Part shown: positions 1 through 64,000 of the stretch, piece after piece
Numbering within the stretch: the first letter of the stretch is position 1
Layout: every line of letters starts with the position of its first letter
Assembly (NCBI GenBank): GCA_000002445.1
Contig: AE017150.2
Location: forward strand, 128,001 to 192,000
Length of the DNA stretch: 64,000 nucleotides
From: Trypanosoma brucei
Taxonomy: Eukaryota
Direction: 5' to 3'
Position numbers and translations under genes: made by a program
The notes under the pieces: generated by a model
Seen by the model: the letters and a program-made list of their open reading frames with translations, nothing else
Database searches by the model: none
What the model was told of the DNA's origin: nothing

Positions 1-711
1 TTATCTGACATTAGCAATAGCGCACTTAATGATATTTTTCTCTCTCGATCCATTACGTCACTCAACCTAGCCTCCAGTTGGAAACTAACAGACATATCTC
101 ATATATCAAACCTTACGGCACTGGAGGAATTGAATCTGAGAAGATGTTACCCCATAACTTCAGGCTGGGAAGCACTAAGCGAATTACCACGACTTCGTGT
201 GCTCAACTTGGAATCCGCCAGTGTCACGACCCGTTACGATGGATATTATATCAGCAGATGCAAATCCCTCGTCACACTCAACCTTGAATCGTGTGATATG
301 ACCGATGCTTCATGTCTTGCTAATATCAAGACACTGGAGGAGTTGCATATAGGGAGATGCAAAGAGCTAAGGCGGGGGTTTAGTCCACTTTTCACTCTTC
401 CGCGGTTGCGCATTCTTAACTTGATTTGTTCTCTCATTAAAGATGAAGATCTCAGGGAAATTCAACCACCCCATACCATTGAGGAGCTCAATCTCTCTTA
501 TTGTGAAAATCTTAATGATATCACACCACTTGGGAGAATAAAATCAATTAAAAAATTGCATCTCCGTCAGAGCCATGATGCCAGAAGGCCTACAGAAGGA
601 TTCAGAAGTCTTTTGGAATTGCCATGTCTTTCTTGGGTTGACCTAAACAACGTGTGTGGCTGGTCCGATGTTTATGTTGAACTGAGAAAGAGGAGGGTAT
701 ATATCCGTTAA
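1..711 (+). CDS. Leucine-rich repeat protein (LRRP) paralog, C-terminal about 236 codons. The 5' part of the gene lies upstream of the window.
   Basis: Frame 1 is open from base 1 to the stop at 709-711. The translation (LSDISNSALNDIFLSRSITSLNLASSWKLTDISHISNLTALEELNL...) is about 93% identical to the C-terminus of the complete LRRP at 30854..35038 (nt 34328..35038). It has the cysteine-containing LRR consensus LxxLxLxxCxxITD. Confidence 0.8.
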   Translation, partial: LSDISNSALNDIFLSRSITSLNLASSWKLTDISHISNLTALEELNLRRCYPITSGWEALSELPRLRVLNLESASVTTRYDGYYISRCKSLVTLNLESCDMTDASCLANIKTLEELHIGRCKELRRGFSPLFTLPRLRILNLICSLIKDEDLREIQPPHTIEELNLSYCENLNDITPLGRIKSIKKLHLRQSHDARRPTEGFRSLLELPCLSWVDLNNVCGWSDVYVELRKRRVYIR

Positions 712-2840
712 TATGTGATCCATTGTTTCACTTTGTATAATTGGAACCACTTATTACTGAGAATACGTTATTAAATTTAACAGCCAGTTCGAGTGGTTCG
801 CTCACTGTAGGCACTATTACTCAAACAGATACCAGTAACAATTCACATGGATGATATTGTATGTTACACTATCTTAAATACGAGAAATACGAGGATTTCA
901 TTACAGTTATTTAAGTGCTTCGTATTTCACTAAGTCATACCAATCATATATTGTGAAGAATAAAGAACAGTTAGGAAAGTGTGTGTGTGTGTGTATGCAC
1001 AAGGCTTTTTTCTCAGTGGTAATTTGTATTTTAGTTGCAAGCGTAGTAATTATTATATTACGCTCATTTATACTACAGCCATATCAAATGAATATCTCAT
1101 TTCCTGTATGTTTTTCTGTCTTTACAGCCACATACTCTCACCCAAATGTCGAATGAAATATTATCGTTATTATTATTACTATTATTTCTATCGTTCTTAT
1201 TGTTATTACATGAAACACAACATTCACATTTAATTTTTACTCATAGCCACACCCGAAAAGTAAAAGCACTCAACATTCTACAGTACTGTATACCTGTCAA
1301 TGATATGAGGAAGTGAAGTTTATATACCATTAAAGTATAGTGAATATATTTCATTATTCTTATTATTATTTGTTTTACTGAAAGAAATGACAGAGTGACT
1401 TTACAATAAATTATATCAGAGCACCATCTTGACCACCAAGTTCTTACATGGGAGAGGATAAAACAACACATTACGTGTCTCGTGATTCTTTTTTACACTT
1501 GCCACTGGTATATCTATATTCTCAAATAGTGCGATTGAATATTCTCGTTTCATTAAAATATTATATTATAACTTGTTGTATTTGTTTGGTTTTTTAATAA
1601 CATAATTTATTTTACTACATTTCCTTTCAGAATTATTTGTGCCAAATATTTGTAAAGATGTCATACATTCCGAATACCCTTGCGCAGCAAAGGGTTGTGT
1701 ACCGCCTTAATTCATTAACATTTGTGCTACATGTGCATGGTAAAGTGTATTAAACATTTCACTGGTTTTGGGAAATATTATTTTCTTTCTTACAACATGA
1801 TGCCTCAGAAGGACTGAAGGCGAGACCAAATCCTTTCATTTTTTTTATTTTCCTTTTCTTACCGTATCCGTATATGTTTATGACTTTCCAGCAAACACTG
1901 CCGAGGTGAATTATGTATTCCTTCATATTTACTTTTTATTTGACAATAACAAGAAAAGGATTTCCTCCTCACACACTTAAATTAATTAGACACTGCTGTT
2001 AGCTGATAAGTTACAGAAAGCCGCACATTTAAGTTACACAAATCCACACCGATTCGAAATAGTAAAATATCAAATATTATGTATTTATTTGAGGAAAAAA
2101 AAGAGACGAAAAGCAGCGCTGCATCTGAAGCAAGATGCATGTGAAATCGAAGAACAACTGTCATTTGAATATCACATCCCCAAATTGTTTCGCTTACATT
2201 ATTAGCAGTAAATTCTTACGGAACTTGGGAAGTGAATGACTACTGAAATTAAAAGCATGAGGACGCACTGCGATGGCACATGAGAGAAACATTGGTGGGA
2301 TTTTTATATATTGGAAAGTGGAGTGGCTTTAAGGTGTTTTACATGATGTTTAGTTGGAGATTGAAATAATTCAGGAAATAGTGAAAGACTGTTATGATAC
2401 AGGAATTTTTTCGTTTACTAATTTCAAGCGCACTTCCACGACGCACCATTTTCGGTTTACATTGCAAGAAGTGGTATGATATTTGCAACCGCTTATTTCT
2501 TATTTATTTATTTTTTCGAGTTTATATAAGTGTGGTTTGGTGACGTGGAAAATTTTAGCATGTGGTTAATGTCTTTATGACAAGAAACTGCTCTGCTCGA
2601 GCTATGGTATTGGAAGGTTAAATATAAATTAGATGTTTTATGAGTTAATCAAATGCTGAATGCTTCAACTGACTCACTCTTCAAACCAAAACACTTTCTC
2701 AGCTTTTCCACTCTCAGCTAAAAATGTAGTTCAGTTTCCAAACAGCACACCACATCTCATTCACCATCGGGTAAAGAGATATTTTTTGTATGGTCAACAC
2801 GAAAGTGGAGAAATGCAGAAAGTAGAAATAAAATAAAGAA

Positions 2841-2857
2841 TATATATATATATATAT
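2841..2857. repeat. (TA)n microsatellite. The paralogous copy is at 37141..37161.
   Basis: tatatatatatatatat read directly. Confidence 0.9.
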
Positions 2858-5499
2858 CGAATTATGTTGGAACTGCAGGTATCATTCAACCTAAGAGAAA
2901 AAGCACCTTTCCTTCTGTTGTGAGCCGCAACCATACCGTGATGAAGTTACAAGTGGAAGGAGTTGACTCAAATCATTCATCACCTAATATCTGTAATGTG
3001 AATATTTTTGTTTAGAGATATTCGTATGTTAATAAGAGACCATTATGCAGAGGGAAGAACAACCGACGACTGCAACCTAAAACCCGTAATTTTCGGACTG
3101 TAATAAACTTTAATAGTTTCATTTAATTATGTAAAGATGGCATCAGCAGATTACACTTGTAAGCTGTTTGAAGTCAAAACAACGATACACGGAAGGGAAT
3201 GTGCAAGTGGTGATTTAAATTGCATGTTTATGAGAAATTTGTATTGTGAATCAACTGTTGAAATATGTTGCGCGATATTAACAGCAGATTTTTTTTCTTC
3301 ATATTATTCTTCTTTTCTTTTCTTTTTTTTGCTTGTTTGTCGAACAATCTGAGGTTTAGTTGATATATTCCTGAGTTTCATCACATGTGTTTCTGTTTAT
3401 ATAATACCAATCGTTACAAACTAAATATCTGCAGTAAGTATATTAAAAACATACGATTTATTGCTACCTCTTGCTTCATTTCTCTTTATTCAAACGGCAC
3501 TTTCTTTTAATCTTGTAAATAATGTTTTTATCGTTGTTTCATTTGTTTGCACACTTAATCCTCTGCGCACGCTGTTGTATTTATTTGCTTCTACACACTC
3601 ACAAAAAAAAAATATATATATATATATATCATTTTGAAACAAATCGCGGTTGTGACTGATGTTTGTTCTGTTTGCGTCGTATTATAAGGGGAATGTAAGT
3701 TTCGTTGATTAAACATTTCATGACGCATCATTACCGAGTTGTTTGTTATGAACTCATAATTAACCATGAGACAGGTTTTCACGAGTAACACTCCCTGCAT
3801 AAATGCAATGCACTGAAGGAATGTAATTTTATTTATTTATTTATTATTACTACCATTTTTATTACCATTATGATTGTCAGTATTAATATTCAGGTTTTCA
3901 TCCATCACTATTTTATTTTTGATATTTTTTTCCAACATCTGTTTCAAGCAACATGGTCGATTGGAAATAATGTAGACATCAATGGTTAGAGAAACTTTGA
4001 TTTGCCTTGACCGTGCAGATGCGCAAAGTTCAAAAGGTTTCAGAAAGGTGATGGGGGAAGTTTAACCATATTTTTTTATTACTGAATTATTTCTCTCAAA
4101 TGCTTTTTTTCTTTTGTATTGCACTTACATTCAAAACCAATTGGGCAGCGCTTTGAAGGCAGTGAAGTGGCGTATGGAAATATTTGCGTATTGGGTGGTT
4201 CTTTAAATTGTGATGATTACGTTCCTAACGGTGATGGAAAAAAATTAACATATGAATGTGTGTTCAATAATAATAATAATAATTAAATGCCAAGTTCCCT
4301 TACTTTCTGTATCAAATAGTGAGTCTGTTTTCTAATCTCATTTTTTTAAAATGCGTATCGAGGTTTAGGAGGCACAATGTTGCTTAAAACTCAACTCTCA
4401 CGAAAATGACACAAATTAAGGGAAGCTTCTATCGCAGCCACCATTTCCATGTGTGCAACAGTAATCGAGTCATTGTAACAATTTTTTTTTTGCGCGTGTG
4501 AAGTGTGAAATCCTCATGAGAACTCAAAATTTACTACAATAATACTCATTATGCAAGGTGCTTTGAGTGGGGAAGGCGGTGCAGACTCAAATATCCAAAA
4601 CAATTTATTTTCCCATATGGCAGAACGAACGGAAGCTGTAGTGAAACATACACTGCAAAGCGAGAAAAGTATATCTCCTGGTGCCGACACTCTCCAACGA
4701 TGTGAACACAAAACCCTTCATTTACGAACAGGAGGCTTCAGTTTGTTTATTTGTTTGTTTGTTTTTGAATCCATTCCTCACATCAGCGTCCAAAATTAAA
4801 TACAGGGAATTCAGAACCTTTATCATGACCATGATTGCTGTGTCTTGTAAGATGATACATATTTTATGATAGGAACTTACTGGGAACCAGCAGTCAACAA
4901 AAGAAATACGAAAGAACACAACAGTGATAAACATATATTACCTTGAAGCTACATGTGTACGTTTGCACGGAATTAGCTCAGTGGTATTTTCGAACTCAGA
5001 GAATGGCACGTGTGCTACAGTCAGATAAAATGAATAAAATACCAAATCTCGTGGATCAATTAATGTATTTGAAAATAGAATCTCATGCTGTATGGTCCTT
5101 AGAGGCATGAAAATAGATTCAATAACGCTAAGGTGTGACAGTGTTGAGGCATCTGTTAATCAACATGCGTTGAAAGTGGGGGAAATGTCAGTGAATATCT
5201 GAGGTAGCGCCAAACTATTTTTTTTTAATGGCCACAAAATGCTGCAGTGGAGCACTGTGGAAATATTTTCATTGGATAGAAAAATGTGTGAGGAAAGTTT
5301 ATTAAATTTGTTTGAGATTTATAACTGTTCTACCTGAGTAACTGTGTGCGTGCTTTAGTACAGGAATCCCTTTGCGATAAAGCTTCTATTTCCTTTACAA
5401 AGAAACACTAAGAAGCCGAATTAGTTATAAAAGCAAAGCAAATATTTTAATCAAGAACAATATTCAATGTTTTGCTTCAGGACAAAAAAACACTTATTC

Positions 5500-6240
5500 T
5501 GGGAAAAAAGCGTCTGAGGGGACGTGAAGCAAGAGTTGATAATGTTTTCAGTTTATATGGCTCCCTATGCAATGCAAAGTGAAGTCACATTATAATGGAC
5601 AACGAAACTCAACTGCTCGGGATGGAGTTTGTTGATGGAACGCGTAGTGGAAATATAATGTGGAAGGATGAAGAACTTAATGTTGTCCCTGAAATTGAGG
5701 AAGCCGTTAAGAAACCAGAGTGCAGGGAAGAAGTTGAAGCAATGGTTCTAACATCTCAAATGGGGTGATAATAGGCCAAGTTCACCAACGGAAGTAACAA
5801 AAACATATTCATCCGTAGAGAAGAGTTCCGCGTATGGAATGTTGTAAGGAGTGGAATTGAATTATGGCGTACACAACGTGCTTTACCGGGATGTCCTGAT
5901 TTTCCACGATCATACGCTGCCATTGTTAACCCTGGGATTGGAAAATCTCAGAATTTGGGTTCTTTTATCCTCTACAAGTTATTGCATTGTGATGCGGAAG
6001 AGTTGCCTATTGTTGCGTACTTCTGTGGCATGGCAGTGCTAATATTTGAAACCAACTGATGGACCCTTCGGCATGATCAAGAGAGATAGAGGATACGCAG
6101 CTTTCATGCTGGACGGAAGCATGCCAAGCATTAGTCATTTTTTCTGCTACGCGTTTAATGAAAGTGTGCATTTATCTGAGTTGTCTGTGAATTGGGGAAG
6201 CGCTCTGACCAGTTCGTTTAATGAGCAAACTCCCATGGCT
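5500..6240 (+). pseudogene. RHS (retrotransposon hot spot protein) N-terminal fragment, degenerate. Related to the RHS subfamily of the gene at 51639..53663. Has in-frame stops and a frameshift.
   Basis: Translation contains ...SHIIMDNETQLLGMEFVDGTRSGNIMWKDEELNVVPEIEEAVKKPE...MVLTSQMG** then FIRREEFRVWNVVRSGIELWRTQRALPGCPDFPRSYAAIVNPGIGKSQNLGSFILYKLLHCDAEELPIVAYFCGMAVLIFETN*. It is about 90% nt-identical to 53040..53250 (minus) of the intact RHS. Weaker RHS similarity (WGSALTSSFNEQ vs WGSILISSHNER) continues in another frame to about 6240. Confidence 0.7.
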
Positions 6241-9200
6241 GAGTGTTGAACACACCTCATTGCGATGTCGGAATCCGGTGTATCTGCGAGAGGCGGGGAG
6301 ATTAAATGTTCGCGCGCATCCCGTCTTAAGAATTGCGGCAGTCGGACAGTAACGGACTGCCCGGGGGAGAAGGAAAAGCGGCGAAACCGTCGGTTTTCGG
6401 GATGGTGGGAAGCATCGGTGTGATCCTCCACGTGTATAAACATGATTCTTTCGGTATCTTTAGAGCGCTCTCAATGTTGAGATCTGTGGTGTTAAGCAGA
6501 ATACAGGTCTGATCTCAGGTGAGTCGCAGCGGAATTCTGGTGAACTCTCCCGGCCGAAAAGGACCACCTAAGCAAATAACTGCGCGAGAAAAGGGTAAAT
6601 GCCACATTTTTCACGAAACGTTATCATCAGAGGCGGAGGCGGAATCCACAGTGATGACTCGGTGTTGGAAGATTGATATGGCACGGCCCCTTAAGGGTCC
6701 ATAAGCGTGGAGATTGGCAATGGATGGGATCGGTGTGTCGAAAGGCTCACAAAAAAACAAACGAGCGAGTACTAAATACGATAGGTTGATCATATTGTCA
6801 CACTGGAGCTGCTAATTGCATCTGTATCGGCGTTTTTACACAAACGAAAACAATAACAAAGGAGGAATCGGGCATACGGTGGCCGACGTAACGTTTCAAA
6901 ACAGCCGGACACGGGATCCAACTACAACATCTGTCAACGGAAGATGATGCGCTGTGCAATGGCCCACGCAGTATATGATGGAAATAACCGGTACGAGGAA
7001 TGACGCGAGAACGTCCCATGTGTAACTGGTTTTCACCTCAAGTCATGGTCATCTACAGGTTATGTGGAATAGATGAAAATAATGGGGAATTGTGAAAGAC
7101 AAGGTTTGACAAGAGTTTTTCGCTGTCATCGTCATTATTCTTCGGAAAGTCAGCGTATGGGTTGTTATTATGGCGGCGCGAACTAAACCAGTCCGACGAC
7201 GGTCACTGCATTTTCCTCCCTCGCGACTACTGATATTTTCTCCGCTTTGTCCTTTTCCAAACATTTTTAATTCGTGAAGGTCTCACCATCTTTCCACTTC
7301 TTCCGGTAAAACTCTCTGCACCTGCTTTTCTATCCACACTCGCTGCGGTTTTCCACTTCAGAGTGTGGCCAGTAGCCTTCTCAGCTCGTCTTGCCATTTG
7401 TTTGGCTGTGCTCGCGCCTTCCGGCATTCTGTTAAAAGCTGCGTCTTCCTTCTGTTCCCGATGTCAACGACTGCTGTCCTTTTTACCTTTGCAGAATTCG
7501 CACGCTCTCAAGAATTTCCTGACATTTTGCACCTCTTCCCAGTTCTCTCGCCCACATCGTGGTCATTCCTATACCTGCGCTACGATAGCGTGACGGTTTT
7601 TACCATAGGCCTCGTCACCGAATCTAGCGCCGGTGTTTCCCGCGCCTGTGAACTTTCGCCCATGGTGTCCACGGCAAGTCGTTTCGCAACGATCCTTATT
7701 CCGCTGCATTTACAAGTTGCCGTTGGCTCTCTTTCCCACTTGGCGTCATGACAACAATGGCTGCGTTCGGCTTTGGCATATGGCTTGTGTACAGCATCTC
7801 TTTTTTCGCTTATTTATTTCGTGTGTCGAGGGAATGCTGCCGTTGGCATTGACGTTCCTGAACTCAGCAAGCTCCTGCGATCACTCACTTTCGTGAGTTC
7901 CATCAGCCGCAACTGTTGTGCTCTCGAGTTTGGCGTCGTGCTTTCGCTCGCTTAGCGTCTAGTTAAATGCCATCGCCATGGGCGTCTCCTGAGCAACAAG
8001 ACGTTTCTTCATACAAGCAACATTAGACTTACATTGTTGTGTCGTATGTGACGGAGGAAGACGCAGCTACGGTTTCAGGGTGGTGAGCTCCGTCCGTTTG
8101 TTTTTATCATCGGTGACAAATTCGATTACGCAGTTGTTTTACCCTTCTGTAACTTTCCCTTCCCCAGTTTCAACTGTACAGGTTTTCCTGAAAGTCATTC
8201 CCGTCTGACAAGTTGGTTTGTTTTTTCCTCCCTTTACCGCTTCCAACAAACAGAACGCCGTCCGCGACACAACTACACCTCTTTTCCCCTTTCCTTCCCC
8301 ACCAAAGAACATCGTTGAAAGTTCGATACTTTCAAAGCAACTTTAGCGTAAGAAGTTTTTTGGCGGCGATGCCTGAGAATAGTCAAGTCTCACTTCCCTA
8401 TAATATAGCAATAGAAAAAATATAACATAATTATAAAGAGTGCCTTCGTACAAACGAGTTTTACTGAAATATAAGTCACATCGTAAACGAAATTTATTGA
8501 TACTTATCTAACCGCCTCTATTACTTACAAAGCGGAAGTGTCTGAAAGTGTCCTTAACCCGCTTCCCGCGCTCCCCTTTGCTTGCTATTTGGACACCCAT
8601 GGGGTTATCCTTCTGAGGTCACGTAAAACTCCATGAAGAATCAATCCTTCCATTTTGCAGCACTCTCCGTCTATGGCTACGGCCTCATGAATCATGGCAT
8701 TGGAATGTGTGTTGTAATTCCCACCATATTTTTTAAAAAAATAATATGCATCATACTTGTGTTGACTACTCATACATGTAAGAGACTCTTCAATCTCTTT
8801 CATAAGGCAAATATTCAAAAGTGGACCGCAGTTTCACAAGTAGCACTTGCAGTTAAGAACTTCTCTTCCGAATTGATAAATAATAAAACCACTCCCATCA
8901 CCCTTGCATGGAAGCATCCGTTACCATCATGACCACAGTTGCTACAACTCGCTACGTGCTCACTGGTGTTTTCTTTACTAAAATGCACATCCATTTTTGT
9001 GTCAGCTGTAACGCATATGTGTGTATGTGTGTGTCTGTGTGTGGTGGCACGGTTAAATCATTGGGTCGCATCGGGACCATATTGCATCATGACAAATATC
9101 ATGCTACCATTTAAAAAAAAAGTAGCAGTATTATTAAGGAGAAAGCTATTGTTTTCTCACTCCTGCTGCCACGTACATCATGCATGATACAACAGTTTCC

Positions 9201-12200
9201 ATTTATTCTATAGTAGTTTTTTTTCATATTGCAAGGGATACTCGGAATTGTTGTGTCACTTTCGTTGTCCCAGCCATACTGTCTGCTTTTCATGGTTAAA
9301 CTAAAACTCCAATGAAATCACACTGTTGTGTCATCTTTTGCAAATCACCAATGATAGTAGTGTGCCTCACATTCCTCCATGTTCGTAACTATTTTGTTTC
9401 CACGACATTTAACCACGTCATGTGCCTCACACTGATAAATATGTTGCATATCCATGTTTGAGTCCTCAATCTTTCATGGGTCGATTGCTGCAGCCTCACG
9501 ACATCGGCGTCTTCTGAAAAGACCCTTGTGATGGTGTGTAAAACTCCAGGAGTCCATTTTATTAACTGATGGGGAGTTGATTCAAATTCATTAATTCCTC
9601 ATTTTAGTTAAGGCATCGGAACCCCAGCCGAATATTCTCAGGTAACTTCACTTGGGAGAGGAATGACTTTAGATCAAACACTGCCACCGACTGGTCATGG
9701 AGAGTATTTAAATACTGGGAAAAGTGACCCAATGGGACATATGCCTCATAATCATCCCTGCTCTTTTTAGCCTTTGGTCATGCAATAAACCAACGCCTTC
9801 TTCCAATTCTGTTTTTCCTCCATCACAAAGAATGGCACATAACCCATCCTGTCGTATGTCTCTTTGAAACTGTGCCAATGATACGCGGCTGCTTGATTAT
9901 TTGGGCATACTTTTCCACAATGTGCAGTTCAGATTTCCCTGTTTGATACTTTCTCTCTTTCTTTCTCTTTCTCCACATCATCTGTGCTATTCATAATGCT
10001 CCAAACCTCATCAAATTGTTTACTCGCTGCTTGCATCATCCTCTGTCGTATCCACGAAAAGGAAATTATTCCCACATTCATTTCCTATTGGAGAGGTGAA
10101 GTCTTTTTTTTTCCTCATCCCGTGATGTCACCTTCATTTCCCCTTATGAGTGTCAAGGAATGCTGTGCAATCGATAATTTGGGAAGATATTCACCGTTAT
10201 AAGTCCCGGCTTCCCTCACACTGAGGCTGCACATTTCTTCCAATTATATCTTACATCAAAAACATTAAAAGAATCGACTTGCTGACGGCAGCTGTCACAT
10301 ATCTGAGATACCGCACTGTGCTTCGTTGAAGTTCCATTGTGTAGATGTGCTTTCCCATTTGTATTAATAATATGTTGTCAATGTCGTGCTTCCATTGCAA
10401 CTACTGCCGCTCCGCGTGTCAGCAATGCTCTTCTCTTTATGGAATGTTCTATCATTACGTGTGGTCGTTTCAGTATGGTGTCACTTTTCCCCTTTGTGGT
10501 AATGGCTATGATTTTTCCTCTTTCCTCCAGAGGTTCCTCCCTATGACTTTTCTCACACTGGCAATGTCCTTTTCCCAGTTGATAATTATGCCTCGTGCGA
10601 CTCTGTGGGTATCGCTTTTGAATTTCTTTGGAAGGTTCCCCCCAAAATCCACTATTGAGGCTTGCCTGCCGTGTGAGTGTGGTATAACATATTCCTCTTT
10701 TTTGGGAGCTGTGTAATTTCTTTTTGCCATCAAATGGCTGGATGCAATTCATTCCATTGATATTGCAACTGGATACCACTCTGGACGGAACTTCCTGCAA
10801 GATATTATCGAATCCCCATTACAACATGTGTTGTGTTTGTTTGATGGGTTTACCTGTTACCGTATTGTAAAGACAGACCCAAAAACAAAATCCGCGTCGG
10901 TGTGTCCAATAGAAATGATGGAAGAGCTCTCCTGTACTGAAATGGCGTTGCTCTCTGAGAGTCGTAAACTTACAACAACAAATAGAAACGCAGTTACATT
11001 CTATACTGGCATGCGGTAATGATTTTCCGCCAATGCATAAAAACTCCGCATGATGAATTCCTATTGCTCACATGTTTTAGTCCTCAGCCACATTCACTTT
11101 GCTATTCTATTGGCTCCTGAAACCAATGCCATGATGTACGGATGGCTTTGTGTGTGGGAACTGCAATAAAAATAAAAATAATAATAATAACTCCTTTCAC
11201 CAATGAGTTTACTATTGGTTGCAAAAGTGCTCTTGGTGTCACTCCATTTTCTTTTTCAATCCTCAGCTGCTGAGGGGCTGCTGTATTTTTTAAAAAGAGT
11301 GACGCACCGTTTTATTCCCCACCCCTTTCAGGTGACTTCCTCCTGCACGGTTTATACTTTCCCATTGTAGAATGTTTTTCAAGGTGTTTCCTTTGTGAAG
11401 CTTTGGTTATGCTATAATTAAAGACCACTCAAATCCCTGCTTCAGGGAACTGTTGTTGCATTTATTCCCCTTTAATTGTTGCAAATTTGTTCACTTGACA
11501 AGTTGTACTGCGATGCTTCACTTTACCATATGTGTAACATCGTGTCTCGTTGGTTTGTAAAAATTCAAAAAGAACACATCAGGTGATATTCTTCTGTTCT
11601 TACTTCGTACATTCACATCTCTTCCCGTCAGTTCGGAAACTCCCACTCAAACTCACCACTCTGTGAAGATTTGTAATTTCCGTTATGGATGGACGTACTC
11701 AAGTGGACATGTTTGGCACTTCAAAACTAAGTTTTTTAAACTTACACCTTCCTTCTTTCATAGAGCTTCAGTGCGAGAGTAAAAGAATAGTTGAGTATTA
11801 TGAGAAAACATAAGCCCAAATATTCTCGATGCAAGTTTTCAATAAAAGCAAACGCATTGAGATGGTTTAGTGAACACATGCAGTATAATCCCTAGCAAAG
11901 GTATTATTCACACCCAATAAACAACTCAAACAAATAACACCAGCATACATATCGCAGACACATAAGTTGCACCTTCACAAACAAATGATGACTGCTGTGA
12001 CTCATCATGTGTAAAATATTATGAGAACAAAAACATAAATGTCCTTGATCTTCCATAAATGTATAGCACAATATTATTTTGCATTATCATCGGAAAAATA
12101 TTTTTTTTATATTGATATATATATTCAGCTAAAAGTCAAGAGTGAGCTCTGGCCTTGTAGAACTGTAAATGCGTGCATGTTCTGTTATTATTGTTTCCCA

Positions 12201-14178
12201 TTGTAAAATGAAGATACGTGCAGGTGTGGAGAAACGACTCCATTAATGCTTATGATGCACCAAATAATTCTCTCGTAAAGAAAGGAGAGAACAAATGCTC
12301 AGTACATGCGTCCCTATTTGTATCTTTAAATTAAGGTTCTCTTGAGTGGAGTAAAAGAAGAAAAGGCAAGAAGTATATGATGTGAGTGATAATACATAAT
12401 GAAATGACCCAACAAGAGGGAAAGGAAGTTACATGCCTTCACTACAGTCATACAAATAAAGCCAGACCCTTTACACTCGTTTCACAGTGTTCTGTCGCAT
12501 CGCTCTGTATAAACAAATTACTAATAGGAAATGGAAATGTAAGAAGAGAGTAAAAAAGTATCAAGTAGCTTGAGGATTATCGACACTCAGCTACGTGGAA
12601 TGATACGCATCGCAAATTTGTGTTTGAAATGATCACCATCCTAATGAACTTACTCGTATGTTACTTAATCCTGGGAAATACTTCTCTGTGCGCTCAAGTT
12701 ACCTGACAACTTTCCTTCCACACCCTATGCATTGTTACCACCTCCATTGTTAACTCCGTTGTTCCTGTCATATTCCTCAAGTTTTTCTTTGCATTCGACG
12801 TATAGTGCAATAATGCGCTCATTAAGTGAGACGGAAAATTGACGCACTTCCCTTTTCCAAAATCTTTCCTCACGTTTGCTTTGTTCATCCGTGGCTGTCC
12901 TGCTACAACACTGTGGCTTTGTAATTCTTTCGTCGTCAACCCTTTGAACATATATTATTTCCCATACCATATCATTAGAAAAATTGTCCCAGCGTCTAAA
13001 GTAACTTTGCAAACACCTTTTCATCTTAAATAACCCACCGGTGCTGCAGGGATGACTACCAGAAATTGTGTACTGCAGTCCCACAAAAGTCTTCGGGTTC
13101 TCAACAAAAAAGAACGCATCAACAACTGGGAAACTCCTTGATTGCGGCTTGTACAATTTCATGTATTCAATTTCAGCTCCAGCTACAATTGGAACATCCT
13201 CAGGAACCTCAATCGAAGGACCAATGAGTCTTGGTTCTTGCAGCACCTGCAGCACACTTCGTGGAATTTGATCCTCAGAAAGTGAGAGGCCCTGTAACTC
13301 CCTTGCCAACTCAATTAGTGCATCCTCATGTGACAATGCTTCAATGCCACTGTTCTCAAACATGTAGGCAGCGAGGGCGCGGTTAGACAACATGCCAGAA
13401 ATTAAAGCATATTTTTTTGTCCGCCAAGGTCTCAGAAAGTCTAAAATAGCTTGTCCCGTGTAAGATGAAAGCGGTCTGCAGCGATACGCATCACAAAGGG
13501 GGTCACCATCAACCACACGGACAGCCCTCACTAACTTGTGTGATACCTCATCTGTTTGCCACATACCTGCGTTTTGGAAAATTTTAGCGTAATCATTCAT
13601 ATCATCATCTCTCATTTTGCCAATGACCTCTCGAATTAGTTCCCGCTGCCTTTTATACCAAAATGAATCAACGATATGACGAAGCAGTGGACCAACGATA
13701 CGAATGCGGGCTTGAATTTCTTGCCATTCTCTTTCAATTTTCTCCTTCGCATCTGAAGGACTCCAACCGTAAGCAAGAGCAATTTTCCCCCACCTCGATA
13801 TGTGTATGGCTTCCAAATCCTTCAATGTGTCACAGTTTATGTAAATATGTGTAGCGCCGTTTTGCTTGGACCATTCATGGAATTGTCTAACGTTTGGAGA
13901 ACTCAAAGCAATACCGGAAAAATCACCAGGTGGTTTCACTGGAGCATGATGGTCCTTGTCCACGTCGAATATAAGGTATCCCTTAATATCCTCACCGCCA
14001 CTCGATTCTCCGATTATTTGCTTAACAGCTGTGAATGCACTCTTATAATTACTGTAAAACGTAACATATCCTGCTCGATCGCCTTTGGGTTTACGAAACA
14101 CGTACGCCTCGCCCTCCACAACGTATATGATAATCTGAAGCTGACTCGCTTCATAATGCAGTAGTTTGTATAACAGTA

Positions 14179-14682
14179 TTTTTTTTTTTTTAGAATTTTC
14201 TTCGTGCCTTCGTGAGAGTTTCTCCCAACTGGCGCGGCCATCAGCCATCACCGTAGAGCCCCGAGATGCTATCGGTCTGGCGACTGTGGCAGAGTCTCCC
14301 TTTTTCATTCATCCTAACACACTCTCTATAATTTTTGTTGTATTTCCGCATATGAACGGAATACAGCAGATGGGGCGAGAACCCTCCCACCCTGGACTCT
14401 CCCAAAGATGCCAATTTGCAATCCTTTTTTGGAGGTCCACATCACCGGACAGCAGCATCTTAGCGCGGATGATACTGCTGATGGCACGCTGGCACGTGCC
14501 CAGGGACCGACAAATGAAAAACGGTGTCCCAGCAAGACGCTGCTGATCCCTGTGCTGTATGATGCCGTAGCCGGAGCACAGCAGTGTTCCCCATGAAAGG
14601 AACGCTGCTGGCTCTTGGCTTCCCCCGATGATACGGGGTACTGGACCCTGGCACAACATTGAGGTGGCCGGCATCGCCAGGG
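14179..14682 (-). mobile_element. RIME (ribosomal mobile element, the non-autonomous ingi derivative), full length about 504 bp, copy 1 of 3. poly(A) end at 14179..14191.
   Basis: The plus strand shows a poly-T right after the TSD. The reverse complement of the right end is CCCTGGCGATGCCGGCCACCTCAACG..., the conserved ingi/RIME/L1Tc 5' signature. Length is about 500 bp. It is flanked on both sides by TGTATAACAGTA. Confidence 0.85.
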
Positions 14683-14694
14683 TGTATAACAGTA

Positions 14695-15202
14695 TTTTTT
14701 TTTTTTTAGAATTTTCTTCGTGCCTTCGTGAGAGTTTCCCCCCACTGGCGCGGCCATCAGCCATCACCGTAGAGCCCTGAGATGCTATCGGTCTGGCGAC
14801 TGTGGCAGAGTCTCCCTTTTTCATTCATCCTAACACACCCTCTATAATTTTTGTTGTATTTCCGCATATGAACGGAATACAGCAGATGGGGCGAGAAGCC
14901 TCCCACCCTGGACTCTCCAAAAGATGCCAATTGGCAATCCTTTTTTTTTCGGAGGTCCACATCACCGGACAGCAGCATCTTAGTGCGGATGATACTGCTG
15001 ATGGCACGCTGGCACGTGCCCAGGGACCGACAAATGAAAAACGGTGTCCCAGCAAGACGCTGCTGATCCCTGTGCTGTATGATGCCGTAGCCGGAGCACA
15101 GCAGTGTTCCCCATGAAAGGAACGCTGCTGGCTCTTGGCTTCCCCCGATGATACGGGGTACTGGACCCTGGCACCACGTTGAGGTGGCCGGCATCGCCAG
15201 GG
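14695..15202 (-). mobile_element. RIME copy 2 of 3, about 508 bp.
   Basis: About 98-99% identical to copy 1, with small indels in the T/A runs. It has the same flanking 12-bp TSD. Confidence 0.85.
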
Positions 15203-15214
15203 TGTATAACAGTA

Positions 15215-15716
15215 TTTTTTTTTTTAGAATTTTCTTCGTGCCTTCGTGAGAGTTTCTCCCAACTGGCGCGGCCATCAGCCATCACCGTAGAGCCCTGAGA
15301 TGCTATCGGTCTGGCGACTGTGGCAGAGTCTCCCTTTTTCACTCATCCTAACACACTCTCTATAATTTTTGTTGTATTTCCGCATATGAACGGAATACAG
15401 CAGATGGGGCGAGAACCCTCCCACCCTGGACTCTCCCAAAGATGCCAATTTGCAATCCTTTTTTGGAGGTCCACATCACCGGACAGCAGCATCTTAGCGC
15501 GGATGATACTGCTGATGGCACGCTGGCACGTGCCCAGGGACCGACAAATGAAAAACGGTGTCCCAGCAAGACGCTGCTGATCCCTGTGCTGTATGATGCC
15601 GTAGCCGGAGCACAGCAGTGTTCCCCATGAAAGGAACTCTGCTGGCTCTTGGCTTCCCCCGATGATACGGGGTACTGGACCCTGGCACCACGTTGAGGTG
15701 GCCGGCATCGCCAGGG
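15215..15716 (-). mobile_element. RIME copy 3 of 3, about 502 bp.
   Basis: Same as copies 1 and 2. It ends ...gcatcgccaggg at 15716 and is followed by TSD 15717..15728, after which the RHS N-terminal coding sequence resumes. Confidence 0.85.
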
Positions 15717-16799
15717 TGTATAACAGTAGGGATCCCACGGAAAACGATTTACCAATACCGGGTGTACCAATAAGAACATGAAACATCGGGTTGACAGTCA
15801 CTTCACCCATAAGCCACTGGTTAAGCCGTTCCTCAACCTTATGCCACACCCTCAGTGTTTCCCTACGGATATAAACATCACTATTAAAAACGTACCCCAC
15901 TCCTCTCTTATGATTAATATCATAATCTTTTGGGTTCGCTTTACACGACGTGTATGGCCAACCCATTTGAGATGTAAGCACAGCAATCTCCAAGTTACCG
16001 TCACGGGGAAGTGGTTTATACATTGTTTCCGGAACGTGACTGACATCAACTTCCTCCTTCGTCCACATGCGCGGCGGTCTTCCATCAAACACTTTCATTC
16101 CGAGTGGCTCTTCCCTGTGACCCGACTCCACATAACCCCACGTCGCATTGTATATGGATTCATATACTCCTCTCAGTTCGACAGCACCACCAGCTGTTTG
16201 GGTGGCTCGTTCCCTTGCTTCTTTGGCGGCCGCCAACGCTCCATCCAACATTCCCCTCGCCACGGGACCAACAAATTCCCTTATTTCCCCTCTTCCCTTC
16301 TCCTCCCACTGCCGGAGGTAGTAAATTTCCTTCTCAGACAGATACCTTGCTTTCCGCTTCATTTCAGAGAATTGGTCATATAATTCTTTATATTCCTCAA
16401 ACTCATCTGTGCCTTGTATATCCTCAAGAATCTCAGCATCAACAATATATCTTCTGGGATTCTTAACAAACACATCCATGGCTACATTCCGTGTGTCATA
16501 CGTGTTTAAAAACTTTTTCAGCAAAAAGTCATGCAGCGTCATATTACGCAAACCCGCATAATCTTCCAGCAGCACATTCCTCACCTTACTGTTCATTGTC
16601 CAATAGGGTCCCCCTTCAGTTCTCTGCCGTATTTGTGGAGGCTGAGCAGCAGCAGCAGCAGGAGGCGGTACATTTTCATCCCGTGGCCTCCTCACGGCTG
16701 CTCCAAAATTACCTGCTACTTGTTGGTTTGCATTATTTCTTCGTCGACCTCCACCTCTTCGACGTCTTGACATAACTCTCTTAATATTATTAACTTAAC

Positions 16800-19700
16800 T
16801 TCCCTTCCTTTTCTTTTTTCTCTGAAATTATAAATAACTGAAGTAAAATAATAGATGAGGAAAAAAAATAGCGGATGAACAGTGTAACATAATATCAAAT
16901 GTAATAGAGCAATATAATGTTTACTCACTATCATTTGTATGATATCATAATGCATTTGGTATTGAGAGGAACAATTTCAAAATATAGCAGCTGTAAATAA
17001 ATTATTTCCCTTGCTTCATTATCATACGCTAAATATAATGAACTTCATACATCATTTCTTTTTAAACCATGAATAATATGGAAACAAAAAATATTACTGC
17101 CTCATACACCTGCATCAACACTTCGTATATATAATCAATATTTAAAGAGAGTCAAATTCTATCAATTAAAATCAAGTAAAACAATAAACAAAAATATATA
17201 TGGATATTAATGAAGCGAAGAAAAAGAGTATCGGCACAACACATAGATATACACACACATGAATACGCACTACACAACTGCTTCTTTATATATCCTCCCC
17301 ATTTTTACAATTCATAATATTCACTTGCATTGAATAAACTCATTGAAATATAAATCACTTATCCCGTCCCCCGTGTAATCACTTACTTCCAAAGGAGAAT
17401 ATTAAATAATGTCTGTAGGACAGGTAAAAAAAAACTGATAGTCTTTTTGCATCAGATAACCAGAGAGTATTTCCTGTTTACTTTGATTATAAGCAAAAAC
17501 ATCATTTTGCCTTCAGTAGAAATAAAATTGAATTACTTGCCTCCTCATTGCTCACAACTATCAACAACTAATTCATCCCCACACATTCACGTGTATCTGA
17601 TGTGCCATCGTTGTTTGATTCATTCACACATCTTCCATGATAGCGATGATACAACATATTGTAAATAATTGGAATAAAATTAATACAATTAATTGAGGAA
17701 ACCGTAAAAGATTATCATAACATATCTTTTATTTTCCCTCCTTTCATTTACACAAATTAAATATGTAATGAGACAATTCCCTTTCAGTACGTGTCCACAC
17801 TTATTGTATCATCATTGTAAGTTATTTTTTGCTCACATACACAAAGCTATTGGAATAACAAAAAAATAAAACAACACATTTAAACAACTTAAAAATATAT
17901 AACAAATAAAGGTAATAAAGAGAATGAGAGTGAACTGACAGATAATAAAATGAAACACGTCTCGCATTTTCCTTATAAATATTCAATAGTTGGCGGATTA
18001 CAAATAAAAACAATTACACATTATAGAAAGGAAGGGATATAATTACATTATACACCTGCATGTGGATATGTAACAGCGAGTCATAGTAGAAATAAATTGC
18101 CTAAACACAATAGTTATGGAAGATAACATAATTCAAAATATCAATAATATTATTCTATCAACATTCCCTTCCTTCTCCATTAAGTTTTCAATGGTTTCAA
18201 ATAATAATTCACATAATCTCATACATATGTTACGATGGGTATTGCATGCAGTACAATTTAAAGGAAGTGCAACTCATATAACATTTTCAAAAAAAAGGTA
18301 TTGAATGACTGTTTGCTACCATCAATTACATTTCCAATGCCTGATTACACTTTTATATGCATGAAGGAAGTTACTGATCATAACTTTGACATGCTCGAGA
18401 ATCCATAACACAAAGCAGCAGCTGCATGCAATAAAAAATATAAATATAAATAACATCCGAATTCATTTACTGACAGATGAGTGCAATCCATTCATCCAAA
18501 CTTCATAGCTGCAAACATAAACTCGTTGTTGCCAATAGAAAATAATCGCGCATAAATATTGAGTATCTGAAAATGATAGCAACGGGTTTCCATTTTCGAA
18601 ATATATACATAAACTACATGAGGTATATGAAGCCATATTGGTAAAGTGTCACTACGCATGTTGCAATTTACTATCAAAAGTGTCTGCCTTATTTTATTTC
18701 TTGTGTTACTGTAACTCATGAGTATCATTCATTATTCTTTACAATACAACTGTAAGTCATTTTGCATTTTTACATATTTCCTTATTCTCTCATACTGGAA
18801 GTATTCCACATATGAGATTCCTCAATATCGTTCACAAAATAAAAATAATTTTATTTACTTCTGCATTCAGTTTCTCGTGTAGCAGTGTGTACACTAATCA
18901 TCCATAAAGTTTTTAATTTGCCAAATACATCATTACGAAACTATTTTCCACACATACACATACACAAACAAACCGTTGGGACAATATCTTTGAGGTATTT
19001 CCTTCACTATATTTGCAGTTTAGCAGTGATTAAAATACACTTTTTGTATAATTCAACACATGGTGGAATTGCAAAGAAATGTGATGGTACTTATAATCCA
19101 TAAGTTCCCAATTTTCCTCACATGATCTCTTTTCATGCCTTTATATCCTTATATAATTCACAGAGAATTACTGCAATTTCTTTCATATGCTTTCAGGATT
19201 CCATAAGTCACAATACAAATAATATATATTTACAAATTTGCACATAATATTGCTTAACATATAAATTATCACAAACCTATGATATTACACTCCTCCTAAG
19301 AATAATAGAATCAAATCATTTCTATTTTGCATCATTACATGAAGCTTTGGAAAAGGAAAAAAAAGAATCAAACAAAAGGTAATGTAAACAACACAGTTTC
19401 ATAATACAGATTATAACTTGTTTGTGAATTTCAGATGCAAACACAAAATGTTCAAACAGGGAAACAGTAAAGGATGTTACTGGTGATGTAAGCACAAATT
19501 AACCAAAAATAGAAACATAAATAAAATTGAAACTTATAAAAACACAAATATATATGACACAAATATTTACCACATATTATAATTCGCCACCCTCACACTT
19601 GAATTACAAAGAGTACATAACACACATATGTGGTAAAACTAATACAACTCGAATATACATATGTGCCATCTTCTTAACATAATCATTCCAATATTTACTC

Positions 19701-20000
19701 AGTATGTATGTCTGTGTGTGTGTAGAAATGATGAAATGTAATCGACAATCGCTTGACTCGGAATGCGGTATTAACATGTCTCAGATGTTAAGCGTTCTTG
19801 TTCTACAAGGGAAGTCATTCGCCTTTTTTTCCTTTTTGCGCAAACAAAAAATAAAAAGAAGAATTCAAGGGTTGTAGCGGATAACTAGCTTTTTGAATCG
19901 TAGCAATATATTATGAAGCATGTACCACAGTCTACTCAGTATTTTTTTTTATTTTTTGATTTCATTAACTTTCATACATGTTTATAAATGATACTTTTTG
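16800..20000. other. AT-rich, low-complexity intergenic tract at the minus-to-plus (divergent) strand-switch between RHS pseudogene A and the GRESAG4 pseudogene.
   Basis: Composition read by eye: long A/T runs, no ORF over 80 aa, and no recognisable homology. Confidence 0.5.
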
Positions 20001-23000
20001 TGAAATTTATAACAAGAAACTAACTCGTATTTTCAGTCACTAGCTTCACAGTTCTGAATTTTCGCAATGATGCCGCCGCAAAATATCATTCTTGCTTCTT
20101 ATTTTATTGAAGAGTTACTCTCGCAGAAGAAAGCAGGATGAAAATACTCAAGACCACACCGACAGGGGCCAGACATTCCTCAAAAAAGAACGAACAAAGA
20201 AGTTAACCACACAACCCTTCTTACAAATGAGCGTCTGTCAATGTGCAAGAAAAAACAAAGGCTTCGACTGCATGCAACACTAGAAACGATATCAGCGGCT
20301 TCAATCCCACAGTTAAAGCCACTTGACGAAACACTCAGCATACGAAACCTTTGCAAAGCAATGTATTGGTTATTTAAAGAAAAAGAAAAAAATGTATTCC
20401 TTCACGTGCCGTTTCAACAAACTGCTAGCCGAGAACTAAGAGTATCAACACACACGCACGTGATATCCACGCGTCGAATATTTGCTGCCCAGCTGACTCC
20501 AAACTCACAAAGAGGAAACAACACGTAACCACTTACAGCCCAGCTGCTAGTGTCCTTTAAGTGCATACAAATACACAACAGCAATCATTGTCACCCCACT
20601 AATTTTAGGCATCATTTAATGCACATTTAACAAACGTGATGCCCGACTCCAAATGTGAAAGGCACTCGTCACGCACCCGCCCCGCCCGCCTCCCCACAAA
20701 TTCCACAGGATGGTGGAGGCAAGGCAGCAAAGGAGCGACGCGGCGCTGTTAAAATAGAGCAGCTGCGCATCAGTTGCATTGAGTTTGTGGAATGCGGAGA
20801 AACCACCAGTTGAGCTTCGAGAGTGAGGGATGCTCCCACAGAGTCGTGGCGGCAGAAGGTGATGAAGACGTCACGGATCTTTTTTTTTCTTTTGCTGCAA
20901 CCTCCCGAAATGCGTTGAAACGCCAAGCACCACCGCCACCCCCAGAGCAAAAACGTTGGGGAGAAAAAGCGGAACAATGTGTGGGTTGTGGCGCTGAAAC
21001 CGCAATTACCAACTGGCAAGGTGGATGGACCGCGACATGTGAGCGAGCAAGGGGAGACATCGCTGTTTGTGGAATGTAGGGAGATGTAAGAAAAGAGACC
21101 ACTAAATATGATAACGATGTTAGAGCAACGAATATGAACGGCGTACAATTCCGTTTAGAAACACTGTCTGGAATTTCTGTCTGTAAAAACAACAACTGGC
21201 AGCACCGACGAATTCGTAACAGAAGGTTGCGGGATGCCAGCCAAAAAAAAAAAACCATCAATAGGCCACAACCACACCGAATCAGAAAGTCCACATAAAA
21301 GTAACCAAATACACGCAGCTCAAACGCTCAAATGTTGGATACGCGGCAGGTGACACGACGGAAGGAATATTATCCAGCGCTTGGAAGCATGTCACCACCG
21401 CAACGACTCCTCAGAAACTGGACAGCTTCAAGTGTGGAGTGGCGGCTTGCACATGAACGTAGTGAGTGTCAGAAAGGAGGGGGGAAAGGCATAGCGGAAG
21501 GAACGGCGAAGCAAAAAAGGCAGGGAGGCTGTGCCAAGACTCCCGAGCAGACATCTGCTAAAACCTACGGCACATGACATGTATGGTATGGCCATTGCAG
21601 CGCAGGAGGAACTGTTACAACGAATCGGACATGACTGTTATGGGCCCGTCACTGCCTTCAGAGACTTTTCCAAACGAAAGGAAAGAGCGCAATGCGACAG
21701 AGTGATGCTGACGTGTGCAGAAGTCTCGAAGCATTGTGTCAGCGAGGTCTGTGGTGACTAAGAGTCAGAGATGGGCACATGGTTAGAAGGGTGGTGGATC
21801 CTGCGACGAGTTGAAATTAGGGTGCCTGTACTTTATTTCTCATATACTCGCGTGCTCCGTATACAAAATATAAATGAGAAATGGATCTCACAAACACGCC
21901 AGCAAAGTGGATCTGTTCCTTTGCAATGTCCAGACAATTCGCACTAAGACTCTTAAAGCTATTGGACCGAAGGAACCTCACGACCGTGTGCAGCTGTCAA
22001 ACGTGCGAAAATGGAGAGCTGGCCGGCATCTCACCCTCCACTTGGCAGCTGCTCTCAACTGGAATATCGGGGATTATGGATGGTGTGTAAAGCTCACCAT
22101 TTTGTGGATTCTTCTGAATAGCAATGGAGTCTGAAGGTTAACCCAAAGAGTTAAAACGTTGAACAGAGCTGGTGACCTACGTGGTCTTTTTTTTGTGTAA
22201 AAAGTGCCCGACTGCCTTACTGCATCCCTTCGCGTGCATGCAAACTGAGCACAACGCAATGTCTCCTTTATTATTTGAAGCATGAAAGCTCATGGATTAT
22301 AGCCATGGGACAGAAGGCCTTGATTACGTTAGACTGATAGGACCGCTGTGTATTTTTCGTTGTCTATGTTGGGATGGCCATTTGATAGTAGCATCTGCTA
22401 GTGTACAATTATTTTGATGGATTCGGCACATTACAGTGATTTCTGTTGGGAGTTCCTCTTCCCCCTCACTCTGAGTAGATGTGGGGTAACTGGTTTCTTT
22501 TCTGACGCTAACATGGTTTGCCAGCTCTGTTTGGGAATGTTACGGTATCATCACGCACAGTTTCGCAATTTGTCCGTAAAGCTGCTTTGAATCCATGCTG
22601 CGGTTGTCACGAATCAGAAAAATTATAACGGAGATGGGTCTGCAAAAAGGCATTGTGAGTTAGCGACAATACTACGTATCAAACAATGTCACATCATGAC
22701 GATTACAGTGCTGCTTCACAACTTCAGCATAGGGGAATGGCGGAATCGTTTCAAATGCGGAACAAATAATGAGAGTCCAAATCTCCATTCTTAAATTCCC
22801 GTGGCTACATGAACTGTATGCAGGTGAAACATTTATCAAGGAAACTGTATTGACAAGACTTAATCCAAGGAGAGATTAGGAATGCAAATACTTCATGCTT
22901 TCGTTGAACAGCCGTACATCAGACCTGTCAACTCCATTAAGTGACTGAGGAGTTAACCTATTTTAAGGTGTATGGAAATGGAGACATGGTTTGAGCAACC

Positions 23001-25760
23001 AACGGCCAGTATTCAGTACAGTTGGCTTATGTGAAACCAAAACGTCTGCATCCGTGTATGTTCAACCTGACAGCTTCGCTTAGCCTTTTGTTAAGCTGTA
23101 CGACACTCTTCCAGGTGTATGCAACAAAATACAGTTATGCGCGTGATCTTGCAAGTGAGGAAGGTAGTGTACAGGAAGCATGTGAAACAGGAAAAATATA
23201 TATTGAGCTGCTCTGAATCCATTTGATGCAGAATGTAAGAGCGTTAACCCGGCTGATATTTTGATATGAACCAACACACTAAATAATGATTTAAGAAGCA
23301 GGAAAAAGTTGATCCAAACTGCACTTAGCCTGGAGTTGTTTCCAATGCTCCTAGATAATAATGTGTGTGATGCGTATGGGGGTTCATTACTTTTTGAGGG
23401 AGCATGAAAAAGGATGAGGAGCAGAAACTGTTCGGAAGATGACGATTTTTACGATTCTTATTATTAGGTCGACATCCTTTTTGTGATGGTTTAATGGTTT
23501 AGTATCTATGAGTGCTTTACACTCGCTTTATTTGAACACAAACTCATGCATGCGCGAAAATTGTGAAGCTGCTTACTCACAGATATCAATTAGAGGCATC
23601 AAGCTTTTGGCTCATGGTAGTCATTTTCATATGAAGTTAGCATTCCGAAACAGCTACCTGGGAAAGGAAATTGAAGGCCCACCACCCTTGCCAACATGCA
23701 TTTTATCTGTATTTGTGGTCAAAATGGACGTCACATGTAGCCGCACCATTTCATTGACCGCTGCGTAATATACTCCCTTACTTATACTCATTAATACCCA
23801 CTGACGCCTCTCTTTTCTCTCTTTGTGTGCGGGAAGCACTGCCGTCATACAGAGAGAATCGCAACATTGGATAAGAGAATGGATCTCGAGTGTGTTAGAA
23901 GGCAGTCAGAGACGATAGCAGTTGTGACGGTTGTGGTGTTCCGGGTGAATTTGGATTTGATTAATGATGAACCGCTTCGTGTAGCGGTAAGAGACCCTGA
24001 TGAAACTGCATATAAAGAAACTAGAGGAAGGGCTCACAATGGTCATAAACACGTCTTATGGATGTGATAATGTATGGAATGAAAGTGTGGAAACAAGGTT
24101 GAGAGAAATCATGTGTGAGACTGTATTTGCCGATTTTTACAAAATGGGGATGAATTCTCTCCGTGTATGAATGCTGCGTTGGAGAGTGCAAATGATATGT
24201 TACATGTACAAGCTGGAGAGGATGGCGACTGACGTCTGAAATTGGAATGGATGTAAAAGACATAAAGCATTGTACCGATGCGAAAGCAAAGGGCGCATGC
24301 ATGTCAACGATAGGAAACTAGTTTAGACTCTTTTTATTCGGATATGCTGTGGCGGAAGCAGTGTGCATGCAGAAACCCCGAGCATCCGACAACGGGATAT
24401 AGAAGCGTTAACGATAGTGTCCAACTCATGGAAATCCGGCAGACATCAACTCCTCTCAATTATAAGTTACTTCGAGCTTATCAATTTCTTCCTTATGAGG
24501 TCCCATTTCCTCCACACACTTTTGCATCACAACAATGGAGAGAAGGAGAAAATGTTGAAGCGCATTATGCACTGTATCAAACTTGTTTGTGTATGTATTT
24601 GACCTCTCCTGATATGAGTCTAACCGTTACCAACATGTTACCGACTCTGGGAATCCATGAGCATGATGTACATAAAATATCACGAACTTTGTGCACGTCC
24701 TGGCGTTCCACTTAGTGAACGTCATCAAACTCAATGAGCAGAACCACATGGAAGGAGGAAATTGTGTATTTGTATGCATACATGTGTGTCAGTATGTTGG
24801 TTTGTAACACTGTGGTGAGAGTAAATGGAAGTATCTTTTAATATGGAGAATACCGCACATAAACACACCTCAGTGTATCACCAAGAAATAATGGCGGAAA
24901 CGGGTCAGACAAGGTTGCAGAGATATCAGTCTCAAATATATACATATGACACTAGCCATTCTCTGGTCACACAACAAGAAAGAGCAAGGTGTAGCGTTGA
25001 TTGGATGTAACGGCAGGATGAATCATTTCCTTTAAAGGACAAATGAGCAGATGCGCGTGTGCAGTCCAAACCGGCTAACTGTGAATTGCATTTCATTGAG
25101 AAATATTTTTTGTTAATTCAGCAGGCAGAACGCCTTCTTTTTTCACTCTCACTTTACACAGACATGACGGTCGGTAGAGGTTAGTACCAGCTGATGCATT
25201 TACAACCGTGCACAGTAATAAATGTTAACTGATTGCTCCTGTCGTGTGACTCTCGAGACGTTACCAGGTGACCATGGAATTATCTTAAAGATGTTTGGAT
25301 AGAAGGGCGTCTAATAGGTGCCGGTCTTCTAATACAGCGAAAAGCTTGTAATGCATGCGTATGTTTGGTAAGATGCGAGGAGGCCATTGATTGTACTGTT
25401 GTAGTTAGCTGTTGCGCGCTGCATTGACTGGGTGTGGTTGCAGCACATCTCAGTAATGAAATGCAGAAACCTCTCATCCATCGCAGTGATCGACAAATGT
25501 GTCTTAATTAAGTTGAATGGCAGGTGGTGTCTATGCATATGTTGGGTTGCTCGACTCCCAGAAACCTGGATTAAAGCAACAAAAGGTGTTGTCGTTTGTT
25601 TTTATCCATGCATTTGTTCAAACTATCTGTGCATCAATGCGTACCATCATTGTCTTTCAGTATAACCAACCTTTCTATACCATCAATAACAACTCTCTTC
25701 CATCCATCATTGCTAAACAAGATAACTTTCTTGATGAATTTCATTCATGATCGCACGCGT

Positions 25761-28114
25761 ATGCCGGCTGACGAAGCACAGCAAGCTCCACCACCTCCCC
25801 AATTACCTTTACGACGCCAACACTTTTCCTGTTGCTGTTAGTGTTACTTCAACTTTATCAAATATGTGTTCTTGTTAACGCAGATGATGGTGGGAAAGTT
25901 ACAGTGAAGGCAATATCTCTGTTATACAGTCGAAAATGGGACGTAAAAGTTATCAATGCCGTGAATGCCGATTTCAACGCCTCCCTGGTTGCTCGGAACT
26001 GGACGGTGGCACCCGGAGTGAATGTTGAAGTTGCCCGCTCCCCCTCATACGTCATCGATTCGGTCCAGTTTCTGAATGACTACCCGAAGGCACTAAATGG
26101 CGATGACGCGAACAAGCTGTGCAATACATTAAAAGGGAACCAACTTGTTGGCTTCGGTTCCATGGCTGAGTATCAACAGGGCATGAGGGATGTCTGCCGC
26201 ATCTTTACTTCCTGCTCCTTGAGGCCACTGGCGAACTTATTACCCCAGTACGTTATGCGATGAGTCACTTACGTGTGCTAAAGCAGGGTTTCATGTATCT
26301 TGATGGGCTCCCGGGAGGTAGTGAAGCATATAATCATGCAGTGGATTTCATATAGCGCATGGGGTACAGTTTCTGTTGTGTTTTCACGGGGGAAGACAAA
26401 GCGGGTGGACAAGGTGGATCACCTGAGGAATTCGACGCTGCATGGAATTAGTTTGCTGGGGGAAATCCACAGGCTGTGATTATGTTTGCCGCCATGAAGC
26501 CTGATGCCAAAAAAAATCTCGTGAGGTTGGTGTCTGATCCGCGTACGGAAGATACGTTCATGCCAACTCCGATCTTATTGCAGAAATCAATCGTGAGCAT
26601 CTGGAAGGAGACATTGGAAGAAGCGAATGTTCCGTTTGTTCCCCATCGTGTGATTCAGACGGGGTCAAATCCTCTCGCTGAGGAAGATTATATCGACGCG
26701 GTAAAACGCTTTCAGACTGAAATGAGGAACTATTTGACTGAATACAGGGAGTGGAGTGACTTCAATGATGCGGATCACTTTCTAAAGAGTGACGCGGATG
26801 GGGAGCTGACGATCAACGGCTAGATTACTGGAGAGGTGTTGGCGCGGGCACTGCGTACCCATGGCTGGATGAAAAATCGCACAGCCGTCATTGAGTCGCC
26901 GTTACGTGATTGATGGCATCGTGATCGGTGATTTTGGAGGTGAGTGCGATAGCTTTACCACTGCAAATGATGCCACTTGCCGCTGCAACCGTGGCAGGAA
27001 GAACGTCTACATGAGGGAGATTGCTGAAAATTACCGCCTGCAACCGCTTGCTGGCAGGCATATTATGACAACTTCCTTGCAGTGTTATATCGATCCCTCA
27101 TTCCTATAGACACCACTCACCGGCCTCACCGTTGATATGGAAGATCACGAAGAGCTTCTGAGAGGTTCCACACAGTTTGAAACTGGTGTGTCCACCACGA
27201 CCTCATCTGGGAAAGCTGGCGAGATGAACAGTTTCTTCCTTCAGAAGGTTGCCACAGATATGCAGAAGGTTTCCGACGAGCTCAACACATTGCGGCAGGA
27301 AAGGATAGTCACTGCCGTGTTTGGCATCGTAACAAAAGCGGTCTGCCAGGTCTGACATTCATTGACCCTATGGCACCAACCCCTCATCTGAACAGTTTCA
27401 GCAGGAATGTGATCCACTTGTCCCCAACAATGGAGCAGCAGCTATGCATGTTAGCGAGCTCCCTCTCCAGCATTCGTGCTGACTTCCACCAATTGCGTTG
27501 TAAGGGGCGGTGAGGCGTCCGCTTTCATTGATGCGCTAAGAAAGACACTGCTCACATTTGGCTTGAACCTCAGCTCTACCGTTGTATTAACTCCAGGGGA
27601 CTCTGTTGGAGAGTATCTTTCGAAAAGTGGTAGCACTTTTATCATTGGACTTGCTGTTGATGGCATTGTGGTAACTGAAGAGCATCTACGTATCCGCAAC
27701 AAGGTGCGCGTATTTGTCCAGTTCTCTGACATTGCGCTGCTGTAAAATGAGTTTGCGCAAGCCTTCGACAATAGCGATGGCACCAAGCACCTTTTGTTCG
27801 CAACAAGTTTGCTTTGCTACCCAGACATCAACACGACATCGTAGACTGTGCAACGGTTCCACGAGGCGGTACGTGAGGTGGAAAAGTGGACGCCGCTGTC
27901 GGTGCTGGGTTTCGCCACGGGTAGACTAATCCAAGAGAATCTGCAAAACATGGAAAGGGTAACGTCCGGCCTGCTGGTCGACCTTTTCTTCAACCAAACA
28001 GTAATCATCATTGATGGCATGCGTTATATGGGCCGTACAAACATTATGATTGCATAACCAACGGTGTTGTTACCGCTGATGACTGCGTGACAAACTTCGG
28101 TGCTACGGATATAA

Positions 28115-28148
<34 letters not shown>

Positions 28149-28661
28149 TCAATGGCACGTGCGCTACGGTCAGATGCACCGATACTACAGAATCCGATGT
28201 CGCCGTCGTTGATGTGCGCTGTCCCCAACGGTAATGCCCTCACCCCCGCACAAGTTGCTGGTGTGGTTGGTGACTCTTTATTCGTTGTGGCTCTTGCAAT
28301 ATGTCTAAGCTTACTTGCGTGATTCCCTCTCCGTGGCACCCGTGATGACGACAGCGCACCCAAGGAACCAACGAACCCCGTGACACTAATATTTACTGAC
28401 ATTGAGAGCGGCACTGCGTTGTGGGCTGCACACCCTGAGCTGATGCCTGATGCCGTTGCGACACATCACCGTCTGATTCGTTCACTGATTGGGAGGTATG
28501 GCTGCTACGAAGTCAAAACTGTTGGTGATTTGTTCACAATAGTGAGCAAGAGTCCCTTCGCTGCCGTACACCTCGCACAGAAACTACAGCTGTGTTTCTT
28601 GCATCATTCCTTCCGAAGGGGCTGCACAATTTCTGACAGCGCCGAATGGACAAATGCATAA
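25761..28661 (+). pseudogene. Receptor-type adenylate cyclase pseudogene, GRESAG4/ESAG4-like. Has multiple frameshifts and stops, and is truncated inside the catalytic domain.
   Basis: Fragments in different frames span signal-peptide-like LLVLLQLYQICVLVNA, then SLLYSRKWDVKVINAVNADFNASLVARNW, extracellular-domain pieces, a TM-like VVGDSLFVVALAICLSLLA, and finally the diagnostic cyclase core TLIFTDIESGTALWAAHPELMPDAVATHHRLIRSLIGRYGCYEVKTVGDLFTIVSKSPFAAVHLAQKLQLCFLHH. Homology stops at about 28620. Confidence 0.8.
28119..28147. repeat. (GT)n microsatellite of about 14 units inside the adenylate cyclase pseudogene, just upstream of the TM and catalytic remnants.
   Basis: gtgtgtgtgtgtgtgtgtgtgtgtgtgtg read directly. 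It creates a spurious (HT)n ORF on the minus strand. Confidence 0.9.
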
Positions 28662-30744
28662 TATTACGGAGCGCTGCTTACGCACGCAGCTTATATAATG
28701 TCACATGCGTTGTGATTTGTAGAGGGGAGTGGGCCACCAGAAATTGGGCCATTTAATGTCAATAAGTTTTTACCGCTTGTTGGAGCCGTAATTCCCCGCA
28801 CTTAACCTTTTCGAACCGAGGAGTTGGTAAAAGACGGCCAATCAACGGCATCGTCGACACCGTGGCCATCAGTACGGGATTTTACATACGGTAACGAAGC
28901 GTGGGCATATGTTTTTCTTTAAGCGTCATTTTTTTAAATATTTTTCTGTACATTGTTGCTGCCACTTCTATGAAGTATAGCCAGAATGTTAGAGTAGTAC
29001 ATTTGCGTGCAAAACGAAGATAATAATACTCCCTTTGTTTTTCTTTCCCTCTTGGGTTGTATGAAAAGAGGGGGCTCCTGTTTGTAGGATGACAAGAGCT
29101 GTTTTGTTTCTTTCCTCAAAAAAATTGCATGCTCCATAGTTGCTCCAATATTCCCATCCCTTCATTGGAAAATGACCCGTCGGCTCCGTCCATGTGAGTG
29201 AAGCGGTGTCCCTGATATTTGCCCTGATGCTTTTTCTTTTTTCCACCGTGGAACCTGCACTGCACTGCACTTGCGTTCCCTCATCCCCTCTTACAGTTAT
29301 CCGTTTCACTTCCCCTGTTGAGGAATGCGTATTTCCAACCGCGCGAGATATCAAACAGTAAATCTGTCGGACAAACAAAAGGCTAAGAAATTCGTCACAT
29401 AAACTTATGAGCTTTCACCACTGAGGCACGCACGCTCACCAACACCAACAAAGTCAAGCAAAAGGCGCTGCATATTAATACTCAATGGCGCCATAATGTT
29501 CCCTTTCGTGTTCCCTTTTCCCTCTTCCTTCCGTTGGGGTTACACAACACTTGTGGGAACCCGCTTCACTTCCTCCTTTTCCAATTATGAAGGTAACTGT
29601 GTTTTGTTTGCCACACCTCCGCTTGTTATTTCTCCAACTGGTTTCACTTTCAGAAGTCGCGTGTACACCACTTGTGGAGGAAATATTACATTAGGCAAAA
29701 CCAACTATGAAAAAAATGGCAATACATTCTAAAACATTCCCTCAACATTGCAGAACTCATGAAAGGAATCATGGTTACTGCCGCCAGGCTAAGGAAAGAC
29801 CAAAAGGCTTTTGAAATGTGTTTTCGCATTGAATGTACCATTGGTATTTCTTTAACATGCAAACACAACACAAATCACGGCATGCACAAACACGAGTGCC
29901 AAGCTTCTTATAGAGATATTTCAATACCTGAAAAAGGGACCGGGACGCAAAGTTTGGGAATGGAATTTCCCCGCCCGTAACGGTGATTATCTAAGACATT
30001 CAATCAACACATTTCCGCCTGTCCACAGTCAATGGGAAACCGTAGTGCCCATATGTCCCCCTAATTACTGTTGTCCCTTCAGTTTTCACAGTAGATGTTT
30101 CAATTGGTTTCTGCGGCCGAGGTAAATAAAGCGTATGTGTCATATCCGGGAGGTGTTTCCATGTGTCTTCGCTTTCCGTTTTGTCACTGCGTTTGGGCTC
30201 ACGCAATGACATTAATTGAAATTTCAGGCCACTACCATATATGGGTGGCTCGTGGAGAGAGTGAGGATTGGGATTATTCTAACAGCTTTGTGGTTGTGTG
30301 TGTCGTGCTTTTGGAAAATATTGCAGCCAATGAAAGGGAAGGCAAGTGCCACCTTACTTTCCATGCCGCGGCATCAATGCATAAGAATTATATGCTAGTT
30401 GCCCTGCGAGGGAAGGTCGTGAAGGCGAAGGTTAGCTTCCGGTTTAAGGAAATGTAGAGACTTCTTGATACTACTGTCAGAAACTACTGTTGCCGCGTGC
30501 TTCAGGCACTGGGTCAGTAATTCATAAATAAAACAACGAGAATAAAATTAATCCCTTGTGGCTGCTAAGCGTGCAAGCAACTGAGAATAATAAACAGTAT
30601 ATTTTTGCCACACTTTATTGATTTCTATATATATACAAAACAACCTCATTACATTTATCATTTCTTTTGTGCCCAAAGACTGCTGAATGAATGTTAGGAT
30701 CACTGACCATAACACATTTTGGCATGCACCTCAATTACTTCCTT

Positions 30745-30795
30745 ATAACACTTCCCCCCCCCTCGTTTGATTCATCGCTTAGCTCTATTATTAAA
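30745..30795 (+). promoter_or_regulatory. Polypyrimidine tract plus downstream AG dinucleotides. Candidate trans-splice acceptor region for the LRRP mRNA.
   Basis: cttcccccccccctcgtttgattcatcgcttagctc followed by ...aaaaag..., about 60-100 nt upstream of the first in-frame ATG at 30854. This is inferred from general kinetoplastid mRNA processing rules only. Confidence 0.3.
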
Positions 30796-30853
30796 AAAGA
30801 AAAAGCATTTCCTCAACACTCAGCACCTCAAGGAATCGGAAACGGGAACTACA

Positions 30854-33800
30854 ATGTCAGGAAACCAAGGAAGAAAGCGACAACGCAGCTCATCTCCCGA
30901 GCACACAGAAGCTTTAAAGGAATCATCAACTACTGGACAAAATAAACTCACCACCGTTACAATCACCGAAGAGACGCGTGACGCCAGTAATGATGAAACT
31001 GTGATATCATTATTGAATGAGCATGAGAAATTGATTAAACAAACGACACGGCTGGAAAGCAGTGTGAAGGCACTTAAATGTTTCATGAGTAATCTCACAG
31101 CTATGAGTGGCGAAAGGCGAGGTGGTGTGTGTGATGGCACCGAATGCATACGTGCGGTAACGTTATATCATGCTGCTGATAATGCCTTCAGTGACGAAGG
31201 ACTATATGAAGGTTCTCTTTCCTCACTCTGTGGCCGCATTCAAGCTAAGAAATTAACCATCACGTTATCAAAGGGTTGGAAATTTAACTCACGACAAGTC
31301 AGTAAGCTAAAGCAGTTAGAAGAGTTACGCATTGAATATCCACATGGTAAACTTGTGAATATCATATCTTTGAATAACCTTGATATGTTGAAAAGGCTTT
31401 GTCTCAGGAGCAACAATATTGACAACAATGACGCCCGTCACTTATTCAATATTGGAACATTGGAGGAGTTGGCTATTACTGACACCATGCAACTGACAAA
31501 TATCAGAGGAATCTCTCGCTTAACTAACCTGAAGTGTCTTGAGTTAAATTCCACAGATATTGATGATAGCTGTATAGGGGAAATAAGTGCATGTGCTAAA
31601 CTGTCCAAACTGAGTGTATCCGAATGCAACAATATCACAGACGCGACACCAATTTCACAACTTTCAGCGCTTGAAGAGTTGAATCTAAACAGCTGTTACC
31701 ACATAACGAAGGGAATAGGAACACTTGGCATGTTGTTACGATTGCGTATACTTGATTTGAGTGGTGTTCCTGTGGAAGATAATTGTCTGAAGGATTTGTG
31801 TGACTGTGGATCGCTTGAAAGGCTGAACATTTCTTATTGTATTCAGCTGACAGATATCAATCCACTCTCCAATGCCACTGCTATTGAGGAATTGAACCTT
31901 AACGGTTGTCGCCGAATAACACGAGGGATAGGCGTTGTGTGGGCATTACCAAAACTCCGTGTATTGCACATGAAGGATGTGCACCTGAGCGAGCCATCTC
32001 TCGATTCAGTTGGGACTGGTGGACCACTTGTAAAGGTCAGTCTTGATAACTGCGCAGGGTTTGGTGATATGACACTCTTATCCAGCATTGTTACACTCGA
32101 GGAGCTGAATATTCAAAAATGTGCTGACATCATTAGTGGTGTGGGTAGCCTTGGTACACTACCGTACCTGCGTGTGCTTAACATAAAGGAGGCACACATC
32201 TCGTCCCTTGACTTTACTGGTATTGGTGCCTCAAAATCCCTTTTACAGCTCAATATGGAGAGTATCACGGGACTGATTGATGTGGAAGCACTCGCCAACA
32301 TTTTGACTCTGGAAAAACTAAGCCTTCACGGCTGCACGGGTATTGACGCAGGAATTGGATGTCTCGGAAACCTGCCACAGCTTAAAATGTTGGACCTGTC
32401 TGGCACAAATACCGACAATGAGTCTCTCAGAAGTTTATGCCTATCGCAGACAGTGGTGTCCCTCAACCTTTCCCATTGTTGGAAAATGACAAATGTGTCC
32501 CATATTTCAAGCCTCGAAGCATTGAATGAACTGAATCTGAGCAACTGTTTTGGAATAAATGCAGGATGGGAAGCAATTGAAAAACTTCAGCAGCTACATG
32601 TGGCAATCCTCTCGAATACACATATTACTGATAGAAACATATCCCATTTCAGCAAGTGCAAAAACCTTGTTACGCTTGATCTTTCTTTCTGCAATAAGTT
32701 ACTTGATGTTACAGCTCTCTCTAACATCACTACGCTTGAGGAGTTGAATCTTGATAGTTGTTCAAACATCAGAAAAGGGCTGAGCGTTCTTGGAGAGTTG
32801 CCACGGCTTTGTGTGTTGAACATAAAGGGTGTACAGTTGGAAGACTCAGTTATTGTTTCACTAGGGAATGGTGGATCACTTGTAAAGGTCAGTCTTGATG
32901 ACTGCGCAGGGTTTGGTGATGTCACGCCTCTCTCAAACCTTGTTACACTTGAAGAACTGAATCTCCACTACTGTGACAAAGTAACCTCTGGAATGGGAAC
33001 ACTGGGCAGGCTACCGCAGCTTCGTGTACTGGATTTGGGACGGACACAAGTTGATAATAATTCCCTTGAGAATATCTGCACAAGCTCAATCCCACTTGTG
33101 TCATTAAACCTTTCGCATTGCAAGAAAATAACATCTATTTCTTCAATCGCTTCCCTTACAGCATTGGAGGAACTCAACATTGACAACTCCTGTAATGTAA
33201 CATCCGGTTGGAATGTATTTGGTACACTTCATCAACTGCGTGTGGCCACACTGTCGAATACACGCATTAATGATGAAAACATACGGTACGTTAGCGAGTG
33301 CAAGTCTTTGAATACACTCAACCTTGCGTTTTGCAAAGATATAACAGACGTCACAGCACTTTCTAAAATTACTATGCTTGAGGAGCTGAACCTTGATTGC
33401 TGCCCCAACATCAGAAAAGGTATTGAAACTCTTGGAACGCTTCCCAAGGCAGGTATCCTAAGCATGAAGGAATGTTACATGGGAGACAGTGATGCGCAAC
33501 AATGTTCCATCCTTTGGAATAGTAAGTCACTTGTGAAACTGAATCTTGAGAGGTCAATGGGATTCATATCTGTGAAAGCTCTCTCTAACATTGCGACACT
33601 GGAGGAGTTAGTACTCGGTCATGCACGGAAAGTATGTTGTATACCGTCATTTTCCTGTCTACCGCGCCTTCGAGTACTGAATCTGAAATATACGGATTTC
33701 AATGATGATGTAACTAAAAATATTTCCGAATCGAAATCGCTGCAGTCACTCAACTTATCACATTGCAAATGGGTAACCGATATATCAGTATTATCTTCCT

Positions 33801-35038
33801 TATTGGCACTGGAGGAACTGAATGTTAACTGCTGCAACGGAATACGAAAAGGCTGGGAGTCGCTCGGAAAGCTGCCTCTACTACGTGTAGCAATTCTATC
33901 TGATACTAACATCACCGCTAAAGATATAGCTTGCCTTAGCAGTTGCAAAACGCTGGTGAAACTAAAGTTTTTTCGGTGTGAGAAGTTGTCAGATGTCACG
34001 GTGGTGTATGAGATTCAATCACTGGAGGAACTGATAGTTAGGAGCTGTTCAGACGGCCTCAAGGGACTGAATGCCCTTGGTACACTGCCACGGTTGCGTT
34101 TTTTGCTTCTGCGAAATGTGAGAGGTAGTGATATATCTGTTGAATCTATTGGGACGAGCAAATCTCTCGTGAGGCTTCATATTGAAATGCGCGAGGACTT
34201 AACAGACACAACACCCCTCTCCAACATCACGTCCCTTGAGGAATTATCATTGCGTGAATGCGGTGATAACCTGGGAGGAGTCGGGACACTTGAGAAACTG
34301 CCACGGCTTAAATCGCTGGATCTCGGTTTATCTGACATTAGCAATAGCACACTTAATTATATTTTTCTGTCTCGATCCATTACGTCACTCAACCTAGACT
34401 CCAGTTGGGAACTAACAGATATATCTCATATATCAAATCTTACGGCACTGGAGGAATTGAATCTGGGAGGATGTTACTACATAACTTCAGGCTGGAAAGC
34501 ACTTAGCGAATTACCACGACTTCGTGTGCTCAACTTGGAATCCACCAGAGTTACGACCCGTTACGATGGATACTATATCAGCAGATGCAAATCCCTCGTC
34601 ACACTCAACCTTGAATTGTGTGATATGACCGATGCTTCATACATCGCTAATATCAAGACACTGGAAGAGTTGCATATAGGGAAATGCAAAGAGCTAACGC
34701 AGGGGTTTAGTGCACTTTTCACTCTTCCGCGGTTGCGCATTCTTAACTTGATTTGTTCTCTTATTACAGATGAAGACCTCAGGGAAATTCAACCACCCCA
34801 TACCATTGAGGAGCTCAATCTTTCTTATTGTGTGGAGCTCAATGATATTACACCACTTGGGAGAATAAAATCAATTAAAAAATTGCATCTCCGTCAGAGC
34901 CATGATGCCAGAAGGTCCACAGAAGGATTCAGAAGTCTTTTGGAGCTGCCGTGCCTTTCTTGGGTGGATCTCAAAAATGCTTCTGTCAGTTCTGATATCC
35001 TGCGTGAACTGGGAAAAAGGAGGGTACATATATATTAA
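30854..35038 (+). CDS. Leucine-rich repeat protein (LRRP), about 1394 aa from the first in-frame ATG. The six-frame ORF 30767..35038 starts at an upstream TTG. It has a non-LRR N-terminal region of about 170 aa, then about 45-50 cysteine-containing LRRs of about 24 aa arranged in about 3-LRR supermodules.
   Basis: Single uninterrupted ORF. Pervasive LxxLxxLxLxxCxxITDxxxLSxL periodicity. Recurring module ...LEELNLxxCxxIxxGxxxLGxLPxLRVLxL...SKSLVxLxLxxC...TDVxxLSNIxTLEELNL. No RING or other C-terminal domain is seen. Confidence 0.85.
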   Translation: MSGNQGRKRQRSSSPEHTEALKESSTTGQNKLTTVTITEETRDASNDETVISLLNEHEKLIKQTTRLESSVKALKCFMSNLTAMSGERRGGVCDGTECIRAVTLYHAADNAFSDEGLYEGSLSSLCGRIQAKKLTITLSKGWKFNSRQVSKLKQLEELRIEYPHGKLVNIISLNNLDMLKRLCLRSNNIDNNDARHLFNIGTLEELAITDTMQLTNIRGISRLTNLKCLELNSTDIDDSCIGEISACAKLSKLSVSECNNITDATPISQLSALEELNLNSCYHITKGIGTLGMLLRLRILDLSGVPVEDNCLKDLCDCGSLERLNISYCIQLTDINPLSNATAIEELNLNGCRRITRGIGVVWALPKLRVLHMKDVHLSEPSLDSVGTGGPLVKVSLDNCAGFGDMTLLSSIVTLEELNIQKCADIISGVGSLGTLPYLRVLNIKEAHISSLDFTGIGASKSLLQLNMESITGLIDVEALANILTLEKLSLHGCTGIDAGIGCLGNLPQLKMLDLSGTNTDNESLRSLCLSQTVVSLNLSHCWKMTNVSHISSLEALNELNLSNCFGINAGWEAIEKLQQLHVAILSNTHITDRNISHFSKCKNLVTLDLSFCNKLLDVTALSNITTLEELNLDSCSNIRKGLSVLGELPRLCVLNIKGVQLEDSVIVSLGNGGSLVKVSLDDCAGFGDVTPLSNLVTLEELNLHYCDKVTSGMGTLGRLPQLRVLDLGRTQVDNNSLENICTSSIPLVSLNLSHCKKITSISSIASLTALEELNIDNSCNVTSGWNVFGTLHQLRVATLSNTRINDENIRYVSECKSLNTLNLAFCKDITDVTALSKITMLEELNLDCCPNIRKGIETLGTLPKAGILSMKECYMGDSDAQQCSILWNSKSLVKLNLERSMGFISVKALSNIATLEELVLGHARKVCCIPSFSCLPRLRVLNLKYTDFNDDVTKNISESKSLQSLNLSHCKWVTDISVLSSLLALEELNVNCCNGIRKGWESLGKLPLLRVAILSDTNITAKDIACLSSCKTLVKLKFFRCEKLSDVTVVYEIQSLEELIVRSCSDGLKGLNALGTLPRLRFLLLRNVRGSDISVESIGTSKSLVRLHIEMREDLTDTTPLSNITSLEELSLRECGDNLGGVGTLEKLPRLKSLDLGLSDISNSTLNYIFLSRSITSLNLDSSWELTDISHISNLTALEELNLGGCYYITSGWKALSELPRLRVLNLESTRVTTRYDGYYISRCKSLVTLNLELCDMTDASYIANIKTLEELHIGKCKELTQGFSALFTLPRLRILNLICSLITDEDLREIQPPHTIEELNLSYCVELNDITPLGRIKSIKKLHLRQSHDARRSTEGFRSLLELPCLSWVDLKNASVSSDILRELGKRRVHIY

Positions 35039-38000
35039 TATTTGATCCATTGTTTCGCTTTGTATAATTTAATAACTTATTGCTGAGAACACGTTACTAA
35101 ATTTAACAGCCAGTTCGAGTGGTTCGCTAACTGTAGGCACCATTATTCGGACAGATACCAGTAACAATTCACATGGATGATATTGTATGTTACACTATCT
35201 TAAATACAAGAAATACAAGGATCTCATTACAGTTATTTAAGCGTTTAACAAATTAGTAAGTCATACCAATCATATATTGTGAAGAATAAAGAACAGTTAG
35301 GAAAGTGTGTGTATGTATGCACAAGGCTTTTTTCTCAATGTAAATTTGTATTTTAGTTGTAAGCGTAGTAAATATTGTATTATGCTCATTCACATTACAA
35401 CTATACCAAATGAACATATCTTATTTTGTATGCCCTTCTAACTTTATGACTACACATTCACACACATATATATTGAATTATTATTATTATTTCTATCGTT
35501 CTTATTGTTATTACATGAAACACAACATTCACATTTAATTTTTACTCATAGCCACACCTGAAAAGTAAAAGCACTCAACATTCTGCAGTACTGTATACCT
35601 GTCAATGATATGAGGAGGTGAAGTTTATATACCATTATAGTGAATATATTTCATTATTCTTATTATTATTTGCTTTACTGAAAGAAATGACAGAGTGACT
35701 TTACAATAAATTATATCAGAGCAGCATCTTAACTACCAATTTGCTACACGGGAAACGATAATACAACACATTACGTGTCTCGTGATTCTTTTTTACACTT
35801 GCCACTGGTATATATCTATATTCTCAAACAATGCGATTGAATATTCTCTTTTCATTAAAATATTATATTATAACTTATTGTATTTGTTTGGTTTTGTAAT
35901 AACATAATTTATTTTATTACATTTCCTTTCAGAATTATTTGTGCCAAACTTTTGTGAAGATGTCATACAATCTGAATTCCCTTGCGCAGCAAAGGGTTGT
36001 GTACCGCCTTAATTCATTAACATTTGTGCTACATGTGCATGGTAAAGTGTATTAAACATTTCACTGGTTTTGGGAAATATTATTTTCTTTCTTACAACAT
36101 GATGCCTCAGAAGAACTGAAGGCGAGAGCAAATCCTTTCATTCATTTTATTTTCCTTTTCTTACCGTATCCGTATATGTTTATGACTTTCCAGAAAACAC
36201 TGCTGAGGTAAATTATGTATTCCTTCATATTTACTTTTTATTTGACAACAACAACAAAGGGATTTCCTCCTCACACACTTAAATTAATTAGACACTGCTG
36301 TTAGCTGATAAGTTATAGACAGCCGCACATTTAAGTTACACAAATCCACACCGATTCGAAATAGCAAAATATCAAATATTATGTATTTATTTGAGAAAAA
36401 AAAAAAAGAGACGAAAAGCAGCGCTGCATCTGAAGGGAGATGCATGTGAAATCGAAGGACAACTGTCATTTGAATATCATATCCCCAAATTGTTTCGCTT
36501 ACATTATTAGCAGTAAATGCTTACGGAACTTGGGAAGTGAATGACTACTGAAATTAGAAGCATGAGGACGCACCGCGATGGCACATGAAAGTAACATGGG
36601 TGGGATTTTTATGTATTGGAAAGTGGAGTGGCTTTAAGGTGTTTTACATGATGTTTAGTTGGAGATTGAAATACTTCAGGAAATAGTGAAAGACTGTTAT
36701 GATACAGGAATATTTTCGTTTACTAATTTCAAGCGCACTTCCGTGACGCACTATTTTCGGTTTACATTGCAAGAAGTGGTATGATATATGCAACTGCTTA
36801 TTTCTTATTTATTTTTTGCGAGTTTATATAAGTGTGGTTTGGTGACGTGGAAAATTTTAGCATATGGTTAATGTCTTTATGACAAGCAAATGCTCTGTTC
36901 GAGCTATGGTATTGGAAGGTTAAATATAAATTATATGTTTTATGAGTTATCAAATGCTGAATGCTGCGACTGACTCACTCTTCAAACAAAAACACTTTCT
37001 CAGCTTTTCCACTCTCAGCTAAAAATGTAGTTCAGTTTCCAAACAGCACACCACATCTCATTCACCATCGGGTAAAGAGATATTGTTGTATGGACAACAC
37101 GAAAGTGGAGAAGTACAGAAAGTAGAAATAAAATAAAGAGTATATATATATATATATATATCGAATTATGTTGGAACTGCAGGTATCATTCAACCTAAGA
37201 GCAAAAGCACCTTTCCTTCTGTTGTGAGCCGCAACCATGCCGTGACGAAGTTACAAGTGGAAGGAGTTGGGTCAAATCATTCATTACCTAATATCTGTAA
37301 TGTGAATATTTTTGTTTAGAGATATTCGTATGTTAATGAGAGACCATTATGCAGAGGGAAGAACAACCGACGACTGCAACCTAAAACCCGTAATTTGCGG
37401 ACTGTGATAAACTTTAATAGTTTCATTTTATTATGTAAAGATGGCATCAGCAGATTATACTTGTAAGCTGTTTGAAGTCAAAACAACGATACACGGAAGG
37501 GAATGTGCAGGTGGTGATTTAAATCGTATGTTTATGAGAAATTTGTAGTGTGAATCAACTGTTGAAATATGTTGTGCGACATTAACAGCAGATGTTGTTT
37601 TTTTTCATATTATTCTCCTTTTCTTTTCTTTTTTGCTTGTTTGTCGAACAATCTGAGGTTTAGTTGATATATTCCTGAGTTTCATCACATGTGTTTCTGT
37701 TTATATAATACTAATCGTTACAAACTAAATATCTGCAGTAAGTATATTAAAAACATACAATTTGTTGCTACCTCTTGCTTCATTTCTCTTTATTCAAACG
37801 GCACTTTCTTTTAATCTTGTAAATAATGTTTTTATCGTTGTTTCATTTGTTTGCACACTTAATCCTCTGCGCACGCTGCTGTATTTATTTGCTTCTACAT
37901 GCTCGCAAAAAAAAATATATATATAAATCATTTTGAAACAAATCGCGGTTGCGACTGATGTTTGTTTTGTTTGCGTCGTATTATAAGGGGAATGTAAGTT

Positions 38001-39784
38001 TCGTTGATTAAACATTTCATGGCATATCATTATCGAGTTGTTGCTATGAACTCATAAATAATCATGAGACAGGTTTTTACGAGTCATACTCCATGCATAA
38101 GTGCAATGCACTGAAGGAATGTAATTTTATTTATTTATTTATTATTACTACCATTATTATTGTCAGAATTAATATTCAGGTTTTCATCCATCACTATTTT
38201 ATTATTTATATTTTCTTTCCAACATCTGTTTCAAGAAACATGGTCGATTGGAAATAATGTAGACATCAATGGTTAGAGAAACTTTGATTTGCCTTGACCG
38301 TGCAGATGCGCAAAGTTCAAAAGGTTTCAGAAAGGTGTTGGGGAAGTTTAACCATATTTTTTTATTACTGAATTCTTTCTCTCAAATGTTTTTGTTCTTT
38401 TGTATTGCACTTAAATTCAAAACCAATTGGGCAGCGCTTTGAAGGCAGTGAAGTGGCGTATGGAAATATTTGCGTATTGGCGTTTTTTTAACGTGTGATG
38501 ATTACGTTCCTAACGGTGATGGAAAAAAAGTAACATATGAATGTGTGTTCAATAATAATAATAATTAAATGCCAAGTTCTCTTACTTTCTGTATCAAATA
38601 CTGAGCCTGTTTTATAATCTCATTTTTTCAAATGCGTATCAAGGTTTAGGAGGCACAATGTTGCTTAAAACTCAACTCTCACGAAAATGACACAAATTAA
38701 GGGAAGCTTCTATCGCAGCCACCATTTCCATGTGTGCAACAGTAAGCGAGTCATTGTAACAATATATTTTTTTGCGCGTGTGAAGTGTGAAATCCTCATG
38801 AGAACTCAAAATTTACTACAATAATACTCATTATGCAAGGTGCTTTGAGTGGGGAAGGCGGCGCAGACTCAAATATCCAAAACAATTTATTTTCCCATAT
38901 GGCGGAACGAACGGAAGCTGTAGTTAAACATACACTGCAAAGCGAGAAAAGTATATCTCCGGGTGCTGACACTCTCTAACGATGTGAACACAAACCCTTC
39001 ACTTGCGAACAGGAGGCTTCAGTTTGTTTATTTGTTTGTTTGTTTTTGAATCCATTCCTCACATCAGCATCCAACATTAAATACAGGGAATTAAGAACCT
39101 TTATCACGACCATTATTGTTGTGTCTTGTAAGATGATACATATTTTATGATAGGAACTTACTGGGCACCAGCAGTCAACAAAGAAATATGAAAGAACACA
39201 ACAGTGATAAACATATATTACCTTGAAGCTACATGTGTACGTTTTCACGGAATTAGCTCAGTGGTATTTTCGAACTCAGAGAATGGGGAAAAGCGACAGT
39301 CAGATGAAATGAATAAAATACCAAATGTCGTGCATCAACTAATATATTTGAAAATAGAATCTCATGCCGTGCATTCCTTGGAGGCATGAAAATAGATTCA
39401 ATAACGCTAAGGTGTGACAGTGTTGAGGCATCTGTTTATCAACATGCGTTGAAAGTGGGGGAAATGTCAGTGAATACCTGAGGTAGCGCCAAACTATTTT
39501 TTTTTAATGGCCACAAAATGCTGCAGTAGAGCAGTGTGGAAATAATTTCATTGGATAGAAAAATGTGTGAGGAAAGTTTATTAAATTTGTTTGAGATTTA
39601 TAACTGTTCTACCTGAGTAACTGTGTGCGTGGTTTAGTACAGGAATACCTTTGCGATAAAGCTTCTATTTCCTTTAAAAGGAAACGGTAAGAAGTTACAC
39701 TAGTTAAAAAAGTAAAACAAATATTTTAATCAAGAACAATATTCAATGTTTTGCTTCAGGACAAAAAAACACTTATTCTGGGAG

Positions 39785-40520
39785 AAAAGCGTCTGGGGGG
39801 ACGTGAAGCAAGAGTTGATAATGTTTTCAGTTTATATGGCTCCGTATGCAATGCAAAGTGAAGTCACATTATAATGGACAACGAAACTCAACTGCTGTGG
39901 AGGATGGTTGTTGATGGAACGCGTAGTGGCAATGTAATGTGGAAGGATGAAGAACTTAATGTTGTCCCTGAAATTGAGGAAGCTGTTGAGAAGAAACCAG
40001 AACGCAGGGAAGAAGTTGAAGCAATGGTTCTAACATCTCAAATGGGGTGATAATAAGCCAAGTTTGCCGGGGTGAGTAACAAAAACATATTCATCCATAG
40101 AGAAGAGCTCCGCGTATGGAATGTTGTAAGGAATGGAATTGAATTATGGCGTACACAGCGTGCTTTACCGGAATGTCTTTATTTTCCACGATCATACGCT
40201 GTCATTGTTAACCATGGGATTGGAAAATCTCAGAATTTGGGCTCTTTTATCCTCTACAAGTTATTGCATTGTGATGCGGAAGAGTTGCCTATTGTTGCGT
40301 ATTTCTGCGGCATGGCAGTGTTAATATTTGAAACCAACTGACGGACCCTTCGGCATAATCAAGGGAGATAGAAGGTACGCAGCTTTAATGCTGGACGGAA
40401 GCATGCCAAGCATTAGTCATTTTTTCTGCTACACGTTTAATGAAACTGTGCATTTATCTGAGTTGTCTATGAATTGGGAAGCGCTTCGACCAGGTCGTTT
40501 AATGAGCAAACTCCCATGGC
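39785..40520 (+). pseudogene. RHS N-terminal fragment, duplicate-copy-B counterpart of 5500..6240.
   Basis: ORF 40072..40341 translates FIHREELRVWNVVRNGIELWRTQRALPECLYFPRSYAVIVNHGIGKSQNLGSFILYKLLHCDAEELPIVAYFCGMAVLIFETN. Upstream there are the same in-frame double stops after TSQMG. Confidence 0.7.
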
Positions 40521-43500
40521 AGAGTGTTGAACACACCTCATTGCGATGTCTGAATCCGGTGCATCTTCGAGAGGGAGGAGATTAAATGTTCGCGCGCATC
40601 CCGTCTTAAGGATTTCAGCAGTCGGACAGTAACGGACTGCCCGGGGGAGAAGGAAAAGCGGCGAAACAGTCGGTTTTCGGGATGGTGGGAAGCATCGGTG
40701 TGATCCTCCACGTGTGCAAACATGATTCTTTCGGTATCTTTAGAGCGCTCTCAATGTTGAGATCGGTGGTGTTAAGCAGAATACAGGTCTGATCTCAGGT
40801 GAGTCGCGGCGGAATTCCGGGGAACTCTCCCGGCCGAAAAGGATAACCTAAGCAAATAACTGCGCGAGAAAAGAGTAACTGCCACATTTTTCACGAAACG
40901 TTATCATCAGAGTCGGAGGCGGATTCCAGTGATGACCGGATGTCGGAAGATTGATATAGCATGACCCCTTAAGGGTCCATAAGCGTGGAGATTGGCAAAG
41001 GATGGGATTGATGCGTTGAAAGGTTCGCAGAAAAAACAAACAAGCAAGTACGAAATACGATCGGTTGTTCCAATTGTCACACTGGAGCTGCTAATTGCAT
41101 CTGTATCGGCGTTTTTACACAAACGAAAACAATAACAAAGGAGGAATCGGGCATACGGTGGCCGACGTAACGTTTCAAAACAGCCGGGCACGGAATCCAA
41201 CTACAACATCTGTCAACGGAAGATGATGTGCTGTGCAATGGCCCTCGCAGTACATGATGGAAATAACCGGTGCGAGGAATGACGCGAGAACGTCCCATGT
41301 GTAATTGGTTTTCACCTCAAGTCATGGTCGTCTACAGGTTATGTGGAATAGATGAAAATAATAGGGAATTGTGAAAAAAAAGAGTTTTAAAAGAGTTTTT
41401 CGCCGTCATCGTCATCATTCTTCGGAAAGTCAGTATATGGGTTGTTATTATGGCGGTGCGAACTAGACCAGTCCGACGACGGCCACTGCATTTTCTCCCG
41501 GCGACTACTGATATTTTCTCCGCTTTGTCCTTTTCCAAACACTTTTAACTCCTTAAGGTTTCACCATCTTTTCACTTCTTCAGCTGTGCTCGCGCCTTCC
41601 TTCTGTTCCCGATGTCAACGACTCCTGTCCTTTTTACCTTTGCAGAATTCGCACGCTCTCAAGAATTTCCTTACATTTTGCACCTCTTCCCAGTTCCCTC
41701 ACCCGAATCGTGGTCATTCCTATGTCTCCGCCACGGTAGCGTGACGGTTTTTATCATACGCCCCGTCACCGAATCTAGCGCCGGTGTTTCCCGCGCCTGT
41801 GAACTTTCGCCCATGGTGTCCACGGCAAGTCGTTTCTCAACGATCCTTATTTCGCTGCATTTACAAGTTGCCGTTGGCTCTCTTTCCCGCTTGGCGTCAT
41901 GACAACAATGGCTGCGTTCGGCTTTGGCATATGGCTTGTGTACAGCATCTCTTGTTTCGCTTATTTATTTCGTGTGTCGAGGGAATGCTGCCGTTGGCAT
42001 TGACGTTCCTGAACTCAGCAAACTCCTGCCATCACTCACTTTCGTGAGTTCCATCAGCCGTCACAGTTGTGCTCTCGAGCTTGGTATCGTGCTTTCGGTT
42101 GCTTAGCGTCTAGTTAAATGCCACGGCCATGGGCGTCTCCTGAGCAGCAACGCCTTTCTTCATACCTGCAGCATTAGACTTACATTGTTGTGTCGTATGT
42201 GACGGAGGAAGACGCAGCTATGGTTTCAGGGTGGTGAACTCCGTTAGTTTGTTTTTATCATCGGTGACAAATTCGATTACGCAGTTGTTTTACTCTTCTG
42301 TAACTTTCCCTTCCCCAGTTTCAACTGTACATGTTTTCCTCAAAGTCATTCCCATCTGGCAAGTTGGTTTGTTTTTTCCTCCCTTTACAACTTCCAACAA
42401 ACAGAACGGCGTCCGCGACACAACTACTTCCCTTTTCCCCCTTACCTTCCCCACCGAAAAATATCGTTGAAAGTTCAATACTTTCAATGCAACTTTAGCG
42501 TAAGAAGTTTTTTGGCGGCGATGCCTGAGAATAGTCAAGTCTCACTTCCCTATAATATAGTAATAGAAAAAATATATAACATAATTATAAAAAGTGCTTT
42601 CGTGCAAACGAGTTTTACTGAAATATAACTCATATCGTAAACGAAATTTATTGATACGTACATAACCGCCTCTATTACTTACGAAGCGGAAGTGTCTGAA
42701 AACGTCTTTAACCCGCCTCCCGCGCTCCCCTTTGCTTGCTCTTTGGACACCCGCGGGTTTATCTTTCTGAGGTCACGTAACTCCATGAAGAATTAATCTT
42801 CCCATCTCGCAGCACACTCCATCTACGGCTAAAGCCTCATGAATCATGTCACTGAAATGTGTGTTGCAATTCCCACTATTTTTTTAAAAATAATATGCAT
42901 CATACTTGTGTTGACTACGCATACATGTACGAGACTCTTCAATCTCTTTCATAAGGCAAATATTCAAAAGCGGGCTCTCGTTTCACAAGTAGCACTTGCA
43001 GTTAAGAACTTCCTTCCCGAATTGAGGAATTATAAAACCACTCCCATCACCCTTGCATGGAAGCATCCGTTACCATCATGGCCACAGTTGCTACAACTCG
43101 CTACTTGCTCACTGGTTTTTTCTTTACTAAAATGCACATCCATTTTTGTGTAAGCTGTAACGCATATGTGTGTGTGTGTGTGTCTGTGTGTGGTAACACG
43201 GTTAAATTATTGGGTCGCATCCGGACCGTATTGCATCATGACAAATATGATGTTACCATTTAAAAAATAAGTAGCAATAGTAGTAGGGAGAAAGCTATTG
43301 TTTTTTCTCACTCCTGCTGCCGCGTACATCATGCGTGATACAACAGTTTTCATTTATTCTATAGTAGATTTTTTCACATAGCAAGGGATACTCGGAATTG
43401 TTGTATAACTTTCGTTGTCCCAGCAATACTGTCTGCTTTTCATGGTTAAACTAAAACTCCAATGAAATCACATTGTTGTGTCATCTTTTGTGAGTCACCA

Positions 43501-46500
43501 ATGATGGTTGTGCCCCACATTTCTTCATGCTGGTAACTATTTTGTTTCCACGACATTTAACCACGTCATGTGCCTCACACTAATAAATATGTTGCAGATC
43601 CATGTTTGAGTCCTCAATCTTTCAGGGGTCGCCTGCTGCAGCCTCACGACATCGGCGTCTTCTGAAAAGACCCTTGTGATGGTGTGTGAAACTCCAGGAT
43701 TCTCCTTTATTAACTGATGGGGAGTCGATTCAAATTCACTAATTCCTCATTTTTGCTAACGTATCGGAACCCCACCCGAATATTCTCAGGCAACTTCACT
43801 TGGGAGGGAAATGACTTTAGATCAAACACTGCCACCGACTGGTCATGGAGAGTAATTATCAACTGGGAAAAGTGACACAATGGGACATATGCCTCATAAT
43901 CATCCCTGCTCTTTTTAGCCTTTGGTCATGCAATAAATCAACACCTTCTTCCAATTCTGTTTTTCCTCCATCACAAAGAATGGCGCACAACTCATCCTGT
44001 CATATGTCTCTCTGAAACTGGGCCAATGATACGCGATTGCTTCATTATTTGGGACTTCTTTTTTTACAATGTGCAATTCAGATTCCTTTTTTGATACTTT
44101 CTCTTTCCACATCATCTGTGCTATTCTTAATGCTCCAACCCTCATCAAATCGCTTACTCGCTGCTTGCATCATCCTCTGTCAAATCCACGGAAGGAAAAT
44201 CATTCCCACATTTATTTCCTATTGGAGAGGTGAAGTATTTTCTTTTCCTCCTCTTCCCGTGAGGTCACCTTTGTTTTCCCCTTGTGAGTGTCAAGGAATG
44301 CTGTGCAATCGATAATTTGGGAAGATATTCCCCGTTATAAGTCCCGGCTTCCCTCACACTGGGGCCGCACATTCCTTCCAATTATATCTTACATCAAAAA
44401 CATTAAAAGAACCGACTTGCTTACGGAAGCTGTCACACATCTGAGATACCACACTGTGCCTCGTGGAAGTTCCATTGTGTAGATGTGCTTTCCAAATTCT
44501 ATTAATAATATGTTGTCAATGTCGTGTTCAATTGCAACTACTGCCGCTGCGCGTGTCAGCAGTGCTCTTCTCTTTATGGAATGTTCTATCATTACGTATG
44601 GTCTTTTCAGTATGGTGTCATTTTCCCCTTTGTGGTAATGGCTATGAACTTCTTCCCCTTTCCTCCCGAGGTTCCTCCCTATGACTTTTTTCACACTGGC
44701 AATGCTCTTTTCCCAGTTGATAATTACGCATCGTGTGAGTATGTGGGTATCGCTTTTGAATTTCTTTAGAAGGTTCCCTCCCAAAAAAAAATCCACTGTT
44801 GAGGCTTTCTTTTCGTGTCAGTGTGGCACAACATTTTTCTCTTTTTTTGGGAGCTGTGTAATTTCTTTTTGCCATCGCATGGCTGGATGCAATTCATTCC
44901 ATTGATATTGCAACTGGATACCACTCTGGACGGAACTTCCTGCAAGATATTATCGAATCCCCATTACAACATGTGTTGTGTTTGTTTGATGGGTTTACCT
45001 GTTACCGTACTGTAAAGACGGACCCAAAAACAACATCCGCGTCGGTTTGTCCAATAGAGATGATGGAAGAGTTCTCCTGTACTGAAATGGCAATGGTCTC
45101 TGCGAGTCGTAAACTTACAACAACAAATAAAAGTGCAGTTGCATCCTATGCTGGAATGCGGTAATGATTTTCCGCCAATGCATAAAAACACCGCATGATG
45201 AATTCCCTGTTGCTCACATGTTTTAGTCCTCAGCTACATTCACTTTGCTATTCTATTGGCTCCTGAAACCAATGTCATGATGTACGGACAGCTTTTTGTG
45301 GGAACTGCAATAAAAATAATAATCATAATTATAATAACTCCTTTCACCAATGAGTTTACTATTGGTTGTAAAAGTGCTCTTGGTGCCACTCCATTTTTCT
45401 TTTCTTGAGTCCCCAGCTGCTGAGGGGCTGTTGTATTTTTTTTTAAAGAGTGACGCACCGTTTTATTCCCCACCCCTTTCAGGTGACTTCCTCCTGCACA
45501 GTTTTTACTTTCCCATCGTAGAATGTTTTTCAAGGTGTTTCCTTTGTGAAGCTTTGGTTATGCTATAATTAAAGACCACTCAACTCCCTCCTTCCGGGAA
45601 CTGTTGTTGCATTTATTTCCCTTTAGTTGCTGCAAATTTGTTTATTTGACAAGTTGTAGTGCGATACTTCACTTGACCATATGTGTAACATCGTGTCTCG
45701 TTGCTTTATAAAAATTCAAAAAGAACACATCAGGTGATATTCTTCTGCTCTTACTTCGTCCATTCACATCTCTTCCCGCCAGTTCGGAAACTCCCACTCA
45801 AACTCACCACTCTGTGAAGATTTGTAGTTTCCGTTAGCGATGGACGTACTGAAGTGGACATGTTTGGCACTTCAAAACTAAGTTTTTTAAACTTACACCT
45901 TCCTTCTTGCATACAGCTTCAGTGCGAGAGTAAAGGAATAGTTGAGTATCATGAGAAAACATAAGCCCAAAACATTCTCAACTCAAGCTTTCAATAAAAG
46001 CAAACACATTAAGATGGTTTAGTGAACACATGCAGTATAATCCCTAGCAAAGGTATTATTCACACCCAATAAACAACTCAAACAAATAACACCAGCATAC
46101 ATATCGCAGACACATAAGTTGCACCTTCACAAACAAATGAAAGCTGCTGTGGCTCATCATGTGTAAAATATTATGAGCACAAAAACATAAATGTCCTTGA
46201 CCTTCCATAAATGTATAACACAATATTTCTTGCATTGTCATCGGGAAAATATTTTTTTTATATTGTTATATATATTCATCCAATAGTCAAGAGTGAGCTC
46301 TGGCCTTGTAGAACTGTAAATGCGTGCATGTTCTGTTATTATTGTTTCCCATTGCAAAATGAAGATACCTGCAGATGTGGAGAAACGTCTCCATAAATGC
46401 TTATGATGCACCAAATAATTCTCTCGTAAAGAAAGGAGAGAACAAATGCTCAGCATACGTGTCGCTATTTGTATCTTTAAATTAAGGTTCTCTTGAATGG

Positions 46501-46884
46501 AGTAAAGAAAAAACAAAGAAAAGGCAAGAAGTATATGATGTAATTGGTGAGGCATAATGAAATGACCCAACAAGAGGGAAAGGAAGTTACATGCCTTCAC
46601 TACAGTCATACAAATAAAGCCAGACCCTTCACACTCGTTTTACAATGTTCTGTCGTATCGCTCTGCATAAACAAATAATACTAATAGAAAAGGGAAATGT
46701 AAGAAGAAAGTAAAAAAGTATCAAATAGTTCGAGGATTATCGACACTCAGCTACGTGAAGTGATACGTATCGCAAATGTGTGTTTGAAATGCTCACCATC
46801 CTAATGAACTTACTCGTATGTTACTTAACCCTGGGAAATATTTCTCTGTGCGCTCAAGTTACCTGACAACTCTCCTTCCGCACC

Positions 46885-49800
46885 CTATGCATTGTTACCA
46901 CCTCTATTGTTAACTCCGTTGTTATTGTTACCTTTTACTTGCAATTCAACGTATAGTGCAGTAATGTGGTTACTAAGAGAGACCGCGAACTGACGCACTT
47001 CCTGTTCACAAAACCTTTCCTCAACCTTATTATTTTGTCCTCCGTCTTCGATTGTCCCCTCACAACATTGTGGCTTTGTAATTTTTTCGCTGTCAACCCT
47101 TTGAACATAGATTATTTCCCATACCATCCCGCGTGAAAAATTGTCCCAGCGTCTAAAGTAACTTTGCAAACACCTTTTCATCTTAAATAACCCACCGGTG
47201 CTGCAAGGATGACTACCGGAAATTGTGTACTGCAGTCCCACAAAAGTCTTCGGATTCTCAACAAAAAAGAACGCATCAACAACCGGGAAACTCCTTGATT
47301 GCGGCTTGTACAATTTCATATATTGAATTTCAGCTCCAGCTACAATTGGAACATCCTCAGGAACCACAATCAAAGGATTCGTGAGTCTTGGACCTTGCAG
47401 CACCTGCAGCACACTTTGTTGGATTTGATCCCCAGCAAATGAAAGGCCCTGTAACTCCCTTGCCAACTCAGTTAGTGTATTCTCATGTGACAATGCTTCA
47501 ATGCCACTCTTCTCAAACAGATGACCAACAATAGCGCAGTTAGACAGCAGAGCAGATATTGCAGCATATTTATTCAGTAACCAAGGCCTCAGAAAGTCTA
47601 AAATAACTTGCCCCGTGTAAGATGAAAGCGGTGTGCAGAGATACGAATCACACAGAAGATTCCCTTTCTTCACTCGAACAACCCTCACTAACCTGTGTGA
47701 TGCTTTGCGTGTTTGCCAGGTAGCTGCGTTTTGGAAAATTTTTGCGTAGCTTTCCTTCTTTACATCACTCATTTCGTTAATGGCTTCCTCGATTAGATCA
47801 CACTGCCTGGTGAACGACGCCGAATCAACAATGTGACGAAGCAGTGGGCCAACGATAGGAATGCGATCTTGAATTTCTTGCCATTCACTTTCAATTTTCT
47901 CCTTCGCATCTGAAGGATTCCAACCGTAAGCAGGAGCAATTTTCCCCCACCTCGATATGTGTATGACTTCCAAATCCTTCAATGTATCACAGTTAATGTA
48001 AAAATGTAGGGCTTTGTTTTGCTTGGACCATCCATGGAATTGTCTAACGTTTGGAGAGCTCAAGGCAATACCAGCGAAATCACCAGGTGGTTTCGTCGGA
48101 GCAGGATGATTCTTGTCCACGTCAAATATAACGTATCCCTTAATATTCTCTGCGCCACATGAATCTCTGACTATTTGGCCAATAAGCGTTGAGGCATCAT
48201 CATAATTACTGTAAAACGTAACATATCCTGCTCGATCGCCTTTGGGTTTACGAAACACATACGCCTTACCACTCACAACGTACATGATAATCTAAAGCTG
48301 ACTCGATTCATAATGCAGTAGTTTGTATAACAGTATTATTTTTTTTGGAATTTTCTTCGTGCCTTCGTGAGAGTTTCTCCCAACTGGCGGGGCCATCAGC
48401 CATCACCGTAGAGCCCTGAGATGCTATCGGTCTGGCGACTGTGGCAGAGTCTCCCTTTTTCATTCATCCTAACACACCCTCTATAATTTTTGTTGTATTT
48501 CCGCATATGAACGGAATACAGCAGATGGGGCGAGAAGCCCCCCTCACCCCGGACTCTCCAAAAGATGTCAATTAGCAATCCTTTTGTTTTGATTTTTGTT
48601 ATTCGTTTATTATTCTCTCCCCCTCTTTCTGTTTCTGTTGCTTGTTGATTGCATACCCCCTCTGTCTCTAAGGGTGTCTGGACTATTCCTGCGTCCTGTG
48701 CTTTTCCTGCTAGCTCCACACTCGGCAATAAGGGGGGAAGTTGCAGAAGGGAGAGTGGGTTGTATGACTGTTACCTTAGGTGAGGACTTCACCTGCGGCC
48801 GGCTCCGTTCAACCGCAATGAGAAATTGCGCCAGCATTTAAGAGAAACATACATGCTGCACACACTCACCTTCTACCGCAAACCTGACACGTAACTCCTT
48901 CAAACCTGGACAGCTCATCAAGTGCAGCGACGTTTCTTCGCAGTCGCCGCGTTGGCTGGTAACAGCGCGCTCTACCTTCATACCGTTCATCTTCTTTTGA
49001 TGGAGGGTGAGGCCAGTTTTGCTAGCACACTGCCTTCCGCATGTCGGGCACACCAACATGGATGTGTTTTTATGCGGGGAATCAGTGGCACACAATTTTG
49101 TGCTTTTGCTGCATTTAAGCTCGACTCCCTCACCTTTGTGGAAAGCCTTACAGTGTCGGATGAGGGAGTCCCTGCAACTGAGCACTTTTTGGCACACACC
49201 ACACTGCACCCCGCCCTTCCCCGGGACGTCAACGTTTTCCTCACGGGCACGCTTACGAGGGAATTGCACCAACACCACGGTACCGTCCTCCGTCACTATG
49301 CTTTTATGTTTGAATTTCTTGTGTAGTGACAGGGAAGAACGTGTACCGAAGCTCGCCTCGCACAGGTCACATTGAAACGGCAGCTTCCGTGTATCCTGAG
49401 AGGCTGGCGCTGCTGGGGCTTTACCATCTCCTTGCACTGAGTCCTCGTTCTCTCGCCCCCTTTTCACGCGGCAACTGCCGCTGCCTATGCCATGTATTGT
49501 TCTAAGGTGGTGTAGTAGTCTGCCTGGCACTGCGAATTTGGAGGCACAGATGGTACAATGAAGCACCTGCGGTCTCATCGGGACTCGTGTGCTCGATGGT
49601 AGGGGAACGATCGCCACCACTGGAGGGGGCTCCGGGGGGATATCCACTGCAGGTGTTGCATCGCCGTATTTGATCCTCCGGAGGGCATCAGCTCGCACAA
49701 AGCCATGTTTGTTTACCATATGCGTTACAGCACTCGAGCGGCATTGGTATGTGGCATCACATTCCGTACATTTGGTCGGTTCGGAGGTTCTCTGAACAGT

Positions 49801-50580
49801 GCGTGTCGCAACAGTTGGGACTGTTTGTATTGTTGGTCCTATCGCTGCATGTTGCGGGTTACACCATCGGCACTGTGGAGGCACACTCGGGTTGATCTTC
49901 CGCACCCTCTTGAATTGCATACTGCGGAATACTGAAAGAGTTATATGGCCAACCCTTCTGCGAGGTGAGCACAGCAATCTCTAAATTACCGTGACGAGGC
50001 AGTGGGTCGCACAAGTCAAAAGGCGTGTGACTGACATTCACCTCCTCTTCTGTCCACAACTCGGGTTTGCCGTCACAATTACCCACTACCTTCATGCCAA
50101 GAGGTAAATCATTGTGACCCGACTCCACATAACCCCATGTCGCATTGTATATGGAATCATATACTCCTTTCAGTTCTGCACCACCAGCTGTTTGGTCAGC
50201 TCGTTCCCTTGCCTCTTTGGCAGTATCCAATGCCGCATCCAGCATTGCTCTCGCCCTGGGACCAACAAATTCCCTTATTTGCGCTTTTGCCATCTCCTCC
50301 CATTGCTGCATGTCTTAAATTCTATTACGAGGCAGATCAATAACTGCCCTTGGTAATTGAAACTCATCAAGCCGCTGTATCCTGTATTTCTTCAAGAACA
50401 TTAGCATTAATATATTTTCCCGGATTCTGAACAAACAAAAACATGGCCACATTCTCTGTTTTATACGTGTTTGAGAAGTATTGATTCAAAATTTCATGCA
50501 GTTTCATTTCATCCAAGCTCGCATAATCTTCCAGCAGCACATCCTCAATAGAACTGTTAATTGATCAAGTTGGCCCTTTT
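46885..50580 (-). pseudogene. RHS pseudogene B, paralog of A. The C-terminal part (46885..48323) and a degenerate N-terminal part (about 49930..50580, start codon lost, internal stops) are separated by an ingi 3' fragment.
   Basis: The C-terminal ORF 46885..48285 is about 85% identical at the protein level to the A C-terminal part. The N-terminal ORF 49859..50311 (MQQWEEMAKAQIREFVGP...YNATWGYVESGH...NLEIAVLTSQKGWPY) matches the A N-terminal part. Upstream of 50311 similarity continues, but with stops. Confidence 0.8.
48336..49930 (-). mobile_element. 5'-truncated ingi retroelement remnant. It comprises the RIME-identical 3' half with poly(A) (48336..48584) and about 1.35 kb of ingi-internal 3' sequence (48585..about 49930). 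The internal part includes a C2H2 zinc-finger ORF (48838..49977).
   Basis: TSD TGTATAACAGTA at 48324..48335, at the same hot-spot nucleotide as in A. The next about 249 bp are about 97% identical to the poly(A)-proximal half of the RIMEs. Similarity to RIME stops exactly at the RIME midpoint (48584 vs 14430), which is where ingi's 4.7-kb internal segment is inserted. The ORF shows at least four C-x2-C-x12-H-x4/5-H fingers (CTECDATYQCRSSAVTHMVNKH, CTICASKFAVPGRLLHHLRTIH, CDLCEASFGTRSSLSLHKKFKH, CGVCQKVLSCRDSLIRHCKAFH), as expected for the C-terminal domain of the ingi/L1Tc-type ORF. Assignment of the internal part to ingi is by context, not by remembered sequence. Confidence 0.6.
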
Positions 50581-51638
50581 TCGCCTCCACGCAGTCAATT
50601 CAAAAAATATATTGCCGCATGCAACCTATTACTATGGAAACGCCTTATTGAATTCCACACTTCTGAAAACTTGCCCCCTGATTCTTCACAAGCTTGCGAT
50701 AAAAGCATAAACAAAAATAGAATCAGAAACAGAGACAGAGACAGTTTACACTGTAGAAAAGGACACCACAGTGAGTCACTCATTCTAGGAAGATAATCAC
50801 AAAAGCAAACACCCTCAAAAAGACAGCTCAGCGCCATAAAGCAGAACCTACTTACTACTAATAAGGAGTTGTGCCCCTTCCCTGCCAGTAAAGACACAAC
50901 ATTCCCCAACAAACACAGTGGAAGATCACAAGACTTATGACCCCTCCATACTAACCTAAACAAGACAGCGTGAATCACAATTGCATGCAATGCGCTAAGA
51001 ACCCAAAACGGTTCCGCACATTTGCCTCTGAGGATCCCTACTCAATCGCACCCCTACGCGGGAATCAATATTCTGCCTGTCACAAAATAACACAGCGGAC
51101 AGCAGAAGGAAAGGGGGAAAATAAAGAAACCCATCACAACACATAAGGATTTTAATGGGAACTTAAAGGAAACCTTCTAGATGAGAATGCTAACACCCAT
51201 ACCACAACAGTGCTCACAATCCTCTTGTATATCAGTGTTTAATTAGTTTTTCACAAAATGATTTGATAATCGTAACGATTCAAGGAATAAAAAAATGTAA
51301 ATGATAAGACACGACGCAACAAGCTGCCACATTGCCATTAATGGATGTATGTAATACCATTGTTACTATCCATTTCATTGTGACAACACATGCAAAATAC
51401 AATCGATACCACGGATTTCGTACGCCTTCCGTCGTGCGGTGAATCGCAGAGTGGATGTAAACAGTTGCGAAAGGATTACACCAACGCAACTGCAAGTTCG
51501 TTATGCTGCCAGGAACCTGTCCAGGATATATGATGAGTGAACTCCATTACCCAGACAAAAAATGTGACGCCTCCTCTTGCCCTTTCATTCGTTCTTCACA
51601 GTGTTTACCTCGTTGTTGGCTTGCCTGAGGTTCGTCAA

Positions 51639-53663
51639 TTACCTTCGGCCCACAGCAGCCACCGCAAGCATTTTGGTAACTATGTTATCCTCATACTGCA
51701 CATGGTACTGCTGCACATTGTTCTTCCAGAATCCCTCCACAAACTGGTGACTGCGGTGCTTTGCCTTACCCTGCGTAATTTCACACTTCTGCTCAGACCT
51801 CATCGCTGTGGATTCGAAGTGCTGAACGTAAATGATTTCCCAGTGAAACATCTCAGTAATTTCCTTCAACTGTTCAACGGTAGCCTCATTCTGGTGACCT
51901 CCCCCCTCCGCACTTGGAAAGAGGGATTGTAACAAATGAATGAATTCGTCGGTTGCTGTGTCATGGCTGCTGGCAACAGTAAACTGCAACAACACAATAG
52001 TTTTCTTCCCTATGGTTCCTGAAGCCTGTGCAGCCTGCTTTTCATCAACAATAAAGAATGCATCCGCTACGGGGTAGTTGGGAATGCATGGCACATATAA
52101 TTCCACCGGAGCCCCCTTCGACTCAGCCCAGTTGATGTCACCTGACACTGTGTTTGGTCGACAAGCATTGAGGAGGTCATCCCTTACGTGTTGCAAAATG
52201 CTTTTGCGTGTCCTCGTGCGCCTGGCCCTTTCATTTGCTGGAAGTTTCGTTATTAGACTTACGAAGCAAGTTAACACTCTGGGGGAACACAAATATTTAA
52301 TTGCATTCTTCTCAAAATAATGCCCGATGACAGATGCGTCCCGCGTCATACCAGACACCAGTGCCCACTCCTCAGCAATGCCGGAAAACACTACATTCAA
52401 AATTCTTTTCTTTATAGATTCAGAGTGAGGTACGCATATGTATATCTCACTATTGTTTCTCCCACAGGCACGAACAATCTTCACGAGTTTGTGAGATGCG
52501 TCACTTTCTCTCCATCCGCCTTTGTTACCCACCACGCCAATATAGAGTTCACGTCGCTCATGGGATTTGATGGAATTTATTTCATTGTCTATGTCGTCCT
52601 CACGCGTGGCATGCTTTGCTTCATCGAACACATAACGAAGTGAAGGTCCAACATGCTCCACACGGTTCTCATACATGTTCCACTTTTCCCTCAACTCAAC
52701 AGGCGTGGCTTGAGGAAAAAGCTTGGGTCCCACACGTGAGAAGAAAGCCCGCATTTCACTCATTTCCCAGCAGTTAACAACAATACGTGCACATCTTTCC
52801 CTCTGCTGGAACCAGCTGTCAAAATTTCTTTCATTATGTGAACTGATCAAAATGCTTCCCCATTTTGGAGCCACATCTGCCGGTGGCTGCTCACCTTTGT
52901 TGACGAAGTCATAAATAATATAACCACGTGTATTAGATGATATATTCTTCATAAACGTTATAGCCGCTTCTTTACTGTACTCCCTAACTCTGCCAACGCC
53001 ACCACCACCTGATTTCTCAAATATATATGCGGCTACACCACGGAAGTACGCAACAACAGGTAACTCTTCCGCATCATAATGCAGTAACTTGTAGAGGATA
53101 AAAGAACCAAAATTCTGAGATTTTCCAATCCCCGGGTTACCAATGGCAAGGTATGATCGTGGAAAATAAAGACATCTTGGCATAACACGTTGTGTACGCC
53201 ATAATTCAATTCCACTCCTTACAACATTCCATACACGGAGCTCTTCTCTGCGAATGAATATGTCACTGTTACTTCCCCGGGCAAAGCCTGTATATGGCCA
53301 ACCCATTTCTGAGGTAAGAACCAACAGCTCAACTCCTTTAGTGCGTTCCGGCTTCTGTTCAAGAGCTTCCTCAATTTCAGGCACGACATTAACTTCCTCA
53401 TCCTTCCACATCAAACCCTCATTGGGCATTCCATCAACCAAGCTCATTCCCAATGTTTGAGTTCCATCGTCGATAATAATATGACTCAATTTCGCATCAT
53501 AAATGGTATCGTATAATTTCTCTTCGAGAGACTTGCCCTCTCCGGTTTCTGATGGGTTCTCGTTTTCTCGGCCGGCTTGTCTCTTCATCGGGCGGTACGC
53601 ACCATTCAACCATCCATTTAAAACATTCCGAGTATCTCCCACACTACCGCCGTTCTGATTCAT
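51639..53663 (-). CDS. RHS (retrotransposon hot spot) protein, apparently intact, 674 aa. Uninterrupted hot spot. Short N-terminal variant.
   Basis: ATG at 53663 (MNQNGGSVG...). Contains GNPGIGKSQNFGSFILYKLLHYDAEELPVVAYF uninterrupted at 53040..53130. Has the conserved RHS C-terminal motifs SHKLVKIVRA, PVADAFFIVDE and WEIIYVQH. No internal stop. Confidence 0.8.
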   Translation of the reverse strand: MNQNGGSVGDTRNVLNGWLNGAYRPMKRQAGRENENPSETGEGKSLEEKLYDTIYDAKLSHIIIDDGTQTLGMSLVDGMPNEGLMWKDEEVNVVPEIEEALEQKPERTKGVELLVLTSEMGWPYTGFARGSNSDIFIRREELRVWNVVRSGIELWRTQRVMPRCLYFPRSYLAIGNPGIGKSQNFGSFILYKLLHYDAEELPVVAYFRGVAAYIFEKSGGGGVGRVREYSKEAAITFMKNISSNTRGYIIYDFVNKGEQPPADVAPKWGSILISSHNERNFDSWFQQRERCARIVVNCWEMSEMRAFFSRVGPKLFPQATPVELREKWNMYENRVEHVGPSLRYVFDEAKHATREDDIDNEINSIKSHERRELYIGVVGNKGGWRESDASHKLVKIVRACGRNNSEIYICVPHSESIKKRILNVVFSGIAEEWALVSGMTRDASVIGHYFEKNAIKYLCSPRVLTCFVSLITKLPANERARRTRTRKSILQHVRDDLLNACRPNTVSGDINWAESKGAPVELYVPCIPNYPVADAFFIVDEKQAAQASGTIGKKTIVLLQFTVASSHDTATDEFIHLLQSLFPSAEGGGHQNEATVEQLKEITEMFHWEIIYVQHFESTAMRSEQKCEITQGKAKHRSHQFVEGFWKNNVQQYHVQYEDNIVTKMLAVAAVGRR

Positions 53664-54075
53664 TTCACTCTCCGAATAATAATCTTAACTGAGTGTGTTG
53701 TGTTATTTCCTTTCTTTGTAACATAAATAATAAAAAAAAATTAAGATGAGGGAATTTAAAATGGATACGCTTCTAAACCAAAGCAAATATACAATAAATG
53801 AATATCAGGAATTAATATGGCAGATGGAAACTATTTACTAAAATTGAGATTCAATACAAATCTTATCATGTGTTAAGAACTCACAGCAACTTAAGCACAA
53901 ATGAGGTATGACAGTATGAATAAACATTTCTGTTTGGAGGAAAACTCAAACAACAATTCCCATTCATAAAACACAATCATTTCAGAAAAAATAATATACT
54001 TAGATATATATAAGTATGTATTGAAAAGCAAAAAAAATAAATAAATGTGGCATTGCCATGAAAAACAGGAAATAA
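53664..54075 (-). repeat. Conserved RHS 5'-flank (5' UTR / processing region). Copy 1 of 2, with the second copy at 58845..59260.
   Basis: About 90% nt identity between 53664..54075 and 58845..59260, read by eye (cattcatttcactctcc[g/t]aataataatcttaa[c/t]tgagtgtgttgtgttatttcctttc...). Both lie immediately upstream of RHS ATGs. Confidence 0.75.
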
Positions 54076-57000
54076 TAGTTTTAGTGATAAGCTATGCAAA
54101 ACGTATACTCAGTTAAAGGTACTCATGTGCATAATGAAGGCGCTTCACATTAAGAAATAATACAAACAACTATCAGAATTTGCGTATAATCTCACACGAA
54201 CCGTCACTCGGAATGGCATTTTGTCATAACTTCCTAATGTGGAAAAACTACTTCTAATACATACTCTCACACTCCGAATCAGTACACAGTGTGCAAATGA
54301 AAGTACGAGGTATCAAAAAAAAAAAACAATAATAATCGCCGTAAAAAGTAAAACCAATGAAAATAAAATCTTATACATCAAAGAGGAAACTCTCACCTGA
54401 CGAACAAATGCTGCTCACTTTCTTTATTTAAGTGATCCTTTTTTTTTTTGCAGCCATGGAACCATGAATCTAAGAAATATATATGAAGGCACGAATGATA
54501 TTTGTTTTGCTTTGGTATTGGAGCATCTTGCCATGCGTCTGCTTTTGTGCCTTAGTGAACCTCAAAGAAACCAAAGGCTCACGGAAGGGAACAAATATAT
54601 TTGTGGGAATAATAATTCAATATTAGGCTTCTTTTGAGGAGTGTGCTGAGTGGAATAATGGTGAAAAAGAAGTATTGAAAATTTATGCCACATGGGCAAA
54701 TGCTTTACAATATTTTCTCGCTGTCTGAAAATATGAAATATAGGGAATATATAAGGAACCAGAAACATAGGGAATATATGAAGTATAAGGAAATATATCA
54801 AATATAAGAAAATATATGATATATTCTGAAGTGCCGGATGTGTTTGTGCGTGTCTTCGTATGTGTTCTCTGCTTTATATATCACTAAATATTTTACACAA
54901 TTCCTTTTACTTTGCGTATGCTAATCGCTTGTTTCTCCCTATATAAATTAGTGGAAATATCCATTAGAGAAATAATAATTTACTTTTTTTCTTTTCCCTT
55001 CTCTTCCTTTCCCGCTAATGTTTCACCGTCTATTTTCATTCCTTATAAATATTGTAAATTTCATTTTGTTACTGTAACTATTTCCAAAAAAAAGTGTAAG
55101 TAAGAAACTTTAGTATTACATATCATAATATCTCTAAACTCCTCTTTTGTCATGTTAAGCTACTAATATTTTTATTTCCCATTCATTTTATTCAGCAGAA
55201 CATACAAAACCCCTCAAAAGTCCTTCCTTGTTTTTTTTCCTCAACATCATAATATACCTTGTGGAATATACAAATATATAATAACCATAAATGTGTTATA
55301 CATCTTCACAACATCAGAAACTTCACAAAATAATTGTGTTCCTCAATAAGCAGTGGCTGTGTTTCCTTTTACTTTCTATCAGAGTCAAACTAATTAATTA
55401 ATTACTAATAACTTCCTCCAGATATATTGCTTCTATTTTCTTGGATTATTCAGCAGCGTAACACCGGAGTCTTGAAATAAAGAGTCACAGTTCAAAGAAT
55501 ACAAAACAGTAAAAAAAATTAACAGAGACTCGCACCTTCACATTTGGTTGCATTTGGATACATCAAACGCATTTATTCGCCTCCTTGTGTTTTCTTTTTG
55601 GGGTGGGAGGAGTAAATGCAAAATGTATCAAGTTGACGAGTAGCAGAAATACAACACTTGATATAATTTCACTTACATATAAGCTTTCTTTTCCAACTTT
55701 ATTCCAATTCATAATATTTTGATAGCAATGTAATGCAGTATTCAGCCATAAACATTTTAACCATAAATATAGTAACTAATGTGTGAATGGTAACCCATGG
55801 CGATACATTCCATATGGAACAATACCACATTGTTAAATATACGCATGGAATTAAAACTATAGCACTAAATTGAAAATGAAAAAATAAAAGAGAGAAAGAT
55901 ATGAATTATCAAGAAAGGCATATTCTTCACTAACATGCACTTGTTTCAATATAATCATAATTTGAAGTTACGCTAAATGATAAGTGACCCAATATTCTGA
56001 AATGACACAATAACAATGATTCCATTATAGCAACTGTAAAATAATGATATGCAATAAAATAAATGATAAAAATAAATTAAAATACAGCAAGCAGTGCAGA
56101 ATATATTCTATTGCTATATATAAACATTTGCAAACAGATGAATACCTTTACTCATTGGAAGAAAATAATTAAATTCAAACTTCCTATGATTCTGCCAGTG
56201 TTTGTCGGCTACATGTGGGACTCAAAAAAAACAAAAAGTTTATTTTAAATAAACATGAAGAAAAGAAAAACTTCGCATGAAACCATAAGGGTATCCGTGT
56301 GAGTTATTCGCTACTGTCAAACATAGTTAACTTCACAACCCTCAAGAAAGAGAGAAATAATAAAAGTAAAAGTAAAATTTCAAGTAAAAAAATAAAATAA
56401 AAAGTAAGGAAATATAACATAATTATGCTTAACTAACTGTAATGTGAGGAATGTAAAAATAACAAAATGTTACTCACAATTTAATGTTATCAATGTTTTC
56501 CTTCACAAACGAAAACTGTCACATCTCAATGTGTTCTTTCAAATTAATGTAACGGAACCAGATATGTTTGTATAATATTCTACAATGTCATTTGGCATAT
56601 CCGATGCTCACTCAAAAAAAAACTTATTCGTTTTGTTGCGATGTAGCTGTTGACAGTGTTGTGCTCTTTTTCTTTTATTTTATTTTTTTTTAACATACCG
56701 CTCCGCACTTCCGTAATCCCCTCAATATTCCTGCAGTTCCCATCATAAAAGATACAAAAGAAATCCATCAAAATAAAGTAACTGGAGTCCAAGATGCTGT
56801 AGAGCACAATGTATTTATTTTGAATAATGGAATCCTGTGATATCAAAGACAATCATCTGCAATGAATAAACTGAAACATTCATTGACTCATGCCACTAAA
56901 ATAATAATTAAATTGTTAAACACATGTTCCCATCGTGTGGTAAGTAATTCAAACAATTCTGTGGCCACATGAAATACTCGAAGAAAAAGGAAACGTATAC

Positions 57001-57096
57001 AATGCATAAGCCATTAGTAAAGTATAAATACAGTTTTTGGTATCGAATCCATCATATGTTACAAAGCCGCATTTCACTAACACACAAGAGCAAAAT

Positions 57097-58844
57097 TTAA
57101 CTCAACATCATATTTCGAATCATCAGTGATAGAGCTTGGCAACTGTACGATTCGATTCCTCCAACATTTGCCTTCACTCTTATAACCTTCACCAACTTGT
57201 CCGTAACTTCATTGTTCTTCCAGGCAGCCGTATGCTCAATAATATCATTATAGGAATATTCACCCGATTTCTTCATAGTTTCCAACGCATCATGAACTCT
57301 TTTCAGACGCCATTCATAACAGCTTAAAACAAATATATAACGAGGCAAAAGCCCAATTGAATTAATACGTCCCTCCACTATTCTTTACACTCATCTTCCA
57401 TTTCCTTCCTCAATTCGTGTCTTCTTCTGTTGGACACCTTTTCCCTTGCATGTATTGACAGTTTTTTCCATGCCACAAATGCCTTCATGTCACGCACATC
57501 ATCACAGTTTATAATAATTTGGCGGCCTCCCCTATTTGTAGTCCAGTTACCAAAACGGACACTATTCGGAGAAGTGAAAATAGTTACACCCCAAACATCA
57601 GAGGGAAGTTGAGTGTAAGGCTGCTGCGTTTCGTACCTTATGTCCATAATGATGTGTCCTCTGTTTTCAAATTTCATTTTATTTATGGCGTTGACCGCAG
57701 CTCTCAAATATTCGTACCGCACAACCCTTCCCTCTTTCATCACCCTTTCTGTTATATATTAAGTAGGCGATCGTGTCTGTGAAATATGCAACAACATCAA
57801 GCATTCCTTCATGGAAGTGAAGCAATGAATGAAGCAAAAATGATCCAAGGCCACATGATTTACCAATTCCAGACGTGCCAATAACAATATGTATCAGTGG
57901 TCTGTGAGCTGTCCTTTCCACCCACCATGTCTGCAGCCCTTTTTCGCCTTTATACCACACGCGCATAATTTCACGACGGATGTATACGTGCTGAAATACT
58001 GCTTTGCGCCCCGTAGTGTAATCCAATGCAAACCTGTTGTATGGCCAACCCTTCTCCGAAGTGAGAACAAAAATTTCCAAACCATCAGGCCTCTCCTCAA
58101 TCTCTGCATCAACATTGGTAGGATCACGAGTTACATCAACCCCCGCTTCGGTCCAAATGCGCTGTGGCCTTCCATCGAACACTTTCATTCCAAGTGGCTC
58201 TTCATTATAACCCGACATCACATAACTCCATTTCGCATTATATATGGATTCATACAATCCTTTCAGTACGACAGCACCACCAGCTGTTTGGGCAGCTCGT
58301 TTCCTTGCAATGCTTCCTTGAGTGCATTATCCAACATGTTAGTGACAATAATCCAAGTCTGCTCTCCATTTCTCAGTCCACGAATATCCGCCTGTAACCT
58401 GGCCTTTACTTCCTCATTTGCTTGTTGCCACTGCTGAAGATTTAATATTCCCTCTCTGAACAACAGGGGGTAAGCAGTAGCAAAAACTTTGTACGTCCAA
58501 AAGACAGGTAGAAAAAATATATCGTCCAGTATATCCTCTCTTTCAATGTATCGCTCCGGCTTTCTGGAAAACACAAACATTGATACATTATTTTCTTCAT
58601 TCACATTATATCTTCTGCCAACATTACGCCTCAAAAAATCATTCAACATCACATTTTCAGGATGTGGCAGACCTTTCAGCAAAACTGCTTCAACGCTGCT
58701 GAAAAGACTCCATTGTGGTTGGTTATTATTCTCCACTCGTTGCTGCACTGCTGGAGGTTCCGCATCGTTACGCGCAGCCTCCTCATGCCCTCGTCTCCTT
58801 CCCTCAATGTCACCCCTTCCTTCAATAGGAACCTGTTGATTCAT
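57097..58844 (-). pseudogene. RHS pseudogene D. Long N-terminal variant. Frameshifted around 58260 and 57740, stop at 57679, and truncated about 300 codons short of a full C-terminus.
   Basis: Consecutive minus-strand ORFs 58263..58844 (MNQQVPIEGRGD...), 57679..58257 (...GTSGIGKSCGLGSFLLHSLLHFHEGMLDVVAYF...), 57378..57743 (...IIINCDDVRDMKAFVAWKK...) and 57097..57378 (...TDKLVKVIRVK...) tile one RHS reading frame with shifts. The hot spot is uninterrupted. Same subfamily as the RHS at 62725... Confidence 0.8.
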
Positions 58845-59260
58845 TTCACTCTCCTAATAATAATCTTAATTGAGTGTGTTGTGTTATTTCCTTTCTTACT
58901 AACATAAATTTTAAAAAAGGGATAAAAGATGAGAGAATTTAAAATAGATACATTACTAAACCAAAGCAAATATAAAATAAATGAATATTAGGAATTAATA
59001 TGGCAGGTGGAAACTATTTATTGAAATTAAGATTCAATACAAATCTTATCATGTGTTGGGGCGTCACAGCAACTTAAGCACAAATAAGGTATTACAGTAT
59101 GAAAAAAATTTTCTGTTTGGAGGAAAACTCAAACAACAATTCCCAGTTACTTCACACCATCATTTCAGAAAAAACAATATGCTTATATATATGTATGTAT
59201 TGAAAACCAAAAAATAAATAAATGTGGCATTGCCATGAAAAAAAAAGTTTCACACGTGTG
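58845..59260 (-). repeat. Conserved RHS 5'-flank, copy 2 of 2 (see 53664..54075).
   Basis: See copy 1. Confidence 0.75.
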
Positions 59261-62200
59261 GTCCAAAAGCTGCACCAGCCAATACGATATCTTGACAGCT
59301 TGTCATGCAGTCTTGCCTCAAGAAGAAAATAAAACATTCATCACTTGTTTCCTTAATTGATAAATGAGATCCCATGCTGTGTTAACTCACGTCTCCATTC
59401 AAAAAGTTGACTCAACGTTGTGACGAGGCAGTGACCAAAAACAATCCAAATGCAATTCTAAATTTCTTCATATTACGTTTTCAGTTTTCTTACACATTTC
59501 CCCAACCATTCCGAGTACTAACAGGAATAATTTGGTTCTATAATAATGCATGTGTTTTCTACACCTCTTTCATTTTGTTATGATCCGCACAAAAATTATA
59601 TATGTGGTTGTTGATTCGTCCTGTCAATCAAAGTAACAATCATAATAATTAATTTTCCCCTTTTCTTCATTTTTTCTATTAGCACATGTGCACCTTGGTG
59701 AGATCACTTTCACTCATTTGCACTGATTGGTCAACACTATTTAGTTCGTTATTCAACACACTCCCTTACATGTCCTCTTCTCACCATTTATAACCCACAC
59801 GAGCAGCATCAAATATAGATTGTGAAGAGGTATGAGATCACAAGGAGCTCGCTCTCATTGAGAAGGTTGGATGCGTCATATATATATAATCATGTAATCC
59901 CTTTTCATTTCAACAATACGCAAACCTCAACTGCGGAATCGACTTTGAATGTGTTGACCTCGTCAGCATGAAACGGAGTCCGCCCAGTGGCATGAACATT
60001 AATCTTATCAGTAAACATGTGTTTGAGGGTTGGTAATAAATGGGGTCAAATAAAACATAAGTGCGTATCATCTTCCCCGTTATGCCCGAGTGGAAAATAT
60101 ACATCATCTCCTTGAAGATAATTGTATCCATGTTGTATCAATTCCTCATCCAGCTCTTCATCCTTATCGGTACCCAAAGGCATTGCCATCGCCTAACTTT
60201 TCCGTGAATGCACTCACACCTTTGAGCTAACAACTTCCAGCAACTTTCCATCTGTCATACGGATCGGGAATCCATGAGAATTTATGATCATATCTGTGCA
60301 AATGCCTTTACTCATTGAAGGGCATGTTAACACACCATCAGTCATGAGATCCACTACTCCCTCAAGCCAGCGCCGTGAGGAAAACTTATTTCAGACCTCG
60401 GGACCGCGAACTTCTCTCGTAGCAACTTTAACTTTATTGTTCTACATCCATTGATATATCCGAGTCACTGGAAGGTGAGAGATGACTACATTTGGTCCAC
60501 AACAGCAGGCTGAGGGTATTTATATTCAAGAAAATTAGGTCTTGGTTTCATGGACAGCACGGGAGTTCATTTTTTTACCAAAATATCAAACTGACGAATA
60601 ACCGCACCTTTACTACTGGCAATACCATCACTATTAAAAGCATTGCGTCTCGCAACATTTCAATCTGTTGGAAGAATTATATCATACTCACCGTTGGGAA
60701 GTCTTTCCAGTTTCATCTCATGCTTGCAAAAAACAACACAACAACCATAGCCACAATTGAGCGAACTGCGGTTGTGTACACCTTTGAGTCTTCAATATTG
60801 TAACCTCTATAGCTCATAATGCATACCATCGTATTAATTCCTGCACCTAATATTTCGTAGTTGCTTAGGTTCATAGCCTTCGTCCAGCAAAGGGATCGTT
60901 GAGAGTAAGCACTTAACATAAGTACTGTGTCCATTTCTAATGTACTGATTATGCGCAATGGTTCCAACAGCTTTCTTGCTTATGGCTGACTATAATGTGT
61001 TTCGTGCAAATTGATTGTGATGTGTAAAGGAAAATAATGCTAGCGACAACTCCAAGTGAGTCTCGTGTACTACTCAATGTCTCTATGGTGAACTGCTATA
61101 AGATAGTCATTCGCTTCATCATATAAGTCAATGAATTCCACAACAAGCCTTCAGCTAAAATATCGTTAATCGATCACTTGCCTGAACTCAAGTTATCCAG
61201 GTGTTGAGAAATTACGGTGTGTTTCCCATCGCTAACGACAACATACAACCGCACGATCCTTCTGCCAACACAAACAATTTGAACACTCTTCTGACGGTCA
61301 TTTATCGCAATAGAAACGTAAGGATGCAAGCGGCCTGTGTTCCTCAGGGTTCGTAATACATCCCGACACAAACGGCTCATGTATCGATAAACGCACATCA
61401 GCACTTCATTGAGGAAAACTGTGTAGTATTTAAGAAATTCGTTGTGGCTGATATAATCCACTTCCTACACTCCAATATTGTACGCATCCACGTGTAAAAA
61501 AAAACGAATTATCCATGTCGAGTGTTACCTGACTAAGAATAGCAAAATTATTAACCAAACAGCAACAACTTTCACCCTCTGGGGTATCGCAAGGAGGGAC
61601 ATACACCATTCCCCATTGACTTGAATAGAGAAATAAGTTCGCACATGTGGGTCAATACACGAAGTCATGGTCACTCCACTGCTGCCGTTACATATGATCA
61701 CTGCATGGTTTTCGTATCAATGTTGATGATGATGTGGGATTTGCTGCTGGAGGCAACCAGCAACATAAGTTTAAGGTTGCCACGTGTGGAGAGAGGCCCA
61801 ACTGCCAACCCTCAAACAGGATAACAGACGTGATTATAAGTAAAGAGAAGACAACATATCATAGCATGTTTACCCACCGACAAATAATTGAAAAAAGAAA
61901 GAGAGAGAGAGAGGAAAATGGACACAATCAGGTCACCAGCTGCGTGTCTGCGAAGAACACCATCAAGAGCCGCTCCATAACTCTAATCATAACCAACATA
62001 TATAATATAATTATAACAGCTCGTATATGAGACAGCACATCCAGTAACTGCTTCTAATGTTTGCATATTTCACTCCGTCACAATCTCTCTCCCATGACAC
62101 CTACTGGACATACGACTCAGAGGAGTTATAGTTGAGGCATGTTTCCAATACGCCCTCTCCACCAAGGATGGCGAAGAAGCAAAAAGTACTATTACATTTT

Positions 62201-62724
62201 TGTTCCTTTTATCATTGGCCTATAGATTCCTATCTCTACACGGATGTAAAATTTAGATTGTATAAATGAAAAGAAGATGTGAAGAGTTAGCGTAGTATAA
62301 TTCAATCCTTTAGTTGGTAATAGCACAAATGAAAACAAAACGTTATAATGTTTTCTTACGTCCGTCGATAACATTATATCTGTCTTTCTCTGTGCCCCTT
62401 AAGATTACGATGTGGCTTAACTCCAGTTACGCGTTAGCCGATAAAATACTACTTTTACTATTCCTTAGTCGTCTTCATTTCCACTTCCCTTCCCTCACCT
62501 CCGGCACTCAAGTGAATTATCACGTCCCTTTCCTTGCAGCAGCTGCGGAAGCTCATTACTGGTGGACAAACAATACACTTGGAATGGCGCAACGGGGCAC
62601 TTCAAGTTGTGATCATAAACCAAACCAGGTACAAAAACGAACCCGCTCCCCCTAATGGTTGTTTCCCTCCTCTTTAAGCATTTGTCACTCTTAACAGCAA
62701 TGCCGTGCACTGCTAAAAAAAAAA

Positions 62725-64000
62725 TTACGCGTCTTCACCTCCTTCCACGTCGTCCATTGCTACGTCACCTCGCCCCTCCACAACCTCTTCACGAGCGCGC
62801 CGCCTTCCCGCCAGTCCCATCAATGCTGGTGCATCTCGCATGCCAGATTCTCGGCGATATGCCTGAATTAATTCCGCTTGCATCGTTTCCTTGAGTGTCA
62901 CTTGGAATTGGTCGATGGATTCCCAAAATGTTTGCGGTCCCAGAGGACCTCGGCCCTCACCTTGATCTCTATCGGGAGGTCCTCCGCAAAGTTGCCTGTG
63001 GGTTATCGTGCCACCGTTAACCGAATTAATGTATATCATCTCCCAAACCATGTCGCGGGAAAACGCACCCCAATCAGAAAAATATCTTGCCATGTTTTCT
63101 CGGAGCTTCTGCACCTTATCCGTAGTGGTGGGGTGACTGTCCGACTTGGTTACTTGTAAAAGCACAGCTGTATTTGGCGTGGTTGGTGGCGCTGTTCCGT
63201 CACGGTTTCTCCTGAACCGCCCCTCAACGAAAAAAAAGCCATCCACCACGGGTTCATTGCCTGTGGCAGGGAGGTAGAGAACCATGTGTTTACACTTCTC
63301 AATTGGTTGCTGTCTGGCATCTGGTAAGACTTCCCATCCAGTGAGGCACAACTGCTGAGGAGTCATGTCGTTCAGTATGCTTCGCTTCTCTTCCGGTCCA
63401 CCCGGCCTCTGCAGGTATTTTAAGTTTTCTGCGATAACTTTAAAAACTCGAGGGAAAAGAAGCGAAAGCAACGCAAGCCTTTCAAAAGCGTTGGCCCCGA
63501 GACACTCGTCTGATATTGTAATCTGCTTTGAAGTCATCTCCTCAATAAGAATGCCAAATAATGTGCAAATCAACATATTCCAAATGTTGACAGAAAGTGA
63601 TCTGCAACGATATGAATCGACATTGACAATCCCAGAGCTTACCCGCACTATCTTCACCAATTTGTGCGTTACCATATCATTTTGCCAGTACGAAGATTTA
63701 CTAATAACCTTATCGTATTTCTTTCCGTTTTCGCTATCAAACTTTCTAGCTTCTTTACGCACACATTTCAGTCGTTTGTGATAGACAGGGCCTGATAAAA
63801 CAAAACGAGGCAATGGACCAACCATGTCAATGCGCTCTTCCACAATTTTCCACTCGCTTTCAAGCTCCTCCATTAACTGCTGCCTCGTTTTGTCGCGCGG
63901 CGCCTCCTCCGAAAGCACACACAGCTTTTTCCATGCCACAAATGCCTTGATGTCGCGCACATCATCGCAGTTTATAATAATATGGCGGCTTCCCATGTCC
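62725..64000 (-). CDS. RHS protein, C-terminal about 425 codons. The N-terminus lies beyond the window end, and the ORF is open to the edge.
   Basis: ORF 62725..63996 is preceded by an in-frame Asp codon reaching base 64000. Sequence ...HIIINCDDVRDIKAFVAWKKL...THKLVKIVRV...PVVDGFFFVEGR...MVWEMIYINSV... is collinear with the other RHS C-terminal halves. It is closest to pseudogene D. Confidence 0.75.
   Translation of the reverse strand, partial: DMGSRHIIINCDDVRDIKAFVAWKKLCVLSEEAPRDKTRQQLMEELESEWKIVEERIDMVGPLPRFVLSGPVYHKRLKCVRKEARKFDSENGKKYDKVISKSSYWQNDMVTHKLVKIVRVSSGIVNVDSYRCRSLSVNIWNMLICTLFGILIEEMTSKQITISDECLGANAFERLALLSLLFPRVFKVIAENLKYLQRPGGPEEKRSILNDMTPQQLCLTGWEVLPDARQQPIEKCKHMVLYLPATGNEPVVDGFFFVEGRFRRNRDGTAPPTTPNTAVLLQVTKSDSHPTTTDKVQKLRENMARYFSDWGAFSRDMVWEMIYINSVNGGTITHRQLCGGPPDRDQGEGRGPLGPQTFWESIDQFQVTLKETMQAELIQAYRRESGMRDAPALMGLAGRRRAREEVVEGRGDVAMDDVEGGEDA

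What the first reader, a model, noticed from the sequence alone, without database searches (positions are those of the whole stretch)
1..50320. About 16-kb segmental duplication whose two copies have different retroelement fillings at the identical hot-spot nucleotide
Copies A (1..16.3 kb) and B (34.3..50.3 kb) are collinear at about 92-95% identity through the LRRP 3' end, intergenic DNA, RHS fragment, unknown block and RHS pseudogene. Yet A has RIME x3 and B has an ingi 3' fragment at the same site with the same TSD. There are two explanations. An ancestral single ingi or RIME insertion may have predated the duplication and then diverged by ingi-to-RIME conversion, amplification or deletion. 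Or the hot spot was hit independently after duplication. In T. brucei a large fraction of RHS copies are pseudogenes with ingi or RIME at precisely this position, so both are plausible. The shared TSD is therefore not by itself evidence of common descent. The locus is a good test case.
Basis: partly seen in the sequence, partly recalled or inferred. Interest (0 to 1): 0.5.

Follow-up and report, generated by a model that had tools for sequence, protein, structure and literature searches.

The report
Duplicated RHS pseudogene block, Trypanosoma brucei
Two diverged copies of a block of at least 14 kb in a Trypanosoma brucei gene cluster each end in a gene broken by a mobile element at the family's known insertion hot spot; the elements probably arrived separately after the duplication, and this is an ordinary, already described kind of locus.

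Summary
The duplication is real, but shorter on the right than claimed. A 1-14428 matches B 34328-48585 at 90-96%. Copy A is cut by the window start. The homology stops inside the retroelement.

Copy A is an RHS1 gene on the minus strand. It is split by three tandem RIMEs separated by four identical 12-bp repeats (TGTATAACAGTA). Removing the RIMEs restores an intact 832-aa ORF.

Copy B has only one copy of that 12-mer. Its element is a roughly 1.56-kb 3' piece of ingi. That piece is fused, away from the hot spot, to a decayed RHS2-type N-terminal fragment. The "5' halves" of A and B are therefore not duplicates (77% nt, different subfamilies).

The 12-mer is simply RHS1 coding sequence. An uninterrupted T. 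b. gambiense RHS1 gene has TTCTGTTATACA at that site.

RIME1 and the B ingi differ at 9 sites plus a 2-bp indel in 239 columns. Only 2 of the differences are private. The rest also occur in elements at other loci or in the neighbouring RIMEs, so the two elements come from different sources and look younger than the block, which is 5-7% diverged.

Independent hits after the duplication, followed by a deletion in B, fit best. The locus is a poor test case because the adjoining RHS1 coding flank is a gene-conversion mosaic (16% diverged). The source is T. b. brucei TREU927, and this architecture is published.

The parts
1..14166 (.). Copy A of the duplicated block, cut on the left by the window start. 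Order of contents: LRRP 3' end, intergenic DNA, RHS fragment, RHS-upstream-like block, RHS1 3' half.
   Evidence: Self-BLAST. MAFFT windows show 82-97% identity. Divergence by partition: non-coding 5.3-7.4%, LRRP coding sequence 9.6%, RHS1 coding sequence 16.1%.
34328..48323 (.). Copy B of the duplicated block.
1..705 (+). 3' end of a leucine-rich repeat protein gene (LRRP_A); the rest lies outside the window.
   Evidence: blastx gives 86.8% aa identity to LRRP_B residues 1159-1393. Pfam LRR hits.
30854..35038 (+). Complete LRRP gene (LRRP_B). Its last ~700 bp belong to copy B.
   Evidence: Exact match to XP_951492.1 of T. b. brucei TREU927.
5553..6050 (+). RHS N-terminal fragment on the strand opposite the other RHS genes. 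The copy B counterpart is at 39832-40332.
   Evidence: blastx gives 69% aa identity to P0002 residues 50-216. Self-BLAST to 53497-53038 at 80%.
9485..11462 (-). Part of the 'unknown block': a module found directly upstream of an RHS gene elsewhere. The copy B counterpart is at 43634-45613.
   Evidence: 89.8% identical to L003:7390-9377 (T. b. equiperdum), which lies just upstream of an RHS3-type gene. No Pfam hits on the two longest ORF pieces tested.
12725..14166 (-). RHS1 3' half of copy A, an intact reading frame.
   Evidence: Pfam RHSP positions 18-311. 96.9% aa identity to RHS1 Q8T9M3. Joins the 5' half into an 832-aa ORF when the RIMEs are removed.
14167..14178 (-). 12-bp target-site repeat TGTATAACAGTA (TACTGTTATACA on the gene strand). 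Further copies at 14683-14694, 15203-15214 and 15717-15728.
   Evidence: Exact-match search finds four copies in A and one in B. Sequence read directly.
14179..14682 (-). RIME1, next to the RHS1 3' half, with its poly(A) tract against the repeat.
   Evidence: Same sequence type as RIME3.
14695..15202 (-). RIME2, a different sequence type from RIME1 and RIME3. It matches a T. b. gambiense chromosome 11 RIME at 98%.
15215..15716 (-). RIME3, next to the RHS1 5' half.
15729..16773 (-). RHS1-type 5' half of copy A (348 codons). It is not part of the A/B duplication.
   Evidence: Pfam DUF7578, RHS_N and RHSP positions 1-22. 80-83% aa identity to RHS1-type proteins. 97% nt identity to the T. b. gambiense chromosome 11 RHS1 pseudogene.
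46885..48323 (-). RHS1 3' half of copy B, with one in-frame stop 13 codons after the hot spot.
   Evidence: Pfam RHSP. 86.5% aa identity to RHS1 Q8T9M2 but only 75% to A's 3' half.
48324..48335 (-). The only copy of the 12-mer in B, on the 3' side of the element.
48336..49895 (-). 5'-truncated ingi: about 1.56 kb of its 3' end with poly(A). The right-hand limit is good to about +/-10 bp.
   Evidence: 96.8% identical over 1388 bp to an ingi-like element of T. b. gambiense, L001:20012-21396. C2H2 zinc-finger ORF. RHS2 homology ends at 49898.
49898..50660 (-). Decayed RHS2-type N-terminal fragment with frameshifts and stops. It ends at residue 253 of the RHS2 protein, about 80 codons short of the hot spot.
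   Evidence: blastx gives 82-84% aa identity to P0018, whose 90% cluster contains 'RHS2a' AAL14353.1, against 54-60% to most RHS1-type proteins (70% to the P0012 pseudogene product). Pfam RHS_N positions 1-85 of 127. Six-frame view.

Best explanation
The window is part of an RHS/LRRP gene cluster of Trypanosoma brucei brucei TREU927. The contig is 1.19 Mb long; from my own knowledge that is chromosome 2.

Proposed history:
1. A block of at least 14.4 kb (LRRP, intergenic DNA, RHS fragment, RHS-upstream-like module, RHS1 gene) was duplicated long ago. Its non-coding DNA is now 5-7% diverged.
2. Afterwards the RHS1 gene of each copy was hit separately at the family's insertion hot spot, just after the P-loop codons. 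The hits were made by ingi-driven target-primed reverse transcription, which duplicates the 12 bp TACTGTTATACA.
3. In A, three RIMEs of two sequence types accumulated by repeated use of the regenerated target. Each new element would go in on the 5' side, where the upstream recognition sequence survives.
4. In B, an ingi went in. A later illegitimate deletion joined the interior of the ingi to residue 253 of an RHS2 gene lying upstream. This removed the ingi 5' part, the second repeat copy, the RHS1 5' half and whatever lay between.
5. Meanwhile, gene conversion with other RHS1 copies overwrote patches of both 3' halves.

Shown here: the anatomy, the subfamily assignments, the different source types of the elements, their low private divergence, and the mosaic flank.

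Inferred: the order of events, repeated insertion as the origin of the array, and a single deletion as the origin of B's junction.
For: 1. RIME1 and the B ingi differ at 9 substitutions plus a 2-bp indel in 239 shared columns, and only 2 substitutions are private. At 4 substitutions and the indel, B's state recurs in a T. b. gambiense chromosome 11 ingi or RIME while RIME1's state recurs in RIME2 and/or another T. b. gambiense RIME. If the element had been present since the duplication, about 12.6 private differences would be expected. P(<=2)=3e-4. If the three states shared only with RIME3 are also counted as local, P(<=5)=0.014.
2. Each RIME has only 2-3 private substitutions in about 500 bp, against about 13 expected per lineage if it were as old as the block (P<1e-3).
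3. Removing the RIMEs and one repeat copy restores an uninterrupted 832-aa RHS1 ORF, so A carries no other disabling damage.
4. RIME2 is of a different type from RIME1 and RIME3 at 5 sites. The array is therefore not an amplification of one copy, and a simple unequal crossover would not place like elements at the two ends.
5. The hot spot accepts elements repeatedly and always yields the same 12-mer: T. b. gambiense chromosome 11 has an RHS1 pseudogene with the same repeat, and an uninterrupted T. b. gambiense RHS1 gene has TTCTGTTATACA there.
6. The literature reports 78 of 118 TREU927 RHS genes as pseudogenes, some carrying one or more elements between two RHS halves, and describes duplication and insertion as seemingly independent processes (PMC6393297; PMC7563717).
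7. B's right flank is an RHS gene (XP_951494.1) followed by an RHS2 fragment. The protein numbering suggests the same gene order elsewhere on the contig (XP_951477, then XP_951478). This fits an RHS2 gene truncated in place by a deletion.
Against: - The panel of outside elements is tiny: two RIMEs and one ingi from T. b. gambiense. 'Private' and 'shared' could shift with more copies.
- Low private divergence could also come from homogenisation of elements by gene conversion, which is clearly active next door in the RHS1 coding sequence.
- The B ingi shares a linked pair of states (CAGTTGGGAGAAA) with RIME1 and RIME3, against all three T. b. gambiense elements and RIME2. That could be a trace of common descent of the extreme 3' end.
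- The raw divergence of the element (3.8-4.2%) is not significantly below the flank.
- The homology ends exactly at the element in A versus B, and again in A versus T. b. gambiense chromosome 11. Recombination at elements would also predict this.
- The original right-hand limit of the duplication cannot be recovered.
Confidence: 0.5

Rival explanations
1. Recombination at the element set the boundary. An element already sat in the RHS1 hot spot when the block was copied. The copy was made, or later re-joined, by ectopic homologous recombination or break-induced copying that started in ingi/RIME homology. On this view the duplication ends in the element by construction, and the RHS 5' and 3' halves on either side have separate histories.
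For: - High-identity homology switches at the element in every comparison available. A versus B: left side 90-96%, right side unrelated subfamilies.
- A versus the T. b. gambiense chromosome 11 pseudogene: 5' half, RIME and 3 kb upstream are 93-97% identical, but the 3' half is only 79-84%.
- A second T. b. gambiense RIME (L004:5895-6397) has an RHS2-type hot spot on its 3' side, non-RHS sequence on its 5' side and no repeat.
- A review states that about half of the related L1Tc/NARTc elements of T. cruzi lack a TSD (PMC5814959).
- Bringaud 2002, as summarised in PMC7563717, proposed recombination between RHS variants as a source of pseudogenes.
- The CAGTTGGGAGAAA variant shared by the B ingi and RIME1/RIME3 could mark a shared extreme 3' end.
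Against: - The present elements look several-fold younger than the block. The original element would have to have been replaced or homogenised.
- B's junction lies inside ingi and at RHS2 residue 253, not at homologous element sequence. An illegitimate event is needed in any case.
- RHS proteins are mosaics throughout their length, not only at the hot spot. Histories switch in many places.
Confidence: 0.27
2. One reading: one ingi or RIME insertion predates the duplication. The two copies then diverged in place, by conversion of ingi to RIME, amplification to three RIMEs in A, and truncation in B.
For: - Same nucleotide position, same 12-mer and similar poly(A) length in both copies.
- Homology between A and B runs without a break through the repeat, the poly(A) and about 250 bp of the element at 95.8%.
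- Raw divergence is compatible with the flank.
Against: - The position and the 12-mer are fixed by the hot spot and recur at unrelated loci.
- Any two ingi/RIME 3' halves in the panel are about 93-99% alike, even across subspecies and chromosomes, so the identity level carries no information.
- An in-place internal deletion of an ingi would leave ingi-type states beside the internal junction. RIME1 has RIME-type states at 4 such sites and lacks the 2-bp insertion.
- Seven of the 9 substitutions are not private.
- The array contains two RIME types.
Confidence: 0.15
3. Artefact: the two copies are alleles or mis-assembled haplotigs, not paralogs.
For: None found. Copy A does touch the window edge.
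Against: - Both copies lie on one window, 18 kb apart, with unique genes between them: an adenylate cyclase pseudogene and LRRP_B.
- The window's proteins map to one 1,193,948-bp TREU927 contig.
- Non-coding divergence of 5-7% with many indels is, from general knowledge, far above allelic differences in this species.
- The two copies have different right-hand neighbours.
Confidence: 0.02

Closest known systems
RHS (retrotransposon hot spot) pseudogenes of Trypanosoma brucei. Described by Bringaud et al. 2002, Eukaryot Cell 1:137 (not readable here); summarised in PMC7563717 and PMC6393297.
   Same: - The RHS_N and RHSP domains are split by RIME and/or ingi in sense orientation, at one fixed position just after the P-loop codons.
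- One or more elements lie between the two halves.
- There is a 12-bp duplication.
- The locus sits in RHS clusters together with LRRP genes.
   Different: Nothing essential. Copy B is a decayed variant: a 5'-truncated ingi, one repeat copy only, and a 5' fragment from another subfamily (RHS2) that ends about 80 codons before the hot spot.
ingi/RIME pair of non-LTR retroposons: an autonomous LINE and its internally deleted non-autonomous derivative (PMC4035085, PMC5814959).
   Same: - The units are about 500 bp with poly(A).
- Their 3' half is shared with the 3' end of a longer element that carries a C2H2 zinc-finger ORF.
- Insertion is site-specific with a target duplication.
   Different: The ingi here is only a 1.56-kb 3' remnant with no reverse transcriptase or endonuclease region. 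The tandem RIME trimer mixes two sequence types.
Tandem arrays of site-specific non-LTR elements sharing one target duplication, for example tandem L1Tc copies in T. cruzi flanked by the same 9-mer (PMC5814959).
   Same: Head-to-tail elements are separated by the same short target repeat.
   Different: Different element and host species. The mechanism here (repeated insertion versus recombination) was not shown.
Mosaic RHS genes made by ectopic recombination and gene conversion, documented for T. cruzi RHS in PMC7563717.
   Same: Divergence between paralogs is patchy: 1 to 23 mismatches per 60 bp in the RHS1 3' half. Each half is closer to some other family member than to its duplicate partner.
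   Different: Shown here for one T. brucei pair only. No formal recombination test was run.

Membership tests
RHS gene or pseudogene | Pfam RHS_N (PF20445) and RHSP P-loop (PF07999) domains | tested here: met
   A 5' half: RHS_N E=1.6e-55 and RHSP positions 1-22. A 3' half: RHSP positions 18-311, E=1.5e-104. B 3' half: RHSP E=9e-108. B 5' fragment: RHS_N positions 1-85 only.
RHS pseudogene with an element at the hot spot | Element inserted at the conserved position just downstream of the GIGKS P-loop codons, in the same orientation as the gene | tested here: met
   The gene strand reads ...GGTAAATCG...GGATCCC|TACTGTTATACA|element in A. The 3' junction is identical in A and B, and the same site is used on T. 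b. gambiense chromosome 11. B's 5' junction is not at the hot spot.
RHS pseudogene with an element at the hot spot | 12-bp target-site duplication on both sides of the element(s) | tested here: inconclusive
   Met in A, which has four identical copies. Not met in B, which has one copy at 48324 only. B fits only as a rearranged derivative.
RHS1 subfamily (defined by the C-terminal region) | C-terminal half closest to named RHS1 proteins | tested here: met
   A 3' half is 96.9% identical to 'RHS1' Q8T9M3. B 3' half is 86.5% identical to 'RHS1' Q8T9M2. Both are about 30% identical to other subfamilies.
RIME | About 500-bp unit ending in poly(A), whose 3' half equals the 3' end of ingi | tested here: met
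   Units are 502-508 bp. The 3' ~250 bp is 94-95% identical to the B ingi and 93-94% to a T. b. gambiense ingi-like element. Each unit is 96-98% identical to RIMEs in T. b. gambiense RHS pseudogenes.
RIME | 5' half equals the 5' end of ingi (the Pr77 region) | not testable with these tools
   No full-length ingi could be retrieved. The protein search with the ingi ORF found nothing. No Rfam family matched.
ingi | Large ORF with endonuclease, reverse transcriptase, RNase H and C-terminal zinc-finger regions | tested here: inconclusive
   Only the C-terminal about 350 codons remain, with a C2H2 zinc-finger hit. The homologous T. b. gambiense gene carries faint RNase_H and zf-C2H2 marks. The reverse transcriptase and endonuclease parts are absent from the fragment.
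Segmental (dispersed) duplication | Long collinear paralogous blocks on one molecule, separated by unique sequence | tested here: met
   14.4 kb at 90-96% identity, 34.3 kb apart, with different right-hand flanks.

The most novel reading that the evidence does not exclude
Elements parked in the RHS hot spot may act as portable recombination joints. On this reading, RHS 5' halves and 3' halves, each with several kb of flanking DNA, are exchanged as modules between clusters and chromosomes. In the three comparisons possible here (A versus B, A versus T. b. gambiense chromosome 11, and a one-sided T. b. gambiense RIME), the history of the DNA changes at the element. In addition, two window segments that are 39.5 kb apart (15.2-19.7 kb and 59.2-64 kb) are only 1.6 kb apart on T. 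b. gambiense chromosome 11.
Probability: 0.3. Interest if true: 0.35.

Novelty: already known. Interest (0 to 1): 0.15.

Why it matters
It matters little beyond this locus. RHS pseudogenes interrupted by RIME or ingi at one fixed nucleotide, and duplicated, reshuffled RHS/LRRP clusters, have been described for T. brucei since 2002. This window comes from the reference strain's genome.

The useful results are practical:
- The shared 12-mer and the roughly 95% identity of the elements say nothing about common descent.
- Sorting element differences into private and lineage-shared ones is more informative than comparing raw divergence.
- The RHS coding flanks cannot serve as a clock, because gene conversion has overwritten them.

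A genome-wide version of the private-versus-shared analysis could measure how often hot-spot elements mark recombination breakpoints.

Tried and rejected
- Tandem Repeats Finder reported nothing, because the ~516-520-bp period (502-508-bp RIME plus 12-bp repeat) exceeds its 500-bp limit. Self-BLAST and direct reading were used instead.
- Looking up TREU927 proteins in the contig index failed three times. The sequence to the left of the window, and with it the left limit of the duplication, could not be fetched.
- The Bringaud 2002 and 2009 papers are not held. No paper on chromosome II was found. Secondary sources were used.
- A protein search with the 379-aa ingi ORF found nothing. No full-length ingi was obtained, so B's junction is placed only from the end of RHS2 homology (49898) and from ingi homology known up to 49717.
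- The LRRP search did not return the copy A LRRP. The best C-terminal match was 90.6%. The T. b. gambiense LRRP loci (L005, L006) share only the gene and about 1 kb downstream, so they are not orthologs of the block.
- Rfam found nothing in the RIME array.
- The idea that RHS identity switches only at the hot spot was rejected. The restored A protein compared with other RHS1 proteins is patchy along its whole length.
- A simple unequal crossover as the origin of the RIME trimer was considered and judged unlikely. It predicts unlike end elements with a hybrid in the middle, whereas the two end elements here are alike and the middle one differs.
- No other RIME or ingi pieces exist in the window.


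Full report
**Source.** Two ORFs of the window are exact matches to annotated proteins of Trypanosoma brucei brucei TREU927. The RHS gene at 51639-53663 (minus strand) is XP_951494.1. The LRRP gene at 30854-35038 (plus strand) is XP_951492.1. Both are recorded on a contig of 1,193,948 bp. From my own knowledge of the genome, that size and the accession series correspond to chromosome 2; no tool confirmed this.

**The observation.** Self-BLAST gives two long collinear matches: 1-7303 with 34328-41581 at 93.0%, and 7438-14428 with 41588-48585 at 90.5%.
- A MAFFT alignment cut into 500-column windows shows 95-97% identity in the AT-rich intergenic part. It shows 82-89% in the last 1.7 kb before the element.
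- Copy A starts at window base 1, so its left limit is unknown.
- The blocks contain an LRRP 3' end, an RHS N-terminal fragment on the plus strand, a long stretch without recognisable genes, and an RHS 3' half on the minus strand.
- Part of the stretch without genes (9485-11462 and 43634-45613) is about 90% identical to the DNA just upstream of an RHS gene in T. b. equiperdum. It is a recurrent RHS-upstream module.

**Anatomy at the hot spot, copy A.** The RHS genes run on the minus strand. Read on the gene strand, copy A is arranged as follows:
- RHS 5' half (16773 down to 15729);
- TACTGTTATACA;
- RIME3;
- the same 12-mer;
- RIME2;
- the 12-mer;
- RIME1 with poly(A);
- the 12-mer;
- RHS 3' half (14166 down to 12725).

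Deleting the three RIMEs and one copy of the 12-mer gives an uninterrupted 832-codon ORF. Its best match is a protein named RHS1, at 90% identity.

**Anatomy at the hot spot, copy B.** Copy B has the same 3' junction: RHS1 3' half, the 12-mer at 48324, then poly(A). Its element shares only about 250 bp with the RIMEs.
- The element continues as a C2H2 zinc-finger ORF. It is 96.8% identical over 1388 bp to an ingi-like element on T. b. gambiense chromosome 11.
- At about 49895 it abuts an RHS N-terminal fragment. That fragment stops at residue 253 of its closest relative, about 80 codons short of the hot spot. It carries frameshifts and stops.
- There is no second copy of the 12-mer in B.

**The two 5' parts are not duplicates.**
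- A's 5' half is 80-83% identical at protein level to RHS1-type proteins and 54.5% to P0018.
- B's fragment is 82-84% identical to P0018 and 54-60% to most RHS1-type proteins. The 90% cluster of P0018 contains a protein named RHS2a.
- At DNA level the two parts match over only 360 bp at 77%. A's own segment matches a third RHS in the window better, at 84%.
- The duplicated block therefore ends inside the element, at about 14.4 kb, not at 16.3 kb.

**The 12-mer carries no information.** It encodes Leu-Leu-Tyr just after the P-loop.
- An uninterrupted RHS1 gene of T. b. gambiense has TTCTGTTATACA at that place.
- A RIME in an RHS1 pseudogene on T. b. gambiense chromosome 11 is flanked by TACTGTTATACA and TTCTGTTATACA.

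**Flank divergence**:

| Partition | A versus B divergence |
|---|---|
| Non-coding DNA, five partitions | 5.3-7.4% |
| LRRP coding end | 9.6% |
| RHS1 3' half (coding) | 16.1% |

- In the RHS1 3' half, dS is 0.29 and dN/dS is 0.53.
- Its divergence is patchy. 60-bp windows with 1-2 mismatches lie next to windows with 20-23.
- Each 3' half is closer to some other RHS1 protein (96.9% and 86.5%) than to its partner (75%).
- The restored A protein is also a patchwork when compared with other RHS1 proteins.
- This is the pattern of gene conversion among family members, as documented for T. cruzi RHS (PMC7563717).
- The DNA next to the elements therefore does not share the age of the rest of the block and cannot calibrate the elements.

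**Element divergence.** Over 239 shared columns of the 3' half, RIME1 and the B ingi differ at 9 substitutions and one 2-bp indel, about 3.8%. That is not significantly below 5.3% (P=0.20). All ingi/RIME 3' halves compared are about 93-99% alike, even across subspecies and chromosomes.

Adding two RIMEs and one ingi from T. b. gambiense as outside references changes the picture:
- Only two of the nine substitutions are private, one in each element.
- At four substitutions and the indel, B's state recurs in the T. b. gambiense ingi and/or RIME. RIME1's state at these sites recurs in RIME2 and/or the other T. b. gambiense RIME.
- Three further states are shared by RIME1 and RIME3 only.
- If the element had sat in place since the duplication, about 12.6 mostly private differences would be expected. 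P(<=2)=3e-4, or P(<=5)=0.014 on the cautious count.
- Each RIME has only 2-3 private substitutions in about 500 bp, against about 13 expected per lineage (P<1e-3).
- RIME1 lacks the ingi-type states next to the internal junction. It was not made in place by an internal deletion of the ingi.
- RIME2 differs from RIME1 and RIME3 at five sites and matches a T. b. gambiense RIME at 98%. The trimer therefore contains two source types.

**Best reading (confidence 0.5).** The block was duplicated first. The two RHS1 genes were then hit separately at the hot spot.
- Repeated insertion explains the array in A. After an insertion, the 5' copy of the target keeps the upstream sequence that the ingi endonuclease is thought to recognise. 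This is my inference from target-primed reverse transcription and from the site specificity reported for ingi/RIME and L1Tc (PMC5814959).
- In B, a later deletion joined the inside of the ingi to an upstream RHS2 gene.
- The gene order 'RHS 674 aa, then RHS2' seems to occur elsewhere on the same contig, judging by protein numbering. This fits an RHS2 gene truncated where it stood.

**Main rival (0.27).** Recombination at elements may have set the boundary. Homology switches at the element in A versus B.
- It switches again in A versus T. b. gambiense chromosome 11. There the 5' half, the RIME and 3 kb upstream are 93-97% identical to A, while the 3' half is 79-84%.
- A second T. b. gambiense RIME has an RHS2-type hot spot on one side only.
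- The B ingi shares the linked variant CAGTTGGGAGAAA with RIME1 and RIME3. This could be a remnant of a common 3' end.
- Against this rival, the present elements look much younger than the block, and B's junction is not within element homology.

**Other rivals.** A single ancestral insertion that diverged in place is the weakest biological option (0.15). An assembly artefact is effectively excluded (0.02).

**Limits.**
- The outside panel is three elements.
- The TREU927 chromosome beyond the window could not be fetched.
- No full-length ingi was available.
- No true orthologs of A or B in other subspecies were recovered.

**Verdict.** This is a correct but over-extended observation of a known architecture in a reference genome. 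RHS pseudogenes with RIME and/or ingi at one fixed position, often with several elements, are published, as are duplication and shuffling in RHS clusters (Bringaud 2002, as summarised in PMC7563717). Florini 2019 reports 78 pseudogenes among 118 RHS genes (PMC6393297). Interest is low and the finding is already known.

Noticed in passing
window 26452-28658 (+), possibly from about 25.8 kb: A frameshifted receptor-type adenylate cyclase (GRESAG4-like) pseudogene lies between the two copies. Separate ORF pieces hit the two periplasmic-binding-like adenylate cyclase domains and the cyclase catalytic domain.
   Followed up: partly
window 60716-61651 (-): Decayed fragments of an RNA polymerase second-largest-subunit (Rpb2) gene, domains 3, 4 and 6, sit inside the RHS cluster. 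The same fragments are annotated at the homologous place on T. b. gambiense chromosome 11 (L001:3350-4092).
   Followed up: partly
window 15203-19664 and 59238-64000; L001:735-11553: These two window segments are 39.5 kb apart here. On T. b. gambiense chromosome 11 they are only about 1.6 kb apart, at 93-97% and 94% identity. All of copy B, LRRP_B, the cyclase pseudogene and three RHS genes lie between them in TREU927. Whether the T. b. gambiense locus is an ortholog or a paralog is not known.
   Followed up: partly
window 12731-14164 versus 46891-48321: Sharply bounded patches of very high divergence (up to 23 mismatches per 60 bp) alternate with nearly identical stretches in the RHS1 3' halves. 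Synonymous divergence is 4-5 times that of the adjacent non-coding DNA. This looks like gene conversion from other RHS1 copies. The LRRP coding end is also more diverged (9.6%) than the non-coding DNA.
   Followed up: partly
L004:5895-6397 (T. b. gambiense chromosome 11): This RIME has an RHS2-type hot-spot sequence (TTCTGCTCCAAAGGTTGCTGCATTACGAT) on its 3' side, unrelated DNA on its 5' side and no target duplication. In its 3' half it carries several 'ingi-type' states.
   Followed up: partly
window 57100-58844 (-): An RHS pseudogene with frameshifts. Its successive pieces are closest to different family members: P0020-type at the 5' end, then RHS3-type P0033 and P0017. It has no retroelement.
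   Followed up: no
window 7304-7437: A stretch of about 130 bp is present in copy A and absent from copy B. It has no other match in the window.
   Followed up: no
window 5553-6050 (+) and 39832-40332 (+): The RHS fragment inside each copy lies on the strand opposite all other RHS genes of the window. It is related to the N-terminal part of the 674-aa RHS at 51639-53663 (69% aa, 80% nt). Convergent RHS pieces of this kind are proposed sources of small interfering RNAs, according to PMC7563717.
   Followed up: no
window about 28.0-28.5 kb: A (TG)n/(CA)n dinucleotide run lies inside the cyclase pseudogene. It shows up as a repeated His-Thr / Cys-Val translation.
   Followed up: no

What the first reader, a model, noticed from the sequence alone, without database searches (positions are those of the whole stretch)
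14167..15728. Three tandem RIME copies in one RHS hot spot, each bounded by the same 12-bp TSD
Element and TSD alternate: TSD-RIME-TSD-RIME-TSD-RIME-TSD. Four identical copies of TGTATAACAGTA mean this is not simply three independent insertions into fresh target, because each insertion would duplicate only its own flank. The pattern fits either repeated re-insertion into the regenerated hot-spot sequence carried by the TSD itself, or unequal sister-chromatid or allelic exchange between TSD and RIME repeats that amplified one insertion. The copies are about 98-99% identical, so the array is young or homogenised. This is a compact natural example of how the RHS hot spot can accumulate elements.
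Basis: partly seen in the sequence, partly recalled or inferred. Interest (0 to 1): 0.55.

Follow-up and report, generated by a model that had tools for sequence, protein, structure and literature searches.

The report
Three RIME retroposons stacked in RHS1
A Trypanosoma brucei RHS1 gene is split at its known retrotransposon hot spot by three head-to-tail RIME elements, each separated by the same 12-bp target duplication; this already-described arrangement is best explained by repeated insertion at one self-regenerating site.

Summary
TGTATAACAGTA occurs exactly at 14167, 14683, 15203 and 15717. It brackets three complete minus-strand RIMEs of 504, 508 and 502 nt, each with the canonical 5' end and an 11-13 nt poly(A). 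Removing the array plus three 12-mers restores an intact 832-aa RHS1 ORF. The site lies five codons after the P-loop, which is the published RHS hot spot.

Six RIME/ingi-bearing loci from T. b. gambiense and T. b. equiperdum served as outgroups. The middle copy (B) groups with outside RIMEs: 2/231 differences in the 3' half, against 7/231 to each neighbour. The outer copies (A and C) share five minority states. No substitution is shared by all three copies and absent from every outside element.

An X-Y-X order cannot arise from one unequal crossover or from amplifying a single insertion. At least two source elements inserted independently, and probably three. Four identical 12-mers are what repeated nicking at the same two positions predicts, because the upstream recognition flank and the 12-mer survive each insertion.

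The literature already describes both RHS pseudogenes with one or more retroelements and ingi/RIME tandems separated only by the 12-bp TSD. This is an ordinary, known feature of low interest.

The parts
12725..14166 (-). RHS1 C-terminal half, downstream of the hot spot and running to the stop codon
   Evidence: It is 97% identical over 483 aa to RHS1 Q8T9M3. It is the RHSP domain part of the reconstructed ORF.
14167..14178 (-). 12-bp TSD copy 4 (TACTGTTATACA in element orientation), next to the RHS C-terminal half
   Evidence: Exact match.
14179..14682 (-). RIME copy A, 504 nt, A13 tail, X-type; the 3'-most copy in element orientation
   Evidence: Private states are at positions 25, 28 and 421. 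It shares 266A, 301G, 360A, 456T and 460A with copy C.
14683..14694 (-). 12-bp TSD copy 3
   Evidence: Exact match.
14695..15202 (-). RIME copy B, 508 nt, A13 tail, consensus-like Y-type; the middle copy
   Evidence: In the 3' half it has 2/231 differences to the T. b. gambiense RHS1 hot-spot RIME (L002) but 7/231 to A and to C. It has an extra GAAA in the central A-run.
15203..15214 (-). 12-bp TSD copy 2
   Evidence: Exact match.
15215..15716 (-). RIME copy C, 502 nt, A11 tail, X-type; the 5'-most copy, predicted youngest under the re-insertion model
   Evidence: It has 2/231 (3' half) and 3/247 (5' half) differences to A.
15717..15728 (-). 12-bp TSD copy 1, still next to the upstream recognition flank; this is the regenerated target
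   Evidence: Exact match. Flank shown.
15729..15768 (-). RHS P-loop (GTPGIGKS) and the flank just upstream of the first-strand nick (…CCGTGGGATCCC), the inferred endonuclease recognition region
   Evidence: The same flank precedes the single RIME in the T. b. gambiense RHS1 pseudogene (L002). A G-rich block is also seen upstream of unrelated RIME/ingi sites in L001, L003 and L004. PMC3820030 states that a conserved upstream motif is recognised by the element endonuclease.
15729..16773 (-). RHS1 N-terminal half, from ATG to the hot spot
   Evidence: The ORF 15343..16773 reads from RHS into RIME C. RHS_N and DUF7578 domains are present. It is 80% identical to Q8T9M3.
48324..48335 (-). Fifth copy of the 12-mer, at the paralogous RHS1 pseudogene in the segmental duplicate
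48336..49902 (-). 3'-terminal 1.57 kb of an ingi occupying the same hot spot in the paralogue; its 5' part is deleted
   Evidence: ingi positions 3687-5253, 95%. The ORF has a C2H2 zinc finger. It abuts a truncated RHS_N fragment.

Best explanation
This is an RHS1 pseudogene of Trypanosoma brucei (sensu lato). Its canonical retrotransposon hot spot was hit repeatedly by RIME RNAs mobilised in trans by the ingi endonuclease and reverse transcriptase, through target-primed reverse transcription. In each event the endonuclease recognises the motif just upstream of the site, in the RHS N-terminal flank. It nicks the bottom strand at the flank|12-mer boundary and primes cDNA synthesis there. It then nicks the top strand 12 bp downstream, and fill-in duplicates the 12-mer. 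After insertion, the left 12-mer still sits beside the recognition flank, so the target is regenerated. The next event nicks the same two positions, with the second nick now falling at the 12-mer|old RIME 5' boundary, and it places a new element upstream of the old one. So n insertions leave n+1 identical 12-mers. This predicts insertion order A, then B, then C. A and C come from one minor RIME lineage and B from the consensus-like lineage. Shown here: the anatomy, exact restoration of the ORF on excision, and at least two distinct source lineages. Inferred: the nick positions, the recognition motif, the order of events, and that A and C are separate retrotranspositions rather than a DNA-level copy.
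For: There are four exact 12-mers at precise element boundaries. Every copy is full length, with the canonical 5' end and a poly(A) tail abutting the next 12-mer. Excision leaves an intact 832-aa RHS ORF with the site five codons after GTPGIGKS, as published for the RHS hot spot (PMC7563717). The same site and 12-mer carry a single RIME in a T. b. gambiense RHS1 pseudogene (L002) and an ingi in the window's own paralogue. B groups with outside RIMEs and A with C: 5 quartet sites against 0, and no array-specific shared substitution. Solitary RIMEs in L003 and L004 have exact 12-bp TSDs of other sequence. Two RHS genes in the window with diverged site sequences are unoccupied. PMC3820030 reports a constant 12-bp TSD, a conserved upstream motif recognised by the endonuclease, and tandem arrangements separated only by a TSD that are frequent in T. 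brucei and attributed to independent insertions at the same position.
Against: A and C differ at only 5 of about 478 compared sites. Two of their shared states (266A, 301G) were seen in no other element of my small panel of 3 outside RIMEs and 6 ingi ends. One of A or C could therefore be a DNA-level copy or a local re-copy of the other rather than an independent product of a shared master. There is no age gradient: private changes number A 3, B 2, C 2, so the predicted order is untested. The recognition motif is inferred from about five flanks plus the literature. The primary papers (Bringaud 2002, 2004) could not be read here. The orthologous locus in other strains was not found.
Confidence: 0.62

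Rival explanations
1. Mixed origin: two independent insertions (one X-type, one Y-type), with the third copy made at the DNA level. Routes include ectopic or unequal recombination between RHS paralogues or alleles carrying different occupants (for example X-Y and Y-X arrays pairing on Y), or gene conversion between A and C.
For: A and C are 99.0% identical and share two states unseen elsewhere in my panel. The RHS family is recombinogenic. This gene's N-half is 80% identical to one RHS1 reference and its C-half 97%. The T. b. gambiense paralogue L002 matches the N-half flank at 97% but the C-half at 84%. The window carries a 14-kb segmental duplication that ends inside the retroelement.
Against: It needs more events than serial insertion: two different dimers, or conversion that skips the middle copy. 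A and C still differ at 5 sites and in tail length. Two X-type states (456T, 460A) also occur in the ingi at 48336, so X-type states are not confined to the array.
Confidence: 0.22
2. The array is an amplification of one original insertion, by unequal sister-chromatid or allelic exchange or by replication slippage on the TSD/RIME repeats.
For: The units are head-to-tail, nearly the same length and highly similar. Unequal exchange is a general property of tandem repeats.
Against: No substitution is shared by all three copies and absent from every outside element. The middle copy is not an A5'/C3' hybrid. Its 3' half differs from both neighbours at 7/231 sites, and at five of them it carries the state found in outside RIMEs. 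One unequal exchange from a dimer P-Q gives P-(Q5'P3')-Q, never X-Y-X.
Confidence: 0.06
3. The array is an assembly artefact, an over-expanded repeat, and the real locus has one or two RIMEs.
For: RHS clusters are repeat-rich and hard to assemble. I could not locate the source record or any reads.
Against: The three units differ at 13 substitution sites, a 4-bp indel and tail length. All junctions are clean. Artefactual expansion normally gives identical units.
Confidence: 0.04

Closest known systems
RHS pseudogenes with RIME/ingi at the hot spot (Bringaud et al. 2002, Eukaryot Cell 1:137; summarised in PMC7563717)
   Same: Same gene family (RHS1). Same position five codons after the P-loop. 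Same orientation. The gene is split into two halves flanking 'one or more retroelements'. The 12-mer TACTGTTATACA is also at the T. b. gambiense RHS1 pseudogene L002.
   Different: Nothing essential differs. This copy has three RIMEs and an otherwise intact ORF. I could not read the primary paper to check whether this exact locus is figured there.
Tandem arrangements of ingi-clade retroposons separated only by a 12-bp TSD (Bringaud et al. 2004, MBE 21:520; 2006, MBE 23:411; restated in PMC3820030)
   Same: Head-to-tail elements, with a single 12-bp TSD between a poly(A) tail and the next 5' end. They are explained by independent insertions at one site recognised through an upstream motif.
   Different: The cited text stresses autonomous/non-autonomous pairs such as ingi+RIME. 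Here all three are RIME, from two sequence lineages in X-Y-X order.
Site-specific non-LTR retroposons (SLACS/CZAR in spliced-leader genes; R1/R2 in rDNA)
   Same: Repeated use of one defined nucleotide position within a multicopy host gene, through an element-encoded endonuclease.
   Different: ingi/RIME have only relative site specificity and occur at many other sites with other TSDs (L003, L004). The RHS hot spot is one favoured target, not an obligate one.
Tandem Alu/L1 insertions at one target in human cells (Dewannieux et al. 2003, cited in PMC3820030)
   Same: Independent retrotransposition events stack at one target because the machinery recognises the same sequence again.
   Different: The L1 endonuclease has a loose TTTT/A preference and variable TSD length. 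Here the TSD is a fixed 12 bp and the recognition motif lies upstream.

Membership tests
TbRIME (non-autonomous ingi-clade retroposon) | About 500 bp, made of the first ~250 bp and last ~250 bp of ingi | tested here: met
   Each copy matches ingi positions 1-247 (97.6-98.8%) and 5005/5010-5255 (91.5-92.5%) of a full T. b. equiperdum ingi. Lengths are 502-508 nt.
TbRIME (non-autonomous ingi-clade retroposon) | Conserved 79-bp 5' signature (Pr77) starting at CCCTGGCGATGCC | tested here: met
   The 5' ends align base for base with ingi and outside RIMEs. Ribozyme or promoter activity was not testable. Rfam has no matching family and the MFE fold is not distinctive.
TbRIME (non-autonomous ingi-clade retroposon) | 3' poly(A) tail and a 12-bp target-site duplication | tested here: met
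   Tails are A13, A13 and A11, and the flanking 12-mers are exact. Control RIMEs in L003 and L004 have exact 12-bp TSDs.
RHS1 (retrotransposon hot spot protein, subfamily 1) pseudogene | RHS_N and RHSP P-loop domains | tested here: met
   Pfam RHSP 8.5e-116, RHS_N 2.8e-55 and DUF7578 3.6e-17 on the excised ORF.
RHS1 (retrotransposon hot spot protein, subfamily 1) pseudogene | Subfamily defined by the C-terminal region | tested here: met
   The C-half is 97% identical to RHS1 Q8T9M3. The best whole-length hit is RHS1 at 90%.
RHS1 (retrotransposon hot spot protein, subfamily 1) pseudogene | Retroelement inserted five codons downstream of the ATP/GTP-binding motif, in the gene's orientation | tested here: met
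   The sequence reads GTPGIGKS-FSVGS-[LLLY site]. The criterion is from PMC7563717.
Serial-insertion tandem (ingi-clade elements separated only by a TSD) | Head-to-tail, with one identical TSD between a poly(A) tail and the next 5' end | tested here: met
Serial-insertion tandem (ingi-clade elements separated only by a TSD) | Copies derive from different source molecules | tested here: met
   B groups with outside RIMEs and A with C: 5 quartet sites against 0. The distance matrix agrees. This is met for at least two sources; a third is not resolved.
Serial-insertion tandem (ingi-clade elements separated only by a TSD) | Endonuclease re-cleaves the regenerated flank+TSD site | not testable with these tools
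   This needs biochemistry. Support here is only the retained flank and the literature (PMC3820030).
Unequal-crossover amplification of a single insertion | Array-specific shared substitutions, or a middle unit that is a hybrid of its neighbours | tested here: not met
   There are 0 array-specific shared states. B's 3' half differs from both neighbours at 7/231 sites.

The most novel reading that the evidence does not exclude
Arrays at the RHS hot spot may promote their own spread. The RIMEs lie in sense orientation inside a polycistronically transcribed RHS gene. Each Pr77 5' end is reported to act as an HDV-like ribozyme that cleaves at its own +1 (PMC4035085). Cleavage at a downstream copy would then release the upstream RIME as a unit-length RNA ending in A(n)+UACUGUUAUACA. 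That 12-nt tail is perfectly complementary to the nicked bottom-strand primer (…TGTATAACAGTA-3'OH) at any RHS hot spot. Annealing could steer reverse transcription to RHS genes and to the regenerated site beside the array. This would help explain both the hot spot and the stacking. The evidence here neither supports nor excludes it.
Probability: 0.06. Interest if true: 0.55.

Novelty: already known. Interest (0 to 1): 0.15.

Why it matters
It matters little beyond annotation. The locus should be labelled an RHS1 pseudogene carrying three RIMEs. It gives a clean worked example in which site patterns separate serial retrotransposition from repeat amplification at a self-regenerating target. It adds no new kind of element or mechanism. 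The X-Y-X composition is a small confirmation of the published model that ingi/RIME tandems arise from independent insertions guided by an upstream recognition motif.

Tried and rejected
- **Tandem Repeats Finder:** it returned nothing, because the unit length exceeds its 500-bp period limit.
- **Finding the source record or orthologous locus:** exact-protein look-ups failed for the RHS-RIME chimeric ORF, the neighbouring intact RHS, the LRRP gene and a TREU927 RHS. I therefore could not test array-length polymorphism across strains.
- **L006 (T. b. gambiense chromosome 2 region):** it has no long match to the window.
- **L002:** it is a paralogue, not the orthologue. Flank identity is 93-97% on the N side and 84% on the C side.
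- **Pr77 structure:** the Rfam scan of the array gave only a sub-threshold miRNA look-alike and no ribozyme family. The MFE fold of the Pr77 region is not better than shuffles (z = -0.92).
- **Tandem junction ORFs in databases:** a protein search with the RIME-TSD-RIME junction ORF found no annotated ORF spanning such a junction elsewhere.
- **Primary papers not held:** Bringaud 2002 (PMC118050) and Bringaud 2009 (PMC2756862) are not in the library. The 11-mer consensus from Bringaud 2004 is cited only through PMC3820030 and my memory of the abstract.
- **Corrected inference:** I first thought the L004 RIME shared the A/C state at position 266, from its protein sequence. The codon change is synonymous and the DNA shows the B state.
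Full report
**1. Observation**

The 12-mer TGTATAACAGTA occurs exactly at 14167, 14683, 15203 and 15717, with a fifth copy at 48324. Chance expectation for the window is 0.01 matches, and no shuffle reached five.

The intervals between the first four copies hold three copies of one ~500-bp element. On the minus strand each copy starts with CCCTGGCGATGCCGGCC and ends in A11-13 directly abutting the next 12-mer. The coordinates are:

| Copy | Coordinates | Length | Poly(A) |
|---|---|---|---|
| A | 14179-14682 | 504 nt | A13 |
| B | 14695-15202 | 508 nt | A13 |
| C | 15215-15716 | 502 nt | A11 |

In element orientation the order is C-B-A. A is 99.0% identical to C and 97.2% to B. Tandem Repeats Finder reported nothing only because its period limit is 500.

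**2. What the pieces are**

Each copy matches the first 247 nt and the last ~250 nt of a complete 5.27-kb ingi fetched from T. b. equiperdum (L001). Each also aligns end to end with RIMEs from T. b. gambiense (L002, L003, L004). That is the definition of RIME.

Deleting 14179-15728 (three RIMEs plus three 12-mers) leaves an uninterrupted 832-aa minus-strand ORF. It matches Pfam RHSP at 8.5e-116, RHS_N at 2.8e-55 and DUF7578. Its best database relative is RHS1, at 90% overall. The C-half is 97% identical and the N-half 80%.

The 12-mer encodes part of LLLYKLL, five codons after the P-loop GTPGIGKS. This is the published position of the RHS hot spot (PMC7563717, summarising Bringaud 2002).

As the locus stands, the N-terminal ORF (15343..16773) reads into RIME C. 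An ORF starting in RIME A (12725..14308) reads out into the C-half.

**3. Surroundings**

- Window 1-14428 is a 90-93% segmental duplicate of 34328-48585. Each unit runs from the tail of an LRR (ESAG8-like) gene to an RHS1 C-half.
- The paralogous RHS1 carries the same 12-mer at 48324, followed by only the last 1.57 kb of an ingi. That fragment abuts a truncated RHS_N fragment.
- Two further RHS genes in the window (P-loops at 53141 and 57879) have diverged sequence at the site, with 5 and 7 mismatches in the 12-mer and a different upstream flank. Both are unoccupied.
- A T. b. gambiense RHS1 pseudogene (L002) has the same upstream flank and 12-mer, with one RIME.

**4. Serial insertion versus amplification**

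I polarised the 13 substitution sites that vary among A, B and C against a panel of three outside RIMEs and six ingi ends.

- Five states that look private to B inside the array (266C, 301C, 360G, 456G, 460G) are the states carried by the outside RIMEs.
- A and C share the alternatives. 266A and 301G occur nowhere else in the panel. 456T and 460A occur only in the ingi end at 48336.
- In the 3' half, B differs from the T. b. gambiense RHS1 RIME at 2/231 sites but from each neighbour at 7/231. A and C differ at 2/231.
- Quartet counts give 5 sites for (A,C)|(B,outside) and 0 for either alternative, with either of two outside RIMEs.
- No site has a state shared by A, B and C and absent from every outside element.

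One unequal exchange in a dimer P-Q yields P-(Q5'/P3')-Q. Slippage from a single copy yields identical units. Neither gives X-Y-X with a middle unit that matches outside elements. Amplification of one insertion, and homogenisation, are therefore rejected. At least two different source elements inserted here.

**5. Mechanism**

PMC3820030 states four things about ingi-clade elements:

- They make a constant 12-bp TSD through two staggered nicks.
- They often occur in tandem, separated only by a TSD.
- Such tandems are attributed to independent insertions at the same position.

From TPRT geometry (established knowledge), the first nick falls between the upstream flank and the 12-mer, and the second falls 12 bp downstream. 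After an insertion, the upstream flank plus the left 12-mer is unchanged, so the same two nicks can be made again. Each further event adds one element and one identical 12-mer on the 5' side.

Four identical 12-mers are thus the expected product of three independent events at one site, not evidence against them. The flank …CCGTGGGATCCC is intact next to 15717-15728.

The inferred insertion order is A, B, C. It is untested, because private changes number 3, 2 and 2 and give no age signal. All four 12-mers are intact and the excised RHS ORF has no stop codon, which suggests the events are recent (inference). PMC3820030 gives a median TbRIME divergence from consensus of 4%, so these copies are on the young side.

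**6. What remains open**

A and C could be two products of one minor master lineage. Alternatively, one could be a DNA-level or local re-copy of the other. My panel is too small to decide.

RHS genes are mosaic and recombinogenic. Here the N-half is 80% and the C-half 97% identical to the same reference. L002 matches the N-half flank at 97% but the C-half at 84%. Exchange between differently occupied paralogues therefore cannot be excluded.

An assembly artefact is unlikely, because the units differ at 13 substitution sites, one indel and tail length. I could not find the source record or the orthologous locus in other strains.

**7. Comparison with what is known, and verdict**

Every defining feature of TbRIME, of an RHS1 hot-spot pseudogene and of a TSD-separated ingi-clade tandem was tested and met. 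The features expected of an unequal-crossover array were tested and not met.

[quoted passage not shown] The finding is real, correctly located and largely correctly read, but ordinary.

The only speculative extension concerns the Pr77 5' ends, which are reported to be self-cleaving at +1 (PMC4035085). Upstream array members could be released as RNAs ending in the 12-nt target sequence, and that tail could anneal to nicked RHS hot spots. Nothing here tests that idea. Rfam has no matching family, and none of the six fetched loci shows a transduced 12-mer outside an RHS site.

Noticed in passing
window 1-14428 and 34328-48585: A ~14-kb segmental duplication at 90-93% identity. Each unit runs from the 3' end of an LRR (ESAG8-like) gene to an RHS1 C-terminal half. 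The right boundary falls inside the retroelement 3' half (14428 / 48585).
   Followed up: partly
window 48324-50311: The paralogous RHS1 pseudogene carries the same 12-mer, but only the last 1.57 kb of an ingi (ingi positions 3687-5253). This abuts a truncated RHS_N fragment (49859-50311). A deletion appears to have removed the ingi 5' 3.7 kb, the upstream TSD and part of the RHS N-half.
   Followed up: partly
window 51639-53663 (-) and about 57378-58844 (-): An intact 674-aa RHS and a degenerate RHS have hot-spot equivalents that are unoccupied and diverged from TACTGTTATACA (5 and 7 mismatches), with different upstream flanks. Within this window, occupancy tracks the canonical site sequence, but n is only 4.
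   Followed up: partly
window 30854-35038 (+); also 130-711 (+): A 1394-aa leucine-rich-repeat protein gene (ESAG8/LRRP-like) and the tail of a second copy. No exact match for the product was found in the protein-to-contig index.
   Followed up: partly
window 15729-16773 versus 12728-14176 (-): The two halves of the split RHS1 differ sharply in similarity to the same RHS1 reference (N-half 80%, C-half 97%). The differences are concentrated in the first ~130 aa, which suggests a mosaic N-terminus produced by recombination among RHS copies.
   Followed up: partly
window 456T/460A states: RIME A (about 14219-14227), RIME C (about 15253-15261), ingi end (about 48376-48384): The linked states CAGTTGGGAGAAAC are shared only by RIME A, RIME C and the ingi 3' end at the paralogous hot spot. 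All other panel elements read CAGTGGGGGGAAAC or a variant of it. This could reflect a local lineage, descent through the segmental duplication, or conversion between paralogous sites.
   Followed up: no
L001 9317-9548 and 9993-15247 (T. b. equiperdum CM010679.1): A full-length ingi has no recognisable 12-bp TSD (5' flank GCCAGTTTTACT, 3' flank TTTCCTTTCCAG). It lies next to an inverted ingi 3' fragment, which suggests recombination between elements.
   Followed up: no

What the first reader, a model, noticed from the sequence alone, without database searches (positions are those of the whole stretch)
48324..49977. Paralogous RHS hot spot carries a 5'-truncated ingi (RIME 3' half plus about 1.35 kb with a multi-C2H2 ORF) with loss of about 230 bp of RHS
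In copy B the insertion is at exactly the same nucleotide and in the same orientation as in copy A, with the same TSD at 48324..48335. Instead of RIMEs there is only the poly(A)-proximal RIME half followed by non-RIME sequence, beginning precisely at the RIME midpoint. This is the hallmark of ingi. On the 5' side there is no 5' RIME half and no second TSD. The junction to RHS (about 49930) lies about 230 bp (about 75 codons, RRETLRVWHK...GIGKSFSVGSLLLY in copy A) upstream of where the hot spot should be. So either a 5'-truncated retrotransposition with target deletion occurred, or a later deletion or recombination removed the ingi 5' portion plus adjacent RHS. The 379-aa ORF with 4-5 C2H2 fingers is a neat view of the ingi C-terminal nucleic-acid-binding domain.
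Basis: partly seen in the sequence, partly recalled or inferred. Interest (0 to 1): 0.5.

Follow-up and report, generated by a model that had tools for sequence, protein, structure and literature searches.

The report
Truncated ingi retrotransposon in RHS pseudogene
This is a dead, front-truncated copy of the Trypanosoma brucei "ingi" jumping gene sitting at the known insertion hot spot of an RHS pseudogene. It is a well-documented kind of genomic scar, so it is ordinary rather than new.

Summary
Window 48333-49904 (minus strand) is the last 1,572 bp of an ingi non-LTR retrotransposon. It aligns without a break at 95.4% to the 3' end of a full-length 5.27-kb ingi from T. equiperdum (APE-RT-RNase H-zinc-finger order), and at 94.3% to a T. 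b. gambiense ingi.

The poly(A) end abuts the 12-nt RHS hot-spot sequence TGTATAACAGTA (48324-48335). This is the same nucleotide and orientation as the three tandem RIMEs in paralogous copy A.

The 5' RIME half (which in full elements carries the Pr77 promoter region), the APE, RT and RNase H regions and a second TSD copy are all absent. So is the RHS stretch that includes the P-loop (150-225 bp).

ORF residues 25-379 are 94% identical to the ingi C-terminal domain. Four C2H2 fingers are intact and a fifth has an H-to-N change. The first 24 codons are not ingi, and the stop codon is premature relative to the reference.

The same junction is present in T. equiperdum (61/61 nt), where the ORF is frameshifted, so this is an old, decaying relic.

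How the 5' junction formed is unresolved: abortive retrotransposition with target deletion, or a later deletion. 29 nt at the junction (49905-49933) cannot be assigned. Novelty and interest are low.

The parts
46886..48323 (-). RHS copy B, part downstream of the hot spot (RHSP P-loop-domain remainder and C-terminal region). It carries a nonsense codon TAG at 48292-48294.
   Evidence: Pfam RHSP E=9e-108. 84% nt identity to copy A coding sequence. Nonsense codon seen in the translation.
48324..48335 (-). RHS hot-spot 12-mer TGTATAACAGTA (sense strand TACTGTTATACA). It is the sequence duplicated as a TSD around each RIME in copy A, but is present only once in copy B.
   Evidence: Exact-match scan: 14167, 14683, 15203, 15717 and 48324 only.
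48336..48346 (-). Remnant of the ingi poly(A) tail (AAAAAAAATAA on the sense strand).
   Evidence: Read directly from the sequence and from the alignment with a copy A RIME and T. equiperdum.
48347..48585 (-). 3' RIME half, which is the 3'-terminal ~250 bp of ingi.
   Evidence: About 95% identity to the three RIME 3' halves of copy A. Corresponds to ingi nt ~5017-5272 of L003.
48586..49904 (-). ingi internal sequence (about nt 3701-5016 of the 5,272-nt reference span). It starts just after the RNase H region and covers the C-terminal zinc-finger domain and the 3' untranslated part.
   Evidence: Unbroken 95.4% alignment to L003 11686-13257. 94.3% to L004 over 49902-49309. Boundary detail.
48838..49920 (-). 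ATG-initiated 360-codon ORF; the mechanical TTG-start version runs to 49977. Residues 25-379 of the 379-aa version are the ingi C-terminal domain. The TAA stop at 48838-48840 is premature relative to the reference ingi.
   Evidence: 332/355 residues identical to L003 ingi ORF residues 307-661. Read-through comparison. 33% identity to the 'Tbingi protein' of T. theileri.
49705..49770 (-). C2H2 zinc finger 1 (CTECDATYQCRSSAVTHMVNKH).
   Evidence: Motif C-x2-C-x12-H-x4-H.
49492..49557 (-). C2H2 zinc finger 2 (CTICASKFAVPGRLLHHLRTIH).
49306..49371 (-). C2H2 zinc finger 3 (CDLCEASFGTRSSLSLHKKFKH). This is the finger with the best Pfam match.
   Evidence: Pfam zf-C2H2_4 E=4.7e-9, best stretch residues 201-224. 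Motif.
49138..49203 (-). C2H2 zinc finger 4 (CGVCQKVLSCRDSLIRHCKAFH).
48985..49050 (-). Degenerate fifth finger (CPTCGRQCASKTGLTLHQKKMN). The last His is Asn here; the reference ingi has His.
   Evidence: L003 reads ...HQKKMHG.
49905..49933 (-). 29 nt at the RHS/ingi junction that cannot be assigned. It is either the hypervariable RHS segment after GWPYxxF or filler added at joining. It contains the ATG of the 360-codon ORF.
   Evidence: ingi similarity ends at 49904. The best alignment of the 43 nt after GWPY (49900-49942), which include these 29, to five RHS copies is no better than shuffles, 577 of 2000. No source found by short-word BLAST.
49934..50582 (-). RHS copy B N-terminal fragment (RHS_N domain up to ...LTSQKGWPYNSF). 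It is frameshifted near 50376-50416 and lacks the first ~50 codons seen in copy A.
   Evidence: Pfam RHS_N E=3.5e-37. tblastn and alignment. 99% identity to an annotated T. equiperdum RHS protein.
14167..15728 (-). Comparator in RHS copy A: three tandem full RIMEs, each bounded by the 12-nt TSD, at the same hot spot.

Best explanation
Identity (near certain, about 0.97). Window 48336-49904 (minus strand) is a dead copy of the Trypanosoma brucei LINE ingi that retains only its last ~1.57 kb: the zinc-finger C-terminal coding region, the 3' UTR, the 3' RIME half and the poly(A). It lies inside an RHS pseudogene at the family's retroelement hot spot.

Shown:
- The poly(A) end joins RHS at exactly the nucleotide used by the three RIMEs of paralogue A.
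- The hot spot lies five codons after the GKS of the P-loop.
- The 5' RIME half (where the Pr77 promoter lies, per the literature), the APE, RT and RNase H regions and a second TSD copy are absent.
- 150-225 bp of RHS, including the P-loop, is missing.

Inferred mechanism. The ingi endonuclease nicked the bottom strand at the hot spot, and target-primed reverse transcription started on the poly(A) tail. This explains the canonical 3' junction.

For the 5' junction I lean (about 0.5) towards a one-step event. Reverse transcription stopped after ~1.57 kb, just 3' of the RNase H coding region. The incomplete cDNA was then joined to a top-strand end some 150-225 bp upstream of the nick, instead of 12 bp downstream. 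That gives no TSD, a target-site deletion, and possibly up to 29 nt of filler.

The copy could never have been autonomous. It has since decayed: a premature TAA, an H-to-N change in finger 5, and a frameshift in the T. equiperdum counterpart.
For: - ingi identity: 95.4% over 1,575 columns to a full-length 5.27-kb ingi. That element has Exo_endo_phos_2, RVT_1, RNase_H and C2H2 domains in that order.
- A second ingi gives the same 5' boundary.
- Protein identity is 94% over 355 residues, directly after the RNase H domain.
- Same insertion nucleotide and orientation as the RIMEs of copy A.
- No 5' RIME half and no second TSD copy.
- RHS residues 277-348 of copy A are missing.
- The junction is 61/61 nt identical in a T. 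equiperdum locus that is otherwise 2-7% diverged. The structure is therefore real, arose once, and is old.
- Literature on structure: RIME is ingi with the central 4.7 kb deleted, and the TSD is 12 bp (PMC2323293).
- Literature on the hot spot: it lies just downstream of the ATP/GTP-binding motif, and about 60% of RHS copies are disrupted (PMC7563717, PMC6393297).
- Literature on truncation: 49.7% of copies of the sister element L1Tc are 5'-truncated, attributed to unfinished reverse transcription (PMC1874656).
Against: Nothing in the data separates one-step truncation plus target deletion from a canonical full-length insertion followed by a ~3.9-kb deletion.

- No intact close relative of copy B's RHS N-terminus was available, so the RHS breakpoint is not defined. 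Microhomology versus filler at 49905-49933 therefore could not be scored.
- Subtelomeric RHS arrays recombine often. The T. equiperdum locus is itself a mosaic relative to the window.
- A-versus-B identity is lower on the 5' side of the hot spot than on the 3' side (76% versus 84%).

The last two points both favour secondary rearrangement. I found no figure for the frequency of 5'-truncated ingi in T. brucei in the papers I could read.
Confidence: 0.5

Rival explanations
1. Two-step origin. A full-length ingi (or an ingi/RIME array) inserted canonically at the hot spot with a 12-bp TSD. Later, a single deletion of about 3.9 kb removed ingi nt 1-~3700, the upstream TSD copy and 150-225 bp of adjacent RHS. 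In trypanosomes such a deletion would probably occur by microhomology-mediated end joining.
For: - The hot spot in copy A shows repeated canonical, TSD-flanked insertions, so canonical insertion is the norm at this site.
- The locus is old and decaying, which leaves ample time for a deletion.
- RHS clusters are recombination-prone (PMC7563717, PMC6393297; mosaic L002).
- The 29 unassigned nt could simply be the hypervariable RHS segment after GWPYxxF, giving a clean RHS-ingi join.
Against: - It needs two events where one would do.
- No relic of the deleted part, no second TSD copy and no intermediate allele was seen. The T. equiperdum copy has the identical junction.
- No demonstrable microhomology at the junction beyond a possible 2 nt.
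Confidence: 0.35
2. Chimeric origin. The RHS N-terminal fragment (49934-50582) and the ingi-plus-RHS C-terminal part come from two different RHS genes of a tandem array. They were joined by a larger illegitimate deletion or an unequal recombination. On this reading the apparent loss of ~230 bp of RHS understates what was removed.
For: - A-versus-B nucleotide identity is 76% (69% further upstream) on the 5' side of the hot spot, but 84% in the coding part on the 3' side and 94% downstream.
- The literature describes RHS pseudogenes arising by recombination between variants upstream of the retroelement site (PMC7563717, citing Bringaud 2002).
- L002 shows an N-terminal crossover between A-like and R58-like copies.
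Against: - The discordance in identity is modest and could reflect different constraint or gene conversion.
- No donor genes were identified.
- The breakpoint does not lie in shared homologous sequence, so it cannot be simple homologous recombination through the retroelement.
Confidence: 0.1
3. The zinc-finger ORF is a host C2H2 gene fragment captured next to a solo RIME half, or a domesticated ingi-derived zinc-finger gene that is still functional.
For: - An ATG-initiated 360-codon ORF exists with four intact C2H2 fingers.
- pN/pS between the window and L002 is 0.45, on only 19 substitutions.
Against: - The sequence aligns without a break with ingi across the RIME-half boundary, at 95%, so it is not a captured host gene.
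- The T. equiperdum counterpart has a 1-nt frameshift that destroys fingers 4 and 5.
- The window copy has a premature stop and an H-to-N change in finger 5.
- It is out of frame with the RHS N-terminus.
Confidence: 0.02

Closest known systems
RHS pseudogenes interrupted by RIME or ingi at the family hot spot (T. brucei; Bringaud et al. 2002 as cited in PMC7563717 and PMC6393297)
   Same: - RHS_N plus RHSP gene architecture.
- Insertion a few codons after the P-loop.
- Element in the same orientation as the gene, with the 12-nt target TACTGTTATACA.
- The gene is disabled and lies in a cluster of RHS copies.
   Different: Only the 3' third of ingi is present, with no second TSD copy. The RHS segment that includes the P-loop itself is deleted, whereas the canonical case (copy A in this window) has complete, TSD-flanked elements.
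Full-length ingi, 5.25 kb (PMC2323293); reference copies L003 (T. equiperdum) and L004 (T. b. gambiense) fetched here
   Same: 95% nucleotide identity and co-linearity over nt ~3701-5272. Same C-terminal multi-C2H2 domain, 3' RIME half and poly(A).
   Different: - It lacks the 5' RIME half, where the Pr77 promoter and HDV-like ribozyme lie according to the literature.
- It lacks the 2A peptide and the APE, RT and RNase H regions.
- It carries a premature stop and a mutated fifth finger.
[quoted passage not shown]
   Same: Same clade of elements. Truncation is attributed to unfinished reverse transcription. The C-terminal C2H2 (C-x2-C-x12-H-x3-5-H) domain sits after RNase H.
   Different: L1Tc has two C2H2 motifs, whereas ingi here shows five. 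No biochemical data exist for the ingi domain in anything I could read.
L1 insertion-associated target-site deletions in mammals
   Same: A 5'-truncated LINE with a canonical poly(A) junction, no TSD, and loss of target DNA upstream of the nick.
   Different: Different LINE clade and host. In trypanosomes the end-joining route would be microhomology-mediated. A one-step origin is not demonstrated here.

Membership tests
ingi (ingi/L1Tc clade non-LTR retrotransposon) | 3' end consists of the 3' half of RIME followed by a poly(A) tail | tested here: met
   48347-48585 is about 95% identical to the RIME 3' halves of copy A. An A-run follows at 48336-48346.
ingi (ingi/L1Tc clade non-LTR retrotransposon) | Internal 4.7-kb sequence is contiguous with the RIME half and co-linear with reference ingi | tested here: met
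   Met for the part present. 48333-49904 aligns to L003 nt 3701-5272 of the element span at 95.4% without a break. L004 gives 94.3%.
ingi (ingi/L1Tc clade non-LTR retrotransposon) | [quoted passage not shown] | tested here: not met
   Only the C2H2 domain is present. APE, RT and RNase H are found in reference L003 but not in the window copy. This is a fragment, not a complete member.
ingi (ingi/L1Tc clade non-LTR retrotransposon) | 5' end consists of the 5' half of RIME, including the Pr77 signature | tested here: not met
   ingi nt 6-254 match only the three RIMEs of copy A and nothing in copy B.
ingi (ingi/L1Tc clade non-LTR retrotransposon) | Flanked by a 12-bp target-site duplication | tested here: not met
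   A single copy of TGTATAACAGTA at 48324. No second copy within 2 mismatches in 48336-50600.
RHS (retrotransposon hot spot) gene family | RHS_N and RHSP (P-loop) domains | tested here: met
   Pfam RHS_N E=3.5e-37 for 49859-50311. Pfam RHSP E=9e-108 for 46885-48285.
RHS (retrotransposon hot spot) gene family | ATP/GTP-binding motif (GxxGxGKS) just upstream of the hot spot | tested here: not met
   Present in copy A (GTPGIGKS), R674 and R58, but deleted in copy B. Copy B is a pseudogene.
RHS (retrotransposon hot spot) gene family | Retroelement inserted at the family-specific hot spot in the 5' part of the coding region | tested here: met
   The poly(A) junction is at the same nucleotide as in copy A, five codons after GKS.
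C2H2 zinc-finger nucleic-acid chaperone domain of L1Tc/ingi elements | C-x2-C-x12-H-x3-5-H motifs located C-terminal to RNase H | tested here: met
   Four exact motifs plus one with the last His changed to Asn. The position after RNase H is shown in L003. Pfam zf-C2H2_4 E=4.7e-9.
C2H2 zinc-finger nucleic-acid chaperone domain of L1Tc/ingi elements | Nucleic-acid binding and chaperone activity | not testable with these tools
   Biochemistry exists only for L1Tc C2-L1Tc (PMC5814959). It is inferred by homology for ingi.

The most novel reading that the evidence does not exclude
Two readings are not excluded.

(a) This locus is a genuine one-step ingi insertion with 5' truncation and a 150-225 bp target-site deletion. 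It would then be a natural record of how trypanosomes, which lack classical NHEJ, resolve the second junction of target-primed reverse transcription.

(b) More speculatively, the ATG-initiated 360-codon ORF yields an ingi-derived multi-C2H2 protein in this strain.

The second reading I put at about 2%.
Probability: 0.4. Interest if true: 0.3.

Novelty: already known. Interest (0 to 1): 0.12.

Why it matters
It matters little beyond correct annotation. It documents one more way in which the RHS hot spot inactivates a gene copy: here the P-loop is physically deleted, not merely interrupted.

The window also offers a side-by-side contrast with copy A, where canonical insertions are stacked as three TSD-separated RIMEs.

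If an empty or full-length allele were found in another strain, the junction could show how trypanosomes complete or abort LINE integration. That is a niche question for retrotransposon biologists.

Tried and rejected
- Protein database search with the zinc-finger ORF found only a T. theileri 'Tbingi protein' at 33% identity. T. brucei ingi proteins are not in that collection. I therefore reached full-length ingi indirectly. I searched with the read-through RHS/RIME ORF, picked hits carrying the 2A-like DVEENPGP plus endonuclease N-terminus, and fetched their loci.
- The exhaustive representative search returned mostly generic multi-C2H2 proteins and a few short ingi-like fragments. It was not followed up because the nucleotide identity had already settled the question.
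- A search for a close intact relative of copy B's RHS N-terminus found only the T. equiperdum counterpart, which has the same truncation. The RHS breakpoint therefore stays undefined.
- I tried to assign 49905-49933 to RHS. Short-word BLAST found no source. Local alignment of the 43 nt after GWPY (49900-49942) to five RHS copies gave two mutually exclusive weak matches to the YIRRE/LRVW region, no better than shuffles (577 of 2000). A shared GGGTTGG 7-mer between RHS and ingi lies ~45 nt from the break and is treated as chance.
- Rfam scans of the copy A RIMEs and of copy B gave no hits, so the absence of the Pr77/HDV-like ribozyme could not be shown that way. It follows instead from the absence of the 5' RIME half.
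- Exact-protein look-ups of three window ORFs, meant to identify the source record or other strains, found nothing.
- The key papers (Bringaud 2002, PMC118050; Bringaud 2009, PMC2756862; Kimmel 1987, PMC365235) are not held. Their content is cited only through papers that summarise them.
- pN/pS on the ORF rests on too few substitutions to be informative.
Full report
**Setting.** The window is a Trypanosoma brucei-group RHS (retrotransposon hot spot) gene cluster.
- Pfam finds RHS_N and RHSP domains in several minus-strand ORFs.
- tblastn maps RHS copies or fragments at 5553-6050 (+), 12726-16773 (copy A, -), 39832-40338 (+), 46886-50582 (copy B, -), 51642-53663 (intact, 674 aa, -), 57100-58763 (-) and 62863-63984 (-).
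- A T. equiperdum contig (L002) is co-linear with 40043-58308 at 95-97%.

**Checking the observation.**
- Copy A carries three complete RIMEs in tandem (14167-15728), each bounded by TGTATAACAGTA. That 12-mer occurs only at 14167, 14683, 15203, 15717 and 48324 in the whole window.
- In copy B the 12-mer at 48324-48335 is followed by a T-run, which is the poly(A) of a minus-strand element. Then come ~240 bp that are ~95% identical to the RIME 3' halves of copy A (E about 1e-116).
- Similarity to RIME stops at 48585/48586, exactly where the RIMEs of copy A switch to their 5' half.
- Copy B has no 5' RIME half. It has no second copy of the 12-mer, even allowing two mismatches, up to 50600.
- So the descriptive part of the finding is correct.

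**Is the rest ingi?**

No T. brucei ingi protein is in the searchable protein collection. The zinc-finger ORF hit only a T. theileri 'Tbingi protein' at 33% identity. That protein's locus shows weak endonuclease, RT and RNase H signals upstream.

I obtained true references indirectly:
- A search with the RHS/RIME read-through ORF of copy A returned small annotated proteins. They begin in the RIME 5' half and continue into '...DVEENPGPSLRGMQWNCAGLSQGKRLALHK...', the 2A-like peptide and endonuclease N-terminus of ingi.
- Their loci gave a full-length element in T. equiperdum (L003 about 7986-13257, 5.27 kb). Pfam finds Exo_endo_phos_2, RVT_1 (E=2e-33), RNase_H (E=5e-9) and C2H2 in that order.
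- They also gave a gapped copy in T. b. gambiense (L004).

The results:
- Window 49904-48333 aligns without a break to L003 11686-13257 at 95.4% over 1,575 columns.
- Window 49902-49309 aligns to L004 at 94.3%.
- Across the whole window, the only other ingi-related DNA is the three RIMEs of copy A, which match ingi nt 6-254 and ~5017-5272. This reproduces the textbook relationship that RIME equals the two ends of ingi (PMC2323293).
The sequence is ingi, not a captured host gene.

**The ORF.**
- Residues 25-379 of the 379-aa ORF are 94% identical (332/355) to residues 307-661 of the L003 ORF segment. The RNase H domain of that segment is at residues 99-236.
- Four C-x2-C-x12-H-x4-H fingers are intact.
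- A fifth (CPTC...HQKKMN) has Asn where the reference has the final His.
- The TAA at 48838-48840 is AAA in L003, and homology continues in frame for ~80 more codons. The ORF end is therefore a nonsense mutation.
- The first 24 codons (TTG start at 49977) are out-of-frame RHS plus junction sequence. The first ATG is at 49920.
- In the T. equiperdum counterpart a 1-nt deletion frameshifts the ORF before finger 4. pN/pS values are uninformative.
- This is a decaying relic. By homology with L1Tc C2-L1Tc, the intact domain is a nucleic-acid-binding chaperone (PMC5814959). That function is inferred, not tested.

**The 5' junction.**
- Both ingi references read ...GGATGGATGTT(G/T)CGAAAGATCAACCCG. 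Copy B reads ...ATTCAAGAGGGTGCGGAAGATCAACCCG. ingi similarity therefore ends at 49904, or 49902 against L004.
- On the other side, RHS similarity is clear to GWPY (49943). By the family pattern GWPY-x-x-F it probably reaches 49934.
- The 29 nt between (49905-49933) match nothing in the window or in the fetched loci except the identical T. equiperdum junction.
- Alignments of the 43 nt after GWPY (49900-49942), which include these 29, to the RHS YIRRE/LRVW region are no better than shuffles (577/2000).
- Relative to copy A, residues 277-348 are missing.
- Depending on whether the 29 nt are RHS, the loss is about 150-225 bp. It always includes the GxxGxGKS P-loop and the upstream copy of the 12-mer.

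**Further decay of copy B.**
- A TAG at 48292-48294, ten codons after the hot spot.
- A frameshift in the N-terminal part near 50376-50416, with loss of the first ~50 codons.

**Age and reality.**
- The junction is 61/61 identical in L002.
- The surrounding segments differ by 2.3% (RHS N), 2.5% (ingi), 3.6% (RIME half) and 6.9% (RHS C).
- The structure is therefore not an assembly artefact. It arose once, before these two loci diverged.

**Mechanism.**

Shown: canonical use of the hot-spot nick site at the 3' junction, and a non-canonical 5' junction with truncation, no TSD and loss of target DNA.

Inferred: target-primed reverse transcription from the nick, which is the established model for this clade (PMC2323293, PMC5814959).

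For the 5' end there are three routes:
- (i) Abortive reverse transcription, with the cDNA joined to an upstream end in one step. 5' truncation is common in the sister element L1Tc (PMC1874656).
- (ii) Canonical insertion followed by a ~3.9-kb deletion.
- (iii) A larger rearrangement joining parts of two RHS genes. This is hinted at by lower A-versus-B identity on the 5' side than on the 3' side of the hot spot (76% versus 84%) and by the mosaic structure of L002.

I put these at roughly 0.5, 0.35 and 0.1. The data do not discriminate further, because no intact relative of copy B's N-terminus was available.

**Comparison with known biology.** RHS pseudogenes disrupted by RIME or ingi at this hot spot are the founding observation of the family (Bringaud 2002, via PMC7563717 and PMC6393297). 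About 60% of copies, or 78 of 118 annotated genes, are pseudogenes. A truncated ingi with an adjacent deletion is a minor variant of that theme.

**Verdict.** The feature is already known in kind and of low interest.

Noticed in passing
window 14167-15728: RHS copy A holds three complete RIMEs in head-to-tail tandem, separated by single copies of the 12-nt TSD (four copies in all). This pattern is expected if each new element re-used the target site regenerated by the previous TSD, or if the array grew by unequal recombination.
   Followed up: partly
L002 11794-11950 (T. equiperdum counterpart of window ~48518-48528): A 157-bp insertion of unknown origin lies inside the RIME 3' half of the T. 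equiperdum copy. It is absent from the window, from the RIMEs of copy A and from L003, and has no match in any sequence held.
   Followed up: partly
L002 3-2205 versus window 16057-18293 and 58308: The T. equiperdum locus is a mosaic relative to the window. Its first ~2.2 kb resembles the upstream region and N-terminus of copy A (91-92%). From about L002 2045 it then follows the R58 copy (58308 downwards, 95%). This implies a crossover within the conserved RHS N-terminal region.
   Followed up: no
window 7438-14373 versus 40043-48528; 5553-6050 and 39832-40338 (+): A segmental duplication of ~7-8 kb (about 88-91% identity) contains the 3' parts of copies A and B. It also contains, at matching positions, plus-strand RHS N-terminal fragments in which the GWPY motif is replaced by three consecutive stop codons (G***) in both copies.
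   Followed up: no
P0005-P0008, P0014 (ingi N-termini from other T. brucei-group loci): Annotated 'hypothetical' or 'T. brucei spp.-specific' proteins of 165-271 aa are really the start of the ingi ORF. They consist of a RIME 5'-half translation, a 2A-like DVEENPGP peptide, and then the AP-endonuclease N-terminus.
   Followed up: partly
window 48292-48294 and 50376-50416: RHS copy B has further disabling lesions independent of the ingi fragment. There is a TAG nonsense codon ten codons after the hot spot, and a frameshift with truncation in the N-terminal part.
   Followed up: partly
window 57100-58763: Another RHS copy (R58) has an uninterrupted hot-spot region, but its P-loop reads GTSGIGKS and its downstream part matches RHS only in broken pieces. 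It is probably also a pseudogene.
   Followed up: no
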